From NCBI GenBank assembly GCA_963699165.1, contig OY969413.1, forward strand, positions 63,506-127,505: DNA of 64,000 nucleotides, read 5' to 3'. The notes beneath the pieces are model-generated. The model was given only the letters and a program-made list of their open reading frames with translations. It did not search any database and was not told where the DNA came from. The translations under genes were made by a program, and so were the position numbers. Positions within the stretch are counted from its first letter, which is position 1; every line of letters begins with the position of its first letter. Origin of the DNA: Candidatus Kaiserbacteria bacterium (lineage in GTDB: Bacteria > Patescibacteriota > Minisyncoccia > Phycocordibacterales > Phycocordibacteraceae). Positions 1-64,000 of the stretch are shown piece after piece.

Positions 1-15
1 GGCGCGGCGGCAGGA

Positions 16-807
16 GTGCTTATCGCCGCGCCGTGGCACGTCTACGAGACCGTTGTACGCGGGGCCGTGTTTTGGCAGACCTATCTCGGCGTGCATGTCG
101 TCGAGCGCTTCACGTCAAACATTCTTCCGAGCGGGACCTGGACCGTGATGCAAAGTGCGCAATACCTTTGGACATTCACCGAGCCCTGGTTTCCGCTCTT
201 TATTGGCGTCATCGGTCTTTGCGTCTATGCAGTAGCCCGAAGGAAGATTGAACCGTTTCTGCGTCCGGTTCTCGTGAGTGCGATTACCGCGCTCGTCATT
301 TTTGCGATAGTGTTTGCCTCTGCCACGAGAATACCGACGTATTTCCTCCCCGCATATCCGTTTGTCGCACTCGCAATTGCCACGACCGGCCGGTATCTTT
401 TGACTCGTTTTCCCGTCCTTGCGCAAAGGAAAAATGTATTGCTCTGCATCGGTATCGCGCTATTTGCAATCGGATCTGCGGTCACGATGTATGTATGGCT
501 TCATCTGTCACCCGATCAGCGGGCAGGGGACACGGTCGCTTTGGATGAAAAACGCGCAGGGCTCATCATGGCGCAAAATCCGGAAACGCTCGCGTACACC
601 TACCAATATAATTTCTGGGATGCGCTTGAATTTTACAGCGGCAAGCACTTAACCAAACTTGCCCTCGGCCAAAATCTTTCCCAGCCGATATATGTGATTA
701 TCTGGTCCGTCTATCTTCAGCATTTCTCTTTTCCTCCGGCCCTCGCCGCGCATTTCAAGACGCTCTATAAGGGACGAGCGCTCACGCTTTTTTACTTCTC
801 ACCATAA
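16..807 (+). CDS. membrane glycosyltransferase, GT39/ArnT-like, C-terminal part (5' end lies outside the window)
   Basis: The ORF is open to the window edge. It has many hydrophobic TM segments and resembles the C-terminal portion of PMT_2/ArnT-type glycosyltransferases. Confidence 0.45.
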   Translation: MLIAAPWHVYETVVRGAVFWQTYLGVHVVERFTSNILPSGTWTVMQSAQYLWTFTEPWFPLFIGVIGLCVYAVARRKIEPFLRPVLVSAITALVIFAIVFASATRIPTYFLPAYPFVALAIATTGRYLLTRFPVLAQRKNVLLCIGIALFAIGSAVTMYVWLHLSPDQRAGDTVALDEKRAGLIMAQNPETLAYTYQYNFWDALEFYSGKHLTKLALGQNLSQPIYVIIWSVYLQHFSFPPALAAHFKTLYKGRALTLFYFSP

Positions 808-822
808 TCAAACAGTGAACTT

Positions 823-1029
823 ATGAAATGGAAAAAGCCGCCGGTTATAAAAATCTACGAGGCGCTCGGCGCCGTTGCCGACGGCCGAATCGAAGTCGAC
901 GGAAACGCGGCCAAGGTGTATTCGTCGAGCGGCCCCCGTGATGGTTCGTGGTATGTGCCACAAATTCGGAAAAGAGAAAATTCATTCAGGAAAGGCGGGG
1001 GAGAGAAGGAGAAGGGGCAAAAAATTTGA
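823..1029 (+). CDS. small hypothetical protein
   Basis: A 68-aa ORF lies directly downstream of the preceding gene. Its 3' end overlaps a direct repeat and support is weak. Confidence 0.25.
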   Translation: MKWKKPPVIKIYEALGAVADGRIEVDGNAAKVYSSSGPRDGSWYVPQIRKRENSFRKGGGEKEKGQKI

Positions 1030-1214
1030 AGGTGGGTTTGAGAGGGGCGTTTTGAATCGGTGAATTAGAGGTTGAGTACAAGGTCGAACCTTGTAAGTAT
1101 TAAAATTCGGCACTTTCCGATTACAAGGTTCGACCTTGTAGCAAGTTCTGGAAGGTCAGACCTTCCAGAACGAAAATTTGAAGGTGGGTTTGGGGGCGAT
1201 TTGAATCGGTGAAT
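1021..1214. promoter_or_regulatory. operator-like palindrome cluster bracketed by ~42-45 bp direct repeats, ~180 bp upstream of dinB
   Basis: Two perfect 19-bp palindromes are present: TACAAGGTCGAACCTTGTA (~1077-1095) and TACAAGGTTCGACCTTGTA (~1122-1140). A 25-bp palindrome TTCTGGAAGGTCAGACCTTCCAGAA lies at ~1146-1170. Near-identical direct repeats AAAATTTGAAGGTGGGTTTG..TTGAATCGGTGAAT flank them at ~1021-1065 and ~1173-1214. Confidence 0.5.
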
Positions 1215-1391
1215 GGGCGATGGTGGGGGAAATAGTGACCACCCCCCATTTTTTGCTAATGAACCAGTATTTGCGCAAAGGACCGCGGGGGTATTTTCTC
1301 GAACCGGCAAATGCAAAGTACAAACCAATCTATCCGGAAAACACGCTCAACATCGAAGCGGTCGTGACTGCCGTCGTGCGCAAATACTAGT

Positions 1392-2699
1392 ATGGCGTGG
1401 GGCTCACTGGGGTCGTATCCGCGAGCCATCCTCCACGTCGACGGGGACGCTTTCTTTGCGTCGTGCGAAGTGGCGAAGAATCCGTCGCTTCGCGGCAAGC
1501 CGGTCATCACGGGGAAAGAGCGCGGGATTGTCTCGGCCGCGTCGTATGAAGCAAAAGCGCGCGGGGTGAAGCGAGGGATGCGTTTGAGCGAGGTGCGGAA
1601 GGTGTGTCCGGACGCGGTGATACTTCCGTCTGACTACGAAACGTACAGCATTTTTTCCGAGCGCATGTACGCGATAGTGCGGAGGTACACGCCCGCGGTT
1701 GAGGAATACAGCATTGATGAATGTTTTGCTGACCTTACGGGGTTGCGCGGCCGTTTGCACATGAGCTATGGGCAAATGGCCGCGAAGATGAAGCACGAGC
1801 TTGATACCGAACTCGGGATGACTTTTTCAATCGGCGTGTCGGCCACGAAGACGCTCGCAAAAATCGGCTCGAAGTGGCAGAAGCCGTCCGGACTCACGAT
1901 GATTCCGCTTCGGGACAGTGCGGCTTTTTTGGCGAAGACGCCGGTCGGCGCGGTGTGGGGTATTGGGCCGAACACGTCTGCTTTGCTCGCAAAATTTGGC
2001 ATACAAACGGCGCTCGACTTCGCAAAGAAGCCGGAAGCGTGGGTGAAGGAGCACGTCGCAAAACCGTACTTCGAAACGTGGCAGGAGCTGAACGGTTTTG
2101 CCGTAAACGAGCTCGATGTCGCGGGCAGAAAAGGGTACCAGTCCATCAGCAAGACCAAAACATTTACGCCGCCGTCGACGAACCCCGCCTTTGTGTTTGC
2201 CCAGCTTTCAAAAAATATCGAGAACGCGTGCATCAAGGCGCGCCGGTGGGACCTCGCGAGCCCCGTGATTTTCTTTTTCCTCAAGACGCAAGAGTTTGCC
2301 TATCACGGCTACGAAATCAAACTCGCGTACCCGACCAACATTCCGCAGGACATTTTGAAAGAAGTGTCGCGCTACTTTCCGAAAGTGTTTAAGAAGGGCA
2401 CGCCGTATCGGGCGACCGGCATCACGCTCATGGGACTCTCGCACACGGGAGAAACACAGCTCGACCTCTTCGGCTCGGTGCAAAAGTCGGAGGCCATCAA
2501 ACACGTCTTTGCGAGCGTCGACAAGGTCTCCGCGAAATACGGGAAGCACGCTGTTTTTCTCGGTTCGAGTTTCGGCGCGATGACGCACGCGGCGCACTTG
2601 GGCGACCGAGGCGACGTGGCAAAACGCGTTTCAACTTTGTTTAAAGGAGAAACGAACCGCCGCCGCTTGGCGATACCGATGCTGGGGGATGTGCGGTAG
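1392..2699 (+). CDS. dinB: Y-family DNA polymerase IV (DinB/UmuC-like)
   Basis: The N-terminal HVDGDAFFASCE motif is typical of Y-family polymerases (UmuC/DinB domain). It is followed by little-finger-like C-terminal region. Confidence 0.85.
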   Translation: MAWGSLGSYPRAILHVDGDAFFASCEVAKNPSLRGKPVITGKERGIVSAASYEAKARGVKRGMRLSEVRKVCPDAVILPSDYETYSIFSERMYAIVRRYTPAVEEYSIDECFADLTGLRGRLHMSYGQMAAKMKHELDTELGMTFSIGVSATKTLAKIGSKWQKPSGLTMIPLRDSAAFLAKTPVGAVWGIGPNTSALLAKFGIQTALDFAKKPEAWVKEHVAKPYFETWQELNGFAVNELDVAGRKGYQSISKTKTFTPPSTNPAFVFAQLSKNIENACIKARRWDLASPVIFFFLKTQEFAYHGYEIKLAYPTNIPQDILKEVSRYFPKVFKKGTPYRATGITLMGLSHTGETQLDLFGSVQKSEAIKHVFASVDKVSAKYGKHAVFLGSSFGAMTHAAHLGDRGDVAKRVSTLFKGETNRRRLAIPMLGDVR

Positions 2700-2752
2700 G
2701 GGCAACGCATCGAGAAATTTGACCGGCCGCCGGTGGTATAGTTAGGTGATCC

Positions 2753-3415
2753 ATGTGTTTCTCCGCGACCGCGAGCATTGCCGCCGGAGCCGCTTTGAGC
2801 GCGACGGGCGCCGTTACTCTCTCGAAAGTCAGAAAACGAAAAGAGATTCTATTTGCAAGCATTCCGCTTCTCTTCGGCATTCAACAGATTATCGATGGGG
2901 TCGTGTGGCTCTCGTTTGCATCTCCCATTCTCAATACCGTTGCCACGTACGCGTATGCGGTTTTTGCGTTTGCACTTTGGCCGGTATACGTTCCGTGGGC
3001 GGCGCTCCTGCTTGAAACGAAGCGAAAGCGCCGAGAAGTGCTCGAGGCGCTTGCCGTAGTCGGCGCATGCGTGGGAATTGTTTTTGCGTACGCCATCATT
3101 GCCGGCGGAGTGACGGCGCGCGTGCTGAATCATTGTGTCGCGTACGACACGCCGCACCCGCATCCGATTGGAATTCTCGCGTTTTACCTTCTTGCGACCT
3201 GCGGACCTTTTTTCGTCTCGAGCAAAAAATTGCTTAACGTGCTCGGCGCCGTGCTTCTCGTTTCTTTCGGCATCGCGGGATGGTTTTATTTCGATACGTT
3301 TTCTTCAACATGGTGCTTTTTCTCCGCAATTATAAGCGGAATCATTTATTGGTATTTCGAACAGACGTCCACGGTTCGTTCCCGCCGCATCCGTACGCGA
3401 AACGCGGCGGCATAA
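2753..3415 (+). CDS. hypothetical polytopic membrane protein
   Basis: 220-aa ORF with ~6 predicted hydrophobic helices and no recognisable catalytic motif. Confidence 0.5.
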   Translation: MCFSATASIAAGAALSATGAVTLSKVRKRKEILFASIPLLFGIQQIIDGVVWLSFASPILNTVATYAYAVFAFALWPVYVPWAALLLETKRKRREVLEALAVVGACVGIVFAYAIIAGGVTARVLNHCVAYDTPHPHPIGILAFYLLATCGPFFVSSKKLLNVLGAVLLVSFGIAGWFYFDTFSSTWCFFSAIISGIIYWYFEQTSTVRSRRIRTRNAAA

Positions 3416-3987
3416 AAACTGCCCCGTTTGCGGCGGGGCAGTTTGAATGTGCTTGGCGTTATGCGAATACTTCGTAGATTGCGCGAATTGCCTCCTCAAG
3501 ATCGTCCTCATCGACTCCGATGGTGATGTTGCGTTCGCTTCCTCCCTGAATAATCAGCCGTACGTTTATGCCGCGCGCCGCGAGAGCGTCTTTGAAAACC
3601 TTGCCAGCGACACCCGGCGTGTGCGACATCGTATTTCCAACGACGCAGATGAGAGACAGGGGAGGTTCGACTTTGATAGTGTCGGGGTTGAGTTTGTTTT
3701 TAAGGCCCGACAGAACGACCTCGAGTTTGCCGTTTAAACTCTCGCTGCTCACCACGAAACTCGCGTCATCGATGCTCGTCGGAATGTGTTCGAGATTTAC
3801 TCCATATTCCAAAAACACATCGCAAGCGTCTCTCAAGAATCCGCTCAATTCGTTCATTGCGAACTTCGACACTGTTAACGCCATGAATCCTTTGCGTCCC
3901 GCGATGCCGGCGATTGTTCCCGGCGTTCTCGGCCGGGCTTTTTCATCTGGTACAATCCACGTGCCTTCGTCGTGGCACCCAAACCCC

Positions 3988-4911
3988 TCAATTCGAACGA
4001 CGGTTTTTTGCGCTCCTCTGAGCGCGTTGTTTCTTTTCCGCAGCATACGCCTCATCTGGCGTGAGTGAACCGAGCACATCCATGAAGCGGCGATTCATCT
4101 TTGCTTCGAGTTTCTGCACAAATCTTTTTGAATACTTTGAAATATCCGAGCTTTTCGGGATGTACCGCCGCAAGTCCTTGTTCAGATTCTCGATTGATGG
4201 CTTCTCCCATGGCGCATGCACATGACAGAAATATATCTTCACCCCAAGCACCTTCTCTAGCCGTTTGTGTTCGAGAAAGAGAATATCGTTGTCGAATGTG
4301 ATGGTCTGCATCTCGGGATACCGCTTTTTCATTCTGCGAAGCGCTCGCTCCACGTTTCGCACTGACACTGGCAGGATCCGCTCCAGCAGGTTTTTGCGCA
4401 CCCTGCGATCCCGCAGACCAAGAATGATGCCTTGACCGCTCTTGCCCGACACGATGAAGTCGCCCTCCATGTGACCCAATCCCCATCGCTTGTTGATTTT
4501 GCTCGGTCGTTTGTCGATCAGGCGCTTGTCGGCAATGTGTGGTTTCGATGGCCGAGAGCGTCGCCTCTTCTTGAATACCTTTGCTCGATGCGACTCGATC
4601 CGTCTGCCATACGGGCTCTTGATATATCGGCGTATAGCCGAGGATGAAGCATATCCGATATCCTTCTCGATCCGCTTCAATCGAAGTGAGATGTTTTCGG
4701 GCGACTGATCGTCGAAGAGATGCGCCTCGATGAACTTCCGGAGCTTCGGGTCGAGAGCAATCATCTTGCCGACCGCTCGGCTGTATTTCCTTCGTACGTA
4801 TGAAATGTGATGCGCATATGCAGCATCATACGGCCGTCCCTTCCTCTTCTTTTGCGTCTCGTACCATATGACACTCTTCGGTCGGTCGAGTGCATCTCCG
4901 ACATCTTGCAA
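3988..4911 (-). CDS. IS30-family DDE transposase
   Basis: The 307-aa protein has a basic N-terminal HTH region and the GHMEGDFI motif, matching the HWEGDLV signature of IS30 transposases. Confidence 0.8.
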   Translation of the reverse strand: MQDVGDALDRPKSVIWYETQKKRKGRPYDAAYAHHISYVRRKYSRAVGKMIALDPKLRKFIEAHLFDDQSPENISLRLKRIEKDIGYASSSAIRRYIKSPYGRRIESHRAKVFKKRRRSRPSKPHIADKRLIDKRPSKINKRWGLGHMEGDFIVSGKSGQGIILGLRDRRVRKNLLERILPVSVRNVERALRRMKKRYPEMQTITFDNDILFLEHKRLEKVLGVKIYFCHVHAPWEKPSIENLNKDLRRYIPKSSDISKYSKRFVQKLEAKMNRRFMDVLGSLTPDEAYAAEKKQRAQRSAKNRRSN

Positions 4912-5022
4912 AGAGTATCCCTTCGCTAACAGTATCTGTATTTCGTCTCGTTCGGACCTTGTGAAGTGCGCACCGCCGGAGGTTTTTTCATTCGCTCAAT
5001 GTATCAAACGTTCGAATTCAAA
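3988..5022 (-). mobile_element. IS30-family insertion sequence (~1.03 kb) inside lysC
   Basis: It has a single transposase ORF. Terminal inverted repeats ..GAATTCGAACG.. are found at ~3990-4000 and, in reverse complement, at ~5009-5019. Its size fits IS30. Confidence 0.75.
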
Positions 5023-6211
5023 AGACCAGTCGCCCGTCAGGACAGTTCGTGCTTCGCAAATTTACGGGAATGCCGGCCTCCCTCAAAGGAGCCATTGCAA
5101 GCGGATGGAATACTTCCGCTCCGCTGTATGCAAGCTCTCGAATCTCTTTAAAGGTGACTTCGCGAACTTGCTTTGCATGCGGGACTATCCGAGGGGGCGC
5201 GCCGAGAAGGCCCGGGACATCCGTCCAATTCTGATATACGTCCGCGCCTATGAGTGCCGCGACAATCGCACCCGTGAGGTCCGAGCCCCCGCGGGTGAAT
5301 GTTTTAATCGTCCCGTCGGGATTTGCGCCATAGAAACCCGGAATGACGCACTTCGCATCCTTCAAATCGAGAGCGTTCCAGCGCCACCGTGTTTCCTCCA
5401 TGTCGAGCTCGCCGTCTTTGAAGCTGACAAAGTCCACCGCGTCGATGCACTTATACCCAAGCACCTCCGCCATGACGATGGCGTTCAGATACTCGCCTCT
5501 GCTGACGAAATGATCGACGGAACAGTCCGGCTTGAAAGCGAGCCGTCGAAGCTCTTTCAAATCCAAATCGAGCAGATTCGGCGACAGACGCAGACCGGAA
5601 ATGATCTTGCGGTATCGTTTTTCGATGTCAACGAAGATGCTCCTGATTTCGGCTTCCGACAGGCGGCCTCGGTGAATCCTATAGAGCATGTCGGTGACTT
5701 TTTGCCCGTTTTTTCTCAGTTGTCCGGGGGCCGAGACGACTACACATTGGATTTTCCAGTCGTAAACGATTTGACGCACCTTGGCGACTTCTTCGGGTCC
5801 GGCGACCGAGGACCCGCCGAACTTGGCTGCTATCTTAGGCCCGTTCATAGGGACCTCCTTTTAAGGAACGAGAGTAATCTGACTCGAAGGTACCGAAAAA
5901 CACACCTCTCCGCAAGCGCGCTTCACTGACGCCACATGCACCATGCGAAACAATAGGGATTATTTCTAACCATCACGAACATGCTGTACACCATTGCCGC
6001 GATACTCATTGTTCTCTGGCTCCTCGGTCTTGCTACGGCGTATACGCTCGGCGGATTCATTCATATCCTGCTCGTAGTCGCCGTCATCATGATTCTTATT
6101 CGGCTTATACGCGGAGAAAGTCCGGCATAGCGCGCGGAAGACGCGCGTATCACGCTATCTTCAGAGACCTGTCGGTATGATGCGCAGTATTAGCAGTAAT
6201 AGATATCCGGT

Positions 6212-6430
6212 ATGGAAACGTACGAAATGACTTGCACGTGCGGACACGTCATGACGGTCGACGCTTCGAGCCAGTGGGAGGCGGAAGCGAAGATGAAAAA
6301 AATGATGAACGAGCGGGCAGTGCAGAAGCATTGGCAGGAGATGCACGAGGGAAGCGGTCCGGTGCCAAGCGTGAAGGATGTGCACCGCATGATTGAGACG
6401 GAGCTAATTCCTTCGTTCGCCACCGCGTAG
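6212..6430 (+). CDS. small cysteine-containing protein (possible DUF1059-like metal-binding protein)
   Basis: A 72-aa ORF begins ..MTCTCGHVMTVD.. and is followed by a hairpin terminator at ~6437-6468. It is paralogous to the next ORF. Confidence 0.5.
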   Translation: METYEMTCTCGHVMTVDASSQWEAEAKMKKMMNERAVQKHWQEMHEGSGPVPSVKDVHRMIETELIPSFATA

Positions 6431-6436
6431 CGCAAG

Positions 6437-6468
6437 AAAAACCGTTCCGCTTGCGGGACGGTTTTTCT
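6437..6468 (+). terminator. rho-independent terminator-like hairpin
   Basis: Sequence AAAAACCGTTCCGC-TTGC-GGGACGGTTTTT: a GC-rich stem followed by a T-run. Confidence 0.55.
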
Positions 6469-6499
6469 TTCATGCAAATATCAGAGCCATGCGTGTAAA

Positions 6500-6706
6500 A
6501 TGCGCGCTATGAAATTTCTTATGACTTGCGGCGCATGCGGACATCAAATGCAGGGCGACGAAGGCCGCGAGTTGATGAATCGCATCAAGCTGCTGAGCCA
6601 TATCGAAAAATGCCATCCGGAGCGGGTCGCGAGGTTCCGGGAGGCGCTTCGCGCGCACGCCGACAGGCCGATTGCGTCCATCGACACTATCCTCGCGGCC
6701 GCCTAG
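6500..6706 (+). CDS. small cysteine-containing protein, paralog of 6212..6430
   Basis: A 68-aa ORF begins ..MTCGACGHQMQGD.. It shares the CxCGH-M motif and downstream HxxM/H-rich helices with the upstream gene. Confidence 0.5.
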   Translation: MRAMKFLMTCGACGHQMQGDEGRELMNRIKLLSHIEKCHPERVARFREALRAHADRPIASIDTILAAA

Positions 6707-6740
6707 AATGCAAAACCACATACGGTATACTTACCGCAAT

Positions 6741-8834
<2,094 letters not shown>

Positions 8835-8851
8835 AGCATAGATGTCGATAG

Positions 8852-8891
8852 GACGAGAGCGCACCGCCCCGTAGGGGCGGTGCGCTCTCGT
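8852..8891. terminator. bidirectional hairpin between convergent genes
   Basis: GACGAGAGCGCACCGCCCC-GTAG-GGGCGGTGCGCTCTCGT forms a 19-bp perfect stem. Confidence 0.6.
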
Positions 8892-8913
8892 TGCACTCTA
8901 ATCAAATCCCCGA

Positions 8914-10107
8914 TTAATTATTCCATCCGTTTCCGGAACCGTGCCGGTCAGTTGTGTTGCGGATCCCTCCTTGTTGCTGTTGTCCGGATCTGTTGCCCCC
9001 GCCGCCGAATCCGGAGAGCGACGACAATTCCCGTTCAAGCGCCCGCACGCGGTTTTGCAGGTCTCTGATTTCGCTCTGTAAGGTTGCGAGGTCCGGTGTC
9101 GAAGTTGCCGGCGGCGTCACCGTCGTCACGGTTGTCATGAACGTCTGATCCGACGACGTCGCAAGCGTTCCCGACGCATCTGCCGACCATACTTCGTAGT
9201 GATACGCCGTATTAGGCACGAGATCGGCAAGTGTCACCGAATGGTTCGTGACATCGGCCGGGTCGAGCGTGCTCGAAAAGCCGTAAGCCGTTGTCGTGCC
9301 GTAGGTGACTTGCGACGTTGCCGCTTGGTCGGTGGTCCACGCGATGACCGCGGTCGTATCCGCAGGTTTCGCGGCGATTCCCGAAATCACGGGGGCAGCC
9401 GTTGTCGTTGTTGCCGTCTCCTCGGTTGTCACGAACGTTCCATCCGACGAGGTCGCAAGCGTTCCCGACGCATTTCCCGACAGCACCTGGAAGTGATACA
9501 ACGTTCCGGGCGTAAGAGACGTCAGTGAGACCGAATGGCTCGTAACGTCGGCGTTGTCGAGCGCGGAGTAGTTGTCATACGCCGTCGTGGTTCCGAATGC
9601 GACCTCGGAGCTCGACGGCTGGTCGGTGGTCCATGCAATCGTTGCGGCAGTGTCGGTCGCAGTCGCTATGATTCCGGAAATGACGGGCGGACTGTTTACC
9701 GTCGGCGATGTTCCCGTTGTCGTGAACGTCTCATCCGATGATGTTGCCAGCGTGCTCGACGCATTTCCCGACAGCACCTGGAAGTAATACAACGTTCCGG
9801 GCGTAAGAGACGTCAGTGAGACCGAATGGCTTGTAACGTCCGTCATGTCGAGTGTGCTCGATGCGCCGTAACTCGTCGTGGTTCCGTACGCAACCTGCGT
9901 CGTTGCGGCTTGGTCGGTGGTCCACGTGACCGTAGCAGAAGTGTCAGCCGGAACCGCGAAGATTGCCGAGATAACCGGCGGCGTCGAAGATGCCTCCTGC
10001 GCCTCTGCCGAAAGCGGCAGAATTACGCCGCCGGCGAACGTTATTGCCGCAAGAGGGAGCAATCCTCCGGCGTGCAACAGCATTCTGCGAAATATATTTT
10101 TCGTCAT
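8914..10107 (-). CDS. secreted protein with four tandem fibronectin-III / purple-acid-phosphatase-N-like repeats and a C-terminal coiled-coil plus Gly-rich tail
   Basis: A signal-peptide-like N-terminus (MTKNIFRRMLLHAGGLLPLAAITFAGG..) is followed by four ~90-aa repeats (PVISxI.A.PADT.A.I.WTTDQ..TSQV.YGTT..Y..S..D...T.HSV.L..L.P.T.Y.FQV.S..ASG). The annotated start is inferred from the signal peptide; the longest ORF extends to 10218. Confidence 0.7.
   Translation of the reverse strand: MTKNIFRRMLLHAGGLLPLAAITFAGGVILPLSAEAQEASSTPPVISAIFAVPADTSATVTWTTDQAATTQVAYGTTTSYGASSTLDMTDVTSHSVSLTSLTPGTLYYFQVLSGNASSTLATSSDETFTTTGTSPTVNSPPVISGIIATATDTAATIAWTTDQPSSSEVAFGTTTAYDNYSALDNADVTSHSVSLTSLTPGTLYHFQVLSGNASGTLATSSDGTFVTTEETATTTTAAPVISGIAAKPADTTAVIAWTTDQAATSQVTYGTTTAYGFSSTLDPADVTNHSVTLADLVPNTAYHYEVWSADASGTLATSSDQTFMTTVTTVTPPATSTPDLATLQSEIRDLQNRVRALERELSSLSGFGGGGNRSGQQQQGGIRNTTDRHGSGNGWNN
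9100..9990. repeat. four ~270-bp tandem coding repeats (FN3-like modules)
   Basis: Protein-level periodicity is seen in the ORF 8914..10107. The many antisense ORFs here are repeat artefacts. Confidence 0.7.
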
Positions 10108-10283
10108 ACGCGTTTGTAAGTTAGCTGGTAACTCGCAAATTTTGCGATGTTCTCGAGTGTTTGGTGGGCACACAAAGCGGTCTTGTTGCGAGAACAGACA
10201 GTATGGCGCGTATGCCATTAAAGGAGCGTGAATCGAGATACCGAATCATTCATTCGGCGAGCATACGGGCATGTGCCTATATG

Positions 10284-10328
10284 CCGAGGGGGTCGTCTTT
10301 CTTTTAAAAAAGAAGACGACCCCCTCGG
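10284..10328. terminator. bidirectional hairpin terminator
   Basis: CCGAGGGGGTCGTCTTT-CTTTT-AAAAAAGAAGACGACCCCCTCGG. Confidence 0.55.
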
Positions 10329-10488
10329 CTAGACCATACACGTATTTGCCATACAGCAATCTAGTTACACTACAATTGCCAGTAATCGATTTTTCGATTA
10401 GAAGAGACAGTGGCGCGCAAGACGCTTTTCACCGTCGCAACTTCCGGGGCAACTATACAAACGAGCCGCTGAAGACCCGATGAATTTT

Positions 10489-10872
10489 CTACACGATTAC
10501 CGCTTCGTAGAGAAGAATCAAACCCAACAGCAGCGCGATGAATCCGGAAAAAGCGATAACGCCGGCGGTATTCGATTTTTTATAAAGCGAGACGGAAGAA
10601 TCCGGGAGCACAAGTATCCATGCCCCCTTGAGCAGGGCGAGCCAGCCGATAATCGAGACGAGCGACTCCAGTTCGGAGTTCCAGGAATTGTGGACCGCAA
10701 CGAGCACGGAACCGAAAAGCAGGGCTATAAATCCGCCGAACCAAAGAAGGCCATGGCTGCGGGACAATTCATCGAGGAGCCCCGACGCGCTTTTCCTGTT
10801 GATGAGAAGCGAGAGACCTGCGACGGTAAAAATAATACCGAGCACCTCTGCAAGAACCGAAGTTGTATCCAT
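10489..10872 (-). CDS. small integral membrane protein (4 TM)
   Basis: A 127-aa hydrophobic ORF starts MDTTSVLAEVLGIIFTVAG.. The longer 328-aa ORF upstream in this frame is not protein-like. Confidence 0.5.
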   Translation of the reverse strand: MDTTSVLAEVLGIIFTVAGLSLLINRKSASGLLDELSRSHGLLWFGGFIALLFGSVLVAVHNSWNSELESLVSIIGWLALLKGAWILVLPDSSVSLYKKSNTAGVIAFSGFIALLLGLILLYEAVIV

Positions 10873-10986
10873 ACAAGTGTGATTTTGCAACGAATAATAG
10901 AAACTGGTTCGACTGCCGCTAGCATAGCACCGGAAACGGTCCGATTTGCATTTCGCGCTTTGGCGAAAGTCGGCTAAAATGAATGC

Positions 10987-11478
10987 ATGCCGCAACGGAA
11001 ATATCTCTGGATTCTTTTGGCGGCCATTCTTCTCGCAGCCGTTTTTTTCTATAGGACAATTCCGCAGAACTTTTCGACGGGGTCTGCGAGTTCGACGGCG
11101 CAAACCCATGCCGCGCAGTTTGGCGGAGTGTCCTTGAATTTGGAGTATGCGATGACCGAAGCGGAACGAGAGAGAGGGCTTGGCGGCCGCAGCACGCTGG
11201 CGCCGGATGACGCCATGCTCTTTGTCTTCCCGCAGGATGGATATTACGGTTTCTGGATGAAAGATACCCTCATACCGCTCGATATGCTTTGGCTCGATGC
11301 TCAAGGACATGTCGTATATATCGCCGCAAACGTGGCGACCTCCTCCTATCCGAATGTCTTTTATCCGAGCGCGCCCGCTCGGTATGTCCTTGAGACGGCT
11401 GCCGGATTTTCCGCCGCCCACTCGATTGCGACCGGCACGCCGCTTTTGTTGAAAAATCTTCCGACTGTTTCGCAATAA
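10987..11478 (+). CDS. DUF192 domain protein
   Basis: It has an N-terminal TM/signal segment followed by DUF192-like motifs (..FWMKDTLIPLDMLWLDAQGHVVYI..). Confidence 0.65.
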   Translation: MPQRKYLWILLAAILLAAVFFYRTIPQNFSTGSASSTAQTHAAQFGGVSLNLEYAMTEAERERGLGGRSTLAPDDAMLFVFPQDGYYGFWMKDTLIPLDMLWLDAQGHVVYIAANVATSSYPNVFYPSAPARYVLETAAGFSAAHSIATGTPLLLKNLPTVSQ

Positions 11479-11568
11479 CGCTGTCCACAGTATGAGTTTG
11501 GGAGGAGCGGGAGTAAACTGATGTCAACGGAAAATTTTATTAGCGTTTGCCGATAACCGCCACGCCTC

Positions 11569-13959
11569 ATGTCAAAAAACGCGAAAGCAGCCGTTCGCAC
11601 GAAAGCATCGGCAGTCGTTCATGCTCCGAAAGTTGTGCAACCGCCCGTTTCGAAAGACACGCTTCGGTATCGCGAGTACCTTCCGCAAATTGAAAAGCGC
11701 GATGGGCGGCTCGTTGCGTTTGATTTCGACAAAATCGTTACTGCGATTTGGAAGGCGATGGCGGCTTCCGGAGAAGGCACGCAAGCCGATGCGGGACTTA
11801 TCGCGCACCAGGTTGTCGGCGAACTCGGACGTTTCGCGAAAAAATACAAAAACTTTCTGCCGACCGTCGAAGGGATTCAGGACTCGGTCGAGAAGTATCT
11901 CATTCTGAACGACTTCGTAAAAACGGCGAAGTCGTACATTTTGTATCGCGACAAACGGGCGCAGTTGCGCGCATCGCGCGTCGAGGTGCCGGCGCACGTG
12001 AAGAAGCTCGCAGACGAAAGCAAGAAATATTTCGAGGGAAATCCGCTCGGCGAATTCGTGTATTTGCGCACCTATGCGAAATGGATTCCGGCGGAAGGGC
12101 GTCGCGAAACGTGGGTTGAAACCGTTGACCGCTATATGAGTTTTATGCGCGAAAACCTCGGCAACAAACTCACCGATAAAGAGTATGCGGAAGTGCGCAT
12201 GGGCATTTTGAAACAGGAAGTCATGCCCTCGATGCGCCTCATGCAATTTTCGGGCGAAGCCGCGCGCCGCTGCAACACTTGCGCCTATAACTGCAGTTTT
12301 ATCGCTCCGACCAAGCTCGAGGATTTTGCGGAAATCATGTACCTCTCGATGCAGGGTGTCGGCGTCGGATTTGCAATCGAAAGCCAGAACGTCGAGCAGC
12401 TGCCGCAGATTGGAAAACAGCGCGGCGAAAAGCTTCCGACGCATGTCATCGCCGACTCGAAAGAGGGATGGTGCGATGCGCTTACGCTCGGTTTGAAGAC
12501 ATGGTACTCGGGCAAAGACATTTCTTTTGATTTCTCGCAGATTCGTCCCGCGGGAGTGCGCTTGAAGGTGATGGGCGGCAAGGCATCGGGCCCCGAGCCG
12601 CTTCGCTCCCTGCTCGGTTTCGCCCGCGAGCGCATTCTCACTCGCCAGGGACGCCGCCTGCGAACCATCGATGCGCACGACATCATCTGCAAAATCGGCG
12701 AATGTGTCGTTGCGGGCGGCGTGCGCCGCACCGCGATGATTTCGCTTTCCGACCTTGATGACGTGGAGATGCGCGATGCAAAGAAAGGGCAATTCTACAT
12801 GACTGACCCGCATCGCTCGGTTGCGAACAATTCCGCCGTGTACGAAACGCAGCCGACCAATGCGCAGCTCATGGACGAATGGGTTGCGCTCATGAAAAGC
12901 GGCGCCGGCGAACGCGGCATCTTCAATCGCGGTTCTCTTGCCGTGACGTTCCCGAAGCGCCGCGCCGAGCATTTTAAGAAAATCGGTTTCCTCGGCGAAG
13001 ACGGCGTCGTGCACGGACCGATCGGCACGAATCCTTGCGCCGAAATCATTCTGCAATCGAAACAGTTCTGCAATCTTTCGGAAGTCATCGCGCGCGCAAA
13101 CGATACGGAAGCGTCGCTTCTCCGGAAGGCGCGGCTTGCGGCGATTCTCGGCACCTACCAGTCGAGTTTGACAAAGTTCGGCTATATCTCAAAGGAATGG
13201 TCCGAGCACTGCGCGGAAGAACGGCTTCTCGGCGTTTCGATAACGGGGCAGTGGGATTCTCCGGTCGCCCGCGATGAAGCGACTATGCGCAAGGTTCGTG
13301 ATACGGCGGTAAAGACGAACGCATCCTATGCGAAGCGCTTCGGCATTTCGGCGTCGACGTCGGTGACGGCGGTAAAGCCGTCCGGCACCGTGTCGCAGAC
13401 ATTTAATTGTTCTTCCGGCATACATCCGCGCCACGCGCCGTACTATATTCGCCGCGTGCGCATCAGCGCGACCGATTCGCTCTTCAAAATGGTCCGCGAC
13501 CAGGGCGTGCCGTACTACCCGGAAGTGGGGCAGTCGGTCGAGGAAGCGAATACCTTCGTGCTTGAGTTCCCGGTGAAGTCGCCGGATCAGTCGAAAAGCG
13601 CGCATTTCAAGGATAATTTCTCGGCGCTCGAACAGCTCGAATACTGGAAGCGCGTGAAGCTCAATTTCACCGAGCACAATCCTTCCGCGACCATCTCGGT
13701 CGGCGAGGATGAGTGGATTAGCGTCGTCGATTGGGTCCAAAAGAATTGGGACATCATCGGCGGACTTTCATTCCTTCCGCGCTCAAATCACGTGTATCGC
13801 CTTGCGCCGTACGAGACGATTACAAAAGAGGAATATGAGGAACGTTTGTCCCGGTTCCCGAACATCGATTTCGCGCAATTGTACGGGTACGAGCGGCAGG
13901 ACGAAACGGATATGAAGAGGGAGCTCGCGTGCGCCGGCGGCACGTGTGAAATCGTGTAG
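11569..13959 (+). CDS. nrdJ: ribonucleotide reductase, class II (adenosylcobalamin-dependent), monomeric RTPR-like, with N-terminal ATP-cone
   Basis: It has an ATP-cone-like N-terminus and an NPCAEI active-site Cys motif. The C-terminal redox pair CAGGTCEIV resembles the C-terminal CxxxxC tail of L. leichmannii-type RTPR. Confidence 0.7.
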   Translation: MSKNAKAAVRTKASAVVHAPKVVQPPVSKDTLRYREYLPQIEKRDGRLVAFDFDKIVTAIWKAMAASGEGTQADAGLIAHQVVGELGRFAKKYKNFLPTVEGIQDSVEKYLILNDFVKTAKSYILYRDKRAQLRASRVEVPAHVKKLADESKKYFEGNPLGEFVYLRTYAKWIPAEGRRETWVETVDRYMSFMRENLGNKLTDKEYAEVRMGILKQEVMPSMRLMQFSGEAARRCNTCAYNCSFIAPTKLEDFAEIMYLSMQGVGVGFAIESQNVEQLPQIGKQRGEKLPTHVIADSKEGWCDALTLGLKTWYSGKDISFDFSQIRPAGVRLKVMGGKASGPEPLRSLLGFARERILTRQGRRLRTIDAHDIICKIGECVVAGGVRRTAMISLSDLDDVEMRDAKKGQFYMTDPHRSVANNSAVYETQPTNAQLMDEWVALMKSGAGERGIFNRGSLAVTFPKRRAEHFKKIGFLGEDGVVHGPIGTNPCAEIILQSKQFCNLSEVIARANDTEASLLRKARLAAILGTYQSSLTKFGYISKEWSEHCAEERLLGVSITGQWDSPVARDEATMRKVRDTAVKTNASYAKRFGISASTSVTAVKPSGTVSQTFNCSSGIHPRHAPYYIRRVRISATDSLFKMVRDQGVPYYPEVGQSVEEANTFVLEFPVKSPDQSKSAHFKDNFSALEQLEYWKRVKLNFTEHNPSATISVGEDEWISVVDWVQKNWDIIGGLSFLPRSNHVYRLAPYETITKEEYEERLSRFPNIDFAQLYGYERQDETDMKRELACAGGTCEIV

Positions 13960-13976
13960 TTTACCGGTTTGATAGC

Positions 13977-14005
13977 AAAAACCCGCGCAGGAGCGCGGGT
14001 TTTTG
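13977..14005 (+). terminator. rho-independent terminator
   Basis: AAAAACCCGCGC-AGGA-GCGCGGGTTTTTG. Confidence 0.65.
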
Positions 14006-14104
14006 CATTTTCGAAGACCGGGTCGATAAGCCGAATTCTGTCTCGTCCAGCACCAACTTTGCCATCGTTTGGTTTGTGTCAATCCGGACACAATGACAAA
14101 GTTG

Positions 14105-14470
14105 GTGCTGGAGAGCGACGATTATTTATCTGGGACGCCGATTACTCGACGCCTCAAGCGGCACTCCCTAAAACATGCTTCGCATGTTCGCGAAAGCATA
14201 TTTTAAGACACGGCCTTGCATACGGGTAAGGATTTGTTCGTTGCACCTCTTTAGTCACCTAAAGAGCTCATCCCGCTCGATGGCGGGATGCCCGTGCGCT
14301 TTCGCGTACAAGCGTCTCTGTGAGCACCTCTATCCTTGCGGACGACGGGCGTTACCCGCTACCTTGCTCCTGTCGCATCATTACGATGCGCGGATATGTT
14401 CGGACTTTCCTCGCCGAGCATCTTTAAGGTGCTTGGCGCAATCGTCTGACCCGGTCCTCTCTCATTATAC
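14105..14470 (-). ncRNA. rnpB: RNase P RNA (bacterial type A) candidate
   Basis: The minus-strand RNA contains GAGGAAAGUCCGAAC (P4 / CR-I region), GGUAACGCC, GCGAAAGCGCAC and GCUUGAGG elements in canonical order. A P3-like hairpin GCCAAGCA..UGCUCGGC precedes P4, and a possible P2 pairing is GACGAUU / AAUCGUC. It lies in a ~450-bp non-coding gap. Confidence 0.55.
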
Positions 14471-14561
14471 CACAATTATTGGTTGTGGATGAAGGACTAG
14501 ACAAACGTCCGTACGCGGTATACTGGACTCTATTATCATTCAGTAGCATCAAATAATTTAT

Positions 14562-16952
14562 ATGCCCCCGCAACAGACAGGTGATTCAGCGCATGCAACG
14601 TCGCGCCGTTCGCTCGATACCGTCAGCGCACTTGCGCTCATTATTACGTTAGTAGCCGTTCTCTTAATATTTACACCGGGCATTTCAGTCGCTATTACGA
14701 CAAGCAAGACCTTCCTTCTTGCGGCCGGTGCGCTTGTTACGCTTGTAATATACATATTTGCACGTCTTGCGCGCGGGAATGCCGTCTTTCCGCCGTTAGT
14801 TCTTCTCGGGGCAATTTGGTTGCCGGTGCTTGCGTATGCATTCTCGTCCGTTTTCTCGGGCGTTTCTTTCTCGAATGCGTTATGGGGCACCGCGCTTGAA
14901 CCGGATACGCTCGGCGCTCTGCTCATCGTGGCGACCGTCGGGACGCTTTCGGCGCTCACAATCCGCCGTCCCGAACACTACCGAACGTTTCTTAGCGTCG
15001 GCGCGTATACGTTCGGCCTCGTTGCGCTGCTTCAACTTCTCGTGATTCTAGTCGGTCAGTTCGCTCCGAATTTCGTCTCCCCGGCGTTTTCCTTCCTGGG
15101 TTCCTCCGGGGACTTGGCGTCGTTCCTCGGCCTTGGAGTTATCGCCACGCTTGTCTCGGTTCGGTTCACGAAACTGTCACAGCGCACAAAGACGTTGCTT
15201 ATCGTCGCGGGTGCAATTTCGCTTTTCCTTCTGGCAGTTCAGAATTCAACGCTTGTTTGGGTTCTTCTTGCAATTGTATCGCTCGGACTCTTCGTCGAGT
15301 CGGTCATGCGCCGCGGTTCGAAAGGCGCCGATGCCGATATCGACGACTCGGTTGTTCTTGAAGAAGAATCGCCGGTTGAAGCGGGCGGGGGCACGCGTTC
15401 TCTCGTATTCCCGCTTACGGTGCTTGCTATCTCGCTCTTCTTCCTTATTGGGAGCACGCTCGGCAATGCCCTTGCAAGCTCGCTGCACATAACTATCTTG
15501 AATATCCGGCCGTCCTGGCAGTCGACATTCTCGGTCGCGCATTCGGTGTATGGCACGTCGCCGATTTTCGGAACCGGTCCGAGCACGTTTGGCGCCGACT
15601 GGCTCAAATATCGCGATCCTTCCCTCAACACGACGGTATTCTGGGATGTTGACTTTACCTCGGGCATCGGCTTCATTCCGACATCCTTTGCTACTATCGG
15701 CATCCTGGGAATTCTTGCGTGGCTGGCCTTCTTCGGTCTGTTCCTGGTGCTTGGCCTGCGCACACTGATTTTCCGGTCATCGAAGGACGCATATGTCCAA
15801 TATGTCTCGATACTGTCTTTCCTCGCATCGGTGTATCTTTTCACCATTGCGGTGTTTGACCTGCCGAATGTCGTGATTCTCGGTCTGGCATTCGTCTTTG
15901 CGGGCCTGTTCGTCTCTACGACGCGATATGCGGCAAACGGAAAGCAGTGGGGCATTGTCTTCTCGAGAAGTCCGCGGCTTGGCTTCGTGATTGTCTTCTC
16001 GCTCACAATCCTTCTTCTTGCGTCGGTGGTTGCCGCATATGCGCTTGTCGGACGCTATATCGCAGTCAAGGAGCTTGCCGATGCCAGCACCGCATTTGCG
16101 GCCGGCAATTATGCGCTTGCCGAACAGTCGGCGCAGAATGCGGTTGCATTTGCTCCGAACGCGGCCGCGTACCAGGTTGAAGCGGGTGTCGCAACCGCGC
16201 ATCTCAGTCAGATTGCTTCGTCATCGACGCTTCCGGCGGCAGCTGCGCAACAGCAGTTCCAGAACGAACTTTCCGCGGGCATCACGGCTGCGCTTACGGC
16301 AACCCGATACGCGCCGAATGATTATCAGAACTGGCTCGCACTTGGAAATCTCTACGGACAAGCGGTTCCGATAGGAGTTTCCGGCGCATACAGCGCCGCG
16401 GCTACTGCATACAAAAAGGCCGAAACGCTCAATCCGACCAATCCTCAGATTCCGTATATCCTCGCTCAGCTCGATATCGTAAATAAGGATACAAAGTCGG
16501 CCGAGGCGGACCTAAAGACGGCAATTCAACTCAAACCGGACTACACGGCAGCCATCTTCCTTCTTTCGCAGCTTGAAGTTCAGGACGGCAACCTGAAGGA
16601 TGCCCTTACGGCAGCGCTTGCCGCAGCGTACTTCACACCGAACGACCCGAACATTCTGTTCCAGGTCGGACTCTTGAGTGCAGCTTCGGGTGACTACGCG
16701 ACCGCCGAAAAAGCTCTTCAGGGCTCGGTTGCCGCGAATCCTCAGTTCGCAAATGCGCGCTACTTCCTCGCAGCTATCTATGCGAAAAATGGCGACTATT
16801 CGGACGCCACACAGCAGATTCAGGCGGTTTCCGCGATGTCGGCTGACAACGCCAAGTCCGTTGCGACTCAGCTTGCGGCGCTTCAGGCGGGCAAGGATCC
16901 GTTCCCGGCAAATCTGCTCTCCGTAGCGTCTTCGACACCTGTAACGCCTTAG
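14562..16952 (+). CDS. large polytopic membrane protein (O-antigen-ligase/Wzy-like N-terminal region) with C-terminal TPR repeats
   Basis: About 12 TM helices are followed by a periplasmic/cytoplasmic TPR-like Ala/Tyr-rich repeat region (..AYQVEAGVATAHL.., ..ARYFLAAIYAKNGDYSDA..). Confidence 0.65.
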   Translation: MPPQQTGDSAHATSRRSLDTVSALALIITLVAVLLIFTPGISVAITTSKTFLLAAGALVTLVIYIFARLARGNAVFPPLVLLGAIWLPVLAYAFSSVFSGVSFSNALWGTALEPDTLGALLIVATVGTLSALTIRRPEHYRTFLSVGAYTFGLVALLQLLVILVGQFAPNFVSPAFSFLGSSGDLASFLGLGVIATLVSVRFTKLSQRTKTLLIVAGAISLFLLAVQNSTLVWVLLAIVSLGLFVESVMRRGSKGADADIDDSVVLEEESPVEAGGGTRSLVFPLTVLAISLFFLIGSTLGNALASSLHITILNIRPSWQSTFSVAHSVYGTSPIFGTGPSTFGADWLKYRDPSLNTTVFWDVDFTSGIGFIPTSFATIGILGILAWLAFFGLFLVLGLRTLIFRSSKDAYVQYVSILSFLASVYLFTIAVFDLPNVVILGLAFVFAGLFVSTTRYAANGKQWGIVFSRSPRLGFVIVFSLTILLLASVVAAYALVGRYIAVKELADASTAFAAGNYALAEQSAQNAVAFAPNAAAYQVEAGVATAHLSQIASSSTLPAAAAQQQFQNELSAGITAALTATRYAPNDYQNWLALGNLYGQAVPIGVSGAYSAAATAYKKAETLNPTNPQIPYILAQLDIVNKDTKSAEADLKTAIQLKPDYTAAIFLLSQLEVQDGNLKDALTAALAAAYFTPNDPNILFQVGLLSAASGDYATAEKALQGSVAANPQFANARYFLAAIYAKNGDYSDATQQIQAVSAMSADNAKSVATQLAALQAGKDPFPANLLSVASSTPVTP

Positions 16953-16974
16953 TAAATTAGGGTATTATAGGGCA

Positions 16975-18654
16975 ATGGTTCGACGTATTTTCGAACGCAT
17001 TGCTGCACCGATACGCGGCCTGCATCAGGCCGCGTATCTGCTTGCAGCATTGACGCTCGCATCCCAAATTCTCGCGCTTTTGCGCGACCGGACATTTGCG
17101 CACGCCTTTGGGGCAGGGCAGACGCTCGACCTCTACTATGCGGCATTTCGCGTGCCCGACCTCGTGTTTGCGCTCGTTTCGTCGCTTGTGAGCGCGTATG
17201 TCATCATTCCGCGTATCGCCGGCATGGATAAAGAATCGACGAAAGAATTACTCTCCGAATCGGCAACGTTCTTATTGGTTGCCGGCGGCGCCATCTGTTT
17301 TCTCTTCGCCGTGTTCATGCCGCAATTCCTCGCGTTTCTGTATCCGAGCTTAAGCGCCTCGCCGCAGCAGGGCTCGTTCATCATGCTTGCGCGACTGCTT
17401 CTCTTGCAGCCGATTTTGCTTGGCCTATCGGGCGTGCTCGGAAGCGTCACGCAAGTGCACCGGCGATTCGTGCTGTTTGCGATGTCGCCGGTGCTCTATA
17501 ACCTCGGCATTATCCTCGGCACCGTTTTCCTCTATCCGTATTTCGGACTGGTCGGCATCGGCATCGGCGTAATCGCGGGAGCGGTCGCGCATCTTGCGGT
17601 CAATCTTCCGATTATCGCCGAGGCGGGAGTTACGCCGAAGCTTCGCATCCCGCGCTTTGCGCGCATGATGCCGGTGATACGGAGTTCGGTGCCGCGTTCT
17701 CTTGCGCTCGGCATGAGCTCGATTACGGCGCTTGTTCTCACCGCCCTCGCTTCGAGAGTCGGAACCGGCGCCGTTTCCGTCTTTACACTCGCGGGCAATC
17801 TCGAGGCGGTGCCGCTCGCGCTCATCGGTTCATCGTACGCGATTGCGACATTTCCCGCGCTTTCCGAAGCTAGCGCGCTCGAAAAACGCGCGGAATTCAC
17901 GCAGATTCTTTCAGCGGCTTCGCGGCACATCATTCTTTGGTCGCTCGTTTTCATCGGACTCATCGCCGTGCTTCGCGCGCATATCGTTCGCGTGATTCTC
18001 GGCAGCGGCGCATTCGATTGGAATGCGACGCGGCTCACCGCCGCGCTGCTTATTGTGTTTGCCGCCGGCTTGGTTGCGCAGGGATTGGTGCTGCTTTTTT
18101 CCCGCGCGTTGTATGCCGCGCGGCAATCATGGCGGCCGCTCCTGTATCAGCTTATCGGCGGAACATTGACCGTGCTTCTGGCAATCTGTTTCCTCAATAT
18201 GAATCCGGCGCAGCTGTCGTTGCCGCTTGCGGATTATCTTCGCGTCGGCGATGTTCCGGGCACAAACATTTTGCTTCTTGCGCTTGCATCCACGCTCGGA
18301 CAAATTTTTCTCGTCTTTCTCTCTTTGTTTGCGCTTCGCAGCACGGCAGCGCAGCTCGGGCGAATGTTGTGGCGGCCGTTTATTGACGGCTGCATCGCCG
18401 CAATTGCGGGCGGCACGGCGGCGTACGCGACACTTGCGCTTCTCGGCGGCATCGCGCCGCTGACGACGCTGCTCGCCGTTTTTACGCAGGGACTCCTTGC
18501 GGGAATCGTCGGCCTTGCGGTTTCCGCGCTTGCGCTCGTGCTCGTAAAAAATAGGGAGTTTGGCGCAATGGTCGTTGCGTTTGATAAGCTTGCACAGCGA
18601 AGAATGCCTACCGCGGTTTTGTCGCCCTCAGCGGAAGAACCATTACAACCGTGA
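16975..18654 (+). CDS. murJ: lipid II flippase MurJ/MviN family
   Basis: 559-aa protein with 14 TM helices. The N-terminal conserved region (..LRDRTFAHAFGAGQTLDLYYAAFRVPDL..) matches the MurJ signature. Confidence 0.7.
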   Translation: MVRRIFERIAAPIRGLHQAAYLLAALTLASQILALLRDRTFAHAFGAGQTLDLYYAAFRVPDLVFALVSSLVSAYVIIPRIAGMDKESTKELLSESATFLLVAGGAICFLFAVFMPQFLAFLYPSLSASPQQGSFIMLARLLLLQPILLGLSGVLGSVTQVHRRFVLFAMSPVLYNLGIILGTVFLYPYFGLVGIGIGVIAGAVAHLAVNLPIIAEAGVTPKLRIPRFARMMPVIRSSVPRSLALGMSSITALVLTALASRVGTGAVSVFTLAGNLEAVPLALIGSSYAIATFPALSEASALEKRAEFTQILSAASRHIILWSLVFIGLIAVLRAHIVRVILGSGAFDWNATRLTAALLIVFAAGLVAQGLVLLFSRALYAARQSWRPLLYQLIGGTLTVLLAICFLNMNPAQLSLPLADYLRVGDVPGTNILLLALASTLGQIFLVFLSLFALRSTAAQLGRMLWRPFIDGCIAAIAGGTAAYATLALLGGIAPLTTLLAVFTQGLLAGIVGLAVSALALVLVKNREFGAMVVAFDKLAQRRMPTAVLSPSAEEPLQP

Positions 18655-20453
18655 ACCAGAAAAACATCCGCAACTTTTCAATCATCGCGCACGTCGACCA
18701 CGGCAAATCGACGCTGGCCGACCGTCTGCTCGAACGCACGGGAACGATTCCTGCGCGTCTGATGCGCGACCAGGTGCTCGACCGCATGGACCTTGAACGC
18801 GAACGCGGTATTACCATCAAAATGCAGCCGGTGCGAATGCAGTACGGCGAATTCACGCTGAACCTCATCGACACTCCTGGACATATTGATTTTTCGTACG
18901 AGGTCTCGCGCGCGCTCCATGCGGTCGAAGGCGTGCTCCTTTTGGTCGATTCGACGCAAGGCGTTCAGGCGCAGACCTTGACCACCTTCGCCGCCGCGCG
19001 CGCCCAGCAGTGCACCATCATTCCCGTCGTTTCAAAAATCGATTCGCCCTCCGCGCGCGTGCAGGAAGTGAAGAATGAACTTGCACAGCTGGTCGGGGTC
19101 TCTGCCGATGATGTGCTCGCGGTTTCCGGCAAAAGCGGGGAAGGCGTCGACAAGCTGCTTCAAGCCATCATTGAGCGCGTCCCGCCTCCGCACGATGCGA
19201 CGACTGCGCAGGTTCACACCGACGAGCCGCGCGGTCTCATTTTCGACTTTTCGTATTCCGCGCATCGCGGCGTCATCGTGTACATGCGCGTGTTCGACGG
19301 CATTTTCAAAAAGGGACAATCGCTTGCGTTTCGCGCCGCAGACAAGGACTTCATCTCGCTTGAAACGGGAATTTTCACGCCGGGAGAAACGCCCTCCGAA
19401 TCGCTTTCCGCCGGAGAAATCGGCTACATCGTGACCGGCATCAAGGAACCGGGCGTCGTCGCCGTCGGCGATACTATCGGCGCGGCAAAGGGCGCACTGC
19501 CCGCGCTTCCGGGCTACGAACGGCCGCGGCCGGTCGTGTGGGCGTCCGTGTACCCCGAAAGTCAGGATGACCTTCCACTTTTGCGCCACTCGCTCGAGCG
19601 ATTGCGCCTTTCCGACTCGTCGCTATCGTTTGAGGAGGAATCCTCGGGCGTGCTCGGCAGGGGATTCCGGTGCGGTTTTCTCGGACTGCTGCATCTTGAA
19701 ATCATCACCGAGCGATTGAAACGCGAATTCAATCTCTCGCTTATCGTCACCATTCCGACCATTTCGTACGTCGTGACGCGCACAAACGGCGTGCGCGAGA
19801 TTGTGTACACGCCCGCAAAATTTCCGGAACACGGCGACATACTAAAAATCGAAGAACCGTGGGCGAAGGTCGTCATCATCACGCCGCCCGATTCGGTGAG
19901 TTCGCTCATACAATTGCTCTACGAGCACGAAGCACAAACACTTTCGACCGAAACATTCCACGACGGCCGCATCGAGATGATTGTCGAGATGCCGCTTCGC
20001 GAACTCATGCGCGGCTTTTTCGACACGCTCAAAAACATTTCTTCCGGGTATGCGTCGCTCTCGTACGAAATTCTTCCCGAGCGGGAAGCTGATGTGGTGC
20101 GGCTTGATGTGCTTGTCGCGGAAGAGCCGGTGCCGGCGTTTGCGCGCGTCGTTGCGGCGCGCCGCGTGCAGGAAGAAGCGGAGAAGATGGTTGAGAAATT
20201 GCACGGGCTGCTGCCGAAGCAATTGTTCGTCACAAAGATTCAAGCCCGAACCGGCGGCCGTATCATTGCCTCGCGTTCGCTTTCCGCGATGCGCAAAGAC
20301 GTGACGGGATATTTGTACGGCGGCGATGTCTCGCGCAAACTGAAATTATTGCAAAAGCAAAAGCGCGGCAAAAAGAAAATGCTGGAGCGAGGCACGGGCA
20401 AAGTAAATATTCCCGAAGAGGTGTTTATGAAGATGGTGCGGTCGGGCGAGTAA
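18651..20453 (+). CDS. lepA: elongation factor 4 (LepA)
   Basis: G-domain motifs AHVDHGKST, DTPGH and SKID are present. The LepA-specific C-terminal domain carries the GGDVSRKLKLLQKQKRGKKKM motif. Confidence 0.9.
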   Translation: MNQKNIRNFSIIAHVDHGKSTLADRLLERTGTIPARLMRDQVLDRMDLERERGITIKMQPVRMQYGEFTLNLIDTPGHIDFSYEVSRALHAVEGVLLLVDSTQGVQAQTLTTFAAARAQQCTIIPVVSKIDSPSARVQEVKNELAQLVGVSADDVLAVSGKSGEGVDKLLQAIIERVPPPHDATTAQVHTDEPRGLIFDFSYSAHRGVIVYMRVFDGIFKKGQSLAFRAADKDFISLETGIFTPGETPSESLSAGEIGYIVTGIKEPGVVAVGDTIGAAKGALPALPGYERPRPVVWASVYPESQDDLPLLRHSLERLRLSDSSLSFEEESSGVLGRGFRCGFLGLLHLEIITERLKREFNLSLIVTIPTISYVVTRTNGVREIVYTPAKFPEHGDILKIEEPWAKVVIITPPDSVSSLIQLLYEHEAQTLSTETFHDGRIEMIVEMPLRELMRGFFDTLKNISSGYASLSYEILPEREADVVRLDVLVAEEPVPAFARVVAARRVQEEAEKMVEKLHGLLPKQLFVTKIQARTGGRIIASRSLSAMRKDVTGYLYGGDVSRKLKLLQKQKRGKKKMLERGTGKVNIPEEVFMKMVRSGE

Positions 20454-20490
20454 GATCGGCGCACCCCGCCTCTCGCGGTATACTAAAAGC

Positions 20491-20829
20491 ATGCGCGCGA
20501 AACAGTGGCAAAACGGATTCCTCATAGGATTTTTGTTGCTTGTGGCCTTCTGGCTTAGCTGGCTGATTTGGGGGCTTGCGGGGAAAGCGCGGATAGCGGT
20601 TTCGCAGGCGCGTGAGGCGAAAGGGCAGTATGAGGCGCTTGAACAGCGCAAGGCGACGCTTGAGGCAAACTTAAGCGCGCTTGGCACGAGCCGAGGACAA
20701 GACGCCGCCATTCGCACGGCGTTCGGGGTTGCGCGGCCCGGCGAAGAGGTTATCGTGGTTGTGCCGCCGGCAACGGCGACGCCGACAACAACGCCGCCGT
20801 GGTGGCGGCGCATACTGGATTGGTTCTGA
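20491..20829 (+). CDS. septum formation initiator (FtsB/DivIC-like) family protein
   Basis: It has a single N-terminal TM helix followed by a coiled-coil segment, then a Thr/Pro-rich tail. Confidence 0.4.
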   Translation: MRAKQWQNGFLIGFLLLVAFWLSWLIWGLAGKARIAVSQAREAKGQYEALEQRKATLEANLSALGTSRGQDAAIRTAFGVARPGEEVIVVVPPATATPTTTPPWWRRILDWF

Positions 20830-20831
20830 TT

Positions 20832-20902
20832 GCGGGTATGGTTCAGTGGCAGAACGATTGCTTCCCAAGCAATAAACGCGAGTTCGATTCTCGCTACCCG
20901 CA
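20832..20902 (+). tRNA. tRNA-Gly (anticodon CCC)
   Basis: The cloverleaf is GCGGGTA/TACCCGC acceptor, GTTC/GAAC D-stem, ATTGC-TTCCCAA-GCAAT anticodon arm and GCGAG-TTCGATT-CTCGC T-arm. No CCA is encoded. Confidence 0.85.
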
Positions 20903-20962
20903 CAAAACGAATGAAGTGAGATTTCTGCAGTAGGCCGACGTTCGGTTTGACAGCGGCGGCGT

Positions 20963-21475
20963 TTGCAAGCATTATCGAAAATAGGCACACGTGCTGTAAG
21001 CCTGTTCGCATTCTTTAGAGGGAGAAACAAGGTGGATGAAATCCAAGAGCTCATTCAAATAGCGAATGACGGGAAAAATGAGGGGTACTACGCGCCTGCT
21101 AATATTGTTTTCGTAGTGTTGCTGTTACGATATCTAGCAAATGAAGCAGGACTAGTTTTGAAAGTGGAAACCAACGATCCGGAAGGAGCAAATCCGAGCG
21201 AAGCATATTACGACCTGCTGGTTTTGTGCTACGGAGAGCACGAGATCTGCATTCCGGTGACGCTCATCGAGCGTACCTTGCTTTTTACAGCCATGAAAAC
21301 AAAACCGCAGTGTGTTGCCCGGAGGAATCATAGACGTCAGGTCAGCGTAGGAGAACCCGCAAGGGAAATTTGTCGTCAAGAGAGGATCTGTGAACTTCTC
21401 GGTGAAAATCTCATACGATACGCTGTGGATCGCATCGAATCGCCCATGAAATCGGTACGTTCTCACGGGTATTAA
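20963..21475 (+). CDS. hypothetical protein whose 3' end lies inside the IS1595 terminal repeat (probably disrupted)
   Basis: 170-aa ORF with no recognisable domain. Its last codons are encoded by the IS inverted repeat. Confidence 0.3.
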   Translation: MQALSKIGTRAVSLFAFFRGRNKVDEIQELIQIANDGKNEGYYAPANIVFVVLLLRYLANEAGLVLKVETNDPEGANPSEAYYDLLVLCYGEHEICIPVTLIERTLLFTAMKTKPQCVARRNHRRQVSVGEPAREICRQERICELLGENLIRYAVDRIESPMKSVRSHGY

Positions 21476-22320
21476 GAACGAGTTGGCACAAGCGTTAATG
21501 ATTTTAATAAGTAAGTGCGCGGATTTCCGAACAATTCCGGTGAGGAAAATCTGAAGCAGAATTCCCTCACGTATTGCTCGAGGTTCTCGCTCCAGTGATG
21601 ATGATACATCCTCCGCACAAAGGTGCGGTATACGCCGAACACGCCTTCGATTTCGGAGGTATGTTCGAACTCGAATTTTGAATGAATGTCTCTGCTGTGG
21701 GAGACCGGCCATCGCTTGCCGACACCCCGGTATATCGAACCGCCATCGGTCCACAACTCGCTCCCCGGCTTCACTTTGGCAAAGAGAAAGTCCATCACGT
21801 CCGTCTTGTTCGGGAAGCGATTGTGCATGACGGTATAGGCAAGCTTTCTCGTTCCTTTCTGCTTGGCCATCACGAGAGCTGCGTTCTTGAAATATGCCTC
21901 GTCCATCTGCACGATACGCTCGAGAATATGCTCTTCTTGGGGCAAATGCTCACGAAAGGTGGCATACCAGCGGCGTATCGTTCGTTCAGGCAAATGCGTG
22001 AGCTCCATGGCCTGCAAGACGGGTTCTCGTATCGTCCAGCACCAGAGGAGCATCCACCACGTCTGGAGCGGAAGCTTGAGGTTTGAGAGCCAGGTATGCG
22101 AGAGGAGCGAGAACCTTCGGCGGCAGGCAACACACCGGTACCGGTCTTCGTACCGCACAATCCTGCGCGAGCGGCAGAGCGGGCAAAACACATTCTTTCC
22201 GAACAACGTTCGCCGCAAAAACTTTCTAATCTGCACTTCAGACGGAATTTGTTTGAGCGTGTACATAGCTTCCATGATACGGGAGCTGTGCCAACAGAGT
22301 CTGAATACCCGTTCTCACGC
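21456..22320 (-). mobile_element. IS1595-family insertion sequence (~0.87 kb)
   Basis: It has a single transposase ORF. Imperfect terminal inverted repeats CGTTCTCACGGGTATTAAGAACGAGTTGGCACA are found at ~21458 and TGTGCCAAC..AATACCCGTTCTCACG at ~22319. Confidence 0.7.
21472..22275 (-). CDS. IS1595-family transposase (N-terminal Zn-ribbon + DDE domain)
   Basis: It has an N-terminal CPLC..CVAC zinc ribbon and the QMDEAYF DDE core typical of ISXO2/IS1595 transposases. Confidence 0.8.
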   Translation of the reverse strand: MEAMYTLKQIPSEVQIRKFLRRTLFGKNVFCPLCRSRRIVRYEDRYRCVACRRRFSLLSHTWLSNLKLPLQTWWMLLWCWTIREPVLQAMELTHLPERTIRRWYATFREHLPQEEHILERIVQMDEAYFKNAALVMAKQKGTRKLAYTVMHNRFPNKTDVMDFLFAKVKPGSELWTDGGSIYRGVGKRWPVSHSRDIHSKFEFEHTSEIEGVFGVYRTFVRRMYHHHWSENLEQYVREFCFRFSSPELFGNPRTYLLKSLTLVPTRS

Positions 22321-22422
22321 GCTGTAAAGTTTCGGGGCGGCTGCAAGGCAGCCGCCCCGATGTGTTTCTGTGGATAACTCCAAATGGTATACTCTGCTCA
22401 CTCGCCTATAACTTTATCCACT

Positions 22423-22665
22423 ATGGACAAAACAATTACCATCTACAGCACACCGACCTGTCATTTCTGCCAAATGACAAAGGATTTTCTCAAGGAAAAG
22501 GGCATCGGCTATACCGAATACGACGTTGCGCACGACCTCGATAAGCGCCAGGAAATGATTCAAAAGTCAGGCCAGATGGGGGTGCCGGTCATTCTAGTGG
22601 GCGAAGAAGTGATTGTCGGCTTCGACAAGGAAAGGTTGCAGTCCTCCCTTGGTGTCGCCGTATAA
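22423..22665 (+). CDS. glutaredoxin / NrdH-like redoxin
   Basis: 81 aa with the CHFC active site in a thioredoxin fold (..ITIYSTPTCHFCQMTKDFL..GVPVILVG..). The start is chosen at MDKTITIY. Confidence 0.7.
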   Translation: MDKTITIYSTPTCHFCQMTKDFLKEKGIGYTEYDVAHDLDKRQEMIQKSGQMGVPVILVGEEVIVGFDKERLQSSLGVAV

Positions 22666-22674
22666 CTTACTTCG

Positions 22675-22746
22675 GCCCCTTTAGTTCAATGGATAGAACG
22701 GCTCACTCCTAACGAGCTGATTCAGGTTCGACTCCTGGAGGGGGCA
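22675..22746 (+). tRNA. tRNA-Arg (anticodon CCT)
   Basis: Acceptor GCCCCTT/AGGGGGC (one G-U pair), D-stem GTTC/GAAC, anticodon loop CTCCTAA, T-arm TCAGG-TTCGACT-CCTGG. It has a 4-nt variable loop and encodes no CCA. Confidence 0.75.
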
Positions 22747-22795
22747 CAAAAGACACGGAGAAGCGCTCTGCTGCGCTTCTCCGTGCTTTTGTGTC
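22747..22795 (+). terminator. long hairpin directly after tRNA-Arg
   Basis: CACAAAAGACACGGAGAAGCGC-TCTGCT-GCGCTTCTCCGTGCTTTTGTG forms a ~21-bp stem. Confidence 0.55.
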
Positions 22796-22825
22796 TGACG
22801 GAGCCATGTCCGAGTCTTCGAGGAC

Positions 22826-22885
22826 GGCGAGTCGGGGTCGAGAGCGCTTAGCAAAATGCGAATGCTTGGAGCATTTTACTTAGCG
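22826..22885 (+). other. conserved hairpin element, copy 1 (paralogous to 40060..40110)
   Basis: GCGCTTAGCAAAATGC-GAATGCTTGGA-GCATTTTACTTAGCGACTCGTGACC shares ~85% identity with copy 2. Stem substitutions are compensatory (AAAATGC/GCATTTT here versus AGAATGC/GCATTCT in copy 2). Confidence 0.45.
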
Positions 22886-23003
22886 ACTCGTGACCACAAA
22901 CGAGTGGGCCGACTCAGCTCATCAACTGCTTGCCGTGCGCCCAGGAGTCGATTCCTGCCAGTGGCACCAAAATCGCCGCGACGAGATGCTACACTAAAAG
23001 CAT

Positions 23004-23291
23004 ATGGACCCGGAAACTCGACGATTGCTTGAGGAGACGCACGCGCTTGCGCGCGACAATAACCAAATGCTCCGCGCCATACGGCGGCATCAGTGGCTCA
23101 GCTTTTTCTCCAACGTTATCTTCTGGATACTGATGATTGTCTTGCCGTTATATTTTTATCAGCAGTATCTTCAACCCGAAATAGCGAAGTTTTTGGCGAG
23201 CTATGGTATAAACACAAGCCCAAGCCCGCTCAATTTGCCATCTTCCGCAGATCTGCAAAAGCTGATAAACTCGTATAAAGCGGGGAAGTAG
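23004..23291 (+). CDS. small hypothetical membrane protein
   Basis: 95-aa ORF with one hydrophobic stretch (FFSNVIFWILMIVLPLYFY), immediately upstream of tRNA-Phe. Confidence 0.4.
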   Translation: MDPETRRLLEETHALARDNNQMLRAIRRHQWLSFFSNVIFWILMIVLPLYFYQQYLQPEIAKFLASYGINTSPSPLNLPSSADLQKLINSYKAGK

Positions 23292-23301
23292 CCCGCCGTT
23301 T

Positions 23302-23374
23302 GCTTGGATAGCTCAGTTGGTAGAGCACTTCCCTGAAGAGGAAGGGGTCCCCGGTTCGAGCCCGGGTCCAAGCA
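23302..23374 (+). tRNA. tRNA-Phe (anticodon GAA); integration site (attL) of the downstream element
   Basis: GCTTGGATAGCTCAGTTGGTAGAGCACTTCCCTGAAGAGGAAGGGGTCCCCGGTTCGAGCCCGGGTCCAAGCA. Its 3'-terminal 19 bp is duplicated at ~40111..40129. Confidence 0.9.
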
Positions 23375-23534
23375 CACACTAGTGACAAGTCGAGTGACCG
23401 AGTCACCTCGAATATTTACGCCGTATTTTTCACATTTGGTTCGAGACCTGGAAACGCAGCTAACTTGAGATAGGTTCGGACTCCGAGGAGCATGCCTCCT
23501 GTCAAATAGGTTCAGTTTGAAGTAATATACGCTC

Positions 23535-23912
23535 ATGCATGACCTGACGCCCTATAAAGACAAACCGTCTGACGAGTGGCTTTCTGTTACAGAGAAGTTG
23601 ATTAAGGAACATCCATTAGGACCTGAAGCGATGGTCGCAGTAGTAAAGAAATCATGGGATCAGATTTTCACGAGCAAAATCGGTGGAGTTATCCAGATAG
23701 GAGAAGAGATCGCCCTTACCCCTCAAATGATTGGTAATTTTCTGCATGTATTAGTTGCACATAATCTTTCAGAGAGCTCGCCGGAACTATGGCGGATAGA
23801 GGCTGCCGCTGGGGAAAAAGATGTTGTGTACGTGCCGGACGACTACTACTCATTGTACCGACCCCTATTCTTCAGACCACTTCCTAGACGAGTGAAGATA
23901 GTGTACGGGTGA
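23535..23912 (+). pseudogene. hypothetical protein, C-terminally truncated by IS-A copy 1
   Basis: The ORF is real-looking up to ~23853. Its last ~19 codons (..RPLFFRPLPRRVKIVYG) are encoded by the IS-A terminal repeat, and the same tail appears wherever IS-A abuts an ORF. Confidence 0.4.
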
Positions 23913-24696
23913 TGTGCGATTTCGCAAACTCTCTCGGTGCCATCTTGAGTGTTGAGTGTATACGCACGGTGTTGTACCGGTGAATTGTCTGATAGATTTC
24001 AGCAACAAGTTCACCAAGCGTATCGAAGCGATTGGGATCGCCCAGATCAGTTTTGAATTTTCCATAGAACGATTCTTGGTACCCGTTCTCCCACGGACAG
24101 CCCTTTTTTGAGCGAGAGATGCTGATGCCGAAATTGATGAGCATCTCTCGGAAGGATGCGGCATTGTATTCCACTCCGTTGTCGCTGTGAAAGATGGTGG
24201 GACGAGGATGGTTGAGAAGTGCCGCGCACAATGCCTGCGTCACAAGTACGGTTCCACCTCGCGTACCAATGGCGAGCCCAACGACACTTCGAGTGTATAC
24301 GTCCATGGTGGTTGCCACACGAATGTCTTTCCCTTTGAAATACACATGAGTGAAATCAGCGACCCATGCTTGATGCGGATAGGCGGGTACAATCCGCATC
24401 AGGAGATTTGGATACTCCACGGCTTGTTTCCTTGATTTCCTCCACCGTCTTCCTCTTCTTCGATATGCTTTGATACCAAAGAGTCGCATGACTCTTTGAA
24501 CCTTCTTTTTGTTCTCCTTGAGATACAGGGCAACTCTCCGGTATCCATACGAAGGAAACTCTCGAAGGACTTCTTCAATACGGCATTTGAGTGCCCAGTC
24601 TTTGTCAGGCTTCTTCTTTTGATACCAGAAGGTGGAACGAGCTATACCAAGAGTACGCGCTGTTGTGCGCGTACCAATCGGAGATTCTTTGCTCAC
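23884..24696 (-). CDS. IS3-family transposase OrfB (DDE integrase core)
   Basis: 270-aa rve domain (..WVADFTHVY..HSDNGVEY..CPWENGYQESFYGKFK..). Confidence 0.85.
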   Translation of the reverse strand: MSKESPIGTRTTARTLGIARSTFWYQKKKPDKDWALKCRIEEVLREFPSYGYRRVALYLKENKKKVQRVMRLFGIKAYRRRGRRWRKSRKQAVEYPNLLMRIVPAYPHQAWVADFTHVYFKGKDIRVATTMDVYTRSVVGLAIGTRGGTVLVTQALCAALLNHPRPTIFHSDNGVEYNAASFREMLINFGISISRSKKGCPWENGYQESFYGKFKTDLGDPNRFDTLGELVAEIYQTIHRYNTVRIHSTLKMAPREFAKSHITRTLSSLV

Positions 24697-24950
24697 TTCT
24701 TTTTTTGGGTTTCAGACAGCTTGAGCGTCATGAGTCCAACAAGACGAAGGAGTTCGTCATTCTCTTTTCGAAGTCTCGCAATCTCAAGAACAGATGCGGT
24801 ACCGTCTTGCACTTTCGCACCAAGCCAGCCATAGATGGTGGTCTCGTGGATACCATGCTCTTTGGCCGCTTGGGCGACAGTGACACCATCGTTCTTGATT
24901 CGATTAATGATTTGTTCCTTCACCTCAGGAGCGATGCGGTATTGCTTCAT
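24693..24950 (-). CDS. IS3-family transposase OrfA (HTH)
   Basis: 85 aa: MKQYRIAPEVKEQIINRIKNDGVTVAQAAKEHGIHETTIYGWL.. with a leucine-zipper tail. Confidence 0.85.
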   Translation of the reverse strand: MKQYRIAPEVKEQIINRIKNDGVTVAQAAKEHGIHETTIYGWLGAKVQDGTASVLEIARLRKENDELLRLVGLMTLKLSETQKKK

Positions 24951-25029
24951 ATGACGTCATTCTAGCGGTTAATCCCGTCTAGAACATGGTCTGAAATTTG
25001 GGGGTCAGGTCAATTGTCATCCATAAGTT

Positions 25030-25587
25030 CTATCTCTGCTTATATTTTCCCACAATCCGCTTTTTAATATCCTCGAGTTCTCGTTCGTTGAAAAGTTTAT
25101 CGTACTTCCATATTTTTCCTCCTGTGTCGAAAGCGCCGATGTATTGTTCACAATAAATTCTCGGATTAATGGCATACGCAGCGCCGCGTCGTTCCCAACC
25201 CGATGTCATGCCGTAGTCGTAGATGATATCGTGACCCAACGATCCTATCCATTGATGCGCGAGAATATTTCGCCAGTCGTGGATTATTTCGGCGATCTTG
25301 GAGAATTTTGTATCCTCAGAGTCACCATCGACATATGTCTCCAAGAACCATTTATATCCATCGAGTCCATTTTGGTCGACAAACACCTCCGCAATTGTCA
25401 GGGCGACGGCATGAATGCCGAGAAAAAGAAGTGTCGTTTGAGCCTGTCCGACCGTGAGCTCGATTTCATTATTGAAAAAATTGTCGATGGAATTCAGTAA
25501 TGTCTCGATAGCTTCAATCGGATGACCGTTTTGAAGACGTTGCAATCGATGTTCTTTTGACTCCGATTCGTGGGCGTTATTTCTCAT
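25030..25587 (-). CDS. hypothetical protein downstream of the serine recombinase
   Basis: 185-aa ORF with protein-like composition and no recognisable domain. Confidence 0.45.
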   Translation of the reverse strand: MRNNAHESESKEHRLQRLQNGHPIEAIETLLNSIDNFFNNEIELTVGQAQTTLLFLGIHAVALTIAEVFVDQNGLDGYKWFLETYVDGDSEDTKFSKIAEIIHDWRNILAHQWIGSLGHDIIYDYGMTSGWERRGAAYAINPRIYCEQYIGAFDTGGKIWKYDKLFNERELEDIKKRIVGKYKQR

Positions 25588-25633
25588 ATCTCTGGAGTAT
25601 AGAGCAAATTTCTGGTAAGGAAATTCCCAGATG

Positions 25634-26983
25634 CTAGATATTGCTCAGATCAACGTTTCCCATTATTACTTCTCGGTCTTTTAGTATCAACTGACTTTTA
25701 AGGCATGACAGTAGTTCTCGCTTTTCCGTAATCGTACCGTCCTTAAGTAAATATTTTGCATAGGTACGTATGTCGATATCGGGTGCACGATCTTTTTTCT
25801 TCGCACCGAGCACGCCCATTCGGAATTTGTTATATCGCACGATCTCTTCTTCTATTTTTTCTCGCATACCAATCTCATCCAGGTCGAGTGTGTCAAGCAG
25901 TTTCGATAGTTCTTCGATTAGTGCAGTCTCGTTAATGGCCGGATTCGTGCAGTCGGTTTTTGTACTTCGCGTACACATATAGTACACATGGCGATTCGCG
26001 CCTCCATTCTTCAGTTTCTTGAATTTCTCATCGGCAGTGATGCCGCTTCCGCAGTATCCGCATTTAATGAGTTTCGTAAATGCGAACTCCTTGCTCTCGG
26101 TCTTGGGGATATAGCGATCAGTGACCGCTTCATGTACTTTGTCGAATAATTCCTTCGTAATGAGTGGCTCATGTTTACCTTGATACCAATTGCCGCTCTC
26201 GACCGGGTATTCAAATTCGCCGTAGTAGAAGGAGTTGTGAAGAAGGAGAAAGATATTCCCTAAGGAAAGTGTTTTGCCGGTTCGTGTCTTGAATCCCATT
26301 TTCTTGAGCCACCGAAATACATCTCTACCACTCCATCCATCGTTACCAACTTTCTCGAATATCTGACGCACTACAATTGCGCGTTTCGGATCAGGTCGTA
26401 CTTGGCACTTCTTGTCGACATTCTTTTCTGGAAGATATCCGGTTGGTGCAACGCTCGGCCGCCATCCCGTTTCGCAACGTGCTCGCAGTCCGCGCTTCAC
26501 ATTGATTATTTTTTGATCGTTCTCGAGCTTCGCCTGCGAGCCGAGAATCATGAGCATGAATTTCTCGTTCGGATTGTTTGTGAATGTCTGACTATAGGTG
26601 CGGATCTCAACGAGCTTCTTTTGGTCAAACAGATCCACGACGGCGCCAAGGTCTCCGGCGTTACGACTTAACCGATCCGGTGCCCACGTCAGAATGCCGT
26701 TGAATTTGCCACATCGAATATCATCGAGAAGTTGGTTGTATATCGGCCTTTGGCCGACTTCCTTAGAGGAGTGCGATTCGCGCTTGATCTCAACGATCTC
26801 GAGACTTTCGCGCGAAGCGATGTCCGTCATTTCTTTCACTTGTGATTCGATGGAAAGAATTTGCCGATCTTCTTCCAAAGTACTTTTTCTTGCATAAAGG
26901 CAGTATTTAACCTTGATGGGTTCCGGTTTGACGGCCTGCCTCATAATGCCGCTAAAGGGTGCCCGAATTGCTGTTTGTGTCAT
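25634..26983 (-). CDS. large serine recombinase (integrase of the tRNA-Phe element)
   Basis: An N-terminal resolvase catalytic domain (YARKST..S..Q..) is followed by a recombinase domain, a Cys-rich zinc ribbon (CGYCGSGI..YYMCTRS) and a C-terminal coiled-coil. It reads toward tRNA-Phe. Confidence 0.85.
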   Translation of the reverse strand: MTQTAIRAPFSGIMRQAVKPEPIKVKYCLYARKSTLEEDRQILSIESQVKEMTDIASRESLEIVEIKRESHSSKEVGQRPIYNQLLDDIRCGKFNGILTWAPDRLSRNAGDLGAVVDLFDQKKLVEIRTYSQTFTNNPNEKFMLMILGSQAKLENDQKIINVKRGLRARCETGWRPSVAPTGYLPEKNVDKKCQVRPDPKRAIVVRQIFEKVGNDGWSGRDVFRWLKKMGFKTRTGKTLSLGNIFLLLHNSFYYGEFEYPVESGNWYQGKHEPLITKELFDKVHEAVTDRYIPKTESKEFAFTKLIKCGYCGSGITADEKFKKLKNGGANRHVYYMCTRSTKTDCTNPAINETALIEELSKLLDTLDLDEIGMREKIEEEIVRYNKFRMGVLGAKKKDRAPDIDIRTYAKYLLKDGTITEKRELLSCLKSQLILKDREVIMGNVDLSNI

Positions 26984-27135
26984 ACAGACACAAGGAATGA
27001 CGCTGACCGCTCTAGGAGTCCAGAGCGTCCGATGCCCTGAGTTGATAAGAAACGGCTTTATTTCAGGTCATTTTTGTGCTAAAATCACAAAATCCACTCA
27101 CTCTGTGGTCACTTTAAATTGGAGAAAAATAGCTA

Positions 27136-28586
27136 TGTTTGAAAATTCATTCAAAAATATAGACCAAATACTTCATACAGATTCTGGTTCAGCCACTGAA
27201 CTGGACTATGTCGAGCAGACATCGTGGATTCTCTTTTTGAAATACCTTGACGATTTGGACGAGGCAAAGAAAACGGAATCGGCCTTAGCAGGCAAAAAAT
27301 ACAGCTATATTCTTGATCCGCAGTATCGTTGGAACACTTGGGCTGCTCCAAAAACCGCTGATGGGAAAATAGATCATAACAAGACGCTCGACGGTGATGA
27401 TTTAAATGATTTCGTGAATCAAAAGCTATTTCCGTATTTGAAAAAATTTAAAGCCGAGGAACCGAATACTATTGAATATAAGATTGGTGAGATTTTTAGC
27501 GAGCTTAAGAATAAGATTTCTAGCGGCTATAAGTTGCGTGAGATTTTGAATATTGTTGATCGGATGCACTTCCGTCTATATGAAGAGAAGCATGAGCTGT
27601 CGCACCTCTACGAGGCAAAAATTAAAAATATGGGAAATGCCGGTAGAAATGGTGGCGAATACTACACACCGCGACCTCTTATTAAAACCATTGTAAAAGT
27701 AGTCGCGCCGACCATCGGCGAGACAATCTATGACGGTGCCTGTGGCTCGGCAGGATTCTTGGTGGAGTCGTTTAATTTTCTTACGCAGAATCAAGCCAAG
27801 CTGTCATCGGCGCAGATGGCGACACTTCAGAACAAGACGTTTTATGGAAAAGAAATAAAATCCCTTGCCTACATTATCGGCATCATGAATATGATCCTGC
27901 ACGGTATTGAAGCGCCGAACATCAGGCATATGAACACGCTCGCGCAGAACATTAACGACATTCAAGAAAAAGACCGCTACGATATTGTTCTAGCCAACCC
28001 TCCTTTTGGTGCGGGTATTGGGCGAGAGATTCAGCAAAACTTCCCCATAAAGACTGGCGAGACGGCATTTCTATTTCTTCAACACTTCATAAAAATACTC
28101 AAAGCTGGTGGTCGCGCGGGAATTGTTATTAAAAATACATTCCTATCCAACACCGACAATGCTTCTGTCAGTCTCCGCAAACTCCTTCTGGAGAACTGCA
28201 ACCTACATACCGTACTCGATCTGCCGGGAGGTGTTTTCGCCGGGGCAGGAGTGAAGACGGTCGTGCTCTTCTTTGAGAAAGGAAAGCCGACGAAGAAGGT
28301 GTGGTTCTATCAGCTGAATCTAAAGCGCAACCTCGGCAAGACCAATCCCCTTAATGAAGCAGACTTGGCAGAGTTTGTGGCGCTACAGAAGACGAAGGCG
28401 GATAGCGAGAATTCATGGAGCGTTGATATCTCAAGTGTTGATCAAAACACCTTTGACCTGTCAGTGAAGAATCCAAACAAAGGTGATGGGGTAGCTCTTC
28501 GTAGCCCTAAAGAGATTTTGAAACAAATGAAGGATTTAGATAAGGAAAGTGAAAAAATAGTGGCATCTCTAGAAAAACAACTATGA
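27136..28586 (+). CDS. HsdM-like N6-adenine DNA methyltransferase (type I RM M-subunit family) with no HsdS/HsdR partner
   Basis: It has an HsdM_N-like N-terminus, an NPPFG catalytic motif and a SAM-binding GACGSAGFL. An RBS GGAGAAAAA precedes the ATG at 27136. Its stop overlaps the start of the SIR2 gene (cTATGA). Confidence 0.8.
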
Positions 28587-29012
28587 AAGAACTAAAAGAT
28601 ATTAAAAAAACAATAGATAGCGCAAACATTAATTTCTTAATTGGATCAGGGTTGTCTAGTCCTTTTCTAGAAATTCTCAACCAAATTGAAACCAAGCTAA
28701 CGAAAGCAGAAAACGAAAAGAACGATGTTGAAGTTTTAAGATTAATGAAGGAATACTTTGAGAAATCGATGCTTGGAAACCTAAAAATCGTTGCTGAAAT
28801 TACTGATAAGGTTAAAGATGGAGTTCTAAAAAATTATGAAGATTTTTATAAGAAAATTAATCACATAGTTTTAAAGAGGGAGAGTTCCATTCTAACAAAA
28901 CAAATTAATGTCTTTACCACAAACGTAGATATTTTCTCTGAAAAGGCGCTAGAAAATACAGGGATTGGAAGGTACCCCTTTCTTCGTACACTCATTCTAT
29001 AAGTATAGGATA

Positions 29013-29795
29013 CTATGCTCTGCTCAGAGCAACAAACTCTCTTGGCGCCATACGCAGTGCTGAGTGAATGCGAGCGGTATTGTGATAGTGGATGGTGAGG
29101 TAGATCTCAGCCACTAATTCACCTAACGTGTCGAATCGGTTCGGATCACCCAGGTCAATCTTGAACCCTTTGTAGAAGGACTCTTGGTAGCCATTCTCCC
29201 AGGGACATCCAGGACGAGACATAGATTGCTGTATGCCGATCGTTGCCACGAGCATCGCATAATCCTTTGAGGCATACTCGCTGCCTTGATCCGAATGGAT
29301 GACACGAGGTGGCGATTTGTGATGCAATGCAGAGAGAAGTGCATTCATGATGAGTTGCGTGCTGTGGGTGGTGAGGACTGACACACCGACAATCTCTCGG
29401 GAATAGACGTCAAGGATGGTAGCGACGTATACCCAGTACCCGTGGTACTTGAGGTAGGTGAAGTCACTCGCCCAGATGTCACCGTCCTGCTCGGGAGTTT
29501 GATGGAGCAAGAAGTTCGGGAATATACTGTCTTTTGTCTTTAGCACAAATCGCTTCTTTGCGGTCCTCCGATATGGTTTGATACCGAACAATTTCATCAC
29601 ACGCAGAATGCGCTTTTTGTTGACTTTGAGGTAGAGTGCCAACCGTTTGTGCCCATAGGCGGGATGGCTATGCAGAGCTTCTTCGATGAGTTGCTTTGTG
29701 TGCCAATCCCTCCGAGCCTGCTTCGGCTCGTAGTACAGCGTACTGCGAGCAATACCGCTCTCGCGTGCAAGAGCACTCTTGTTTTCTCTCATCAA
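29013..29795 (-). CDS. IS3-family transposase OrfB (IS-B)
   Basis: 260-aa rve integrase core (..HSDQGSEYAS..CPWENGYQESFYKGFK..). Confidence 0.85.
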   Translation of the reverse strand: MMRENKSALARESGIARSTLYYEPKQARRDWHTKQLIEEALHSHPAYGHKRLALYLKVNKKRILRVMKLFGIKPYRRTAKKRFVLKTKDSIFPNFLLHQTPEQDGDIWASDFTYLKYHGYWVYVATILDVYSREIVGVSVLTTHSTQLIMNALLSALHHKSPPRVIHSDQGSEYASKDYAMLVATIGIQQSMSRPGCPWENGYQESFYKGFKIDLGDPNRFDTLGELVAEIYLTIHYHNTARIHSALRMAPREFVALSRA

Positions 29796-30052
29796 GAGCC
29801 CCTTTTTTCTCCGTTTGAGAGTTTAAACGTCAATTCTCCGATGAGTGCTTTAAGGAGACCGTTCTCCTTCTTCACTCTGTTGTGCTCAATGATACTCACT
29901 CCTTTTGCAGAGGTGCCAAGCCAAGCATAGATAGTGACGGTACTGACTCCGTGTTCTTTCGCTGCCTCAGCGACACTGATGCCATCGTTTTTGATACGGT
30001 TGATAATCTGCTCCTTAATCTCAGGAGCAATACGGTATGCTTTCTTTGCCAT
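29792..30052 (-). CDS. IS3-family transposase OrfA (IS-B)
   Basis: 86 aa: MAKKAYRIAPEIKEQIINRIKNDGISVAEAAKEHGVSTVTIYAWL.. Confidence 0.85.
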   Translation of the reverse strand: MAKKAYRIAPEIKEQIINRIKNDGISVAEAAKEHGVSTVTIYAWLGTSAKGVSIIEHNRVKKENGLLKALIGELTFKLSNGEKRGS

Positions 30053-31010
30053 AGGTACATTCTAAATTAGCTGCTGGTATTTAGAATGAGTGTCCGACGT
30101 TTGGGGTACCTTGCAGATCGATTTTAATGATGGTTTCAACGGAAGATTCAATCCTAAATATGATGTGGGAAATTTCAAGAAGTCTTATTTCAAGAAGAGT
30201 CTTCATTATGAGAACACGTCCGAAATACCTGTATTTAATATACTGAAGTTACACGGGTCTCTTTCTTGGAAAGAAACTGATAGAGAGATTTATTTGGATA
30301 GTGTCTTGGAACAAGTAAAAGAAGTCGAAAATAATAAAGTGTCTGAATTTTATGATTGTTTCAAAAAATTGATGGTCGTTAATCCAACTAAACAAAAGTT
30401 TGGAGACACATTATTAAATCAACGCTACTACGACTTGCTCAGAATTTTCTCTAACGAACTAGAGAAGGATAATACCGTACTATTCGCGATGGGCTTTTCA
30501 TTTATGGATGAGCACATTTACGACCTAACATTGAGAGTTGCAAATTCTAATCCTACTCTGAATATTTACATATTTAGTCACGGCTCCAAACCGAGTGATA
30601 CCTATCTAAAACTGGAAGCGGATGCTAAAAATAAAAATATAAAAATCCTTATTCCGGAAAGTGGAAAAGAGTACAGTCTAGAAACAATAACTTCAGACTG
30701 TTTTGATAAGATTATTCTCCCTGAAAAAGAGGTTGGCAAAGGGCTTATAGATACTTCATTGCCACAAAAAGATGACTGACGACCTTACCTTAATGGAGAA
30801 ATACATAATTGATAACTCAATTTTTAGAATTGGGAAGGTTATTGAAATATCAGGTCAATCTGTAAAAGTAAAAGTAGATACTGGGAAAAACACATCCTCA
30901 ATCTTGTATAAGGGGGAGATAATGCAAAATATTTCTGTACAAGGATATGTGAAAATAAAGAAGTGGAAGGTACCCCTTTCTTCGTACACTCATTCTATAA
31001 GTATAGGATA

Positions 31011-31793
31011 CTATGCTCTGCTCAGAGCAACAAACTCTCTTGGCGCCATACGCAGTGCTGAGTGAATGCGAGCGGTATTGTGATAGTGGATGGTGAGGTA
31101 GATCTCAGCCACTAATTCACCTAACGTGTCGAATCGGTTCGGATCACCCAGGTCAATCTTGAACCCTTTGTAGAAGGACTCTTGGTAGCCATTCTCCCAG
31201 GGACATCCAGGACGAGACATAGATTGCTGTATGCCGATCGTTGCCACGAGCATCGCATAATCCTTTGAGGCATACTCGCTGCCTTGATCCGAATGGATGA
31301 CACGAGGTGGCGATTTGTGATGTAGCGCAGAGAGAAGTGCATTCATGATGAGTTGCGTGCTGTGGGTGGTGAGGACTGACACACCGACAATCTCTCGGGA
31401 ATAGACGTCAAGGATGGTAGCGACGTATACCCAGTACCCGTGGTACTTGAGGTAGGTGAAGTCACTCGCCCAGATGTCACCGTCCTGCTCGGGAGTTTGA
31501 TGGAGCAAGAAGTTCGGGAATATACTGTCTTTTGTCTTTAGCACAAATCGCTTCTTTGCGGTCCTCCGATATGGTTTGATACCGAACAATTTCATCACAC
31601 GCAGAATGCGCTTTTTGTTGACTTTGAGGTAGAGTGCCAACCGTTTGTGCCCATAGGCGGGATGGCTATGCAGAGCTTCTTCGATGAGTTGCTTTGTGTG
31701 CCAATCCCTCCGAGCCTGCTTCGGCTCGTAGTACAGCGTACTGCGAGCAATACCGCTCTCGCGTGCAAGAGCACTCTTGTTTTCTCTCATCAA
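31011..31793 (-). CDS. IS3-family transposase OrfB (IS-B copy 2)
   Basis: Identical to 29013..29795. Confidence 0.85.
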   Translation of the reverse strand: MMRENKSALARESGIARSTLYYEPKQARRDWHTKQLIEEALHSHPAYGHKRLALYLKVNKKRILRVMKLFGIKPYRRTAKKRFVLKTKDSIFPNFLLHQTPEQDGDIWASDFTYLKYHGYWVYVATILDVYSREIVGVSVLTTHSTQLIMNALLSALHHKSPPRVIHSDQGSEYASKDYAMLVATIGIQQSMSRPGCPWENGYQESFYKGFKIDLGDPNRFDTLGELVAEIYLTIHYHNTARIHSALRMAPREFVALSRA

Positions 31794-32050
31794 GAGCCCC
31801 TTTTTTCTCCGTTTGAGAGTTTAAACGTCAATTCTCCGATGAGTGCTTTAAGGAGACCGTTCTCCTTCTTCACTCTGTTGTGCTCAATGATACTCACTCC
31901 TTTTGCAGAGGTGCCAAGCCAAGCATAGATAGTGACGGTACTGACTCCGTGTTCTTTCGCTGCCTCAGCGACACTGATGCCATCGTTTTTGATACGGTTG
32001 ATAATCTGCTCCTTAATCTCAGGAGCAATACGGTATGCTTTCTTTGCCAT
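31790..32050 (-). CDS. IS3-family transposase OrfA (IS-B copy 2)
   Basis: Identical to 29792..30052. Confidence 0.85.
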   Translation of the reverse strand: MAKKAYRIAPEIKEQIINRIKNDGISVAEAAKEHGVSTVTIYAWLGTSAKGVSIIEHNRVKKENGLLKALIGELTFKLSNGEKRGS

Positions 32051-33246
32051 AGGTACATTCTAAATTAGCTGCTGGTATTTAGAATGAGTGTCCGACGTTT
32101 GGGGTACCTTGCATAAAGAATTGCCATTAATAGACAATACTTGTTTTTTACTCACAAAAGAGGAGTTTAATAAAATCCATGAATTTGTTAATAAAGATGA
32201 CAAACCTATCGAAATAGGAAGATTGGAATACGACGATGGTCAAAAAATAGAACTAGGCATAAACAAATTATTTGCTAGCCATATAGGTATATTTGGTAAT
32301 ACTGGAAGCGGTAAATCATATACGCTCGCAAAAATCTATAGAGAATTATTCAAAATCTTTAAAGATAGTCCGAAATTTCAAAAAAATGCAAAGATCTTCC
32401 TGATTGATTTTAATGGCGAATATATTGGAGAACTGGAAGAGAGTACTGGTAAATACAAAAGTAGAGATGTAATCGTTGAAGAGAAATATAAGAATATATA
32501 CGAACTAACGACGAGAAAAAAGATTGAAGATATTACGGAAGAAGAAAAGTTTCCTATCCACGAATCAGCAATAAAAGATTCTACGTTTTGGTCAATTTTT
32601 CTCTCGGCAACTGAAAAGACCCAGATACCTTTTTTGGAGAGAGCTATTAGAGATACTTATATTGAAGAAAGATTGAAGAAAGAGAAATCTTTTAAAGACC
32701 TTCTTAGTGCCAAGATATTTGATGCAGTAACACAAATAGACAAAAAGACCGAGAAGAGTGTAATAACGGATTTGTTAAACGAATTATTTCATTATTTAGA
32801 TAAAAACGAATCTATAAAAGAAGCGGAGAAATACTTCAGAGAGAACTACGGTATTTTCCAAAAGGAGGGAAAATCAGTATTTAAGTTAAATAAAAATAAT
32901 GCAGATCACTACTCGGATAATGCTAATGACATAAAGACATTTCAGGATGATATAAATGAGCAGGTTGCAAAAATATCGGAAGTAAAAGTCGACGAACTGT
33001 CCACAATAAAGAGATTGGGGCTACAAATCATAATTAAATACTACGATGAAATGATTCGTGGATTTTCAAACAGAGAACATCTCTCTCCTTTGATCAAGCG
33101 ACTTGACCAAAGGATTTTGGATCTAGAGAAGGTCTTAGTAGTAGTGGAAAAAATCAGTAAATCTGAAAAGAACTTCACTGTTATTGACCTGACCCCCAAA
33201 TTTCAGACCATGTTCTAGACGGGATTAACCGCTAGAATGACGTCAT

Positions 33247-33504
33247 ATGAAGCAATACCGCATCGCTCCTGAGGTGAAGGAACAAATCATTAATCGAATC
33301 AAGAACGATGGTGTCACTGTCGCCCAAGCGGCCAAAGAGCATGGTATCCACGAGACCACCATCTATGGCTGGCTTGGTGCGAAAGTGCAAGACGGTACCG
33401 CATCTGTTCTTGAGATTGCGAGACTTCGAAAAGAGAATGACGAACTCCTTCGTCTTGTTGGACTCATGACGCTCAAGCTGTCTGAAACCCAAAAAAAGAA
33501 GTGA
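33247..33504 (+). CDS. IS3-family transposase OrfA (IS-A copy 2)
   Basis: Identical to 24693..24950. Confidence 0.85.
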   Translation: MKQYRIAPEVKEQIINRIKNDGVTVAQAAKEHGIHETTIYGWLGAKVQDGTASVLEIARLRKENDELLRLVGLMTLKLSETQKKK

Positions 33505-34313
33505 GCAAAGAATCTCCGATTGGTACGCGCACAACAGCGCGTACTCTTGGTATAGCTCGTTCCACCTTCTGGTATCAAAAGAAGAAGCCTGACAAAGACT
33601 GGGCACTCAAATGCCGTATTGAAGAAGTCCTTCGAGAGTTTCCTTCGTATGGATACCGGAGAGTTGCCCTGTATCTCAAGGAGAACAAAAAGAAGGTTCA
33701 AAGAGTCATGCGACTCTTTGGTATCAAAGCATATCGAAGAAGAGGAAGACGGTGGAGGAAATCAAGGAAACAAGCCGTGGAGTATCCAAATCTCCTGATG
33801 CGGATTGTACCCGCCTATCCGCATCAAGCATGGGTCGCTGATTTCACTCATGTGTATTTCAAAGGGAAAGACATTCGTGTGGCAACCACCATGGACGTAT
33901 ACACTCGAAGTGTCGTTGGGCTCGCCATTGGTACGCGAGGTGGAACCGTACTTGTGACGCAGGCATTGTGCGCGGCACTTCTCAACCATCCTCGTCCCAC
34001 CATCTTTCACAGCGACAACGGAGTGGAATACAATGCCGCATCCTTCCGAGAGATGCTCATCAATTTCGGCATCAGCATCTCTCGCTCAAAAAAGGGCTGT
34101 CCGTGGGAGAACGGGTACCAAGAATCGTTCTATGGAAAATTCAAAACTGATCTGGGCGATCCCAATCGCTTCGATACGCTTGGTGAACTTGTTGCTGAAA
34201 TCTATCAGACAATTCACCGGTACAACACCGTGCGTATACACTCAACACTCAAGATGGCACCGAGAGAGTTTGCGAAATCGCACATCACCCGTACACTATC
34301 TTCACTCGTCTAG
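33501..34313 (+). CDS. IS3-family transposase OrfB (IS-A copy 2)
   Basis: Identical to 23884..24696. Confidence 0.85.
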   Translation: MSKESPIGTRTTARTLGIARSTFWYQKKKPDKDWALKCRIEEVLREFPSYGYRRVALYLKENKKKVQRVMRLFGIKAYRRRGRRWRKSRKQAVEYPNLLMRIVPAYPHQAWVADFTHVYFKGKDIRVATTMDVYTRSVVGLAIGTRGGTVLVTQALCAALLNHPRPTIFHSDNGVEYNAASFREMLINFGISISRSKKGCPWENGYQESFYGKFKTDLGDPNRFDTLGELVAEIYQTIHRYNTVRIHSTLKMAPREFAKSHITRTLSSLV

Positions 34314-36083
34314 GAAGTGGTCTGAAGAATAGGGGTCGGTACACTTTGCCTCCTTCGCTCTTATAAGAAGATTCTGTGCGGGATTGTATCCACCTCTCGT
34401 TGTTTCCTGCTTTACGATAAGTTCTTGGTCGGCATCCTTCTCGTTTAACGGATATGGCGGCGGAGGCGTATATGAACCTTCTGGAATGCGAATCTTTCCC
34501 GCCAAACGATCGCGCATTTCCGAAAACGCAAACCATAGCGCCATCAGTGCATCGCCAGTGTGGCCATCGGGGAACGCTCGCATTTCATTTACGAGTTGCG
34601 CGACGAGTTGTCGCGTTCGCGCGTCACTCTGACTATAAGGAAGGATGATCTTCCTCTGTTCAAAGAGAACCGCTAAACTATTCACGCCGATCGCTGGGTC
34701 ATTCTTTTCTCCGCCGGTCTTGTAGCTGGTGACGAGTGCACCGGAGTCGCCCAAGTCGCGATACATCATTTCCTGAAATCCGTTCGTCTCGACACGAGTT
34801 GCGGTCGGTCTCACGATCGCTTCATTGCGGATGACCATATCGCACGTTTCTTTCGGTGAGAACTTCCCGCGCCGTATGTTGCGAAGCACATAGTCGCCAA
34901 CTTTAAAAGTTCCGTCCGTTGAGCCGCGGAGAACACGGTCGAGAGTGAGAAGAACGGTGTCGTCATTCCAATTCTCGGTAGCGATAGCGAGATCGAGACC
35001 AGCGGTTGTCATTTCCACGTCATACTCGGTATACGGCGCGTCTTGCAAGATCAAGTCCTTGCCCTTAGCAAGTGCTGCTTCAATGTCCTTCTCAAGGAAC
35101 TTCTGATTCGGACGAATTGAAGGATCACACATATACATGCGTGCGAAGGCATATGGATTGGCGATGCGTTTCAGATAAAGATCTCCGTACGAGAAACGCT
35201 CCGGCCAGAGGACATCTATACCTTCCTCCATTTCCGCTTTATGCTCGGCACGATACTCGCTCGCTTTTGCTGTTTTTTCTTCAGGTGAAAGCGATTCATC
35301 GAGATGGATATTTGCCCATTCCTGCCACATATCCTGACGATTCGCTTCGTGCAGTATCGATGGTACGCGTTTTCTCACTTGAAATTGCGGGTCCTTGAGA
35401 AGATTGTTCATCAAGTCGTCCATGTGCCATGTGTTGCCAAGACAGATGAGACGACCGTCCGTCATTAAGACCGGCAGAAGCGTCGTGTATACCCAATCCT
35501 TGATCTTCGCACGCTGCTCCTCGGTCGCGGCGTTTTCCTGCGTCACCACATCATCAAGAATGATGATATCGGCACGCTTGGAAACGATTGACCCGAAGAG
35601 ACCGACGGCATTTACAGTCGGATCTTTTAGATTCAGTCCTTCGCGCTCGACCGTGAAAGAACTTCCGGTCCAATGTTCCTCACGTTTCTTTCCGTGACGC
35701 AGGCGCGGGGCGACACTGCGACGCTTCGGGTCGATCATCTTCGACCAAAGTCGATATTTCGGATTGCGCTCGATGTGCCCAATGATATCTGAAACGAATC
35801 CACGCGCGATTTCGCCAGTGCTCGATACGAGAAGAATGCGAATCTCGCGATTTTTGGCGATCTCCCAGAGAGGGTATGCGATGGAGCTATGGGTTGATTT
35901 ACCAAAACCGCGCGGCATCGCGATGGCGAGTTTTTGATAGGTATAGTTGGAGAGAGCATCGTCAAGTTCGTCCTGAAACGGCGCATTGTTTAGACCAATA
36001 ATTTCGGACACGAAGACGCGAAAATGCTCGGCCGCTATCGCGCAAAAGACGGCCGCTTCTTCAAGTTTTGGAATGTTACCCAT
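34302..36083 (-). CDS. terL: phage terminase large subunit (ATPase + nuclease); last ~14 codons supplied by IS-A copy 2 (C-terminally truncated)
   Basis: It has Walker A AMPRGFGKST and Walker B IIILDDV, followed by a C-terminal RNaseH-like nuclease domain. The start is taken at MGNIPKLEEAAVF; the longest ORF begins at 36122. Confidence 0.75.
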   Translation of the reverse strand: MGNIPKLEEAAVFCAIAAEHFRVFVSEIIGLNNAPFQDELDDALSNYTYQKLAIAMPRGFGKSTHSSIAYPLWEIAKNREIRILLVSSTGEIARGFVSDIIGHIERNPKYRLWSKMIDPKRRSVAPRLRHGKKREEHWTGSSFTVEREGLNLKDPTVNAVGLFGSIVSKRADIIILDDVVTQENAATEEQRAKIKDWVYTTLLPVLMTDGRLICLGNTWHMDDLMNNLLKDPQFQVRKRVPSILHEANRQDMWQEWANIHLDESLSPEEKTAKASEYRAEHKAEMEEGIDVLWPERFSYGDLYLKRIANPYAFARMYMCDPSIRPNQKFLEKDIEAALAKGKDLILQDAPYTEYDVEMTTAGLDLAIATENWNDDTVLLTLDRVLRGSTDGTFKVGDYVLRNIRRGKFSPKETCDMVIRNEAIVRPTATRVETNGFQEMMYRDLGDSGALVTSYKTGGEKNDPAIGVNSLAVLFEQRKIILPYSQSDARTRQLVAQLVNEMRAFPDGHTGDALMALWFAFSEMRDRLAGKIRIPEGSYTPPPPYPLNEKDADQELIVKQETTRGGYNPAQNLLIRAKEAKCTDPYSSDHFLDE

Positions 36084-36495
36084 GGTCGTTTGTTTTAGGG
36101 TGATTAAGATACGGTTCGACAAGCCGCTTGGTTTCGGGTTTCAGTGTTCCGAACACTTCGAAGAAGATATTTTCATCTTCATCACGAGCGATGGCGAAGG
36201 CGGACTCGAAGGCGCGCTGACGATAATCGGGATGCTTATTTTTCAACCAGAATATCGTTGCCGTGAGATTGCCGTTTTTGATGCCGGAGAGTATCTGACT
36301 CTCGGCGGCATCGTTCATGAGCGCCGTGCCTTCGGCGAGCGCGTCATCAACGAACTTCGCGAATTCCGAATCTTCTTTCTTCCACCTGTACAGGCTCGCG
36401 CGACTCATGCCGGTTTTCTGACATGCGACTTCAATGATCGGCGTTTTGCGTAATTGTTCAAGCAACAATTCTTTGGTACGAATAGTCTTTTTCAT
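36076..36495 (-). CDS. phage terminase small subunit-like HTH DNA-binding protein
   Basis: 139 aa with an N-terminal HTH (..KTGMSRASLYRWKKEDSEF..) immediately upstream of terL. Confidence 0.5.
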   Translation of the reverse strand: MKKTIRTKELLLEQLRKTPIIEVACQKTGMSRASLYRWKKEDSEFAKFVDDALAEGTALMNDAAESQILSGIKNGNLTATIFWLKNKHPDYRQRAFESAFAIARDEDENIFFEVFGTLKPETKRLVEPYLNHPKTNDHG

Positions 36496-37274
36496 ATTTG
36501 TTTTGCTTTAAGGTTGGTACAGTGCTCCCAGCGAGAAATCGCTGTGAGGCAATATTCGAGATCAATTTCGACCGCGAAGCATCGACGCTTCGTTTGCTCG
36601 CACGCTAACAGCGTGGTACCGCTGCCAAGAAATCCGTCGTATACCACATCGCCGATTTCGCTTGAGTTGAGAATCAAACGACGAATAAGTCCGATGGGTT
36701 TGGTTGTCGGATGAAATTTGCTTTTGACAGGACGCGGATAGAACAAAACCGACTTATCTTTTGAGTGACGGAATATATGCGTGCCATGCCAGCCGTAAAG
36801 GATCAATTCATGTTGGGGTGCGTAATCGAGGCGACCGATAACCGCTTGCGATTTCACCCACACAAGAAGCTGCGCGACCTTGAATCCAGCGTCTAACATT
36901 CCTTCGCGAAGCGACCACACCATTTTGTCTGCATTGAACACATACGCGGCGTTTTTTCGGGCGAGATAAGGAGCGATTGTTTCAAGCCATGCGCGGTTGA
37001 ACGCCCGATATGATTCATCGGATTGTAGTTCGTCGTTCGCAACAATTTTATCTTTTGAGAGTTTTGAGAATCCGCGTTTAGATTCCACTGCCGAGACGGC
37101 ATACGGTACGTCACAACATACGAGATTTATATGGATATTACCTATAAGCCTCTCCAGCAGTTTTTTGTCACGTGCGTCGCCGTATGCGATGCGGTGATCG
37201 CCAAGTTGCCAGATAGTGCCAGGCTTAATTGAGTTTGCGGGCTTTGATTCCAGTTGCGTTTTCATACCGTTCAA
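36492..37274 (-). CDS. DNA methyltransferase (N6_N4_Mtase family, phage-type)
   Basis: It has a DVPY (DPPY-like) motif and the C-terminal SAM-binding motif VVYDGFLGSGTTLLACEQTKRRCFAVEID. Confidence 0.8.
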   Translation of the reverse strand: MNGMKTQLESKPANSIKPGTIWQLGDHRIAYGDARDKKLLERLIGNIHINLVCCDVPYAVSAVESKRGFSKLSKDKIVANDELQSDESYRAFNRAWLETIAPYLARKNAAYVFNADKMVWSLREGMLDAGFKVAQLLVWVKSQAVIGRLDYAPQHELILYGWHGTHIFRHSKDKSVLFYPRPVKSKFHPTTKPIGLIRRLILNSSEIGDVVYDGFLGSGTTLLACEQTKRRCFAVEIDLEYCLTAISRWEHCTNLKAKQI

Positions 37275-38508
37275 TAATTACGTCCACGAATATCGGCTCT
37301 GCTTCGACCATGTAGCAGATTCGTTTCATCTGATCGGCGGCCATGAGCGTACTACCCGAGCCACCAAAGAGATCCAGCACCGCATCACCCGGCTTCGTAC
37401 AACGCTTGAGTGGCCGTTCGTGCAAGGTCACTGGCTTTTGCGTCGGATGACAATATTCTTGACTGGCGACGCGTTTCGCTAACCAAATATCCGCTTGATC
37501 CATGATGTCGTCGAGCAGTTTATTGCCTGACGGTCCAAGTTCTTTGTTCAGAACTTCTGCGAAGTTCTGCCCGACGGGTGCGATGTACGGCTTATTGCGC
37601 GTCGCATAGACGCAGGGCTCGTAACACTTTCCGAAGGCTACGCCAGGTACAGGGTTGGCGGGTCCCTTAATCCACAAACAAACTCGGCGATTTACGAGAC
37701 CAGCATCGGCAGAAAGTGACTGCACCATACCAATATATTTTTGGTCGCAGAAAAAGAATATGTGACAATCAGGGTCGCATACAACAAGCGCGTTCTCCAT
37801 CGAGCGTTTCAAGAAAGAACGATATTCTTCGTCTGGTTTCGAGTCGTCTACATTTCCGCCATACGAACCTTTGCCGCCAACGCCACGATCGTAATCAAGC
37901 GAGATGTTATAGGGCGGATCACAATAAATCATTCCGATTTTTGCCCCACAGGTAACTTTCTTTACAGTTTCGATATCGAGCGAACTTCCGCAGGCAAGAC
38001 GGTGCGACCCGAGCGCGTATAGATCGCCAGTTTTCGCCTTCGGTTCCTTCACGCGCTTTACCGCCTCGTCAAAATCAAATTCATCATCCGAAGTTTCAAG
38101 CGCGTCCGCAAAGATAATCGACAGATCCGAATCATCGAAGCCCGATGCGAGCATCGTATCGATATCGAAGTATTGGGAAATGAGACCATAATCCCAATCG
38201 CCATGAATACGATTACTTGAAAGCAGGTAACGATCGTACTCCGCCTTTGTGAGCTTTCTCGAAGGAACGCGTACTGGAATTTCTTCATCGATACGACCCA
38301 TGGCGGCTAACGCGGCGATACGCTGATGACCTGCAACTAGAGAGTTATCAAGGTCTATAACAGGAGCTTCAACAATTCCGAATTCTTTCAAGCTCTTTTT
38401 GAGGTCTGTCATCTGTTTCGGACTCATAATCCTTGGATTGTGTGGATTCTGAACGAGGTCGGAAACTTTTCTCGTCTCCGTCGTCCACGTGAGCGGCTGC
38501 TTTTTCAT
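37225..38508 (-). CDS. ParB-like nuclease domain fused to DNA methyltransferase
   Basis: It has an N-terminal ParB/Srx domain (..IVEAPVIDLDNSLVAGHQRIAA..) and a C-terminal MTase (..MIYCDPPYNISLDYD.., ..VLDLFGGSGSTLMAA..). The start is chosen at MKKQPLTW; the longest ORF begins at 38613. Confidence 0.75.
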   Translation of the reverse strand: MKKQPLTWTTETRKVSDLVQNPHNPRIMSPKQMTDLKKSLKEFGIVEAPVIDLDNSLVAGHQRIAALAAMGRIDEEIPVRVPSRKLTKAEYDRYLLSSNRIHGDWDYGLISQYFDIDTMLASGFDDSDLSIIFADALETSDDEFDFDEAVKRVKEPKAKTGDLYALGSHRLACGSSLDIETVKKVTCGAKIGMIYCDPPYNISLDYDRGVGGKGSYGGNVDDSKPDEEYRSFLKRSMENALVVCDPDCHIFFFCDQKYIGMVQSLSADAGLVNRRVCLWIKGPANPVPGVAFGKCYEPCVYATRNKPYIAPVGQNFAEVLNKELGPSGNKLLDDIMDQADIWLAKRVASQEYCHPTQKPVTLHERPLKRCTKPGDAVLDLFGGSGSTLMAADQMKRICYMVEAEPIFVDVIIERYENATGIKARKLN

Positions 38509-38627
38509 ATCGGTATATTTGCTGTTAAAAGGCGCATCGCGCGCCCTACAGCAGATACCCACGACTTTCGGCATTTTTGTGACATATAAAAAGCCGCATG
38601 GAAGCGGCTTCAACGGGGAATCCTATT

Positions 38628-39689
38628 TTAGGACAGTAATGGCTTCAGTTTCGGGAGAGCGCGGCTTTTCGCCTTTCGTTCGGTAGCAGTGAGAATTTCA
38701 CCGCGATAATCTTTTTCTATGGCCAGTCGCTCTTTTGGAGGGAGCTTTGTGATCGCACGAGCGATATCGATTTCTTGGATATTGATGGTATCAGTATGCC
38801 TTGCGAGTACCGCATCTGCTCGGGTTTCATCATTGAGAATTTTATCCAACGATTCTTCCAAAAAATTATCTTTGATTTCGTACTTGCCGCGCCCGAGGTT
38901 GTAATCTTTATGGCGGAGACGAAGCCTCTCCGGAAGTTCCGATAGATACAAAGGTTTTCGACGCGGCTTAGCAAGCAGTTTCTGCGTCTCATCTACTGCA
39001 AACGTGAGATTGCCAAGGGAAGTTGAGGCATAGAGATACTGGTAGGTCGATTTGAAACCGCTCCATGCGCGCGTAAGACGCCGCATTAAATCTGCACGAT
39101 GAGGCCCACACGGATCCTTTTCCTTTACACGAGCGAGGAGAGCTCCAACCTCAACAATTTCTGCCCGCCTTATTTCGAGCTCTTTAATGGTTTTGCACCA
39201 GCCGCGAATCATTTCTTTTGTAACGGATGGATACTTTCCCCGGATTTCATTCCATGCTTCTGGAGTGAATTGGTCTTCCCATGACCAAAGAATCTCCGAT
39301 TGATGATCTGGAGAGAACGGCGGTTCGGATTCTTCAGAGATTTGCAATAATGGATTATGTAAAGTTTTGCTCTCTTCGTCCAAATATCCTTCGTATAAAA
39401 TTTCGGTTAGGGAATGCAGAGATGCTAAAACTTCGGGCGATTCTTCACAATCTTTGGCCGCAAAAAGGAAGTACTGTAGGCAAATCAATTGCAATTGAAG
39501 GTCGTTGAGGAAGAAAAGATCTGGGTGTTGAGCCCGCTTCAGTGCGAATTCTTTCATAACAAGACCCAGATCTGCCCATACATCTTCTGCCGTGCGTGAG
39601 GGCAGACGCAAACGCAGTTGGAAGTTATGAATGGCTTGATCGAACTTCGTTCGTTCGTGATTGATAACGGTGCTGTGCGGAGTGGTCAT
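38628..39689 (-). CDS. hypothetical protein (phage-like cargo)
   Basis: 353-aa ORF with protein-like composition and no recognisable domain. Confidence 0.5.
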   Translation of the reverse strand: MTTPHSTVINHERTKFDQAIHNFQLRLRLPSRTAEDVWADLGLVMKEFALKRAQHPDLFFLNDLQLQLICLQYFLFAAKDCEESPEVLASLHSLTEILYEGYLDEESKTLHNPLLQISEESEPPFSPDHQSEILWSWEDQFTPEAWNEIRGKYPSVTKEMIRGWCKTIKELEIRRAEIVEVGALLARVKEKDPCGPHRADLMRRLTRAWSGFKSTYQYLYASTSLGNLTFAVDETQKLLAKPRRKPLYLSELPERLRLRHKDYNLGRGKYEIKDNFLEESLDKILNDETRADAVLARHTDTINIQEIDIARAITKLPPKERLAIEKDYRGEILTATERKAKSRALPKLKPLLS

Positions 39690-40059
39690 ACTCTAATTTT
39701 ACCCCCAATTCAAGCTTTTTATTACGAGAGTGTCGTGAGACACGGCTTCGTAGATTCAGCTACTTTTTTATAGCGCTTCATTCGTTTCAATTCTTAGTGA
39801 ATACGCCATATTCCGCCAAGAATGCTACATCAGTCGCATTCTTCGATTTTGACCCCCAGACCGAGTGGCTTCGTCATGCTACACTGAAAGGATGTCAAAA
39901 ACCCTTACGGTGCCTCGCCGGGCAAGGTTCTAGACGGACTTGGGGCACCTGAACGCGAGTGAAAGGCATTGGACAGCATGCCGACTGCTCGGCATGTGGC
40001 CGGGCTCGAATGCCGGAGCGATGTTCGGCTGAAAGCCGAACCGCGAGGCGGGGTAGCGA

Positions 40060-40110
40060 ATCTTAGCAGAATGCGAATGCGTGGAGCATTCTGCTTAGCA
40101 ATTCGTGACC
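40060..40110 (+). other. conserved hairpin element, copy 2, abutting attR
   Basis: GAATCTTAGCAGAATGC-GAATGCGTGGA-GCATTCTGCTTAGCAATTCGTGACC forms a 13-bp near-perfect stem and lies immediately 5' of the 19-bp tRNA-Phe repeat. Confidence 0.45.
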
Positions 40111-40129
40111 GAGCCCGGGTCCAAGCACT
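40111..40129 (+). repeat. attR: 19-bp direct repeat of the tRNA-Phe 3' end
   Basis: CGAGCCCGGGTCCAAGCAC is identical to tRNA-Phe positions ~23357-23375. The upstream T-arm sequence is not conserved, so only the tRNA 3' fragment is present. Confidence 0.7.
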
Positions 40130-40184
40130 TGAACGTCAGTGGAAGGGGTGCACGATACGCGACCGGTTCGTAGTCCTGGGAGGC

Positions 40185-40285
40185 GCATCGCCTCACTGTC
40201 GAGTGCGATGTCTCATCGCACTGTCGAGTGCAATGCTTCATCGCACTGTCGAGTGCGACGCATCGTCGTGCTGTCGAGTACAGAA
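40185..40285 (+). repeat. four tandem ~25-bp repeats (YCATCGCACTGTCGAGTGCRATG-like)
   Basis: The units are cctcactgtcgagtgcgatgtc / tcatcgcactgtcgagtgcaatgct / tcatcgcactgtcgagtgcgacgca / tcgtcgtgctgtcgagtacagaagca. Copies of the GCACYTGAACG motif flank the array at ~40125 and ~40283, with a third copy at ~39938. Confidence 0.6.
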
Positions 40286-40312
40286 GCACCTGAACGTCAG
40301 CGAGAAAATGGG

Positions 40313-40816
40313 TTAGCCGGCTTTCACGCGCAATTTGGTCTGCTTTGCTTTATCCAGTTTCGGAAGAACGATAGTCAAAAGGCCGTCTTTTGCGCTTGCC
40401 GTTGCCGCTTCAACATCCACTTCTTCGGGAAGAAGAATTGTGCGCGAGAATGAACCCCAAAAAAGCTCTCGGATAAAATAGTCGGGACCTGCGATTTGGC
40501 TGCGTTCGCTGCGCGAGCCGCTTATTTCAACCATATCGCGCCGTATGGAAATATTTAATTCGTCGGGTCGGACGCCCGCGACAAATGCCCGCACGATAAT
40601 TTCCAGAGGGGTCTGATGCACGTCTACCGGCAATTGGCCTTCGCCCGAAGAAGCGTCGTCTTCAAGCGGAGCGGGTCGAGTTCCGTACTCCTCGCGCCGG
40701 GGCGGTATTTCTTTGCGCACCGGCGCGGAGACCGGTTCGTCATCGAAAGAATCGAACGCATCGTCAGCGCTTGGGGTGCCGGAAAGGCGTTCGAAAAAAG
40801 AGCGTTTATTTGTCAT
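40313..40816 (-). CDS. Hsp20/alpha-crystallin family small heat-shock protein
   Basis: It has a C-terminal alpha-crystallin domain (..GLLTIVLPK..) and an acidic disordered N-terminus. Confidence 0.8.
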   Translation of the reverse strand: MTNKRSFFERLSGTPSADDAFDSFDDEPVSAPVRKEIPPRREEYGTRPAPLEDDASSGEGQLPVDVHQTPLEIIVRAFVAGVRPDELNISIRRDMVEISGSRSERSQIAGPDYFIRELFWGSFSRTILLPEEVDVEAATASAKDGLLTIVLPKLDKAKQTKLRVKAG

Positions 40817-41526
40817 GATGAGCGGGTAGGGTTAGGAAAATTATGATACTGAAAATATTTGAGGACCTCGAATGCGGCGAAGAAGACGACGGCAATCATC
40901 CAAATAAGGAAGAATGCGGTCAGAGTGGTCGAAGTGCCTGCACCCATAATAATAGTGTTGAAGGCGGTATGCAATGCGATTGCGAGGATAAGTCCGACAG
41001 CCGCGGCGAAAATCCGCGCGTCCGCGCGGTACCGCTCCGAAAATGCGAGCGCGAAACCGATTGTCGCCGATGAAAGCACATGACAGAGCGTCGAACCGAG
41101 AAAGCGCAGGTCGCCGGTTACAAATGAAGTCGCGATTTGACCGTTCAGAAGCGGTTCTAGAATAAAGAGCGTGTTTTCGAGCGCGGCAAAACCGAGCGCG
41201 ACCGTGAGCATGTAAATGACATAGTCGGGCGTTTCGTCGACCGCTCTGCGCCAGAAGATGAAAATCGCCGCCATTGCATATTTCACTACTTCTTCGATGG
41301 TTGCCCAGCCGAGCATCACGGAGAAATTGTTTTGCAGATTTGCGCGCACATACTGTTCCATCGGAATCGCAATCGGCACCGCGAGCATGCCGACAATAAA
41401 CGCAAAGGCAATCAGTTTTTTCGGTTCGGGATGGCGCGCGTCCTCTCGAAGCAGAAAATAGAGCCAGATGAACGACGGAAGAATCCCGCCGAGAAATGCG
41501 TAACCGAGGGCAGTAAGAATCACCAC
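40813..41526 (-). CDS. PrsW-family intramembrane protease
   Basis: 237 aa with 7 TM helices and the conserved EExxK (IEEVVKYAM), FxxxE (FAALENTLF) and HxxxN (HTAFN) motifs. Confidence 0.6.
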   Translation of the reverse strand: MVILTALGYAFLGGILPSFIWLYFLLREDARHPEPKKLIAFAFIVGMLAVPIAIPMEQYVRANLQNNFSVMLGWATIEEVVKYAMAAIFIFWRRAVDETPDYVIYMLTVALGFAALENTLFILEPLLNGQIATSFVTGDLRFLGSTLCHVLSSATIGFALAFSERYRADARIFAAAVGLILAIALHTAFNTIIMGAGTSTTLTAFFLIWMIAVVFFAAFEVLKYFQYHNFPNPTRSS

Positions 41527-41527
41527 T

Positions 41528-43693
41528 CTATTCTAACGCATCTTCGATGGTCCATTTCGCCACCATGAGGAAAGCGGCGTCTTTTGTCGGTAGCGATTGC
41601 CAGATTTCTTCGGTGACAAACGGCATGAAGGGGTGCAGCATGCGAAGTGTGCGGTCGAGAAGAACGAGGAGAAGCCGCGCGCGCGAAGCGCGCGCGGCTT
41701 CATCCGCTCCCGCAAAAATCGGCTTCGATTCTTCAAGAATCTTGTCGGCGAGCTCGTGCCACGCATAGTGGTACAGTTTTTCGGCCGCAAGATACACGCG
41801 GAATTCTTCCATGTCGCTGGTCACATCTTTTGAAAGTTCTTCAAATGCCGAGAGAATTTCCGTATCTGCCGGTGACAGCGATGCATCCATCTTTGCATCC
41901 TGCGCGTTCTCCAAAATAAACCGCGCAATATTCCACAGCTTGTTTGCAAAATGCTTGTAACCCTTCACTTTATCCTCGCTGATGCGCATGTCGGTACCGG
42001 GTGTATTGCCGACGATGAGCGCCATGCGCGCGGCGTCTGCGCCAAATTTCGCCGAAACATCGAGCGGGTCGAGATTATTGCCGAGCGACTTGGACATCTT
42101 TCGCCCTTGCGCATCGCGGACAAGACCGTGCAGATAAATCGTCTTGAAAGGAATCGTGTTGAGCGTAAACTCGGTCATAAGAATCATTCGCGCAATCCAA
42201 AAGAAAAGAATGTCATAGCCGGTCTCGATGAGGTCGGTTGGGTGATACACATTGAGGTCTTTCGTTTTATCCGGCCATCCAAGCGTCGAGAATGTCCACA
42301 ATCCGGAAGAGAACCACGTATCAAGAGTGTCCTCGTCCTGTACCCAGCCCGCATCTTTCGGCTCAACACCGACGATAATGTCTTCGCCCTTGTACCACAC
42401 CGGAACACGATGCCCGTACCAAATCTGCCGGCTGATGCACCAGTCGCGAAGATTTTCTATCCAATGGTAGTACGTTTTTTCGAAATGCTCCGGAATGATC
42501 TTGATGGCGCCCGAGCGTACCGGTTCAAGCATCAGTTCCTTAAGCGTCTTTTCGCGCCCGGGCACTTTTTTATTGACGTCGACCCACCATTGCATTTTCG
42601 GCAGCGGTTCAATGACGCCGCCCGTGCGTTCCGCAGTCGCGATATTTTGCAAAACATCTTCTTCCTTCTCGAACAATCCCTCGCTTTTGAGCCATTCGAC
42701 GATAATGTCGCGCGCGTCGGCAACCTTCTTTCCTTCAAGACGGCCGGGGACGGCCATCTTTGCGTACTCGTTTATAACGATGACTTCGTGCGATAGCTCG
42801 TGACGGTCGGCAATTGCCCAGTCGATATGGCTGTGCGCGGGAGTGATGCCGACGGCTCCCGTTCCGAATGCAGGGTCGACTTCTTTGTCTGCAACGATTT
42901 TTATGTGAATCGGCACATCGCAAAAAACCGCGTCGTATTCTTTTCCGATAAACGCCGCATAGCGCGCGTCGTCCGGATGCACTGCAACGCCCACATCGCC
43001 GACCTTTGTTTCCGGACGCGTCGTTGCAACCGGAATAGGGAAGTCCTTCGAGTAGCGGAACGTATACAGTTTACCCTTGCGCTCCTCGTACACTATTTCA
43101 TCGTCGGAAATAGTCGTCTGGCCTTTCGGGTCCCAGTTCACGATGCGCTGTCCGCGGTAAATGAGACCGGCGTCATACATTTGTTTGAAAACGGTGCGCA
43201 CCGCAAGGTTGCGGTCTTCGTCGAGCGTAAATGCTTCGCGCGACCAATCAAGCGACGCGCCCATCGTCTTTACCTGATTCACAATGGCGTCGTGGCTCTG
43301 CGTTGCAAATGCTTCGATGCGCTTCAATAATTCTTCGCGGCCGATGTCATGCCTGCCTTTCCCCTCGTCTTTTTTGATTTGTTTTTCAACGACCGACTGC
43401 GTCGCGATGGCCGCGTGGTCCGTGCCGGGAATCCAAAGCGTGCGGAAGCCGCGCATGCGCTTATAGCGGATAAAAATGTCCTCAATAGCGAGCATGAGCG
43501 CATGACCCATGTGAAGGCGTCCGGTCACGTTCGGCGGCGGCAGCACGATTGAATACGGCGTTGCGTCTGCTTTTGTCGCGCCTTGCTTCACGCATTCGTC
43601 CGGATTAAAAAGTCCGCTTTTCTCCCACGCGGCATAGGTGCGTGGCTCGGTTTCGTTGGAATCGTAGGGCTTTAGGAATTTATCGGGCACCAT
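41528..43693 (-). CDS. valS: valine--tRNA ligase (compact form lacking the C-terminal coiled-coil)
   Basis: It has PPPNVTGRLHMGHAL (HIGH) and KMSKSLGN motifs with editing-domain-like insert architecture. The 721-aa length is short for ValRS. Confidence 0.85.
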   Translation of the reverse strand: MVPDKFLKPYDSNETEPRTYAAWEKSGLFNPDECVKQGATKADATPYSIVLPPPNVTGRLHMGHALMLAIEDIFIRYKRMRGFRTLWIPGTDHAAIATQSVVEKQIKKDEGKGRHDIGREELLKRIEAFATQSHDAIVNQVKTMGASLDWSREAFTLDEDRNLAVRTVFKQMYDAGLIYRGQRIVNWDPKGQTTISDDEIVYEERKGKLYTFRYSKDFPIPVATTRPETKVGDVGVAVHPDDARYAAFIGKEYDAVFCDVPIHIKIVADKEVDPAFGTGAVGITPAHSHIDWAIADRHELSHEVIVINEYAKMAVPGRLEGKKVADARDIIVEWLKSEGLFEKEEDVLQNIATAERTGGVIEPLPKMQWWVDVNKKVPGREKTLKELMLEPVRSGAIKIIPEHFEKTYYHWIENLRDWCISRQIWYGHRVPVWYKGEDIIVGVEPKDAGWVQDEDTLDTWFSSGLWTFSTLGWPDKTKDLNVYHPTDLIETGYDILFFWIARMILMTEFTLNTIPFKTIYLHGLVRDAQGRKMSKSLGNNLDPLDVSAKFGADAARMALIVGNTPGTDMRISEDKVKGYKHFANKLWNIARFILENAQDAKMDASLSPADTEILSAFEELSKDVTSDMEEFRVYLAAEKLYHYAWHELADKILEESKPIFAGADEAARASRARLLLVLLDRTLRMLHPFMPFVTEEIWQSLPTKDAAFLMVAKWTIEDALE

Positions 43694-43720
43694 TAATGAG
43701 AATATAGCAAATACGCGAGA

Positions 43721-44950
43721 TTACGCGAGCGGCAGGTTGCCGTTTGCGCGAATATCGGTTGCAAATTCTTTTCGTAGAGCGCGGTAGAAACTGGCGAGCG
43801 CAATCATGACGGCGTTGTCGGTAGTAAGTTCCTTGGAGGGAATGCGGAGCGAAACATGCGGATGTTCCGTCTTAATGTGTTCCGTAAACTCGCGGCGAAT
43901 GTGCGTATTTGCGGAAACACCGCCGCCGAGCACGAGCGTTTGCGCGCCGGTCAGGTCGAGCGCGCGCGATGTTTTCTTCCAGAGCACTTCCGTGACGGCA
44001 TTTTCAAATTCGAGTGCAATCTGCTGTTTGTCGACTTCTCCGACCGCGGGCATTTTTTTCAACAGGTACAGGACAGCCGTTTTCAGCCCCGCAAAAGAAA
44101 AATCGCAGGAGTCATCGTGCAGCATCGGGCGGGGCAGAACGATTTCAGAAGATGCGCTTGACGCCGACCGCGCGATTTCGGCGAGGCGAGAGATTTCCGG
44201 ACCGCCCGGGTAAGGAAGGTCGAGCATGCGCGCGACCTTATCAAACGCTTCACCGACTGCATCGTCGCGCGTGCGCCCGATGAGTTCGTACGAAAGCCAC
44301 TCACGCATGAGCACAAGCTCGGTGTGTCCGCCGGAAATGAGAAGCGCGAGAACGGGCATTGCGATGTTTTCGATGACGAGTTTGCCGTTCTCACTCCGAG
44401 CCAATGCCGACAAGTCGTCGTGTTCGTCCCGAAGGGACGCGACGTGATGGCGGCTAGTTAAGGCCGCCATCAAGTGCCCCTCCATGTGATTCACCGCAAC
44501 GAGCGGTTTGTTCCACAAAAGCGAAAGTGCCATCGCAAAGTTAACGCCGACCCAAAGCGCCGGCTCAAGCCCCGGACCTGCCGTAACCGCGATGACGTCA
44601 ATCGCGGGCGGTTCGCATTCGCTCACAAATTCGAAAAACTGTTCTTCGAGGCCGGGTTCGCGCGACAAAATCGCTGCGATTTTGTCGCGCGTCTCTTCCG
44701 GTATCACCTGCGCGTCCTCATGCAAAAGTTCCGCTTCTTCGAGCGCCGCTTCCAAAATCGGCACAAGATTTTTTGCGTGCTCGCGCTTTGCGAGCGCCGG
44801 GAAGACCCCGCCGTACTCTTTGTGGATTTCTATCTGCGAAAGCAGCGCATTCCCGAGCACCTCGAATTCCGCTTTTTGCTCGTCGCCATTTGCTTCGACG
44901 ACCGCTATTGCGGTCTCATCGCAACTGGTCTCAATCGCGAGGATTTTCAT
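43721..44950 (-). CDS. tsaD: tRNA N6-adenosine threonylcarbamoyltransferase TsaD (Kae1/Gcp family), with a C-terminal extension
   Basis: It begins MKILAIETSCDETAIAVVE.. and carries HMEGH metal-binding motifs. Confidence 0.85.
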   Translation of the reverse strand: MKILAIETSCDETAIAVVEANGDEQKAEFEVLGNALLSQIEIHKEYGGVFPALAKREHAKNLVPILEAALEEAELLHEDAQVIPEETRDKIAAILSREPGLEEQFFEFVSECEPPAIDVIAVTAGPGLEPALWVGVNFAMALSLLWNKPLVAVNHMEGHLMAALTSRHHVASLRDEHDDLSALARSENGKLVIENIAMPVLALLISGGHTELVLMREWLSYELIGRTRDDAVGEAFDKVARMLDLPYPGGPEISRLAEIARSASSASSEIVLPRPMLHDDSCDFSFAGLKTAVLYLLKKMPAVGEVDKQQIALEFENAVTEVLWKKTSRALDLTGAQTLVLGGGVSANTHIRREFTEHIKTEHPHVSLRIPSKELTTDNAVMIALASFYRALRKEFATDIRANGNLPLA

Positions 44951-45809
44951 TTTCTTTTTCTATCGGCGTCCACGGTACTTTTTCTCCAAATCGCACCCGA
45001 AATGCCGCCGCCGCCGGGTGGCCGTTGCCGCCGTATTTCCGGGCAATCGCCGCGACGTCTACGGTTTTGTCGCTTCGCAATGATACTTGCATTTCGGTCG
45101 CATCGACTGAAACAATGAGCGCGATGGGCGGTTTTTGCTCAACCAATGTGTGACCCACATCGCTCTTAAATTCTCCCGTCGCGCACACGAGATAGCATTC
45201 GTATCCTTCAAACGTTACCAATTCTGCATGCCGTACGGCATTGCTGATGATGTGTTCGTGATACTGATTAAAAAGAGAGCCGGTGTGAATGATTCGTTCG
45301 CGTTCCTTGTCATTTTCCATTTCGGCAACGAATACATCCCAATCCTCAAAAGATGAGGCAAGCAGTGGCGAGGTATACGCGTATGCGAGAATCGCGCGCG
45401 AATCCGGCAGCTCGAAGCGATACAAATCCCCGTCGGCAATGTACTGCAGCAAAGTTGGCACGGGCGTGTCGGGGTGAAAATAACTCCATGCGATGGTCGC
45501 GCCGGAGCGGTTCGCGTCAAACACAAAGTGCGGCATGCTCTGGACGATTTCCTTCGTGCCGAGGTGGTGGTCCAGCACGGTGACGGATTTCGCCTCCGCA
45601 ACGATGGCGTCCATGATTTCCTGTGGATAACAAAAATCGATAAAGTAGAGCGTGCGCCCGGCGAGTCCGTCAGGCGCCGGTCGGCCGTGTTTTGCGGGAA
45701 TGTATTCGGTAGCGTCACCAAACTTTTTCCACGCCGCGTACGCGCCGCCGAGTCCGTCCGGGCATCCGCCGTGATACAGAACGGCAATCTCTTTATGTTC
45801 TTCGTGCAT
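44931..45809 (-). CDS. DHH-family phosphoesterase (NrnA-like)
   Basis: It has HGGCPDGLGGA and a DHH motif (VLDHHLG). The C-terminal DHHA1-like region carries GGNGHPAAA. Confidence 0.7.
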   Translation of the reverse strand: MHEEHKEIAVLYHGGCPDGLGGAYAAWKKFGDATEYIPAKHGRPAPDGLAGRTLYFIDFCYPQEIMDAIVAEAKSVTVLDHHLGTKEIVQSMPHFVFDANRSGATIAWSYFHPDTPVPTLLQYIADGDLYRFELPDSRAILAYAYTSPLLASSFEDWDVFVAEMENDKERERIIHTGSLFNQYHEHIISNAVRHAELVTFEGYECYLVCATGEFKSDVGHTLVEQKPPIALIVSVDATEMQVSLRSDKTVDVAAIARKYGGNGHPAAAAFRVRFGEKVPWTPIEKENENPRD

Positions 45810-45846
45810 GCGCTTAGTGTACCGCGGAGTGGTTCAAACCTCTACA

Positions 45847-45889
45847 ACCCGCGCCTGTGAAGGTCAGACCTTCACAGGCGCGGGTTGAC
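45847..45889. promoter_or_regulatory. 43-bp near-perfect palindrome in a divergent promoter region
   Basis: CAACCCGCGCCTGTGAAGGTCAGACCTTCACAGGCGCGGGTTG has the same GAAGGTCAGACCTTC core as ~1150-1166. A related site lies at ~46797-46820. Confidence 0.55.
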
Positions 45890-46065
45890 AAGCTACATCT
45901 AGCAGTTGTATTGTATAAATAGCAAGAACGTTGAGATACATAGCTGTTTCGTCACAGCAGAAAGTGGCATAGTATCTGGGCCATTTCCTGCTGTGGCGAA
46001 TCGCCATCAGTCCCTTAACTCACGGACAGTGAGACACTCATGAGCACCCAGCTCAAGGAGATACC

Positions 46066-46683
46066 ATGAAATACGGCAACCTTACGCTCGGCCAAATCGA
46101 GGCGGGAATCAACAAACTCGGCATCGCACTCAGTATCCCCGGTGAAGAAGCATTTATGCGACTTCTCCGAGACCAGCTGGTGATTTCCGAAGCGGCTGCG
46201 AAGAAGCTTCTCGAACGCCTCCCCGCAACCATCGCTGTTCCGGCCATGACGCAATTCATTGCCGCGGACAACTTCGTCGTCGATACGTCGGCAAGGGCGA
46301 AGGTTAAGATCAGCGGCCTCGGCGACAACCTCAAGAAGCACTTCCTGAAGAAAATCGAGAGCTACGAAGTCGCCGCCGAAAACCTCGCCGTCAACAAGCT
46401 GCTCGAATTCGCCTACGATCCCGCCATCATCACCGCTCTCGGCGGCGAACCGAAGGTGGAGATCACGCTCGGCCAGTTCTTTGCGGTCTTCGCGAAGCAA
46501 CCGAACGGCGAAGCAGGTACGCTCCTGACGAACGGATACGCCAACGTCGGCTACATCCCCGACATCAATGGCGTTCTGGGGGCGGTCTACGGCTACTGGT
46601 GCGTCGGCGGCTGGTTCTTCGAGGCGGGCCCATTCGTTCACCGGTACAGGTGGATCGACGGCCTTCAGTTCCTCTCTCGCTGA
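46066..46683 (+). CDS. hypothetical protein
   Basis: 205-aa ORF with protein-like composition and a good RBS context (GGAGATACC ATG). Confidence 0.5.
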   Translation: MKYGNLTLGQIEAGINKLGIALSIPGEEAFMRLLRDQLVISEAAAKKLLERLPATIAVPAMTQFIAADNFVVDTSARAKVKISGLGDNLKKHFLKKIESYEVAAENLAVNKLLEFAYDPAIITALGGEPKVEITLGQFFAVFAKQPNGEAGTLLTNGYANVGYIPDINGVLGAVYGYWCVGGWFFEAGPFVHRYRWIDGLQFLSR

Positions 46684-46829
46684 TTCTTAATGCCTCAGGG
46701 CATTTGAATCAGACTCTTTGATCCTCCGAATCTTTCCGCGCATTCGTTTGCGTTGCAGAGGTTCGGAGGGTTTTGTTTTATACTGAACGATGGGGAAGTC
46801 CCACCTGTGAAGGTCTGACCTCCACAATG

Positions 46830-47771
46830 CTATCGCACAAAGCGCACATAGATGCCGGCGGGGACGACACGATCCGATGCAGATTCCTTTATGAAAAGCT
46901 CACCGCATTCGCCGTTTGATTCGCCGAAGACACTTTCAATTGCTTGTGCAAACGAGCGCGGCGCGTAGCCGGCGGCGTAGCCGTTTACCAAAAAGAATGA
47001 GCCGGATTTTTTTGAAAGCAGTTGCGAAAGCGCTTCGATGAGCGGAGTAAAATCTTCCTCGATTTTCCATACCTCGCCCTTTGCGCCGCGGCCGAATGCC
47101 GGCGGGTCGAGAATGATACCGTCGTAGCTTGCGCCGCGGCGCACTTCGCGTTTTACAAAAGCGAATGCGTCGTCGAGTATCCAACGGACTGAAGTTTCGG
47201 GAATGTCGGAAAGCCGTGCGTTTTCGTGCGCCCAGTCGAGTGACTGCTTTGATGCGTCAACATGCGTCACGAATGCGCCCGCTTGCGCGGCGGCGAGCGA
47301 GGCGATGCCGGTATAGCCGAAAAGGTTGAGCACGCTCACGACAGGAGACTGCTGCGAAAAAGTCCTCGGTTCTCCCGACTGCGTCGGGCCAGACTGTTTT
47401 CTCGCAGTCTCCTGTCGTTCGCCCAGCGCATTGACCTGATCATGTATCCAAACCCAATTCGGTTCTTGCTCCGGGAAGATGCCGGTGTGTTTAAACCCGG
47501 TAAGTCGCGCGAGGAATTTCGTGTCCTTCCAAGAAAGCTCCCATGATTCCGGAACCGGTTTTCGCGTCGTCCATTTTCCTTTCTTATCTTTAAATGCAAA
47601 TTCGGCCTGCGCGGTTTTCCAAAGTTCGGGACGCTTCTTTTGCCAGAGTGCTTGCGTTTCGGGACGCGCGACAACGATTTCGCCAAAGCGCTCAAGCTTC
47701 ATCGAGTCGCCGGAGTCGAGAAGTTCGTAGTCGCTCCACGGCAGGGCAGTGAGGTGTTGGTCGTATTTCAT
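46830..47771 (-). CDS. class I SAM-dependent rRNA methyltransferase (RlmI/RlmK-like, PUA + MTase)
   Basis: SAM-binding motif LNLFGYTGIASLAAAQAG plus the ILDPPAF motif. Confidence 0.7.
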   Translation of the reverse strand: MKYDQHLTALPWSDYELLDSGDSMKLERFGEIVVARPETQALWQKKRPELWKTAQAEFAFKDKKGKWTTRKPVPESWELSWKDTKFLARLTGFKHTGIFPEQEPNWVWIHDQVNALGERQETARKQSGPTQSGEPRTFSQQSPVVSVLNLFGYTGIASLAAAQAGAFVTHVDASKQSLDWAHENARLSDIPETSVRWILDDAFAFVKREVRRGASYDGIILDPPAFGRGAKGEVWKIEEDFTPLIEALSQLLSKKSGSFFLVNGYAAGYAPRSFAQAIESVFGESNGECGELFIKESASDRVVPAGIYVRFVR

Positions 47772-48229
47772 AATCGGTATATGCGCTTGATGCAGTCGTC
47801 AAGGTCTTCTACGAGCGGCATGGATAGAGCGTCAATGGGAGACACCCATTCGAAATCCTCGTGCTCATCTTTTTTTGTGAGTACTTCCGGTCGGGATTGG
47901 AGCAGCAACGAAAACATGTGATAGATAAAATCATAACCCCCATGGCGCACGTACAGTGTCTCTAGAAATGAAATATGTTCGGGAAGGACTGAAATGCCGG
48001 TTTCTTCGGCAAGCTCGCGAACCATGCCGTCAAGAGGAGTTTCCCCGACCTCGAGTTTTCCAGCCGGCACTCCCCATTTTCCGCCTTGAGATTTAGTCGG
48101 AAGTCGCAGAAGCATGAGGATTGCGCCCTCGTGTTCCGTAAAACAACTAACCACCTCAAAACGAGGGCTAAATCCGTCGATTTTGGTTTCGAAAATCATA
48201 TAAGCGCTTCGGGGTGCTTCTTTGACCAT
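47768..48229 (-). CDS. NUDIX hydrolase
   Basis: Nudix box GKWGVPAGKLEVGETPLDGMVRELAEETGI. Confidence 0.7.
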   Translation of the reverse strand: MVKEAPRSAYMIFETKIDGFSPRFEVVSCFTEHEGAILMLLRLPTKSQGGKWGVPAGKLEVGETPLDGMVRELAEETGISVLPEHISFLETLYVRHGGYDFIYHMFSLLLQSRPEVLTKKDEHEDFEWVSPIDALSMPLVEDLDDCIKRIYRL

Positions 48230-49005
48230 TCGTAAAAAACTACCGCGGCCGAGACGGCGGCGTTTAAGGATTCGGTGCGCTTATGCATCGGAATCGAAAG
48301 CGTGACATCGCATGCCTCGAGCGTTTTCTCGCGGATGCCCGCGCCTTCATTGCCGACGACAAATGCGCTCGGCGCATCGAACGCGTCCGTGCCGAGCGTG
48401 GTTTTGCCGTCCATCGCGAGGCCGTAAATCCAAAAACCTTTTTCTTTGAGTACCGAAATCGCGTGATTTACATTGCCGATGGAAACGAGCGGAATGCGAA
48501 ATGCCATGCCTGCGGATGTTTTGACGACTGCGCCGGTTACGCCTGCCTGATTGTGTTCGGGAATGAGCACGGCCGCAAAACCGAACGCAGCCGCAGAGCG
48601 GATGATGGCGCCGACATTGTGCGGGTCCTGCACTTCAGCGAGCACGGCGACTGCAGGATGTTTTGTGAGGTCGACTTTAGAAAGAAATTCGTCGAGAGAA
48701 ATGAGAAGGGCAGATGTGTCGATGGTGAAAATGACGCCTTGGTGCGCGGTGTCTCGCCCAACAAGCTCGTTGCCCCGGCCCGCCGCGAGCGGCGCAGTCG
48801 AAATGGAGTTTTTCTCAAGAAGAGCGCGCAACTCGCTGTCCCGCAAGTCGGACGCGAGGAAAACTTTTCGAATGATGCGCGGCGTGTTTTGGAGCGCTTC
48901 GACAAGCGCGTGTTTGCCGTACACATAGACCTTGCTGTCCGCGGCGCGCTTCGCGCGCCGCGGCTCCTTCCTATCCGTATGTCTCGCCTTTCTCTTTGGT
49001 CGCAT
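48196..49005 (-). CDS. rlmB: SpoU/TrmH-family RNA 2'-O-methyltransferase (RlmB-like)
   Basis: It has an N-terminal L30e-like substrate-binding domain and the SPOUT motifs ..DPHNVGAIIRSAAAFG.. and ..NLNAAVSAAVV.. Confidence 0.8.
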   Translation of the reverse strand: MRPKRKARHTDRKEPRRAKRAADSKVYVYGKHALVEALQNTPRIIRKVFLASDLRDSELRALLEKNSISTAPLAAGRGNELVGRDTAHQGVIFTIDTSALLISLDEFLSKVDLTKHPAVAVLAEVQDPHNVGAIIRSAAAFGFAAVLIPEHNQAGVTGAVVKTSAGMAFRIPLVSIGNVNHAISVLKEKGFWIYGLAMDGKTTLGTDAFDAPSAFVVGNEGAGIREKTLEACDVTLSIPMHKRTESLNAAVSAAVVFYEWSKKHPEALI

Positions 49006-49078
49006 TAAGTAACGTTATACCACGAAATCAAGTTGCCGGAAAAAGAAAATGCCGCCTCAACGGCGGCATCGGGAATTG

Positions 49079-49546
49079 TTATGGCCTTCCCTCATATTGA
49101 CGAACTGCGGTTTGAACGATTCTCGCAGCGTTTTTGAGCGATGGAATATCGTCTACGGAGAACCATCGTATGTGACCAATTTCCCCATCCCGCTTATTGC
49201 CGGGTTTCGCATTATCGACGACGGCAAGAAATATTTTGACGGTATCTTTCTTTCCCTCTGCCTCGGTGTAGTATTCGCCGAGAGCTTCGACTGTAAGCGG
49301 CGTCAAACCTAACTCTTCGCCTAGTTCTCGTTGGAGTGCATGTATCGCGGATTCTTTCTTTGGATTGTATCCACCACCGGGAAGGTTCCAAAGTAACACA
49401 TCACCATAGGTATGTCGTACAAGCAGGATCTCGTGCGCATTGCCTCTTTGCACAATTACCGCCTTCACGCCAAATGTAGCTGGACGAAAGAGTTTCCAGT
49501 ACATTTGAGCGAAAGGCAGGAGAATTTTGTAGAGGGTTCCTTTCAT
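49079..49546 (-). CDS. NUDIX hydrolase
   Basis: Nudix box GGGYNPKKESAIHALQRELGEELGL. Confidence 0.7.
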   Translation of the reverse strand: MKGTLYKILLPFAQMYWKLFRPATFGVKAVIVQRGNAHEILLVRHTYGDVLLWNLPGGGYNPKKESAIHALQRELGEELGLTPLTVEALGEYYTEAEGKKDTVKIFLAVVDNAKPGNKRDGEIGHIRWFSVDDIPSLKNAARIVQTAVRQYEGRP

Positions 49547-49547
49547 G

Positions 49548-50312
49548 TCAATACCTAAGCGAAGTGTTCAGAGGATCATCAAATCTGACTCTCACCATTA
49601 TTCTTTCCCCTTCGTACGGCATTCTACCATGCAGAGTCAGCTTATTATCAACGAGCAAGATGTCACCTCGTTCCCATGTATGACTGGCAATCAGGCATTT
49701 CTTCAAAGAATGCTCAACTGCTCCATATAGGTCGTCTTCTGTGTAACCCCTCGGGAGTTGCAGTATGCGGTTTCCGAATGTTAGTCCCCGATACCGCAGA
49801 TATTCTCGCTCGCATAGAGGGTGAATTGCCTTTTCCCCAACATACGATGCACTGGAATACTCGATGTCGACATCTACAATCTCAGGGTAATCGCTTCGAA
49901 TCAGGCAGGCAGCTTTCCGGGCGTCATACACATTTGTCATGCCGCCAGTTTCAGAAGGTTTGACGCATCCCAAAGCAAAATATGGGGTTATGCCCGCCCG
50001 CGCATATATGCCTTCCGTATGTATCGCCAAACTATCCTTATCCCTCCGGGCCTGCAGGGTTATATATGACGCCGAACTAGCGATTCTTTGACCAAAAAGG
50101 ACAGCGATTAGAATTATGTACGTCGCCAGGTTGGCATCAGTTTCCGGGAGAGAACCTGGTTTAATCAATACACATCCGAATTCTCTTAATTGTTTTAGAA
50201 CGGGAACGGTCGCCTCATTGATTGACGTCTCGCTGTTTATTGAAGCAATTCCAATCATACACGAACACCTTTCCTGACAAGAAACTTTTAGTTCCCGCAT
50301 GTACAATATCAA
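49548..50312 (-). CDS. TauD/TfdA-like Fe(II)/2-oxoglutarate dioxygenase family protein
   Basis: It has a HTEG (HxD/E) motif and a C-terminal LVDNKLTLHGR matching the TfdA-family WDNRxxxHxR signature. Confidence 0.5.
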   Translation of the reverse strand: MILYMRELKVSCQERCSCMIGIASINSETSINEATVPVLKQLREFGCVLIKPGSLPETDANLATYIILIAVLFGQRIASSASYITLQARRDKDSLAIHTEGIYARAGITPYFALGCVKPSETGGMTNVYDARKAACLIRSDYPEIVDVDIEYSSASYVGEKAIHPLCEREYLRYRGLTFGNRILQLPRGYTEDDLYGAVEHSLKKCLIASHTWERGDILLVDNKLTLHGRMPYEGERIMVRVRFDDPLNTSLRY

Positions 50313-50340
50313 ATAACTACGGACCGCAAGTATTTGTCTT

Positions 50341-51042
50341 GGCCACGCATAATTTTCTGCTGAAAATTTGCGCGGCTCCTAAAGGACTGCGGTTTGTATG
50401 CCAATCGCTTCGCTCTTGGACAAACCGGAAGCCCTCCTCGGGCCTCATTCAGCAGAATGACCTACTGGGGTCGCCCTGCGGCTTTCGAGTCCCTTACTGC
50501 GCTACAAAACAATAATCGCCACACGCTTCGCGTATGACTCGTTTGTTTTGTGGCGGGACTCGGTCACGAATAATTCGTTCGCCGCCGCTCACGAATTTTC
50601 GCGACCCCGTCTCGGCCACGCACTCGCTTCGCTCGCGCGGCTTCGCGGCCTCCGACTTTCGAGTCCCTTACCGCGCTACAAAATGATAGTCGCCGGTCAC
50701 TTTCGTGACCGGCTCCTTCATTTTGTGCGCGGGCTCGGCCACGCATAATTTTCTGCTGAAAATTTGCGCGGCCCCGCCTCCGGCCGTCGCCGTCCGGCTT
50801 TCGAGTCCCTTACCGCGCTACAAAACAATAATCGCCACACGCTTCGCGTATGGCTCGTTTGTTTTGTGGCGGGACTCGGTCACGAATAATTCGTTCGCCG
50901 CCACTCACGAATTTTCGCGACCCCGTCTCGGCCACGCGCTCGCTTCGCTCGCGCGGCTTCGCGGCCTCCGACTCTCGAGTCCCTTACTGCGCTACAAAAC
51001 AATAATCGCCACACGCTTCGCGTATGGCTCGTTTGTTTTGTG
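50341..51042 (+). repeat. complex tandem repeat array containing four copies of a tRNA-Val 3'-end fragment (TTCGAGTCCCTTACCGCGC)
   Basis: There are two full 174-bp units (~50483-50656 and ~50800-50973) plus a 67-bp partial unit, interleaved with a variant unit (~50657-50799). Each unit starts with CTTTCGAGTCCCTTACYGCGCTACAAAA. The motif GGCCACGCATAATTTTCTGCTGAAAATTTGCGCGGC recurs at ~50341 and ~50737. The ORFs here are repeat artefacts. Confidence 0.7.
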
Positions 51043-51106
51043 CCCCCTAACGGTACCGCAAGACACCAAGTGAGGCAATTGCAAGGCCTTTGGGCGACCT
51101 ATACAA

Positions 51107-51125
51107 CGTACGGCTTGAGGCCTAA
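51107..51125 (+). repeat. 19/20-bp direct repeat (left copy) TTGAGG-CCTAACGGTCACG; right copy at ~58281-58300 next to tRNA-Val
   Basis: The two copies are 19/20 identical and 7.2 kb apart. They bracket the DGR, the IS481-like element, two IS-A copies, the IS-B fragments and a serine-recombinase gene fragment. Confidence 0.5.
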
Positions 51126-51537
51126 CGGTCACGATCAGAACTGGACACTTTAGACACTACATAGCGTGTTCCACCAGTGTCCTGTTTTCGGGATTCCAGC
51201 AAGCCTTTCAAGGGTATTTGAGAGATTCGGAGCCTTAACCCACCATCCCGGAGGGAGTCCAACGGTACCGCACCAAAAAACGAACAAACCGAACACGAAA
51301 GCGCATATTTTGAGTGTTCGTATTCTGTTCGGTTCTGGAGGCTCATAGGCACCCAATTCGTGAGACAGGTGTCTCATTTGCCCTCCACAGCATGGCTTAT
51401 TTGCTCAATATGAGACAAATGAGACACAAAAGAGGGGTATTTGGGGTGTCTCATTTGTCGAAGTTAAAATGCCAATAAATGCCAATTTTTGAGAATGTGT
51501 AAGAAATAAAAACAAGGATACATATGTTGCATATGTG

Positions 51538-52563
51538 TCAAAGATTTCGGCTTCGGTTTGTATCTGCGCCGAGGGTGATTGCCACCTTGGTTTTAGGGAT
51601 AAGCGCCGCGAGCGTGTGCGCGTTGCCGTGCGAGAGCAGTCCTCGGTACGATGCGAGTGTAGCCTCCTCCGGTTCTCCTTGGAGCGCCTTGAGCATCCTT
51701 CGCTTGGTGCTGGTGCGCAGCACGTCGTGATCGGGGAAATGCACCCAGCCGAGAAAGTCGATGCCTGACGCGAGGGTGGAGATGGAGACCTTGTTCGGGT
51801 GCAGCTCGAGCTTGAGCGTATCGCGCAGGTATTCGCGTATGTGCGGCAGTAGCGCTTCAAGCTCGATTCGATCCATTGAGAGCACTACGAAGTCGTCGGC
51901 ATAACGGAGGTAGTAGCGGGCTTTGAGGCGATGCTTCACCCATTGGTCGAACTCGTTCATGTACACGTTCACGAGGAGCTGGCTGGTGAGGTTGCCGAGC
52001 GGGAGACCCTTCCCCGGCGTGCCGGAGCGGAAGCTCTCGATTACGTTTTGGAGCAGGGCGAGCGTGCGCTCGTCGTTGACGTGATTGCGCAAAATGCCGA
52101 GGAGCACTTCGTGATCGATGGAGGCGAAGAACTTGCGCACGTCGCACTTGAGTACCCACAGCGTCTTGGTGTGATTCTTGCTCGCTTTGTACGCATAGCG
52201 CTTGAAGGCGGCTATGGCGCGATGGGTACCCTTGTCGAGGCGGCAGGAGTACGAGTCGGGAATGAAGGTGCGATTGAAATAGGGATAGAGAACTCGATAG
52301 ATGGCGTGATGCGTGAGGCGGTCGCGCACTCGTGCCTTGTGAATGTCGCGGGGCTTGGGGTCACTAATCCTGAAATGCGAATACGGGCCGTGGCGATAGG
52401 TGCCGGACGCCAGCTCGTCATGGAGTTGCGAGATGTTTTCAACAAGGTTGTACTCGAAAGCCTGCACATCTTTCTTCTGCCGCTTGCCGCGTATAAATTC
52501 TTTCCATGCGTCGAGCAGATTATTGGGAGAAATGATACTTTCGTATGTATGAGTGATTTCCAT
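51538..52563 (-). CDS. diversity-generating retroelement (DGR) reverse transcriptase
   Basis: The RT domain carries the YADDFVV (YxDD) box and the DGR-specific LPLGNLTSQLLVNVYMNEFD motif. The N-terminus resembles DGR RTs (..RGKRQKKDVQAFEYNLVENISQLHDELASGTYRHGPYSHFRISDPKPRDI..). The start is taken at MEITHTYE; the longest ORF to 52779 adds a GC-rich low-complexity leader. Confidence 0.85.
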   Translation of the reverse strand: MEITHTYESIISPNNLLDAWKEFIRGKRQKKDVQAFEYNLVENISQLHDELASGTYRHGPYSHFRISDPKPRDIHKARVRDRLTHHAIYRVLYPYFNRTFIPDSYSCRLDKGTHRAIAAFKRYAYKASKNHTKTLWVLKCDVRKFFASIDHEVLLGILRNHVNDERTLALLQNVIESFRSGTPGKGLPLGNLTSQLLVNVYMNEFDQWVKHRLKARYYLRYADDFVVLSMDRIELEALLPHIREYLRDTLKLELHPNKVSISTLASGIDFLGWVHFPDHDVLRTSTKRRMLKALQGEPEEATLASYRGLLSHGNAHTLAALIPKTKVAITLGADTNRSRNL

Positions 52564-52604
52564 TCTTTTAGTTCCCCCCCCCCGCAATCGCCCCTGACAA
52601 GCTC

Positions 52605-52964
52605 GTGCCGGTGGTGTTGAAACTAAAGGAAGCATACCTCGCGTGGCAGCAGGCGCTTCCGCATGTCGCCAAGGCGCGGCGGCAGACCGTGGGGGCGCGG
52701 ATCGATGGGGCGCTCCTCGACACGCTTGAGCACGCCTTTCGTGCCGGGTATGCCTCGGGCACTCGCAAGCTGGAGGCACTTGAGTATTCGATCGAGAAAC
52801 TCGATGCCGCGAGGTTCTTCCTGCTTGTGGGCTGGGAAAGCGCCGCGCTCACGAACGCGCAGTACATGCGCATAGCAGGACTCTTAGTGGATGCGAGTAA
52901 GATGCTCGTCGGGTGGAAGGCGTATATGGAAAAGAAAACTCCCGCGAATAGCGAGAGAAAGTAA
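52605..52964 (+). CDS. putative Avd-like four-helix-bundle accessory protein, encoded on the strand opposite to RT/TR
   Basis: 119 aa with a GTG start. Its helical heptad pattern (LKEAYLAWQQA.., ..LEALEYSIEKLDAARFFLLVGWESAALTNAQYMRIAGLLVDASKMLVGWKAYM) resembles DGR Avd / 23S-IVS four-helix-bundle proteins. The same-strand ORF over this region (52568..53062) is Ser-rich and not protein-like. Confidence 0.4.
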   Translation: MPVVLKLKEAYLAWQQALPHVAKARRQTVGARIDGALLDTLEHAFRAGYASGTRKLEALEYSIEKLDAARFFLLVGWESAALTNAQYMRIAGLLVDASKMLVGWKAYMEKKTPANSERK

Positions 52965-52967
52965 GAC

Positions 52968-53079
52968 GAGTTTCGGACGAGGAGTCGATTGTCAGCGTTC
53001 CAGCGATTGTCGTTGCCGAGCCTGTTGACGTTCGCGTTCCACCTCGAGTCGTCGCGATTCACGTTGGCGACCGAGACGC
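52968..53079 (-). repeat. DGR template repeat (TR), 112 bp
   Basis: It is 102/112 identical to the VR. All 10 differences sit at adenines of the TR sense (minus) strand: 9 A->G and 1 A->C. TR codons are rich in AAC/AAT (Asn). Confidence 0.85.
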
Positions 53080-53319
53080 TATGTGCCGCTCACCATCCAT
53101 ACCACCGCCCATCGAATGCTCTCCGGGCTGTATCTGATTTGAGGCCGTGAGCCCGCAAGCGGGCGACACCAACTTGAATTTCTTTTTTCGGGCGTTTATA
53201 CCCGGAACCTCGCCACCCGAAGCCCGAGGGCCGCAAATGCCAGCGTGTTCGTATAAAATTATACCCCTCTTCGCGCAAGCGCGAAGAGGGGTAATTCGAG
53301 GAAGCCCGAATACAGGGAC

Positions 53320-54015
53320 TTAGGATCCCAGTTTCGAAGCGTCCAAGTTGCGGACGAGGAGCCGATCGTCAGCGTCCCAGCGATCGTCGTTGCCGAGCCT
53401 GCTGACGTCCGCGTTCCACCTCGAGTCGCCGCGATTCACGCCGGCGACCGAGACGCTGCCGTTCTTGTCTTCGACGAAGAACCAGTTGGCCCAGCCGTCG
53501 GTGCGCATGCCGGTATTGCCCGGCTTGCTCTCCGTGGCCTCGACCATGGCCTCGGCTTGCGCCAACGTCATGGTGTGGCCGCGCTCTATGAGGAGCGCTG
53601 CCAGCTTCTCGATCGAAGTGTCCGCGGGAACGCCGAGGACAAACGCTGCCCATTGCGCGAACGTCGCGTCCCGCGAGGGAGTGAGCGTCGTGATGGTGCA
53701 GGCGGCCGCTTCAGGCTGTTCCTTGGGGAGCCAGCCGTCGAAGTCGCTGTCGCGGTACGCATAGCGCGAGGCGGTGAAGCACTTCTTCGTCGGCTTGCCA
53801 ACGACCACAGCGAGCTCTGTCGTCGCGGAAGCGGAAAGCAATGCGGCCGGTGCAGTTGCGCTCTCCGGTGGCACGAGGCCAGCAAGGAACTTCTTGGTCG
53901 CGGCGGGATTGTTCATCCAGCCGTCCATGATCTCGTCGGTCAGCGTGTCGGGAAAATTCTGGATCATGAACCCCGCGAATGCGGCGGTTTTCTTGTCGTA
54001 GGCCTTCGCACTCAT
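53320..54015 (-). CDS. DGR target (variable) protein with a C-terminal ligand-binding VR, probably a C-type-lectin/FGE-like fold
   Basis: 231 aa. The C-terminal ~40 residues are encoded by the VR, with the upstream ..GWANWFFVED.. motif common in DGR targets. Confidence 0.75.
   Translation of the reverse strand: MSAKAYDKKTAAFAGFMIQNFPDTLTDEIMDGWMNNPAATKKFLAGLVPPESATAPAALLSASATTELAVVVGKPTKKCFTASRYAYRDSDFDGWLPKEQPEAAACTITTLTPSRDATFAQWAAFVLGVPADTSIEKLAALLIERGHTMTLAQAEAMVEATESKPGNTGMRTDGWANWFFVEDKNGSVSVAGVNRGDSRWNADVSRLGNDDRWDADDRLLVRNLDASKLGS
53346..53457 (-). repeat. DGR variable repeat (VR) at the 3' end of the target gene
   Basis: It encodes ..NRGDSRWNADVSRLGNDDRWDADDRLLVRN.., where TR would encode NRDDSRWNANVNRLGNDNRWNADNRLLVRN. 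It ends ~24 nt before the target stop codon. Confidence 0.85.
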
Positions 54016-54133
54016 GTGCGCTTCTCCTTATGACAGTGGTTACTCAGGCCGGATGGCGCGAGTTGAAGCCCTATGTCCGTAACGGAATCAAGGTGCTTCT
54101 GAGATACATTATACACATAGAATAGAGGTTGCG

Positions 54134-55033
54134 TCAAGGCGTTGTACGCGTCCAGTACTTTTGGCAGTCCCCGACGGTTAATGTCGACACAATATACCGC
54201 AAGGGGGACACCATGCCGAGCGACTGGTGCGGGCGTTTGGTGTTGTACCAGATCAGCCAGTCGACAAGCTTCAGATTGAAGGAATGAATATCGTCCCGCA
54301 GCAGGCCCCGATTCAGCATGATGAAGTCCTCGGAGACGGTGCGATTGAATCGTTCGACGTGGGCATTCATCTTGGGAGTGCGGGGGCGGGTGTGAAAGTG
54401 CGTGAGCCCGAGTTCGGCACAGGCATCCTCGAAGTGTTTGGCGAACTCGCTCCCGTTGTCGGTCTGCAACTCGTCGATATCGAAGGGGCAAACCTCGATG
54501 ACTCGGCGAAGGAAGTCGTCCGCGCTTCTCGACGAGTGGTTCGTATACGCGCCCGCAAAGGCGAACTTCCGCTCCACGTCCACTGCCGTGAGGACGTACC
54601 GCTTCACGCCGTCGATGAAGCGGACGACGGTATCGAGCTCCATGCCGCGCTTGCCGGTGCGGCGAAGCTTGGTACGGCGTTTCTGCGGTGTTTCCGTGTG
54701 ATTGCCCGTACGTGCGTGGAACGAGAGCCGGCTCTGCTGCGGGAGCAGACCGCGGTTCTTCAAATCCAGAATGACCCGCCCAACGTATGACTCCGACACG
54801 GAGTACCCTTCTTCGCGCAGGAGAACGGCAAGCTTTGCTTTCCCAAGCCGGGGATGCGCCTGTCGTTCGCGGATGATGAAATCCTCGACCTCGGGCAGAA
54901 CAGTCCTCCTTCGACGCGCCTTCGGCGCAGTGCTCTTCGGGTCAAGTGCATCAATGCGGCCCTCGTGGGCTTTGAGTTCCTCCTTCCAGCGATACAAGGT
55001 GCGCTCCGAGGTGCCAAAGGCGTCGTATGCGGC
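54134..55033 (-). pseudogene. IS481-family transposase, 5'-truncated by IS-A copy 3
   Basis: rve integrase core (..LQTDNGSEFAKHF.., ..HVERFNRTV..). The N-terminal HTH begins abruptly at the IS-A boundary (~55034). Confidence 0.7.
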
Positions 55034-55095
55034 TGACCTGACCCCCAAATTTCAGACCATGTTCTAGACGGGATTAACCGCTAGAATGACGTCAT

Positions 55096-55353
55096 ATGAA
55101 GCAATACCGCATCGCTCCTGAGGTGAAGGAACAAATCATTAATCGAATCAAGAACGATGGTGTCACTGTCGCCCAAGCGGCCAAAGAGCATGGTATCCAC
55201 GAGACCACCATCTATGGCTGGCTTGGTGCGAAAGTGCAAGACGGTACCGCATCTGTTCTTGAGATTGCGAGACTTCGAAAAGAGAATGACGAACTCCTTC
55301 GTCTTGTTGGACTCATGACGCTCAAGCTGTCTGAAACCCAAAAAAAGAAGTGA
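55096..55353 (+). CDS. IS3-family transposase OrfA (IS-A copy 3)
   Basis: Identical to the other IS-A orfA copies. Confidence 0.85.
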   Translation: MKQYRIAPEVKEQIINRIKNDGVTVAQAAKEHGIHETTIYGWLGAKVQDGTASVLEIARLRKENDELLRLVGLMTLKLSETQKKK

Positions 55354-56162
55354 GCAAAGAATCTCCGATTGGTACGCGCACAACAGCGCGTACTCTTGGT
55401 ATAGCTCGTTCCACCTTCTGGTATCAAAAGAAGAAGCCTGACAAAGACTGGGCACTCAAATGCCGTATTGAAGAAGTCCTTCGAGAGTTTCCTTCGTATG
55501 GATACCGGAGAGTTGCCCTGTATCTCAAGGAGAACAAAAAGAAGGTTCAAAGAGTCATGCGACTCTTTGGTATCAAAGCATATCGAAGAAGAGGAAGACG
55601 GTGGAGGAAATCAAGGAAACAAGCCGTGGAGTATCCAAATCTCCTGATGCGGATTGTACCCGCCTATCCGCATCAAGCATGGGTCGCTGATTTCACTCAT
55701 GTGTATTTCAAAGGGAAAGACATTCGTGTGGCAACCACCATGGACGTATACACTCGAAGTGTCGTTGGGCTCGCCATTGGTACGCGAGGTGGAACCGTAC
55801 TTGTGACGCAGGCATTGTGCGCGGCACTTCTCAACCATCCTCGTCCCACCATCTTTCACAGCGACAACGGAGTGGAATACAATGCCGCATCCTTCCGAGA
55901 GATGCTCATCAATTTCGGCATCAGCATCTCTCGCTCAAAAAAGGGCTGTCCGTGGGAGAACGGGTACCAAGAATCGTTCTATGGAAAATTCAAAACTGAT
56001 CTGGGCGATCCCAATCGCTTCGATACGCTTGGTGAACTTGTTGCTGAAATCTATCAGACAATTCACCGGTACAACACCGTGCGTATACACTCAACACTCA
56101 AGATGGCACCGAGAGAGTTTGCGAAATCGCACATCACCCGTACACTATCTTCACTCGTCTAG
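55350..56162 (+). CDS. IS3-family transposase OrfB (IS-A copy 3)
   Basis: Identical to the other IS-A orfB copies. Confidence 0.85.
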   Translation: MSKESPIGTRTTARTLGIARSTFWYQKKKPDKDWALKCRIEEVLREFPSYGYRRVALYLKENKKKVQRVMRLFGIKAYRRRGRRWRKSRKQAVEYPNLLMRIVPAYPHQAWVADFTHVYFKGKDIRVATTMDVYTRSVVGLAIGTRGGTVLVTQALCAALLNHPRPTIFHSDNGVEYNAASFREMLINFGISISRSKKGCPWENGYQESFYGKFKTDLGDPNRFDTLGELVAEIYQTIHRYNTVRIHSTLKMAPREFAKSHITRTLSSLV

Positions 56163-56192
56163 GAAGTGGTCTGAAGAATAGGGGTCGGTACA

Positions 56193-56756
56193 AGTTTAAA
56201 CGTCAATTCTCCGATGAGTGCTTTAAGGAGACCGTTCTCCTTCTTCACTCTGTTGTGCTCAATGATACTCACTCCTTTTGCAGAGGTGCCAAGCCAAGCA
56301 TAGATAGTGACGGTACTGACTCCGTGTTCTTTCGCTGCCTCAGCGACACTGATGCCATCGTTTTTGATACGGTTGATAATCTGCTCCTTAATCTCAGGAG
56401 CAATACGGTATGCTTTCTTTGCCATAGGTACATTCTAAATTAGCTGCTGGTATTTAGAATGAGTGTCCGACGTTTGGGGTACCTTGCATACTGACTCCGT
56501 GTTCTTTCGCTGCCTCAGCGACACTGATGCCATCGTTTTTGATACGGTTGATAATCTGCTCCTTAATCTCAGGAGCAATACGGTATGCTTTCTTTGCCAT
56601 AGGTACATTCTAAATTAGCTGCTGGTATTTAGAATGAGTGTCCGACGTTTGGGGTACCTTGCAACGGTTGATAATCTGCTCCTTAATCTCAGGAGCAATA
56701 CGGTATGCTTTCTTTGCCATAGGTACATTCTAAATTAGCTGCTGGTATTTAGAATG
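56193..56756 (-). mobile_element. three nested/tandem partial copies of the IS-B orfA-proximal end (~294, ~172 and ~93+30 bp)
   Basis: All three fragments share the IS-B end ...GTCCGACGTTTGGGGTACCTTGCA. The first (56193..~56488) includes a truncated orfA (56159..56425, different C-terminus). The second is ~56489..56663. The third (~56664..56756) is split by IS-A copy 4 and continues at ~57916..57945. Confidence 0.7.
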
Positions 56757-56786
56757 TGTACCGACCCCTATTCTTCAGACCACTTC

Positions 56787-57599
56787 CTAGACGAGTGAAG
56801 ATAGTGTACGGGTGATGTGCGATTTCGCAAACTCTCTCGGTGCCATCTTGAGTGTTGAGTGTATACGCACGGTGTTGTACCGGTGAATTGTCTGATAGAT
56901 TTCAGCAACAAGTTCACCAAGCGTATCGAAGCGATTGGGATCGCCCAGATCAGTTTTGAATTTTCCATAGAACGATTCTTGGTACCCGTTCTCCCACGGA
57001 CAGCCCTTTTTTGAGCGAGAGATGCTGATGCCGAAATTGATGAGCATCTCTCGGAAGGATGCGGCATTGTATTCCACTCCGTTGTCGCTGTGAAAGATGG
57101 TGGGACGAGGATGGTTGAGAAGTGCCGCGCACAATGCCTGCGTCACAAGTACGGTTCCACCTCGCGTACCAATGGCGAGCCCAACGACACTTCGAGTGTA
57201 TACGTCCATGGTGGTTGCCACACGAATGTCTTTCCCTTTGAAATACACATGAGTGAAATCAGCGACCCATGCTTGATGCGGATAGGCGGGTACAATCCGC
57301 ATCAGGAGATTTGGATACTCCACGGCTTGTTTCCTTGATTTCCTCCACCGTCTTCCTCTTCTTCGATATGCTTTGATACCAAAGAGTCGCATGACTCTTT
57401 GAACCTTCTTTTTGTTCTCCTTGAGATACAGGGCAACTCTCCGGTATCCATACGAAGGAAACTCTCGAAGGACTTCTTCAATACGGCATTTGAGTGCCCA
57501 GTCTTTGTCAGGCTTCTTCTTTTGATACCAGAAGGTGGAACGAGCTATACCAAGAGTACGCGCTGTTGTGCGCGTACCAATCGGAGATTCTTTGCTCAC
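56787..57599 (-). CDS. IS3-family transposase OrfB (IS-A copy 4)
   Basis: Identical to the other copies. Confidence 0.85.
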   Translation of the reverse strand: MSKESPIGTRTTARTLGIARSTFWYQKKKPDKDWALKCRIEEVLREFPSYGYRRVALYLKENKKKVQRVMRLFGIKAYRRRGRRWRKSRKQAVEYPNLLMRIVPAYPHQAWVADFTHVYFKGKDIRVATTMDVYTRSVVGLAIGTRGGTVLVTQALCAALLNHPRPTIFHSDNGVEYNAASFREMLINFGISISRSKKGCPWENGYQESFYGKFKTDLGDPNRFDTLGELVAEIYQTIHRYNTVRIHSTLKMAPREFAKSHITRTLSSLV

Positions 57600-57853
57600 T
57601 TCTTTTTTTGGGTTTCAGACAGCTTGAGCGTCATGAGTCCAACAAGACGAAGGAGTTCGTCATTCTCTTTTCGAAGTCTCGCAATCTCAAGAACAGATGC
57701 GGTACCGTCTTGCACTTTCGCACCAAGCCAGCCATAGATGGTGGTCTCGTGGATACCATGCTCTTTGGCCGCTTGGGCGACAGTGACACCATCGTTCTTG
57801 ATTCGATTAATGATTTGTTCCTTCACCTCAGGAGCGATGCGGTATTGCTTCAT
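57596..57853 (-). CDS. IS3-family transposase OrfA (IS-A copy 4)
   Basis: Identical to the other copies. Confidence 0.85.
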   Translation of the reverse strand: MKQYRIAPEVKEQIINRIKNDGVTVAQAAKEHGIHETTIYGWLGAKVQDGTASVLEIARLRKENDELLRLVGLMTLKLSETQKKK

Positions 57854-57945
57854 ATGACGTCATTCTAGCGGTTAATCCCGTCTAGAACATGGTCTGAAAT
57901 TTGGGGGTCAGGTCAATGAGTGTCCGACGTTTGGGGTACCTTGCA

Positions 57946-58196
57946 TACTGTTAGAGAGCATCAGCATCGACGAGATTGGGGCTCGGCATCTCATCGAAAG
58001 AGAGGTATCCCGGTACAACAAGCTCCGGGCGGCCATGCAGGACAAAAGTGAGAAGGTGAAGGCAGACGAAATGGATATACGGAAGTACGCAAAGTATCTT
58101 CTTGAGAACGGGACACCATCGGAACAGCGGGAACTACTCGGGCATCTCAAGGGAAGGATCATCCTGAAAGACCGGAAGGTGGCTATCGAAAATTAG
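57946..58196 (+). pseudogene. 3'-terminal fragment (~80 codons) of a large serine recombinase gene, truncated by the IS-B/IS-A cluster
   Basis: The in-frame translation ..[76 protein letters not shown]-stop is homologous to the C-terminus of the recombinase at 25634..26983 (..[56 protein letters not shown]..). Confidence 0.65.
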
Positions 58197-58210
58197 AGCG
58201 CCCAAAGCAA

Positions 58211-58245
58211 AACCTCGCGATGAAAATCGCGAGGTTTTGCGTCAA
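58211..58245. terminator. bidirectional hairpin terminator
   Basis: AAAACCTCGCGATTTTCATCGCGAGGTTTTG. Confidence 0.6.
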
Positions 58246-58321
58246 ACACCCCGAAAGGTACCGAACCACCTATTCTCATTTTGAGGGCCTAACGGTCACG
58301 TTTTTAGGCCGCTGACTGCTG

Positions 58322-58394
58322 TGCGCGGTAAGGGACTCGAACCCCTGACCCTCTCAACGTCAATGAGATGCTCTACCAACTGAGCTAACCGCGC
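58322..58394 (-). tRNA. tRNA-Val (anticodon GAC)
   Basis: The minus strand reads GCGCGGTTAGCTCAGTTGGTAGAGCATCTCATTGACGTTGAGAGGGTCAGGGGTTCGAGTCCCTTACCGCGCA with anticodon loop TTGACGT. No CCA is encoded. Confidence 0.85.
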
Positions 58395-58453
58395 GTCAGT
58401 GGACTATACCACGACATCTTTTCGGACGAAATACGGCGTTTCAATATTGTGTT

Positions 58454-58981
58454 TTGGTGGTAAAATCCGACCAATCTATGAATTCTTCAACTGAAATTCC
58501 CGAGTTTGGCACGAAGCGAGAAAATGAAGAACGGCGCGACGGCGGCTGTGCGATTGTATTTGACCCCGAAACAAAGCGGTACGCGGTCGGCAGGCACACG
58601 GCCGACGGCAAGCTGCGGCTTTTTTCGGGCGGCGTCGGAGACGACGAAGATATTCAAGCCGGCATTCTTCGCGAGGTTGTCGAGGAAAGCGGTTTGCATG
58701 ATTTTTCGCATGTCGAAGTCATAGGCGAAGCGTTTACGCACTATTACAACATTTTGAAAAAGGTGAACCGGGTGGGGAAGGCGACGTGTCTGCTCGTCAT
58801 TTTGAAAAGCAGGAATCTTGTCGAAACAAAACTCGAGGAGCACGAGAAATTTACGCTTGCGTGGGTGACGGCCGAAGAATTATTTTCAAATTGGAACGCG
58901 CACAACGAAACAAACAATTACGACCACTGGATTTATTTTATGAACATCGCCGTTCGGCGTCTGAAGGAATTGGGATATTAA
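58454..58981 (+). CDS. NUDIX hydrolase
   Basis: Nudix-box-like motif GGVGDDEDIQAGILREVVEESGL. Confidence 0.6.
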   Translation: MVVKSDQSMNSSTEIPEFGTKRENEERRDGGCAIVFDPETKRYAVGRHTADGKLRLFSGGVGDDEDIQAGILREVVEESGLHDFSHVEVIGEAFTHYYNILKKVNRVGKATCLLVILKSRNLVETKLEEHEKFTLAWVTAEELFSNWNAHNETNNYDHWIYFMNIAVRRLKELGY

Positions 58982-59036
58982 AGGGGCGGGGAAACCCGAA
59001 GGTTCCGCCCGCCCGGCATTGTCTGCGCGATGGATA

Positions 59037-59378
59037 TTACTCCGTCTTTCCGCAGTTGCGGAGCCGCTCCGCTGCCGCACCTTCGAAAATTATCTTGAAA
59101 TTACCCGTTGAGTAGAATTCCACCGCAGCGGATTCCGAGTCGAAGAATCCATAAGCGACGAGTTTGCCTCCCGCCCTCGTCCACACGACATCTGTGTCAA
59201 ATTCTCCTTCAAACATAGCCCGATTACACGAGTCAAGTAGCTCCTTTGCTTTTTCAAAAGCCGTTGGCTCATTCGGCAGGGAGCCGGTCGGTTCTTTCAC
59301 GTCAGCATCTCCTTTGTCGCAAGGGGTCTGCACGCGTAATACCAAATGCGGCAAGCGGTGTAAAGCTTCGGGCGACAC
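59037..59378 (-). CDS. hypothetical protein
   Basis: 113-aa ORF with no recognisable motif. Confidence 0.3.
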   Translation of the reverse strand: MSPEALHRLPHLVLRVQTPCDKGDADVKEPTGSLPNEPTAFEKAKELLDSCNRAMFEGEFDTDVVWTRAGGKLVAYGFFDSESAAVEFYSTGNFKIIFEGAAAERLRNCGKTE

Positions 59379-59901
59379 CCCCTATTTGGAAAGCGGGGGT
59401 GTCGCCATTAGGCAGGCGATGGAATTGAGGGCATGAATAGCAAGCAGGTGTGCCCGGCTGACGACGGCGGCCTTGACAGCAGTCCAAGATGGTGTATCTT
59501 GCAAAAAGATCGATGTGGGGATAAGCCAAGTTTTAACCCCACTCGTTGGTACCATTTAAATAGCCCCGCTCTTCACAAAAAGGAAATTTTCGATGCCAGG
59601 CATGATGGTCTTCTCCTCGCTCGGTGAAGCACTGAGAGCCGGATTCCAGGTGTACGACCGGACTCCGGACGGATACCTCGTCCGACGGCTCACATCCAGA
59701 GGATGGGCGTTGGCAGTCGTCGTCGTCCGCCAGGAGGTATACGCCTAGACGTGTACTCCTACCGCTCCCCAGCAGGCCCCCATTTTTATGTGGGGGTCTG
59801 TCTATGTAAAACGACCATTAAATCATTTAATACTCACTGTTCGGCATCTGTTTAATACGTGTGTGGCCGATTGGCGCGCTATTGTTACAATTACTGTAAT
59901 G

Positions 59902-61125
59902 GAATTGGATACGGCTAATCTCGCAAAGGCGCGCGCATACATCGATTCGTACTGGCAGCGTCTCGTTCGAAAAAATGAAACCGATTCGGGCACGCTCATC
60001 GGACTGCCGAATCCGTATCTGGTGCCGTCATACCCGGAAGACAGCGAGTTTAATTACGACGAACTCTACTATTGGGACAGCTACTTCATGGTGCAGGGCA
60101 TGCTCGATGAGCCACACAAGGACTTGGTGCTCGGAATTCTCGACGACCTCATTTACCTGTTCCAGCGGTTCAACATCATTCCGAACGGTTCGCGCTTGTA
60201 TTACACCAGCCGCACCCAGCCGCCATTCCTGACGAGTTTCATTTTCGACGTATACGACGCGTACAATCTCGACGCCGAATGGCTGCGAGAAAAGATTTTT
60301 GTCGCAATGCAAGAATACGAGACGGTGTGGATGGGAACAAAGAAGCCGAATGCGCGGCAGGTCTACCAAGGACTCAGCCGCTACTACGACTTCAATTATC
60401 TGAACGACCTTGCCGAGGCCGAAAGCGGGTGGGACATGACGCCGCGATTCGAGCGGAAGGCGCTCGATTATCTTCCCATCGACCTCAACACGCTTTTGTA
60501 TAAATACGAAAAGGATTTTGCGCGCGCCGCTCGCATACTGGGCGACACTGACGAGGCAGCCGCATGGGATGAGCGCGCGCAGCGCCGGAAGGAAACGATA
60601 GACAAGCTCATGTGGAGCGAGCGCGACGGTTTGTATTACGATTACAATTATGCGACCAAAAAACGGGGAACCGTCGCGTCGCTCGCGAGCTTTTATCCCT
60701 TGTGGGCGGGCATGGTTGATGAAAAAAGAGCCGCGCGTCTGGTCCGTTCTCTCGCACGTTTCGAAAAAGCGGGCGGGCTGGTGACTGCCGTTTTGCAACC
60801 GCTCACGCACCGTTTTCGACGCAGCATTCCTTTGCAGTGGGCATATCCGAACGGCTGGGCGCCGCTGCAATTTTTGATAATCAAAGGCCTTGAGCGGTAT
60901 GGCTTTCATGCCGAATCGAAAAGGATTGCGCTCAAATGGCTGCAGACCAATCTGAATTGGTTCACCGCGCACGGCGAATTTTTGGAAAAATATAACGTGG
61001 TACATCCCGCCGAGGAACCCGCAAAGGGTTTGTACCCGCCGCAAACGGGCTTCGGGTGGAGCAACGCGGTCTTCGAGCGGCTGTGCAGGGATTATGTGGA
61101 TGGGGGCGGACGGAGCGGGGAATGA
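59902..61125 (+). CDS. treA: trehalase (glycoside hydrolase family 37)
   Basis: It carries GH37 signatures: ..DELYYWDSYFMVQGML.., ..SRTQPPFLT.. and a C-terminal ..PQTGFGWSNAV.. The start is chosen at MELDTANLAKA; the longest ORF begins at 59788. Confidence 0.75.
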   Translation, partial: ELDTANLAKARAYIDSYWQRLVRKNETDSGTLIGLPNPYLVPSYPEDSEFNYDELYYWDSYFMVQGMLDEPHKDLVLGILDDLIYLFQRFNIIPNGSRLYYTSRTQPPFLTSFIFDVYDAYNLDAEWLREKIFVAMQEYETVWMGTKKPNARQVYQGLSRYYDFNYLNDLAEAESGWDMTPRFERKALDYLPIDLNTLLYKYEKDFARAARILGDTDEAAAWDERAQRRKETIDKLMWSERDGLYYDYNYATKKRGTVASLASFYPLWAGMVDEKRAARLVRSLARFEKAGGLVTAVLQPLTHRFRRSIPLQWAYPNGWAPLQFLIIKGLERYGFHAESKRIALKWLQTNLNWFTAHGEFLEKYNVVHPAEEPAKGLYPPQTGFGWSNAVFERLCRDYVDGGGRSGE

Positions 61126-61182
61126 CATGCAAACACCGCCCGCGCTAAAGCGCGGGCGGTGTTTTTTGATGGATCTGATGCG

Positions 61183-61476
61183 TTAGCTTATGGAAATGGA
61201 ATGTGAAATCATTGAGTTATGTATCTCCGTGAATTCGCTAAAAGTGATGATGGTGATTTTGTCCAAGTCAAAACCGTAGTGCCGGAAAACTTCCCGCGCA
61301 TCTCCGTCAAATCTTTTTTCCCAATCAAAACCGACTCGCAAGCATAGTTTTTTCAGTGACTCCACCGACGGTCCTTCGATTTCTACGTAGGCGGGAATTT
61401 TCGGCCAGCTGTCGATGTCAATCGTGACATCATCCGGTACTATTTCGTAACAGGGAATCGGGCAAGCGCTCGTCAA
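61183..61476 (-). pseudogene. C-terminal fragment of a CYTH-like (CyaB/thiamine-triphosphatase-type) protein, possibly truncated at an att-repeat zone
   Basis: The region ..YVEIEGPSVESLKKLCLRVGFDWEKRFDGDAREVFRHYGFDL resembles CYTH C-terminal strands. Its N-terminus starts inside repeated tRNA-Glu 3'-end fragments. Confidence 0.3.
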
Positions 61477-61482
61477 AAAATC

Positions 61483-61606
61483 GACCCCACGGGGAATCGG
61501 TCAAGCGCTCGTTCGTCGCCGTCGCTCCTCACTCCGCCTGACCACGCTCGCGCGACCCGACCTGCTGGCCGGGTGCCCGCGCTCGCCTTCGATTCCCCGT
61601 GGGGTC
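61483..61606. repeat. 17-bp inverted pair of the tRNA-Glu 3' end (GACCCCACGGGGAATCG) flanking a 90-bp GC-rich spacer, plus a 20-bp direct repeat GGAATCGGKCAAGCGCTCGT
   Basis: The direct copy lies at ~61483-61499 and the inverted copy at ~61590-61606, both identical to the tRNA-Glu gene 3' end at ~61658-61674. GGAATCGGGCAAGCGCTCGT occurs at ~61454 and GGAATCGGTCAAGCGCTCGT at ~61492. Confidence 0.6.
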
Positions 61607-61656
61607 TACAAAAATATAATCGCCCGATGCTCATCGCATCGTTCTCATTATTTTTG

Positions 61657-61728
61657 TGACCCCACGGGGAATCGAACCCCGATTTACGCCGTGAAAGGGC
61701 GCTGTCCTAACCGTTAGACGATGGGGCC
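61657..61728 (-). tRNA. tRNA-Glu (anticodon TTC)
   Basis: The minus strand reads GGCCCCATCGTCTAACGGTTAGGACAGCGCCCTTTCACGGCGTAAATCGGGGTTCGATTCCCCGTGGGGTCA. No CCA is encoded. Confidence 0.8.
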
Positions 61729-61778
61729 GTCTACAGGCGCACAAACTAGGAGTTGTGTGCACATGTATTGAAACCTTA

Positions 61779-63476
61779 TCATTTCCGCCACGAAATGCTA
61801 GGATAGCCAGCACGGGCTACGGCGAAAACTGACCTTTCGCTCGTCCAGACATCGCATGCGATGCAAATAAGGAGAGGTGGCAGAGTGGTCGAATGCACTG
61901 GTTTCGAAAACCAGCAGGGGTGTAAGCTCCTCGTGGGTTCAAATCCCACCCTCTCCGCAATAGGTAGGACAGTACTAGATTTATCAAAATTATTTTGGGC
62001 TTCACGCAGTGAAGCCCATTGGGGTTGAGCCACGCCGCGCGCTTCGCGCGTATGTAAGGAAAGGTTGGAGCCGAAGATTTTTTGGAGGGAGAGTTTTTTG
62101 GAGCGGAGGTCGCTGCTTTTTCGTATTTCGTCCAGCATTGAAGCGTCCTTTATGAAATCACGCAGAGGTTGGAGCCAAAGCGTAGCGTCATGCTCCAGTC
62201 GGACGATCTGTTCCTCGGCCGACTTGCGCTCAGACATGAGCGCACGCCTCCGCTCAAGGTAGGTATCGCGGTCTATGTCCTGCTCGGAATAGAGATCAAC
62301 GAAGCGGCTCATCTTGCCGTCCAGTTGAGCAATCTTCGCTCGGAGTTCTTGCACGGCAGTCATAGCAACGGACTCGGTCTTCTGCTCGTCTTCGTTAGCC
62401 ATGCGGTATAGCTCTTGCGTCCAATCCGTAGGCATAACATAGAGCGAAAGTAGATCGGAGAGTTGAGCACTCAATACCTCCTCGCGGACATAGGACTGCG
62501 AACAGATACCGCGTTTCTTGGTACAACGGTAGTAGACGTAGCGGTGGACGTTGCCGTTCTTCTGGTGCTTGGTTATCACTTCTCCCGTTATCATCCCGCC
62601 GCACTCGCCGCAACGCATAATGCCGCACAGAGGCTGCGGCTCATTCTTGGGCTTGTGTCGCTGTCTGCCGCGTAGCTCCAAAACGTCCTGCACTTTGTCG
62701 AAAGTGGCTTTTGAAACTAGGGGCGTATGCACACCTTTGTACACCTCTCCGGCGTACTCGAAATGACCGTAGTAGAAGACGTTGGTGAGCATCTTCTTTA
62801 TGCTGTCCTTTTTCAAAGGCTTGTCGCCGCTACTACCGGACTTCTTGATCTTCTTACTTCTGATACCACGCTCATACAGAAAAGTGGCAATGTCCTCGAA
62901 GCGTGATTTGTTCTCAGCGTACAGCTCAAAGGCCGTTCGGATGGCCGGAGCCTTGCGACGATCAACTTCGACGCGCTTCGTTCTGGGATTGTTGATATAG
63001 CCCAACGGAGCAAGCCCCGGATACTCGCCGCGTCTCGCTTTCTCCCGTTGTCCCCGTTTCGTATTCGCACTCAAGTCGCGGATGTAGTGGTTCGCCATTC
63101 CAAGCTCGACAGACATCATCAGCACGTTATCGGCGGGAAGAAAACTGCGATCGTGAGTTTGTATGTGTTGAATTACGGACTGCTGCAAAAGCCAACTGAT
63201 CTGGCCGCCGTCCACCGGATTACGGGCAAGGCGATCTATCTTCCAACACACGATGCCCTGCGCTTCGCCCGCGATGATACGTCGGATTATATCGTTAAAG
63301 ACGGGACGACCCGGCTTCTTCGCGGATTGCTTCTCCACGAACTCGGCCGCAATCTCCAACCCCTCGCGCTTAGCGAGGGAGCGCAACTCAGAGAGCTGCG
63401 CGTCTATCGAGAGGACTTGCTTGTCCTCGACATCGGTACTCTTGCGGGCGTAGAGGAAGTAGTGGGGCATAGGCAT
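61779..63476 (-). CDS. large serine recombinase (integrase of a tRNA-Ser-associated element); ORF reads through the opposite strand of tRNA-Ser
   Basis: It begins MPMPHYFLYARKSTDVEDKQVLSIDAQ.. (resolvase domain), followed by a recombinase domain, a zinc ribbon (CGIMRCGECGG..YYRCTKKRGIC) and a coiled-coil. The last ~58 codons (..ERVGFEPTRSLHP..) overlap tRNA-Ser antisense, so the true C-terminus may lie near 61960. Confidence 0.8.
   Translation of the reverse strand: MPMPHYFLYARKSTDVEDKQVLSIDAQLSELRSLAKREGLEIAAEFVEKQSAKKPGRPVFNDIIRRIIAGEAQGIVCWKIDRLARNPVDGGQISWLLQQSVIQHIQTHDRSFLPADNVLMMSVELGMANHYIRDLSANTKRGQREKARRGEYPGLAPLGYINNPRTKRVEVDRRKAPAIRTAFELYAENKSRFEDIATFLYERGIRSKKIKKSGSSGDKPLKKDSIKKMLTNVFYYGHFEYAGEVYKGVHTPLVSKATFDKVQDVLELRGRQRHKPKNEPQPLCGIMRCGECGGMITGEVITKHQKNGNVHRYVYYRCTKKRGICSQSYVREEVLSAQLSDLLSLYVMPTDWTQELYRMANEDEQKTESVAMTAVQELRAKIAQLDGKMSRFVDLYSEQDIDRDTYLERRRALMSERKSAEEQIVRLEHDATLWLQPLRDFIKDASMLDEIRKSSDLRSKKLSLQKIFGSNLSLHTREARGVAQPQWASLREAQNNFDKSSTVLPIAERVGFEPTRSLHPCWFSKPVHSTTLPPLLICIACDVWTSERSVFAVARAGYPSISWRK
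61871..61957 (+). tRNA. tRNA-Ser (anticodon CGA), class II with a long variable arm
   Basis: GGAGAGGTGGCAGAGTGGTCGAATGCACTGGTTTCGAAAACCAGCAGGGGTGTAAGCTCCTCGTGGGTTCAAATCCCACCCTCTCCG. No CCA is encoded. Confidence 0.85.
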
Positions 63477-63530
63477 TACATTATAGTGTAATACTACCTA
63501 TATAATATAACAAGCTATATACTCTGGATA

Positions 63531-63737
63531 ATGAAAAGTGAGTCCGAGAAACTTGGCAGAAATCTGAAGAGGATTCGGAAAGCGAAGGGTATAACGCAGG
63601 GCGACATAGTCCGTGCACTAGGAGTTGGGAGAGGATATATCAGCAACATTGAGAACGGTAAAATGAATCCTACACTCTCGACAATCACAAGGTTGGCGAA
63701 GGCTCTCGGTGTATCATCTAATGAGTTGCTGAAATAA
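63531..63737 (+). CDS. XRE-family helix-turn-helix transcriptional regulator
   Basis: 68 aa with HTH_3 (..ITQGDIVRALGVGRGYISNIENGKMNPTLSTITRLAKALGVS..). It is divergent from the recombinase, as in phage cI/Cro-like regulators. Confidence 0.8.
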   Translation: MKSESEKLGRNLKRIRKAKGITQGDIVRALGVGRGYISNIENGKMNPTLSTITRLAKALGVSSNELLK

Positions 63738-63740
63738 TTT

Positions 63741-64000
63741 ATGAAATTTGAACTAGAAGAATTCCACAGAAATACATCAGAGGAAGAAATGCTTGCCGAT
63801 GTTAGACGTGTTGCAGAAAAAATAAACAAGAATTCTGTAACAATGGACGAATATAAAGAATTTGGGAAATATCACCCATCAACACTAACTCGTAAGATGG
63901 GTAGTTGGTTTAATATTCTCGAAAAAGCTGGAATGAAAATAAACCGTAGCCCGATGAATATACCTGAGGAGGAGCTTTTTAAGAACTTAGAAGAAGTGTG
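63741..64000 (+). CDS. hypothetical protein (3' end outside the window), in an AT-richer foreign-looking segment
   Basis: The ORF from ATG 63741 (MKFELEEFHRNTSEEEMLADVRRVAEKINKNS..) runs to the window end. Base composition is visibly lower in GC than the flanking chromosome. Confidence 0.4.
   Translation, partial: MKFELEEFHRNTSEEEMLADVRRVAEKINKNSVTMDEYKEFGKYHPSTLTRKMGSWFNILEKAGMKINRSPMNIPEEELFKNLEEV

Follow-up and report, generated by a model that had tools for sequence, protein, structure and literature searches.

Probable tandem array of a satellite-like serine recombinase element and structured mini-elements at a tRNA-Phe gene of a Candidate Phyla Radiation bacterium

What occupies the DNA between a tRNA-Phe gene and its usual neighbors in this genome, and which recombination events placed it there? 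We analyzed a 64,000-nucleotide stretch (hereafter ‘the window’) from a Candidate Phyla Radiation (CPR) bacterium of the Kaiserbacteria/Paceibacteria type. The proposed integration target is tRNA-Phe(GAA) at 23302-23375 (+ strand; ARAGORN and Rfam), which has no encoded CCA. Approximately 30 related Kaiserbacteria/Paceibacteria genomes show the order aaRS-PrsW-HSP20-(0-1 gene)-tRNA-Phe-tRNA-Arg-tRNA-Gly, with 1.3-2.5 kb between the aaRS gene and tRNA-Phe. Because tRNA-Phe and HSP20-PrsW adjoin in these relatives, the ~16.7 kb that separate them in the window represent an insertion. The GC content of the region (32-51%) is also lower than that of its flanks (53-57%). The original prediction had placed an integrated island here, and both the comparison of gene order and the base composition agree with it: the region between tRNA-Phe and HSP20 is foreign DNA, horizontally acquired, at the 3' end of tRNA-Phe.

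The same prediction held that the last 19 nt of tRNA-Phe recur at the far side of the island without the rest of the tRNA. They do: CGAGCCCGGGTCCAAGCAC, which runs from the 3' half of the T-loop to one nucleotide past the discriminator, is found at 23357-23375 and, identically, at 40110-40128 (both on the + strand), the second copy lying one base to the left of the position first given (~40111-40129) and 1.4 kb from the aaRS gene. There is no third site within the window even with up to 3 mismatches permitted, none of 100 dinucleotide shuffles gave two matches, and ARAGORN found no tRNA upstream of the second copy in the window. The repeat is thus real; whether it was made by integration of the island is considered below.

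The island encodes a large serine recombinase (LSR) of 449 aa at 25634-26983 (- strand), which reads toward the tRNA as had been described. All three of its Pfam domains, Resolvase (PF00239), Recombinase (PF07508) and Zn_ribbon_recom (PF13408), scored above the cut-offs; it matches the integrase family phrog_95 (4e-66), has the catalytic motif YARKST, and is apparently intact, to judge from these features. It points toward the 3' end of tRNA-Phe from a distance of 2.26 kb, or 1.1 kb without the insertion sequence IS-A1, and is the sole recombinase of the island besides the IS transposases. Its clade comprises 80 metagenome and 4 viral loci, with 54-83% identity to the window LSR. Wherever a downstream tRNA was present, it lay on the opposite strand (32 of 32 metagenome and 3 of 3 viral loci) and the LSR was directed at its 3' end; the median LSR-tRNA distance was 2.3 kb, and an upstream tRNA was seen in only 2 loci. 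Many different tRNAs are targeted within this one clade, and a second LSR clade shows the same position and orientation relative to the tRNA 3' end. In other words, targeting of tRNA 3' ends is a trait of the entire LSR clade (35/35 loci). The remark that serine recombinases are rarely reported at such sites is also borne out: a TIGER/Islander survey mapped 14 of 297 serine-integrase elements to t(m)RNA genes, a use that had “not been reported previously” (Mageeney et al. 2020, PMC7192596). Those elements were likewise mapped computationally, with a serine integrase as the sole integrase at a tRNA gene; however, they were isolated occurrences for which experimental proof was judged necessary, whereas here a whole LSR clade in CPR bacteria shows the trait, with conserved element ends.

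Could a tyrosine integrase, lost since then (for example through a deletion associated with IS-A1), have placed the island, with the LSR as a passenger or invertase? Repeats of 19 bp at tRNA ends are typical of tyrosine integrases, and the deletion on the IS-A1 side removed DNA that lay between tRNA and LSR. Nevertheless, we consider this scenario very improbable, because no Phage_integrase match was obtained among the ORFs of the window island and the few ORFs of relatives tested, the LSR has full integrase architecture, and its position and orientation are invariant over the 35 loci and the second clade.

Homology to related elements places the ends of the island proper, which we call E1, at 23376-39948 (16.6 kb). 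The left end, ACACTAGTGACAAGTCGAGTGACCGAG (23376-23402, + strand; the proposed P' arm), recurs at three related loci, directly 3' of a tRNA-Tyr (L095), a tRNA-Arg (L026) and a tRNA-like fragment (L099). A related motif occurs 10-30 nt past the tRNA in 19 of 32 LSR-proximal tRNAs as against 11 of 264 control tRNAs, an enrichment whose p-value is inflated because the motif was defined post hoc. The right end is conserved non-coding sequence (39846-39948, + strand) shared with the element at L036, and this homology stops at 39948-39954, ahead of a further unit, E2. It contains a 23-nt degenerate mimic of a tRNA 3' end, GGTTCTAGACGGACTTGGGGCAC (39926-39948, + strand; the proposed P arm), which is conserved in L036 and ends in GCAC, the only sequence common to the two homology-defined ends. 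At L095, a junction of mimic and left end lies internally, 165 bp from the tRNA, as a tandem array would give. A mimic of this kind was not found in L026, L038 or L044, for the other family members the right end falls beyond the 10-kb flanks examined, and the reconstructed att sites showed no dyad symmetry above that of shuffled controls. Neither attP nor an excised form was seen, and no empty site turned up at the nucleotide level.

Comparison of these ends, from which the exact point is deduced, suggests that the LSR crossover is probably at the extreme 3' terminus of the tRNA, with GCAC as the shared core. The left arm of attB (the proposed B arm, the last 23 nt of tRNA-Phe at 23353-23375, + strand) would then be the generic T-loop-to-acceptor end of a tRNA, and the left arm of attP would be the element-borne mimic of it. 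The host tRNA would never be cut internally, and related LSRs may be able to use many tRNAs.

Beyond E1 lies E2 (39949-40128, + strand), a strongly structured mini-element of 180 bp without an Rfam family, whose predicted folding energy is -91.7 kcal/mol (z -6.7). Within it, the tRNA-Phe 3' end recurs in inverted and interrupted form (39966-39974 and 40000-40008), and the unit terminates in the perfect 19-nt direct copy. It is followed by a remnant, E3 (40129-40289, + strand), in which a 25-bp unit is repeated 3.4 times in tandem (40194-40279), and which has the 17-nt repeat AAGCACYTGAACGTCAG at its two boundaries (40123-40139 and 40284-40300). A mini-element similar to E2 follows tRNA-Arg at 22748-22969 (+ strand): its segment 22824-22895 is 82% identical to the E2 segment 40040-40110, and its last stretch (22942-22969) is the 3' end of a foreign tRNA-Arg allele. 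Since this allele cannot pair with the resident 5' end, the tRNA-end copy was element-borne. In addition, L069 shows a tRNA-Phe followed by an E2 homologue and then by a repeat of that tRNA's own end, matching at 17/19 positions, with no island; and in relatives 17 further tRNAs are followed, at a distance of 68-310 nt, by 14-24 nt copied from their 3' end.

In the original prediction, the 19-bp repeat was the att duplication of a single 16.7-kb island. Spelled out as a model, with the island at 23376-40109, the LSR would cross over inside the T-loop, the element would carry the last 19 nt and restore the tRNA, and E2 would be its right end. The extent of the repeat, from the T-loop to 1 nt past the discriminator, is the classical geometry of such an event, and the repeat is unique in the window. 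The window's layout is also repeated at L157, where a 19-nt tRNA-Gln repeat surrounds 8.5 kb with an LSR, so that elements of the E1 type may simply have an E2 as their right terminus; repeats may be missing elsewhere because the far ends exceed the 10-kb flanks. On the other hand, units of the E2 type with a tRNA-end copy stand alone at L069 and at the 17 other tRNAs, the homology between E1 and L036 ends before E2, and the same left end is found 3' of three other kinds of tRNA. Crossover in the T-loop would also leave the conserved left-end motif 31-41 nt away, which is outside the usual LSR half-site, and the mini-element at tRNA-Arg bears the 3' end of a foreign allele. We therefore regard the single-island reading as rather unlikely. 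Most likely, on this comparative evidence, the 19-bp repeat did not arise from island integration and belongs to the separate 180-bp E2 as its terminal tRNA copy. Overall, a tandem array of E1, E2 and E3 between tRNA-Phe and HSP20, in which E1 is a satellite-like family member moved by its LSR, seems to us the probable arrangement. E2 would be a non-autonomous structured mini-element and E3 an older remnant. We also note that a classical att core that restores the tRNA would be expected to match at 19/19 positions, as this repeat does.

We next consider the gene content of E1. Every gene listed in the original prediction was recovered with Pfam, PHROGs or PADLOC. Nearest to the tRNA is an N-terminal fragment of a ScaI-like type II restriction endonuclease (23535-23853, + strand; Pfam RE_ScaI 3e-28, PADLOC REase_II), which covers profile positions 2-102 of 192, the rest being cut by IS-A1. 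An ORF of 185 aa (25030-25587, - strand) in the cargo position between LSR and tRNA had no match in Pfam, PHROGs or PADLOC. Divergent from the LSR is an HsdM-type N6 DNA methyltransferase (27135-28586, + strand; Pfam N6_Mtase 6e-66, PADLOC MTase_I 1e-159), whose ORF opens at 26913 with the ATG at 27135 as its likely start, and whose stop overlaps the start of SIR2. The SIR2 defence gene (28583-30779, + strand; PADLOC profile positions 16-142 and 147-328 of 347) is split, and the HerA defence ATPase (30772-33182, + strand; PADLOC positions 4-55 and 108-444 of 618) is split and truncated. The opposite strand (-) encodes the terminase large subunit TerL (34302-36122; phrog_38 1e-72, and BLASTP against L086), the 139-aa small subunit TerS (36076-36495; PHROGs TerS families, 40-55% identical to those of relatives), a 260-aa N6/N4 DNA methyltransferase (MTase; 36492-37274; Pfam N6_N4_Mtase, phrog_498), and a 462-aa fusion of a ParB-like domain with an N6/N4 MTase (37225-38613; Pfam, phrog_498 and the ParB-like phrog_620). 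An ORF of 353 aa (38628-39689, - strand), without family matches in Pfam, PHROGs or PADLOC, stands where relatives have a variable regulator ahead of ParB-MTase. As predicted, no capsid or tail gene was matched in the window island by Pfam or PHROGs; a portal gene was likewise not matched, and no lysis gene was recognised there. Primase, helicase and rep gave no match among the ORFs of the window island and the few ORFs of relatives tested, and neither a helper phage nor a recombination directionality factor was identified.

The cargo had been described as a mixture of defence and packaging genes; the island is not intact and proved to be a wreck. Four copies of IS3-family elements, overlooked earlier, make up 28% of the island's length. 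Both types matched Pfam HTH_Tnp_1 and rve, in agreement with the IS3 family, whose members have orfA and orfB in overlapping frames, TG...CA ends and a 3-bp target-site duplication (TSD). IS-A1 (23854-25014, - strand; IS proper 1159 bp with TG...CA ends, orfA 85 aa with HTH_Tnp_1, orfB 270 aa with rve) has no TSD (CAT/ATT), and therefore an adjacent deletion is indicated. IS-A2 (33183-34343, + strand) is 100% identical to IS-A1, inverted relative to it, and also without a TSD (AAG/ATA); it links the truncated HerA gene to the 3' end of TerL. IS-A3, which is not one of these four copies, has the TSD ATG. The second type is represented by IS-B1 inside SIR2 (28966-30115; TSD GAT) and IS-B2 inside HerA (30964-32113; no TSD). 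Excision of IS-B1 with one GAT gives back an in-frame SIR2 ORF of 347 aa. HerA has lost ~50 profile positions and acquired a +1 frame shift at IS-B2, and IS-A2 truncates it at position 444 of 618. Both members of the SIR2-HerA pair are thus broken and, as read from its frames, the defence cargo is dead. The final 14 codons of the TerL ORF lie within IS-A2, and the remainder is full length relative to its 52%-identical homologue at L086. We suggest that the four IS copies colonised E1 later, disabling SIR2, HerA and the ScaI-like nuclease and clipping TerL, that at least three deletions accompanied their insertion, and that E1 is now a decaying remnant with an LSR still intact.

Is E1, then, what is left of a full temperate phage that had integrated at tRNA-Phe and lost its portal, capsid, tail and lysis genes through IS-mediated deletions? 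TerS and TerL are hallmark genes of phages, deletions did occur in the island, because both IS-A copies and IS-B2 lack TSDs, and the TerL 3' end, after which a portal gene would normally come, is precisely where IS-A2 lies. The related loci, however, make this quite improbable. Their family core, recognised in relatives by similarity only, consists of a LexA/S24 repressor (the conserved upstream gene, absent from the window copy), a variable regulator, ParB-MTase, MTase, TerS, TerL, cargo, LSR, further cargo and a tRNA. ParB-MTase, (MTase), TerS, TerL and LSR are contiguous in 11 loci, so that TerL abuts the LSR, and in the remaining loci the block is broken only by non-conserved opposite-strand ORFs or by defence-type cargo; the annotated cargo, all from loci with other layouts than the contiguous one, comprises restriction-modification, Shedu, SIR2, SMODS, caspase and 8xMP genes. 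TerL is followed by the LSR or defence cargo and never by structural genes. The nearest TerL, that of L086, is followed by MTases and a glycosyltransferase, with no portal, and the order in the window (TerL, opposite-strand HerA, SIR2 and HsdM, then LSR) is the same as in L135 and L092. No related locus has a capsid, portal or tail gene, and no gene cluster beyond the core is conserved across 33 related loci. CPR phages might have structural genes so divergent that they escape recognition, though an extra conserved cluster is likewise not seen.

E1 measures ~12 kb once the IS copies are subtracted, and the family shows the properties of a broadly defined PICI-like satellite: an integrase, a regulatory switch, packaging genes, no virion genes and a size of 5-20 kb. 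The prediction had left the choice between a phage satellite and a degraded prophage; because no family locus has capsid or portal genes, the satellite-like description appears to fit better, as far as gene content can tell. The family looks widespread, capsid-less and satellite-like, and always located at tRNA 3' ends.

How does such an element compare with known systems? LSR prophages and islands (phiC31, Bxb1, A118, SPbeta and the Ccr recombinases of SCCmec) have the same Resolvase, Recombinase and zinc ribbon architecture and likewise place the recombinase gene at the element end beside the att site, but they target protein-coding genes or repeats, whereas here tRNA 3' ends are used, with many tRNAs per clade. 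LSR elements need only a short shared core; in SCCmec, too, elements accrete in tandem and carry defence genes, and the conserved target is a 3' end. Phage satellites (SaPI/PICI, cf-PICI, P4-like, PLE and PICMI) are likewise small, carry an integrase, a repressor or regulator switch and TerS, serve as hot spots of defence genes and lack tail and lysis genes. Unlike them, the present family has an LSR in place of a tyrosine recombinase, a CPR host, TerL together with TerS without portal or capsid (which cf-PICIs carry), and no recognised primase or replication module. The E1/E2 array, a recombinase-less unit beside a full element, resembles CIME accretion. CIMEs, known with ICESt1 and ICESt3 of Streptococcus thermophilus and from tRNA and fda att sites, are short recombinase-less units bounded by att-type repeats, beside which a full element integrates to give tandem arrays. 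The mini-elements described here differ in being only 70-310 bp long, in occurring at many tRNAs, and in their conserved hairpin architecture with an inverted tRNA-end copy. The tycheposons of Prochlorococcus likewise integrate at tRNAs in a streamlined genome, with cargo-carrying and PICI-like forms and partial tRNA copies; however, most of them use a tyrosine recombinase (an LSR is present in 27 of 937) and have replication genes, and they encode TerS or a capsid protein instead of the combination of TerS, TerL and ParB-MTase (bioRxiv 10.1101/2020.12.28.424599).

The two arrangements of the repeat lead to different DNA junctions. If the 19-mer is the att core of E1 and E2 is part of E1, the empty site would be TCCAAGCAC joined to TTGAACGTCAG, and the circular junction would read ...TTCGTGAC-CGAGCCCGGGTCCAAGCAC-ACACTAGTG. 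If E1 is separate from E2, as we favour, attP would lack E2 and read GGACTTGGGGCAC joined to ACACTAGTGAC, and the empty site would be TCCAAGCAC joined to CTGAACGCGAG. In our reading, E1 belongs to a family of compact integrative elements that an LSR mobilises and that may be packaged by their own terminase into the capsids of helper phages, and the tRNA-Gly/Arg/Phe cluster of this bacterium is a hot spot for site-specific integration.

The tRNA-Phe(GAA) gene at 23302-23375 (plus strand; ARAGORN and Rfam) has no encoded CCA, and its last 19 nucleotides (CGAGCCCGGGTCCAAGCAC) occur just twice in the window, at 23357-23375 and 40110-40128, with up to three mismatches permitted. Two matches were obtained in none of 100 shuffles, and the second copy has no tRNA body upstream. 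The original prediction of a 16.7-kb island in tRNA-Phe flanked by a 19-bp duplication of the tRNA end was therefore right about the repeat, although its second copy lies one base to the left of where it had been placed. The GC content of the 16.7 kb between the copies is 32-51%, compared with 53-57% in the flanks. The aminoacyl-tRNA synthetase (aaRS) gene to the right of the island matches only Patescibacteria MAGs (Kaiserbacteria/Paceibacteria), at no more than 83% identity, and about 30 of these MAGs keep the order aaRS-PrsW-HSP20-(0-1 gene)-tRNA-Phe-tRNA-Arg-tRNA-Gly. Given that the distance from the aaRS gene to tRNA-Phe in these relatives (1.3-2.5 kb) matches that from the aaRS gene to the second 19-mer copy in the window (1.4 kb), the segment is an insertion. 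The predicted absence of the segment from related genomes was thus borne out in about 30 relatives at the level of synteny, the tRNA-Phe flanks of other species being too diverged and many having an extra gene there. In addition, the metagenomes SRR27973122 and ERR10755936 hold the window genome at 100% identity, and two Logan metagenome assemblies carry pieces of the same island, also at 100% identity, on contigs that break at insertion sequence (IS) borders.

All the genes originally named were found in the island. The large serine recombinase (LSR; 449 aa, 25634-26983, minus strand) reads toward tRNA-Phe, contains Resolvase, Recombinase and zinc-ribbon domains, and looks intact. An HsdM-type methylase, SIR2 and HerA are encoded on the plus strand, and TerL, TerS, an N6/N4 methylase and a ParB-methylase fusion on the minus strand. 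As predicted, no capsid, portal or tail match was present in the island. Two further ORFs (353 and 185 aa) matched nothing in Pfam, PHROGs or PADLOC, and none of the fetched loci encodes a homologue. The HsdM stop codon overlaps the SIR2 start (ATGA, 28583-28586), so that a type-I-like methylase without HsdS or HsdR appears from its gene arrangement to be translationally coupled to SIR2-HerA; PADLOC also gave weaker matches to MADS components (mad2, 3e-50; mad8, 7e-9).

Repeat analysis further revealed four insertion sequences of two IS3-family types in the island, which had not been predicted. The two IS-A copies (23854-25014 and 33183-34343) are mutually inverted and 100% identical, and the two IS-B copies lie at 28966-30115 and 30964-32113. 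IS-A is 1159 bp long with TG...CA ends and a 3-bp target duplication, as judged from a clean copy at 56757. The first IS-B copy is a simple insertion in SIR2 (GAT/GAT), and its removal restores a 347-aa ORF in frame. The second splits HerA with no target duplication, with about 50 profile positions gone and the frame shifted. The IS-A copy at 33183 cuts HerA at profile position 444/618 and on its other side replaces the last ~14 TerL codons, while the copy at 23854 cuts a ScaI-like restriction nuclease at position 102/192. The 3-bp flanks of the two IS-A copies (CAT/ATT and AAG/ATA) neither match nor cross-match, which argues for adjacent deletions rather than a single inversion; an inversion between the two copies was ruled out on these flanks and because the gene fragments do not rejoin. 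Since SIR2, HerA and the ScaI-like nuclease are all broken by IS copies, the predicted defence cargo is present as genes but dead. Outside the island, an IS nest at 55034-57945 comprises further IS-A copies at 55034-56192 and 56757-57917, separated by three partial IS-B ends in tandem (56193-56759), and six full IS copies in 64 kb is an unusually high load for a CPR genome. The island in the window is thus real but an ordinary decaying copy, and the interest lies in its family and the target logic of that family.

Scans of viral and metagenomic sequences identified 84 loci with an LSR of 54-83% identity. A downstream tRNA, where there was one, was on the opposite strand to the LSR in 32 of 32 metagenomic and 3 of 3 viral loci (median distance, 2.3 kb), and thus the LSR always reads toward the tRNA 3' end; a tRNA upstream of the LSR was seen in two loci only. 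These tRNAs are diverse, comprising Gln, Ser, Arg, Met, Trp, Asp, Asn, Lys, Glu and Tyr. Gene clustering of 33 loci gave a core comprising a LexA/S24 repressor (opposite strand), a variable regulator, ParB-MTase, in some cases a further MTase, TerS, TerL and the LSR. TerL directly abuts the LSR in 11 loci, and elsewhere only non-conserved opposite-strand genes lie between them. Cargo occupies three slots, one upstream of the repressor, one between TerL and LSR and one between LSR and tRNA, and consists of genes for type I and ISP restriction-modification, Mrr, Shedu, SIR2, SMODS, caspase, trypsin-like and 8xMP proteins. The closest TerL (locus L086, 52% identity) precedes methylases and a glycosyltransferase. 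The gene order of the window (TerL, opposite-strand HerA-SIR2-HsdM, LSR, cargo, tRNA) is that of loci L135 and L092, and the loss from the window copy need be little more than the HerA C-terminus. No further conserved cluster or structural gene was found across the 33 clustered loci. From this gene content, the family seems better called satellite-like than a set of degraded prophages; of the two possibilities originally offered for the island, the first is favoured and the second fits less well. LSRs of a second clade (515-557 aa, 33-38% identity) are likewise located at tRNA 3' ends in Kaiserbacteria loci (L018:3430-5049, L024:2119-3783, L043:2203-3750 and L082:13755-15308), where the LSR ORF overlaps the 3' end of an opposite-strand tRNA gene (Glu, Ser or Gly) by 20-68 nt. 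The LSR of a 28-kb IMG/VR contig (L088:529-6002) has a type ISP restriction-modification enzyme on one side and a Shedu (SduA) gene on the other.

We then considered where the island ends. The first 27 nt past tRNA-Phe (ACACTAGTGACAAGTCGAGTGACCGAG) recur directly after tRNA-Tyr in locus L095, tRNA-Arg in L026 and a tRNA-like fragment in L099. A motif related to this left end lies 10-30 nt past the tRNA in 19 of 32 LSR-proximal tRNAs compared with 11 of 264 control tRNAs, a motif defined post hoc and with several of the controls looking like occupied sites. The left-end pattern had no match in IMG/VR; in the 28-kb contig, a left-end-type motif at ~6055-6085 is located beside a terminator rather than a tRNA and may represent either an attP that is not integrated or a site outside tRNA genes. 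At the right, a related element upstream of the glutaredoxin gene in locus L036 (JAGWVF010000005.1, 12824-19684) encodes a regulator with an HTH, ParB-MTase, MTase, TerS and TerL; its LSR end is beyond the fetched flank, and it is most likely integrated at the tRNA-Gly of the same tRNA cluster. Homology between the two elements (ParB-MTase 45%, MTase 70%, TerS 50%) crosses a non-coding block and ends after GGTTCTAGACGGACTTGGGGCAC (39926-39948), a 23-nt sequence with the length and end points (GGTTC...GCAC) of the tRNA-Phe 3' end and 14/23 identities to it; L036 carries GGTTCCAGACTGGGGTGGGGCAC at the equivalent position. The element so defined, E1 (23376-39948), shares only GCAC with the tRNA end. 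BLAST gave no support for a resemblance between the right-end block and the terminal repeats of IS-A, and this idea was dropped.

The 180 bp between E1 and the end of the second 19-mer copy (E2, 39949-40128) probably form a separable mini-element. It has a very stable fold (dG -91.7 kcal/mol, z -6.7), in which the 19-mer is predicted to pair with its own interrupted inverted copy (39966-39974 and 40000-40008). Part of E2 (40040-40110) recurs with 82% identity downstream of tRNA-Arg at 22824-22895, and in L069, a Kaiserbacteria genome with no island, an E2 homologue (4720-4897) directly follows tRNA-Phe and ends in a 17/19 copy of that genome's own tRNA-Phe 3' end. In loci of related genomes, 17 tRNAs (Ser, Arg, Glu, Val and Phe) are followed 68-310 nt downstream by an exact 14-24-nt copy of their own 3' end. 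The interval consists of a spacer/terminator, an inverted acceptor and T-stem copy, conserved hairpin blocks and the direct copy. These structured units of 70-310 bp constitute a family that directly trails tRNA genes in Paceibacteria/Kaiserbacteria, with members at 39949-40128 and 22748-22969 in the window, at L069:4720-4897, and in L008, L009, L015, L017, L048, L050, L055, L064, L065, L072, L073 and L079. At least two sequence types exist ('...CGCGAGGCGGGGTAGCGAA-hairpin-ATTCGTGAC' and '...GGTGTACTGAnnCTGTA'), and L064 has three mini-elements in tandem with a 126-nt period. An Rfam search of 39650-40330 at E<=10 gave chance-level matches only and no family, and RNAalifold of six mini-elements found some covariation only in hairpin 1 and one closing helix, the 3' half being poorly aligned. 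The terminal copy after the tRNA-Arg of the window (22942-22969) matches not the resident tRNA-Arg but the 3' end of another allele, such as that in L043; because it could not pair with the resident 5' end, it arrived with the mini-element. In L095, a tRNA-mimic is joined internally to a second left-end copy 165 bp from the tRNA, which from its sequence appears to be the signature of a tandem array. In the window, copies of a 17-nt repeat (AAGCACYTGAACGTCAG) at 40123 and 40284 enclose a remnant of 161 bp (E3, 40129-40289) with 25-bp tandem repeats. The sequence immediately 3' of tRNA-Gly (20903-20922, CAAAACGAATGAAGTGAGAT) is similar to the spacer at the left of the L069, L009 and E2 mini-elements. 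In addition, a 1.5-kb segment (20904-22383) with two ORFs lies between tRNA-Gly and the glutaredoxin gene, and this may be another integration remnant; in many relatives the entire tRNA-Gly to tRNA-Arg gap, glutaredoxin gene included, is only ~370-450 nt. A bacterial class A RNase P RNA is found at 14011-14457 (minus strand, 122.5 bits).

Based on these observations, we propose that the locus is probably a tandem array, tRNA-Phe/E1/E2/E3/HSP20, built by an LSR acting at the extreme 3' end of the tRNA gene, which is the simplest account. Crossover would occur at this terminus with a GCAC core, one attB arm being the T-loop-to-acceptor end of the tRNA and the matching attP arm an element-borne mimic. 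Such a crossover would leave the host tRNA intact, and would account for the use of such varied tRNAs and for how rarely long repeats are found around the relatives. The simpler model originally proposed, that of a single 16.7-kb island with the 19-mer as its att core, is favoured by the perfect repeat and by locus L157, where an LSR element shows the same 19-nt geometry. However, the 19-mer probably ends a separable mini-element and is not shared by E1 as defined by homology, and we consider this model unlikely. The two differ in the circle expected: terminus crossover predicts TTGGGGCAC|ACACTAGTGACAAG for circular E1 without E2, whereas a 19-bp core implies TTCGTGACCGAGCCCGGGTCCAAGCAC|ACACTAGTG for a circle of E1 and E2. 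An empty site would read GGTCCAAGCAC|CTGAACGCGAGTG if E2 is kept and GGTCCAAGCAC|TTGAACGTCAGTGG if it is absent. Contigs at 100% identity to the window in two independent Logan assemblies break at 39917 when approached from the right and at 39769 and 39703 when approached from the left; as breaks 39917 and 39769 coincide with neither candidate att site, they do not discriminate between the models. The ~147-bp gap (39770-39916) overlaps the non-coding block conserved with L036, and its sequence may be multi-copy in those communities. Dyad symmetry of the reconstructed attP/attB was not above shuffled controls under either model, a search of 30 loci for inverted upstream copies of the tRNA-proximal arm gave only noise, and elements between tRNA-Arg and tRNA-Phe in L026, L038, L044 and others had no convincing tRNA-mimic right end; the symmetry and right-end searches do not help in deciding between the models. 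Exact repeats of the tRNA 3' end across the LSR loci were limited to L157 (19 nt), the far ends probably lying beyond the 10-kb flanks.

Serine integrases are valued genome-engineering tools whose natural targets are thought to be protein-coding genes, and the mobile elements, phages and defence systems of CPR bacteria are poorly known. The use of a tRNA 3' end by a serine recombinase is, as originally remarked, comparatively unusual: serine integrases at tRNA genes have been reported only as 14 of 297 computational cases 'requiring experimental proof' (PMC7192596), and the tycheposons include a few LSR elements at tRNAs (bioRxiv 10.1101/2020.12.28.424599). Our searches of the searchable literature, which are not proof of absence, found no description of a capsid-less TerS+TerL+ParB-MTase+LSR family or of tRNA-trailing mini-elements. 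We tentatively suggest, at somewhat less than even confidence, that Paceibacteria/Kaiserbacteria-type CPR bacteria carry a large, undescribed family of terminase-bearing elements that lack capsid genes. These, with their miniature non-autonomous derivatives, would be mobilised by serine recombinases that read the generic tRNA 3' end (T-loop and acceptor), with crossover at the extreme terminus and a mimic of that end as the att arm of the element. If true, this would account for the dozen different tRNAs used by one recombinase clade and for the arrays of structured mini-elements trailing tRNA genes in these genomes; the elements would also be a main carrier of defence systems in genomes that otherwise contain little mobile DNA. 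An LSR clade that systematically uses tRNA 3' ends would represent a new target logic, especially if generic tRNA features are read, and would supply integrases whose landing sites are predictable and universally present. The family also shows the movement of restriction-modification, SIR2-HerA, Shedu, CBASS-like and caspase-like genes between tiny CPR genomes, and suggests that phage satellites exist in CPR.

Follow-up and report, generated by a model that had tools for sequence, protein, structure and literature searches.

A SIR2-HerA pair in what is very probably a type I restriction-modification operon wrecked by insertion sequences

SIR2-HerA has been characterised as an autonomous two-gene defence system (PMC11472057; PMC13434337). 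Defence genes embedded in type I restriction-modification (R-M) operons are also documented (bioRxiv 10.1101/2024.01.29.577857; PMC11411939; PMC12707154), and a type I M subunit requires HsdS for any methylation (PMC11411939). The locus described here touches on both kinds of system. We consider it very probable that it is the remnant of a type I R-M operon with the order hsdM-sir2-herA-hsdS-hsdR, in which a SIR2-HerA pair occupied a cargo slot between hsdM and hsdS, and that insertion sequences (IS) wrecked it.

The host is a member of the Minisyncoccia (CPR) with a genome of about 1 Mb. The locus sits on a low-GC island (32-43% GC vs 52% for the window, by which we mean the whole 64-kb stretch of DNA analysed), and the island carries a large serine recombinase gene whose product is probably its integrase. 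The features are as follows.

23535-23853 (+): ScaI-like type II restriction endonuclease gene, 5' fragment (Pfam RE_ScaI 3.2e-28; PADLOC REase_II 1.9e-29)
23854-25012 (+): IS-A copy 1, IS3 family, 1159 bp, termini TGTACC...GGTCA, no target duplication (NCBIfam transpos_IS3 2e-63)
25030-25587 (-): 185-aa hypothetical protein of the low-GC island
25634-26983 (-): large serine recombinase (Pfam Resolvase, Recombinase, Zn_ribbon_recom; PHROG integrase 4e-66)
27135-28586 (+): hsdM, type I R-M M subunit, intact, 483 aa (Pfam N6_Mtase and HsdM_N; PADLOC MTase_I)
28583-28965 (+): sir2 5' fragment, codons 1-127 and the first two bases of codon 128 (tblastn)
28966-30115 (-): IS-B1, IS3 family, 1150 bp, TGGAAGG...CCTTGCA (NCBIfam transpos_IS3 3.9e-61)
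30116-30779 (+): sir2 3' fragment with KLHGS, including the duplicated GAT (30119-30779 without it; Pfam SIR2_2 8.2e-7; tblastn to L001 SIR2 residues 128-328)
30772-30963 (+): herA 5' fragment, codons 1-64, first half of the HAS barrel (92% identical to L001 HerA residues 1-64)
30964-32113 (-): IS-B2, no target duplication, adjoining a 158-nt herA deletion
32114-33184 (+): herA middle fragment, codons 118-473 (Pfam DUF87/HerA central domain 6.5e-19; PADLOC HerA 3.3e-65)
33185-34343 (-): IS-A copy 2, no target duplication, joining truncated herA to a truncated terminase gene
34344-36122 (-): phage terminase large-subunit gene (PHROG 38 terminase large subunit, 1e-72)

The 185-aa protein has no match in Pfam, PADLOC, NCBIfam or PHROGs. 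The ScaI-like fragment, which spans positions 2-102 of the 192 in the Pfam RE_ScaI profile and ends at IS-A copy 1, is neighbouring context outside the operon; the terminase gene, whose C-terminal end runs into IS-A copy 2, is a prophage remnant and likewise context only.

A first-pass annotation had identified an HsdM-type methyltransferase, a SIR2_2 protein and a HerA ATPase, and profile searches with Pfam and PADLOC bear these identities out. The hsdM gene is real, but its start had been placed at 27136, one base off the correct 27135. Its product matches N6_Mtase (PF02384, 4.4e-66), HsdM_N (PF12161, 3.8e-9) and, over its full length, PADLOC MTase_I (positions 2-489 of 491, 1.1e-159), and contains the NPPF motif as IVLANPPFG. 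Among at least 8000 homologues, hundreds are 84-91% identical and are named as type I M subunits. It is a generic type I M subunit, and it is the sole intact gene of the operon remnant.

Both genes downstream of hsdM are physically split; putting them back together in silico, as had been suggested, succeeds to different extents. The sir2 5' fragment matches residues 1-128 of L001 SIR2 at 80% identity (tblastn), and removing IS-B1 with one GAT yields a 347-aa open reading frame; 93-98% of it can be aligned to intact homologues of 340-350 aa, and it matches PADLOC SIR2 at 3.6e-66 (residues 6-311). This reconstruction carries the conserved catalytic motifs; an alignment of 33 sequences shows no variation at N114, D116, H173, G174 and S175. 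For herA the suggestion fails: the 158 nt deleted beside IS-B2 (codons 65-117) mean that excision of IS-B2 leaves a frameshift, so no simple reassembly exists. The middle fragment keeps Walker A (GNTGSGKS) and has lost Walker B (residue 510), since herA stops at IS-A copy 2 after codon 473 of about 649, with the last 176 codons missing. An HMM of herA and tblastn found positions 65-117 and 474-649 nowhere in the window. A database search with the HerA C-terminus placed none of its 120 best matches on the 993-kb host contig, and would detect the missing end only if it were gene-called and among those 120. Intact orthologues of 649-650 aa combine HAS barrel, Walker A and Walker B; the herA of the window does not.

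IS-A and IS-B both belong to the IS3 family, having rve and HTH_Tnp_1 domains, TG...CA ends and 34-nt imperfect terminal repeats. The disruption of sir2 and herA by such elements beside an intact hsdM is thus as first described, including a clean 3-bp target duplication at one IS-B copy (GAT at 28963-65 and 30116-18, flanking IS-B1); the two IS-B copies are not identical, however, but 99.74% so, with three differences (29325, 29327, 29328), all synonymous. IS-A copy 1 is 100% identical to three further copies in the window. The one at 56757 has the target duplication ATG; duplications are absent at IS-B2 and at IS-A copies 1, 2 and 4, consistent with later recombination or deletion. The outer flanks of IS-A copies 1 and 2 are unrelated truncated genes (the ScaI-like endonuclease and the terminase). 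Because an independently assembled short-read contig (L088) equals window positions 24985-28995 with 0 mismatches, ending about 30 nt inside IS-A and IS-B1, the junctions are real and an assembly artefact is ruled out.

What the locus looked like before these events can be read from its closest intact relatives, four metagenome contigs (L001, L085, L086 and L087) with overlapping reading frames, whose HsdM, SIR2 and HerA are 84-88%, 78-81% and 81-92% identical to those of the window; the ancestral state is thus that of relatives at 78-92% identity, which stand in for an uninterrupted allele from the window's own population. Three of them have the order hsdM-sir2-herA-hsdS-hsdR, and the contig of the fourth, L087, ends inside herA. 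In L001 and L085/L086 the cargo has subunit genes of a single R-M system to its left and right, all co-oriented; the window keeps the upstream flank, hsdM, only. The R-M part of the ancestral operon is a standard type I system with an HsdR of the EcoEI_R_C-type family. By tblastn and HMM, neither hsdS nor hsdR occurs anywhere in the 64-kb window, and because the orthologous loci L001, L085, L086, L089, L090 and L093 have both genes, their absence appears to be a secondary loss, by deletion at IS-A.

These comparisons bear on the proposal that hsdM, sir2 and herA form a dedicated three-gene defence in which an orphan HsdM-like methylase marks or senses self and non-self for SIR2-HerA. In its favour are the four nucleotides, ATGA, that hsdM and sir2 share (hsdM stop TGA at 28584-86, sir2 ATG at 28583, as ctATGAaa), the lack of hsdS and hsdR in the window, and the frequency with which SIR2-HerA pairs directly follow methylase genes. 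A survey of homologous loci did find the methylase-SIR2-HerA order, but in every close relative whose contig extends past herA it continues straight into hsdS and hsdR; herA is truncated at the IS-A boundary in the window, so the original 3' end of the operon is missing. The HsdM is full-length, canonical and 87% identical to the M subunit of a plain hsdM-hsdS-hsdR operon, and the cognate S and R genes lie in the relatives, apparently deleted here. Nor is the overlap particular to sir2. Among R-M operons with HsdR 80-85% identical, the contents of the hsdM-hsdS junction vary: L093 has no cargo, L089 and L090 have a four-gene cargo with SduA_C (a Shedu domain), and the P0128 contig has an AAA_21 ATPase. 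Every cargo gene seen after hsdM starts with a tATGA overlap, and the coupling is a property of the 3' end of this hsdM family, whatever the cargo. Since 46 of 81 SIR2-HerA loci (57%) also have no R-M gene within 5 kb, we regard the three-gene system as very improbable and largely refuted already; the window holds a dead defence locus, with no standing as a new system of this sort.

In the embedded-cargo reading, the intact ancestor would have supplied two layers of defence from one transcript: restriction of unmethylated DNA by an M2S1R2 enzyme and, upon infection, abortive infection through a SIR2-HerA complex that depletes NAD+ and damages DNA. A recent burst of the two IS3-family elements would then have destroyed the operon. 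IS-B1 presumably split sir2 by simple transposition, producing the GAT duplication; IS-B2 would have split herA with removal of the 158 nt; and recombination between IS-A copies would have taken away the 3' end of herA (with Walker B), hsdS and hsdR. IS-A copy 2 has no target duplication and is therefore the recombinant copy that marks this loss. The remnant should be non-functional, with SIR2 in two pieces and HerA missing both a stretch of the HAS barrel and the catalytic C-terminal half; judged by these lesions, NAD+ depletion or phage protection by the copy in the window would be excluded.

It had also been proposed that the insertions were selected, silencing a costly or toxic effector while methylation was kept; on this reading SIR2-HerA, and HsdR too, would have been costly or autotoxic and hsdM retained under selection. 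All nuclease and effector genes of the neighbourhood (sir2, herA, hsdR and the ScaI-like endonuclease gene) are indeed broken or lost, and three methylase genes are intact, hsdM and two PF01555 methyltransferase genes at 36492-38613. R-M systems are well known to decay by losing R genes before M genes, and the pattern fits that route. We know of no activity for HsdM without HsdS, however, and three IS events would miss hsdM by chance with a probability of 0.25-0.55. The sir2 and herA genes are the most AT-rich targets (32% GC vs 43% for hsdM), and the IS activity looks indiscriminate, IS-A having also truncated the terminase gene and interrupted an IS-B copy. Finally, with IS copies still 99.7-100% identical and split reading frames free of lesions other than the IS-related ones, decay is too recent for the retention of hsdM to signify selection. 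Adaptive silencing thus seems to us quite unlikely. Lacking a specificity subunit, the surviving HsdM would be unable to bind or methylate DNA, and its gene is probably a pseudogene-to-be that has not yet degraded rather than a working orphan methylase; it might be active if the lost segment (herA 3' end, hsdS and hsdR), or another type I system with a compatible hsdS, lay elsewhere in the ~993-kb genome.

A separate question, compatible with a wrecked operon in the window, is whether SIR2-HerA in the five-gene ancestor depended on or guarded the R-M enzyme, either by a PrrC-like release when restriction is inhibited or by being fed DNA ends from restriction. PrrC is a precedent (PMC12707154), and end-exposed DNA stimulates a characterised Sir2-HerA subtype (PMC13434337). 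Of the 81 loci surveyed, 25 lie immediately beside an R-M gene of the same orientation (types I, III and MmeI-like), eight have R-M parts on both sides within 5 kb (again type I, type III and MmeI-like), the flanking type I systems overlapping tightly with the pair, and R-M coding sequence falls from 21% of bases in the nearest 1 kb to 6-7% at distances of 5-10 kb. Yet mapping R-M adjacency onto the HerA tree reveals no phylogenetic signal (20 state changes vs 20.1 for shuffled labels), and the pair therefore behaves as a mobile cassette. Partner types and gene orders vary widely, most loci stand alone, unrelated cargos occupy the same slot, and characterised pairs defend by themselves (PMC11472057; PMC13434337). 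We think functional coupling unlikely, and for PrrC-like latency through the type I enzyme in particular, the adjacency pattern and the mostly stand-alone loci lean, if indirectly, against it. Equally doubtful is the broader idea that SIR2-HerA of this clade has a functional link to ATP-dependent restriction enzymes. On this view its recruitment into R-M operons (type I, type III, ISP-like and MmeI-like) happened repeatedly, in independent events, because the complex is triggered by restriction products (DNA ends) or when phage anti-restriction proteins inhibit restriction; if it were true, the five-gene operon would be a two-layer "restrict, then abort" unit, and the window a dead copy of it.

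Set against known systems, the pair resembles SIR2-HerA (Gao19/Nezha) in its adjacent SIR2_2 and HerA (HAS barrel and FtsK/HerA ATPase) genes with overlapping frames, its conserved TTNxD, KLHGS and Walker A motifs, and its full-length PADLOC SIR2 and HerA matches. It also matches the solved complexes 8yhx and 8j4u in sequence, if distantly, as it does characterised examples generally (phmmer E 1e-13 for SIR2, 7e-33 for HerA), and here the pair is not free-standing but enclosed in a type I R-M operon, with both genes broken. Orphan and solitary methyltransferase genes that survive R-M decay offer a parallel, since there too a methylase persists after restriction and specificity were lost via mobile elements, but a type I M subunit would be inert without HsdS. 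In architecture there is a likeness to type I-embedded defence (EcoprrI-PrrC, TgvAB in Vibrio VPI-2 and the "guilt-by-embedding" cassettes of Payne et al. 2024), the cargo being tightly packed and co-oriented between the subunit genes of a single type I system, with different cargos in one slot of related operons. The cargo here differs in being SIR2-HerA, which we did not find named as type I-embedded cargo in the literature searched, and PrrC-like dependence on the R-M enzyme, as in EcoprrI-PrrC, is without support here. The locus thus adds one more case to a type of arrangement already known, in which a type I R-M operon carries another defence system within it.

The locus is a type I restriction-modification (R-M) operon with an embedded SIR2-HerA pair, degraded by insertion sequences. 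ORF listing, repeat finding and a BLAST comparison of the window against itself gave the following layout.

23854-25012, + strand: IS-A copy 1 (repeat finding and self-BLAST)
25030-25587, - strand: gene for a 185-aa hypothetical protein (ORF listing)
25634-26983, - strand: large serine recombinase
27135-28586, + strand: hsdM (N6_Mtase, HsdM_N, PADLOC type I methyltransferase)
28583-28965: 5′ part of sir2
28966-30115: IS-B1, IS3-family
30116-30779: 3′ part of sir2 (SIR2_2 match)
30772-30963: 5′ part of herA
30964-32113: IS-B2, IS3-family
32114-33184: middle part of herA (HerA central domain match)
33185-34343, inverted: IS-A copy 2 (repeat finding and self-BLAST)

The first-pass annotation of this locus stands as an observation, with corrections, whereas its interpretation is supported only in part. 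Domain searches bear out the gene identities it proposed (an HsdM-type methyltransferase, SIR2 and HerA): HsdM carries N6_Mtase (4.4e-66) and HsdM_N domains and matches the PADLOC type I methyltransferase model over its full length (1.1e-159), and the pieces of sir2 (3′) and herA match SIR2_2 and the HerA central domain, respectively. HMM searches place both IS-A and IS-B in the IS3 family; the 185-aa neighbor protein had no match in four HMM libraries. A short-read contig assembled independently (L088) matches positions 24985-28995 of the window exactly, ending about 30 nt inside IS-A and IS-B1, and the junctions that it spans are therefore real.

Of the two split ORF pairs, which had been expected to reassemble into single proteins, sir2 does so and herA does not. 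Taking out IS-B1 and one copy of its GAT target duplication in silico yields a 347-aa SIR2 whose alignments to intact homologs of 340-350 aa span 93-98% of its length, at identities of up to 81%, and which matches PADLOC SIR2 at 3.6e-66; the break falls between the TTNVD and KLHGS motifs. Plain excision of IS-B2, which has no target duplication, was rejected as a way of rebuilding herA, because a frameshift remains and comparison with the intact 649-aa homolog in L001 reveals that 158 nt (codons 65-117) are missing beside the element. The gene then ends after codon 473, at IS-A, and Walker B (residue 510) is gone together with the entire C-terminal third.

The intact relatives tell us what this locus once was. 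A protein 78% identical to the rebuilt SIR2 (P0002) is encoded in the array hsdM(483)-sir2(344)-herA(649)-hsdS(375)-hsdR(788), whose genes all overlap or nearly so, and three independent metagenomes show this arrangement around a second, P0001, which is 81% identical. By tblastn, the HsdM and HerA of the window are 84-88% and 81-92% identical to those of the intact relatives, which confirms the latter as orthologs. Neither tblastn nor HMMs built from the fetched loci found hsdS, hsdR or the 3′ end of herA elsewhere in the 64-kb window. Given orthologous five-gene operons and a window without HsdS or HsdR, we conclude that hsdM headed a type I R-M operon and survived when the 3′ half of that operon was lost at IS-A. 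The M subunit is thus no orphan, as had been thought: it opens an operon in which, in intact relatives, hsdS and hsdR follow herA. A metagenome scan with a single SIR2 protein returned one locus, L084. In the ancestor, one transcript would have supplied M2S1R2 restriction of unmethylated DNA, and SIR2-HerA would have provided a second layer, an abortive infection that depletes NAD+. That the two layers were functionally coupled seems to us improbable.

The methylase itself, with at least 8,000 homologs, hundreds of them at 84-91% identity and many named as type I M subunits, is by its sequence relationships a generic HsdM. In the genomic contexts of four of these homologs, what varies is the space that follows hsdM. 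The operon is a plain hsdM-hsdS-hsdR in L093; in L089 (6177-8908) and L090 (5817-8548) the slot between hsdM and hsdS holds a 99-aa gene, a gene for an SduA_C (Shedu nuclease domain) protein and two small genes, with hsdS-hsdR beyond; on the contig encoding P0128 it holds an AAA_21 ATPase gene and more genes, and in L091 and L092 hsdM is followed by other, unnamed genes. The HsdM proteins of L089, L090 and the P0128 contig are 88-89% identical. With 80-85% identity among the HsdR proteins of L001, L089 and L093, these operons form a single R-M family in which the slot after hsdM takes varying cargo. The ATGA shared by the hsdM stop and the sir2 start, which had been read as translational coupling of the two genes, is real, but in every cargo-bearing case a tATGA overlap with the hsdM stop forms the start of the downstream gene, so that such coupling is not specific to SIR2. 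This type I family, widespread and common in metagenomes of CPR/Patescibacteria, thus offers a slot at the hsdM stop codon that is occupied by SIR2-HerA, Shedu-domain or ATPase cassettes.

The manner in which the 3′ half was lost can be read in part from the insertion sequences. IS-A copies 1 and 2 have no target duplications, and their outer flanks are unrelated cut genes, for a ScaI-like restriction endonuclease and a phage terminase large subunit; these copies are therefore products of IS-IS recombination and not simple insertions. A single inversion between them, or a composite transposon, was rejected: whichever of the flanking triplets (cat / att / aag / ata / act / gcc) are combined, the target duplications do not match, and undoing the inversion restores no gene. 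In a protein database search with the HerA C-terminus, the 120 best matches include no fragment from the 993-kb contig of the host. IS-B1 and IS-B2, which had been described as identical, differ by three substitutions confined to 4 nt (29325-29328 versus 31323-31326), which turn GCA TTG into GCG CTA on the coding strand and are synonymous throughout; gene conversion from a third copy could account for such a cluster in the transposase gene.

The type II endonuclease gene cut by IS-A copy 1 (23535-23853) covers positions 2-102 of the 192 in the RE_ScaI profile and matches PADLOC REase_II at 1.9e-29; the missing 3′ half does not turn up beside any other IS-A end in the window. On the far side of IS-A copy 2 lies what looks like a prophage remnant (34344-39689). 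Its terminase large subunit gene (PHROG 38, 1e-72) runs into the element, and it also encodes an HTH protein resembling terminase small subunits, two DNA methyltransferases of phage type (one fused to a ParB-like domain) and a 353-aa protein without matches. A nest of insertion sequences occupies 55034-57945: an inverted IS-A (55034-56192) is followed by three successive overlapping IS-B right-end fragments (56193-56488, 56489-56663 and 56664-56765), and a second IS-A (56757-57915) sits inside the IS-B terminal repeat with an ATG duplication, the last 31 nt of the repeat being at 57915-57945.

With SIR2 split, HerA lacking half of its HAS barrel and its Walker B region, and HsdM deprived of its specificity subunit, no working product is expected from the window copy. 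The decay is recent, since the interrupted ORFs show no further damage and identity among the IS copies is 99.7-100%. It had been proposed that selection silenced costly effectors while sparing methylation. Such selection need not be invoked: the chance that three IS events would all miss hsdM is 0.25-0.55, sir2 and herA are the most AT-rich targets, and IS-A also struck a terminase gene and another insertion sequence. For the window itself this means little; the locus is a dead defense island, best annotated as pseudogenes alongside an hsdM that is probably inert, and the label of a new methylase-coupled SIR2 system does not suit it.

GC content is 43% in hsdM and 32% in sir2 and herA, far below the 52% of the whole window, which agrees with the island having been acquired horizontally and recently, on an element that carries the serine recombinase. 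The stretch also encodes a second large serine recombinase (565 aa, 61779-63476, - strand), an IS1595-family transposase (21472-22275, - strand) and a 413-aa reverse transcriptase (51538-52779, - strand; RVT_1 2.6e-24, PADLOC generic RT 5.5e-56, with weaker matches to DRT UG17 and Cas1-associated RTs). The second recombinase and the IS1595-family transposase, together with four copies of IS-A and at least three of IS-B, amount to a heavy load of mobile elements in 64 kb of a CPR (Minisyncoccia) genome of about 1 Mb, a small curiosity.

Beyond this family, a scan of a genome collection with a SIR2 alignment gave 79 loci; adding the other fetched contigs brought the set to 81 non-redundant SIR2-HerA loci, which were annotated by iteratively built HMMs and Pfam counts. 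An R-M gene is directly adjacent and co-oriented in 25 of the 81 and within 5 kb in 35, and R-M components flank the pair on both sides in eight (in L001, L085, L058 and L074 these are type I M or S and R, in L026 and L057 type III Mod and Res, and in L031 and L036 an MmeI-like enzyme); all three counts are lower bounds, since the in-house R-M HMMs, by which 46 of the 81 have no R-M gene within 5 kb, missed L027. There (5974-14849), a 1315-aa single-chain ResIII and Eco57I-methylase protein (type ISP-like) is encoded upstream of SIR2-HerA and a KAP-family NTPase downstream. Within 1 kb of the pair, 21% of bases belong to R-M-like ORFs, against 6-7% at 5-10 kb. On a HerA neighbor-joining tree, R-M adjacency changes state 20 times, against a mean of 20.1 for shuffled labels, so the association is gained and lost freely and marks no specialized subclade, a pattern that suits an autonomous mobile cassette strongly inclined to insert into or next to R-M operons. 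About one-third of the SIR2-HerA pairs in the clade directly abut R-M genes of several types. In a Sediminibacterium MAG (L009, 9998-17797), two tandem sir2-herA pairs (9998-12910 and 14888-17797) lie downstream of an HsdR-like helicase gene.

SIR2-HerA is a characterized abortive-infection system of two genes, whose products assemble into a large complex with NADase, ATPase and DNA-directed activities (PMC11472057); in one subtype the triggers are phage SSB and end-exposed DNA (PMC13434337). That classification paper gives it no R-M context, and in the literature searched we did not find SIR2-HerA named as type I-embedded cargo. HsdS is needed for methylation and restriction alike (PMC11411939). 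Type I R-M, BREX and DISARM systems often hold embedded genes, many of them known defense systems (Payne et al., bioRxiv 10.1101/2024.01.29.577857), and TgvAB in Vibrio VPI-2 (PMC11411939) and PrrC in EcoprrI (PMC12707154) are worked examples. The intact operons of L001 and L085 could be used to ask whether embedded abortive-infection modules cooperate with restriction. Both the cargo slot and the R-M adjacency fit the published "guilt-by-embedding" picture, and since embedding is already documented, we regard the five-gene operon as a fresh case of that pattern and not as a new kind of system.

Follow-up and report, generated by a model that had tools for sequence, protein, structure and literature searches.

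The window analysed here, a 64,000-nt stretch of a Candidatus Kaiserbacteria contig, carries a tRNA-Val(GAC) gene and a short array in which the 3′ end of that gene recurs, together with related structures at tRNA-Glu and tRNA-Phe:

50338–51042, minus strand: whole Val array, three full modules and one partial module in tandem, followed by a distal tail
51043–58320: 7,278-bp segment between tRNA-Val and the array, with CAC at both bounds
58321–58394, minus strand: tRNA-Val(GAC) gene, source of the array copies
61483–61728, minus strand: tRNA-Glu(TTC) (61656–61728) with one attached module, a paralogous locus
40049–40128, plus strand: tRNA-Phe junction, an H2-like hairpin ending in GTGAC and then a direct copy of the tRNA-Phe 3′ end (40109–40128)
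51114–51133, plus strand: 20-nt direct repeat TTGAG(G)GCCTAACGGTCACG, with a second copy at 58281–58300, 21 nt 3′ of tRNA-Val

The module is 155–175 nt long, holds no ORF and lies on the same strand as its tRNA gene. It starts from the tRNA 3′ end, which is its sense arm (S1), and continues with AC, an A-tract, a variable hairpin and a T-tract, which make up a terminator-like core. This core and one bulged A are followed by an antisense arm (antiS), the reverse complement of the 3′ 19–20 nt of that same tRNA, and 3′ of antiS stand two hairpins with the conserved loops CAGCAG and GCGACGGCG, closed by a junction ending in TGRC. The distal end is a direct copy of the tRNA 3′ end (S2, read as the displaced old 3′ end), and the native trailer comes after it. 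S1 and S2 flank the module with about 19 bp of tRNA, from C56 to C74, on both sides, and S1, the tRNA-proximal copy, leaves the tRNA gene intact. The only variable segment internal to the element is antiS, with conserved structured parts on both sides; the conserved non-palindromic parts are GAG / GGCGAYTAT, the loops of hairpins I and II and the TGRC junction. The complete scheme is present on a live gene at tRNA-Glu, 3 kb from tRNA-Val, where the core begins at 61657, antiS (61588–61606) matches tRNA-Glu at 19/19 positions, and the hairpins lead to S2 (61483–61499), 110 nt beyond antiS. The modules of the Val array were resolved as follows, all on the minus strand:

50876–51041: module M1, closest to the tRNA side (nhmmer, CM and sequence); core 50994–51041, antisense arm 50974–50992 (1 mismatch to tRNA-Val), then H2c and H2a; of the sense arm only a single C at 51042 remains
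50736–50867: module M2; core 50820–50867, antisense arm 50800–50818 (19/19), a short GC linker and hairpin H2b (loop CAGCAG); degenerate sense arm 50868–50878 just outside
50560–50726: module M3, variant H1′; core 50678–50726, antisense arm 50658–50676 (19/19), then H2c and H2a; sense arm 50727–50737 (CGAGCCCGCGC)
50461–50551: module M4, partial; core 50504–50551, antisense arm 50484–50502 (18–19/19); sense arm 50552–50562
50338–50483: sequence downstream of M4, a unique hairpin-rich tail (50377–50483) and a terminal H2b hairpin (50338–50380)

The sequence-only reading of this stretch had described four copies of the tRNA-Val 3′ end, each heading a unit of about 174 bp. The copies were confirmed: the plus-strand 19-mer TTCGAGTCCCTTACYGCGC starts at 50658 and 50800 in exact form, at 50484 with 18–19 of 19 positions and at 50974 with one mismatch, and it corresponds to 58323–58341 on the minus strand, that is, to tRNA-Val(GAC) positions 54–72, with 0.09 matches expected by chance when 3 mismatches are tolerated. 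The uniform units did not hold up, the start-to-start distances being 174, 142 and 174 nt; a block of 214–234 nt recurs at a spacing of 316 nt with 94–96% identity (repeat search and blastn), and Tandem Repeats Finder made no call on the Val array. The copies had also been regarded as partial duplications and not pseudo-tRNAs, and indeed their 5′ flanks resembled the 5′ part of the tRNA no more than shuffles did, which ruled out a degenerate tRNA upstream of the 19-mers. Similarly, the hairpin ascribed to each unit was recovered as one of about 80 nt that encloses each of the four 19-mers, and the array folded with z = –16.7 on the minus strand and –10.0 on the plus strand relative to shuffles, the minus-strand fold being the better one in 11/11 sub-elements. 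The recurring palindrome was found within GGCCACGCATAATTTTCTGCTGAAAATTTGCGCGGC, present in two copies (50341–50376 and 50737–50772) that are 100% identical and belong to a family of six related hairpins within the array.

A known ncRNA family or a CRISPR was excluded as the identity of these repeats. Rfam 15 returned no family at the gathering score or at E≤10, sub-threshold hits for the array and for 7 module loci being hairpin noise, and a scan of the whole window gave tRNA and RNase P only. The sequences between the 19-mers are themselves repeated and structured, unfit for a CRISPR, and no cas genes were present among the larger window ORFs, a subset, that were scanned against Pfam.

The array had been considered inverted relative to tRNA-Val, and this was a misreading of the 19-mer, which is the built-in antisense arm of a module lying on the minus strand, as tRNA-Val does. 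The degenerate sense arms, CGAGTCCC-GCC-AC and CGAGCCCGCGC-AC, are on that strand, as are the core and the remaining hairpins, and all modules of the window (four Val, one Glu) share the strand of their tRNA. A lost second tRNA-Val or an IS-mediated inversion, the two histories proposed at the time, are unneeded, the same architecture being found at tRNA-Glu and at the 36 of 51 metagenome matches described below. The proposed check for a tRNA-Val gene in relatives led to the same result: in the syntenic relative L031, tRNA-Val(GAC) stands directly upstream of one module, in the same orientation, followed by SpoU, MTase, DHH, TsaD and aaRS genes.

This synteny, together with the location of the DGR elsewhere in relatives, points to the 7,278-bp segment as an insertion, so that the Val array would occupy its ancestral place, probably separated from tRNA-Val by 7.3 kb of DGR and IS sequence. 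Besides a complete DGR, an IS481-like element and two copies of IS3, the segment contains an 84-aa ORF and 0.5 kb of non-coding sequence in which a 75-aa ORF is possible. The 20-nt repeat TTGAG(G)GCCTAACGGTCACG forms part of a CYAACGGTMMCG motif with four copies (51047, 51122, 51259 and 58289), and the present trailer of tRNA-Val(GAC) lacks the AC-AAAA-hairpin-TTTT seen behind other tRNAs. In homologous DGR cassettes (L003–L005) the homology ends about 50 nt before the RT stop codon; these limits and the DGR positions in relatives ruled out the array as a DGR accessory element. At a locus with a TauD orthologue (L006) the array was absent, and the intergenic gap appeared by eye to hold an uncalled ORF.

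The modules of the array itself fall into two diverged types, consistent with more than one insertion together with duplication. The inner hairpin of the M3 core differs, with compensating changes, and carries a GAAA loop; this core is almost identical to the L031 module attached to tRNA-Val(GAC). A plausible history for the window is that tRNA-Val(GAC) took up at least two module types, that a 316-bp stretch was then duplicated, and that the DGR/IS segment later inserted precisely between the tRNA and the module, so that the array now lies 7 kb away. Copy number varies among relatives as well: L001 has three Val modules vs four in the window (three vs four between GCA_049279115.1 and the window may be real or an assembly collapse), L021 has two modules, and L055 carries three at tRNA-Glu and one at tRNA-Val, where tRNA-Glu of the window has one. 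A tRNA-Gly(ccc) module occurs in L045, with none in the window or in L004. The module search of the 64-kb window gave 5 matches, none of them at tRNA-Gly or tRNA-Ser, and module-free tRNAs of the window are trailed by A-tract/hairpin/T-tract palindromes. The tRNA-Phe junction, for its part, is the far end of a 16.8-kb prophage-like tRNA-Phe island, and a hairpin-GTGAC/CGAG junction is common to this far end and to the interior of the Val array.

The module is not confined to this genome. A scan of metagenomes with the core pattern, which had been tightened after a test on viral contigs (where the loose pattern gave 3 chance matches, in coding DNA), produced 51 matches at 49 loci, with our own chance estimate below 1. 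Thirty-six matches directly adjoin tRNA 3′ ends, covering 16 standard anticodons and one ARAGORN 'Stop(tta)' call; in 33 of the 51 the core is followed by antiS, and S2 lies 84–210 nt downstream in 27. The mean antiS score was 12.3 vs its own tRNA and 6.2 vs other tRNAs. Native-looking A-rich trailers and terminators succeed the metagenomic S2 copies, like those of the module-free window tRNAs, and in many cases S2 has decayed or lost internal sequence (L016, L017, L028, L031 and the window Val arms). Housekeeping genes are the neighbours, which indicates that the module is the whole insert, and no recombinase or transposase near module loci was recurrent or identifiable as a mobiliser; large serine recombinases were rejected as the linked enzyme, being found close to no more than 3 module loci and, at tRNA-Glu, on the wrong side. 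The module sits behind tRNA genes in many uncultured groundwater-type bacteria, taxonomic placement extending to the window organism (Minisyncoccia) and the syntenic relatives L031 and L055. The Val version is specific to its lineage, an exact 23-mer of the Val unit giving 0 matches in viral, genome and metagenome collections. Full-text literature searches retrieved no description of the module, which is absence of evidence only.

The hairpins of the module covary. Double changes were found in 40 of 64 hairpin pairs, and 88.9% of the alignment cells are paired, vs 73% in shuffled and about 43% in slid alignments. On the sense strand, G.U exceeded A.C combinations by 32 to 10 overall and by 22 to 4 in hairpins I and II, where conserved G.U pairs are present. 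Stems vary in sequence and loops are conserved; these features and the G.U excess argue for a single-stranded form, which could equally be an RNA with a cellular function. A consensus terminator scan called 3 cores on the minus strand and 1 on the plus strand, with 7–9 nt between stem and T-run, so the core looks weakly terminator-like.

The module is best read as non-autonomous and specific for tRNA 3′ ends, and we see about an even chance that the array is a pile-up of such miniature, non-coding, site-specific insertions. Entry would proceed through recombination at the tRNA 3′ end, with the catalyst supplied in trans, and the long S:antiS hairpin on the tRNA-sense strand may be a folded single-strand substrate; alternatively, palindrome correction might keep S:antiS in agreement with the neighbouring tRNA. 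Successive insertions at one tRNA and unequal crossing-over between S copies could then give tandem arrays and changes in copy number. Near-identical genome pairs with an empty and a filled site were not found, so the mobility of the module is an inference. Cores at different tRNAs are very similar, which classical attP evolution explains poorly, and as a counterpoint to mobility, colonisation of a new tRNA needs a change in both S1 and antiS, yet the cores have stayed alike.

An unlikely alternative is that the module works as a structured non-coding RNA, or as a tRNA trailer acting in cis, with a role in the cell that is linked to its tRNA; the arrays would then be gene duplications. It may be imagined as an RNA running from near antiS to S2, whose ends form an acceptor/T-stem-like minihelix, or as an antisense element that would sequester the 3′ half of the tRNA or fragments of it. 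The module is always placed on the tRNA-sense strand and immediately follows a strongly transcribed gene, which speaks for such an RNA, as do the covarying stems with their conserved loops, the G.U preference (32 to 10, with the conserved G.U pairs of hairpins I and II), the better minus-strand folds of 11/11 Val sub-elements and the detached Val array, where the antisense arms are still 18–19/19 complementary to tRNA-Val while the sense arms have decayed. The frequent decay or deletion of S2 indicates, against the minihelix, that an antiS:S2 helix is not maintained, and in minimum-free-energy folds of predicted read-through transcripts antiS pairs with the 3′ half of its own tRNA at 17/17 loci, which would wreck the tRNA. 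Moreover, only some tRNA genes per genome carry the module, and its copy number differs among close relatives, unlike that of a housekeeping RNA. Guide-directed homing, in which the antisense arm, as RNA or folded ssDNA, would lead a trans-encoded enzyme to the matching tRNA gene and S1/S2 would be a target-site duplication, seems improbable, even though the sole internal variable segment is exactly complementary to the target and lies between conserved structured parts, the direct repeat has a fixed extent (C56–C74), and similar cores at different tRNAs come easily if only a guide must change. No candidate effector gene was linked to the module among its neighbourhoods, and attP-type identity blocks with palindrome correction would also yield a 19-bp duplication with an inverted internal copy.

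The plain model of the sequence-only reading, att junctions left by ordinary large integrative elements or prophages that had entered tRNA-Val in succession and were lost afterwards, the array being inverted by an IS or derived from a lost tRNA-Val, is very unlikely. The copied block, from the T-loop to the acceptor end, is the usual att identity block, and to this extent the description of the copies as att-type duplications stands. IS elements abound in the window, the 16.8-kb tRNA-Phe island carries a direct repeat of this kind and, at the far junction, a hairpin resembling H2, and serial integrations leaving partial tRNAs are documented for tycheposon islands (bioRxiv 10.1101/2020.12.28.424599), tRNA gene fragments being known to arise from element integration (PMC9897764). 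The unit of 155–175 nt is nevertheless conserved whole, without genes and with covarying hairpins, in dozens of unrelated housekeeping contexts, which does not suit scars of large elements; its orientation is intrinsic, with inversion unnecessary, and the orthologous position in L031 has the same tRNA-Val(GAC) gene, not a second copy. Most improbable of all is a neutral by-product of replication, in which tRNA terminator palindromes were extended by template switching and amplified by slippage, with neither mobility nor function. Native tRNA trailers here are already A-tract/hairpin/T-tract palindromes, and quasi-palindrome correction by template switching, an established mutational process, would keep antiS matched to S1; the process cannot explain non-palindromic parts conserved at many tRNAs in many samples and is insufficient alone.

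The 3′ ends of tRNA genes are classic landing pads of mobile DNA, and their known occupants are kilobase-sized and bring their own integrase. A gene-less structured module of about 170 nt that restores the end of the tRNA, contains a mirror image of this end and forms variable arrays behind many tRNAs of CPR-type small-genome bacteria would, if mobile, need a trans-acting enzyme and the re-matching of two arms for each new tRNA, and would imply either a guide-like mechanism or a recombination substrate of a new type; as an RNA, it would represent an undescribed tRNA-linked class. It is possible, though we would not expect it, that this is a new kind of tRNA-homing element or tRNA-linked RNA whose internal arm of 19–20 nt acts as a programmable guide or a folded single-strand att mimic, which would explain near-identical cores at 16 anticodons without a linked recombinase. 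In practice, such modules cause partial-tRNA matches and assembly breaks or collapses; for example, L002 ends within the array and L001 has one unit fewer.

Among known systems, integrative elements come first. The tRNA-targeting elements surveyed by Williams in 2002 reportedly share attL/attR identity blocks with a T-loop sublocation. As in their att sites, the insert is flanked by a direct repeat that spans T-loop to 3′ end, the proximal copy rebuilds the tRNA, and inserts stack at one tRNA with older ones pushed outward; direct tRNA-3′ repeats in tRNA orientation were found on both sides of the module (S1/S2 at Glu, S2 at 27 of 51 matches, degenerate arms at Val). Unlike these elements, the insert of 155–175 nt has no integrase, cargo or linked recombinase, no ORF lying between the repeats, and inside it are an inverted copy of the att block and conserved hairpins that covary. 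The module resembles MITEs and REP/BIME sequences in being small, non-coding and palindromic, in clustered intergenic mosaic arrays of variable copy number, but it occurs only at tRNA 3′ ends, in one orientation and at two loci in the 64 kb. A MITE has inverted repeats at both of its termini and a short target-site duplication; here the inverted arms are S1, at or outside the left edge, and the internal antiS, with hairpin II-TGRC at the right end, and the flanking duplication is about 19 bp. A parent IS was not found, window copies are tRNA-linked only, unlike the 20–40-nt palindromes of REP/BIME that are spread over many intergenic regions, and no Y1/RAYT gene was present among the ORFs scanned.

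Bidirectional intrinsic terminators behind tRNAs share the A-tract, GC hairpin and T-tract of the core, but here the conserved GAG/CGAYTAT internal loop sits between the core hairpin and the T-run, and a tRNA-antisense arm and two conserved hairpins follow. An LTR primer-binding site was considered because a reverse transcriptase gene lies 0.5 kb from the array, and as in such a site 19 nt are perfectly complementary to a tRNA 3′ end on the strand of the RT gene. Unlike in an LTR, complementarity ends at positions 72–74, before the CCA, of which only the A would be matched, with one C added when the bulged A is looped out; this candidate was rejected, the RT being a DGR RT with its own TR/VR, homologous DGR cassettes occurring without the array and modules without a nearby RT. 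Readings of the core as a retron, group II intron domain V, K-turn or box C/D were likewise discarded by eye, their defining sequence or geometry being unfit.

Integron attC sites and the CTX-phi attP(+) hairpin, the latter recombined by XerCD, are folded single-strand recombination sites, and in CTX prophages a second att copy lies in inverted orientation about 90 bp away from the junction. The stem of the module hairpin differs from both in being the tRNA 3′ end itself, with a single-stranded DNA intermediate that is purely hypothetical, and the aligned modules showed on reading no R″/R′ (RYYYAAC / GTTRRRY) or dif-like boxes. The likeness lies in an imperfect long hairpin (the S:antiS and A:T stem) with one bulged A, a variable inner hairpin at its centre, structure conserved over stem sequence, and a strand bias, seen here in the sense-strand G.U excess. 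As in attC arrays and CTX prophages, the units are tandem and bounded by hairpins, and antiS is comparable to the inverted att copy of CTX.

The 19-mer TTCGAGTCCCTTACYGCGC was found in four + strand copies within 50338-51042, exact at 50484, 50658 and 50800 and with one mismatch at 50974, against a chance expectation of 0.09 matches. Its sole further match in the window was at 58323-58341 on the - strand, corresponding to positions 54-72 of tRNA-Val(GAC) (58321-58394), from the T-loop through the last acceptor base. These matches confirmed the tandem tRNA-Val 3′-end copies noticed in the sequence-only reading, and no similarity to the rest of tRNA-Val was found in the 5′ flanks of the 19-mers. 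The ~174-bp unit proposed there held for two spacings and failed for the one between them (174, 142 and 174 nt). A repeat search and blastn revealed a 214-234 nt block recurring at 316-nt spacing with 94-96% identity and an exactly repeated 36-nt element. Tandem Repeats Finder, one of the checks suggested, did not report the array, and an Rfam search of the array, a check for structured RNA families that had also been asked for, matched zero families.

Read on the - strand, the array alternated two hairpin families, H1 and H2. H1 (~80 nt, four copies, two variants) started with a degenerate tRNA-Val-like sense arm, CGAGTCCC-GCC-AC or CGAGCCCGCGC-AC, continued with ACAAAAyrAAnGAG, a 9-bp hairpin, GGCGAYTATyrTTTTGT and a single A, and ended with GCGCRGTAAGGGACTCGAA, which reverse-complements the tRNA-Val 3′ end. 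In the variant copy at 50658-50735 the inner hairpin was wholly different and the A/T stem changes were compensated. H2 (six copies, three variants) preserved a common stem, GGYCGCG.../...CGTGRCC, with a conserved G.T wobble. The array was richer in hairpins than its shuffles on both strands (z = -16.7 on the -, -10.0 on the +), and the - strand gave the better fold for 11 of 11 sub-elements, for the whole array (-374.6 versus -308.7 kcal/mol) and in G.U pairs of a span-limited refold (19 versus 7).

An H1 covariance model brought the number of copies to five, the additional one lying at 61585-61671 (35 bits, E = 5e-7), immediately 3′ of tRNA-Glu(TTC). On the tRNA strand, this locus ran from the tRNA end ...TTCGATTCCCCGTGGGGTC-AC through AAAAATAATGAG-hairpin-GGCGATTATATTTTTGT and an A to the antisense arm GACCCCACGGGGAATCGAA, which was perfectly reverse-complementary to the tRNA-Glu 3′ end, and then through GC-rich hairpins and ...TTGAC to the direct copy CGATTCCCCGTGGGGTC. 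Since the Glu core was homologous to the Val units and its arms belonged to the local tRNA, the "inverted" copy was built into the element, and the array was not inverted relative to tRNA-Val as previously supposed. The resulting module comprises a sense arm (S1-AC), core, antisense arm (antiS), hairpins I and II, and a direct tRNA-end copy (S2). A module profile searched with nhmmer matched the tRNA-Glu module, three modules in the related contig L001 and the following Val array modules:

51041-50876, - strand, module
50867-50736, - strand, module
50726-50560, - strand, module
50551-50461, - strand, partial module

Beyond the tRNA-Glu module came a second partial copy (GAGCGCTTGCC-CGATTCCC) and then, at 61200-61450 (-), a CYTH/CyaB-like ORF, identified by eye, of which the C-terminal portion was present and the N-terminus missing; this gene appears to have been truncated through events at tRNA-Glu. 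Adjoining tRNA-Glu, a large serine recombinase ORF (61779-63476, -) ran antisense across tRNA-Ser(CGA) (61871-61958, +), and the relative L055 presented a matching arrangement at 11385-12935 (36% identity), which suggests an element integrated at tRNA-Ser.

The relative L031 shared synteny with the window (SpoU 78%, MTase 67%, DHH 46%, TsaD 69% and aaRS 70% identity) and had no TauD-NUDIX. Its tRNA-Val(GAC) was followed directly by one module and then SpoU, in a single orientation, and its core differed from the window variant H1′ by compensated inner-stem changes only. In the second relative, L055, a single module followed tRNA-Val(GAC), and tRNA-Glu was followed by a tandem of three. Since the module lay directly behind tRNA-Val(GAC) in both relatives, the window array was in the ancestral position. 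Two parts of the earlier interpretation were upheld, the att-like partial copies of the tRNA and the occurrence of more than one event; a lost second tRNA-Val, like the inversion, was rejected. The segment between tRNA-Val and the array (51043-58320), containing a diversity-generating retroelement (DGR), IS elements and small ORFs, began exactly at the tRNA/module boundary, with CAC at both bounds, and the present tRNA-Val trailer was without the usual AC-AAAA; by synteny, this segment is probably an insertion. H1 and H1′, core types with ~75% identity to each other, argue for at least two acquisitions, and the 316-nt repeat together with three copies in L001 versus four in the window argues for later duplication/deletion or assembly collapse.

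The TauD next to the array was annotated as Minisyncoccia in GCA_049279115.1, the host being a CPR bacterium. Immediately "upstream" of the array on the - strand was the complete DGR, followed by an IS481-like element, by two copies of IS3 and by tRNA-Val. The DGR features were:

51538-54015, - strand with Avd on +, complete DGR (RT, Avd, TR, VR, target gene)
51538-52563, - strand, RT with motifs LGNLTSQ / YADD
52605-52964, + strand, Avd
52967-53080, TR
53344-53457, VR, inside the 231-aa target gene

TR adenines accounted for 10 of 11 TR/VR differences, and a 14-bp GC hairpin (53262-53293) lay just past the target gene stop. The array was rejected as a DGR part, homology to the related cassettes of L003-L005 running out ~50 nt ahead of the RT stop codon. 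On four contigs of relatives (L004, L005, L060, L061) the homologous DGR had RNR on one side and RNase P RNA / TPR-MurJ-LepA on the other. These genes were contiguous in the window, without a DGR (11569-20453; RNR/RNase P RNA at 11569-14562), the window DGR being ~37 kb from that site, in the tRNA-Val 3′ flank beside IS elements; the cassette appears to have relocated as a unit. Between the tail-to-tail IS3 copies (55096-56162, +; 56787-57853, -) there was a perfect 175-nt x2 tandem duplication (56314-56663), apparently of an IS orfA 5′ part (MAKKAYRIAPEIKEQ...). A possible 75-aa ORF (51150-51377, -), with a GGAGG ribosome-binding site and a hydrophobic segment, was preceded by three ATGAGACAC boxes as inverted repeats (51369-51459) and was uncalled by the gene caller in L001.

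The module was not restricted to these loci. Scanning JGI metagenome contigs with the core pattern ACAAAANNNNNGAGN{12,26}GGCGAYTATNNTTTTGT gave 51 hits at 49 loci (<1 hit expected by chance, by our own estimate); ~2 of the hits look spurious. Thirty-six of the 51 began no more than a few bases from the 3′ end of a tRNA gene called by ARAGORN, covering Ala, Arg, Gly, Ile, Leu, Lys, Tyr and Val tRNAs with 15 standard anticodons and one "Stop(tta)" call; counting Glu (window, L055), standard anticodons amounted to 16. The remaining hits were at contig edges, array-internal or detached. As in the window, detached modules (L034 6230, L050 4381, L054 8216 on the - strand) had foreign DNA starting no more than a few bases from the S1/AC boundary, and the tRNA/module junction seems to be a recurrent insertion point. 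The module is widespread, orientation-specific, structured and variable in number.

A direct tRNA 3′-end copy lay 84-210 nt downstream in 27 hits, running from C56, behind a conserved ...TGRC junction, to A73-C74, and was followed by A-rich trailers and terminators resembling those of module-free tRNAs. The module is an insert between ~19-bp tRNA 3′-end copies; in 33 hits the core led directly into the reverse complement of the last >=15 nt of its own tRNA (<=2 edits). AntiS scored on average 12.3 against its own tRNA versus 6.2 against others. Quasi-palindrome correction could keep antiS matched to each tRNA, or antiS could be a guide. The 96 neighbouring ORFs were ordinary housekeeping genes with no recurrent recombinase among them, serine recombinases being near three module loci only.

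In nine aligned full modules, 40 of 64 base pairs had compensatory double changes, 88.9% of cells were paired (73% shuffled, ~43% slid) and the covariation score was 0.44 (0.17 shuffled, ~0.1 slid), with conserved loops CAGCAG (hairpin I) and GCGACGGCG (hairpin II) and a sense-strand G.U : A.C ratio of 32 : 10. The Rfam search of seven module loci matched tRNA alone. In read-through RNA, antiS paired with the tRNA's own 3′ half in 17/17 minimum-free-energy folds, which would be expected to harm the tRNA; hence the terminator-like core between them could act as an insulator, and the relevance of the hairpin is more plausible in single-stranded DNA, as for the hairpins of integron attC and CTX-phi attP. 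We favor a site-specific insertion element, non-autonomous and probably acted upon in trans, over plain att scars, an RNA gene, a by-product of replication and guide-directed homing; its internal antisense arm would form a long hairpin with the tRNA end.

Other tRNA junctions were observed in the window. The tRNA-Phe(GAA) 3′ end (CGAGCCCGGGTCCAAGCAC) was directly repeated at 40109-40128, bounding a 16.8-kb low-GC island (23302-40128) with a large serine recombinase (25634-26983), a terminase large subunit (34302-36122), HsdM-type and N4/N6 methylases, SIR2 and a HerA-like ATPase, and several IS copies; the island resembles a decayed prophage or a defence island. Just outside this repeat was a 25-nt x3.4 tandem repeat (40194-40279, CACTGTCGAGTGCGATGCATCATCG) flanked by three GCACYTGAACGYSAG copies. 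At 22838-22968, 3′ of tRNA-Arg(CCT) and its terminator, a hairpin-II-like hairpin ending in CGTGAC, with a loop nearly identical to that of the hairpin at the tRNA-Phe island end, was followed by a tRNA-3′-end-like fragment (..GGAGTCGATTCCTGCCAGTGGCAC); they may be what is left of another module or att junction.

The Val array thus opens onto a widespread tRNA-tail module, apparently undescribed: neither the element families tested nor the literature searched combined tiny size, gene absence, an internal mirror arm, conserved covarying hairpins and occurrence at many tRNAs. A mechanism new in kind is less likely than not. Partial tRNA genes left by integrating elements are a recognised problem in annotation (PMC9897764), and inserts are stacked at one tRNA in tycheposon islands (bioRxiv 10.1101/2020.12.28.424599), which the stacked modules resemble. 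The module follows the same direct-repeat logic as tRNA-targeting integrative elements and was grouped with the tRNA-targeted insertion elements.
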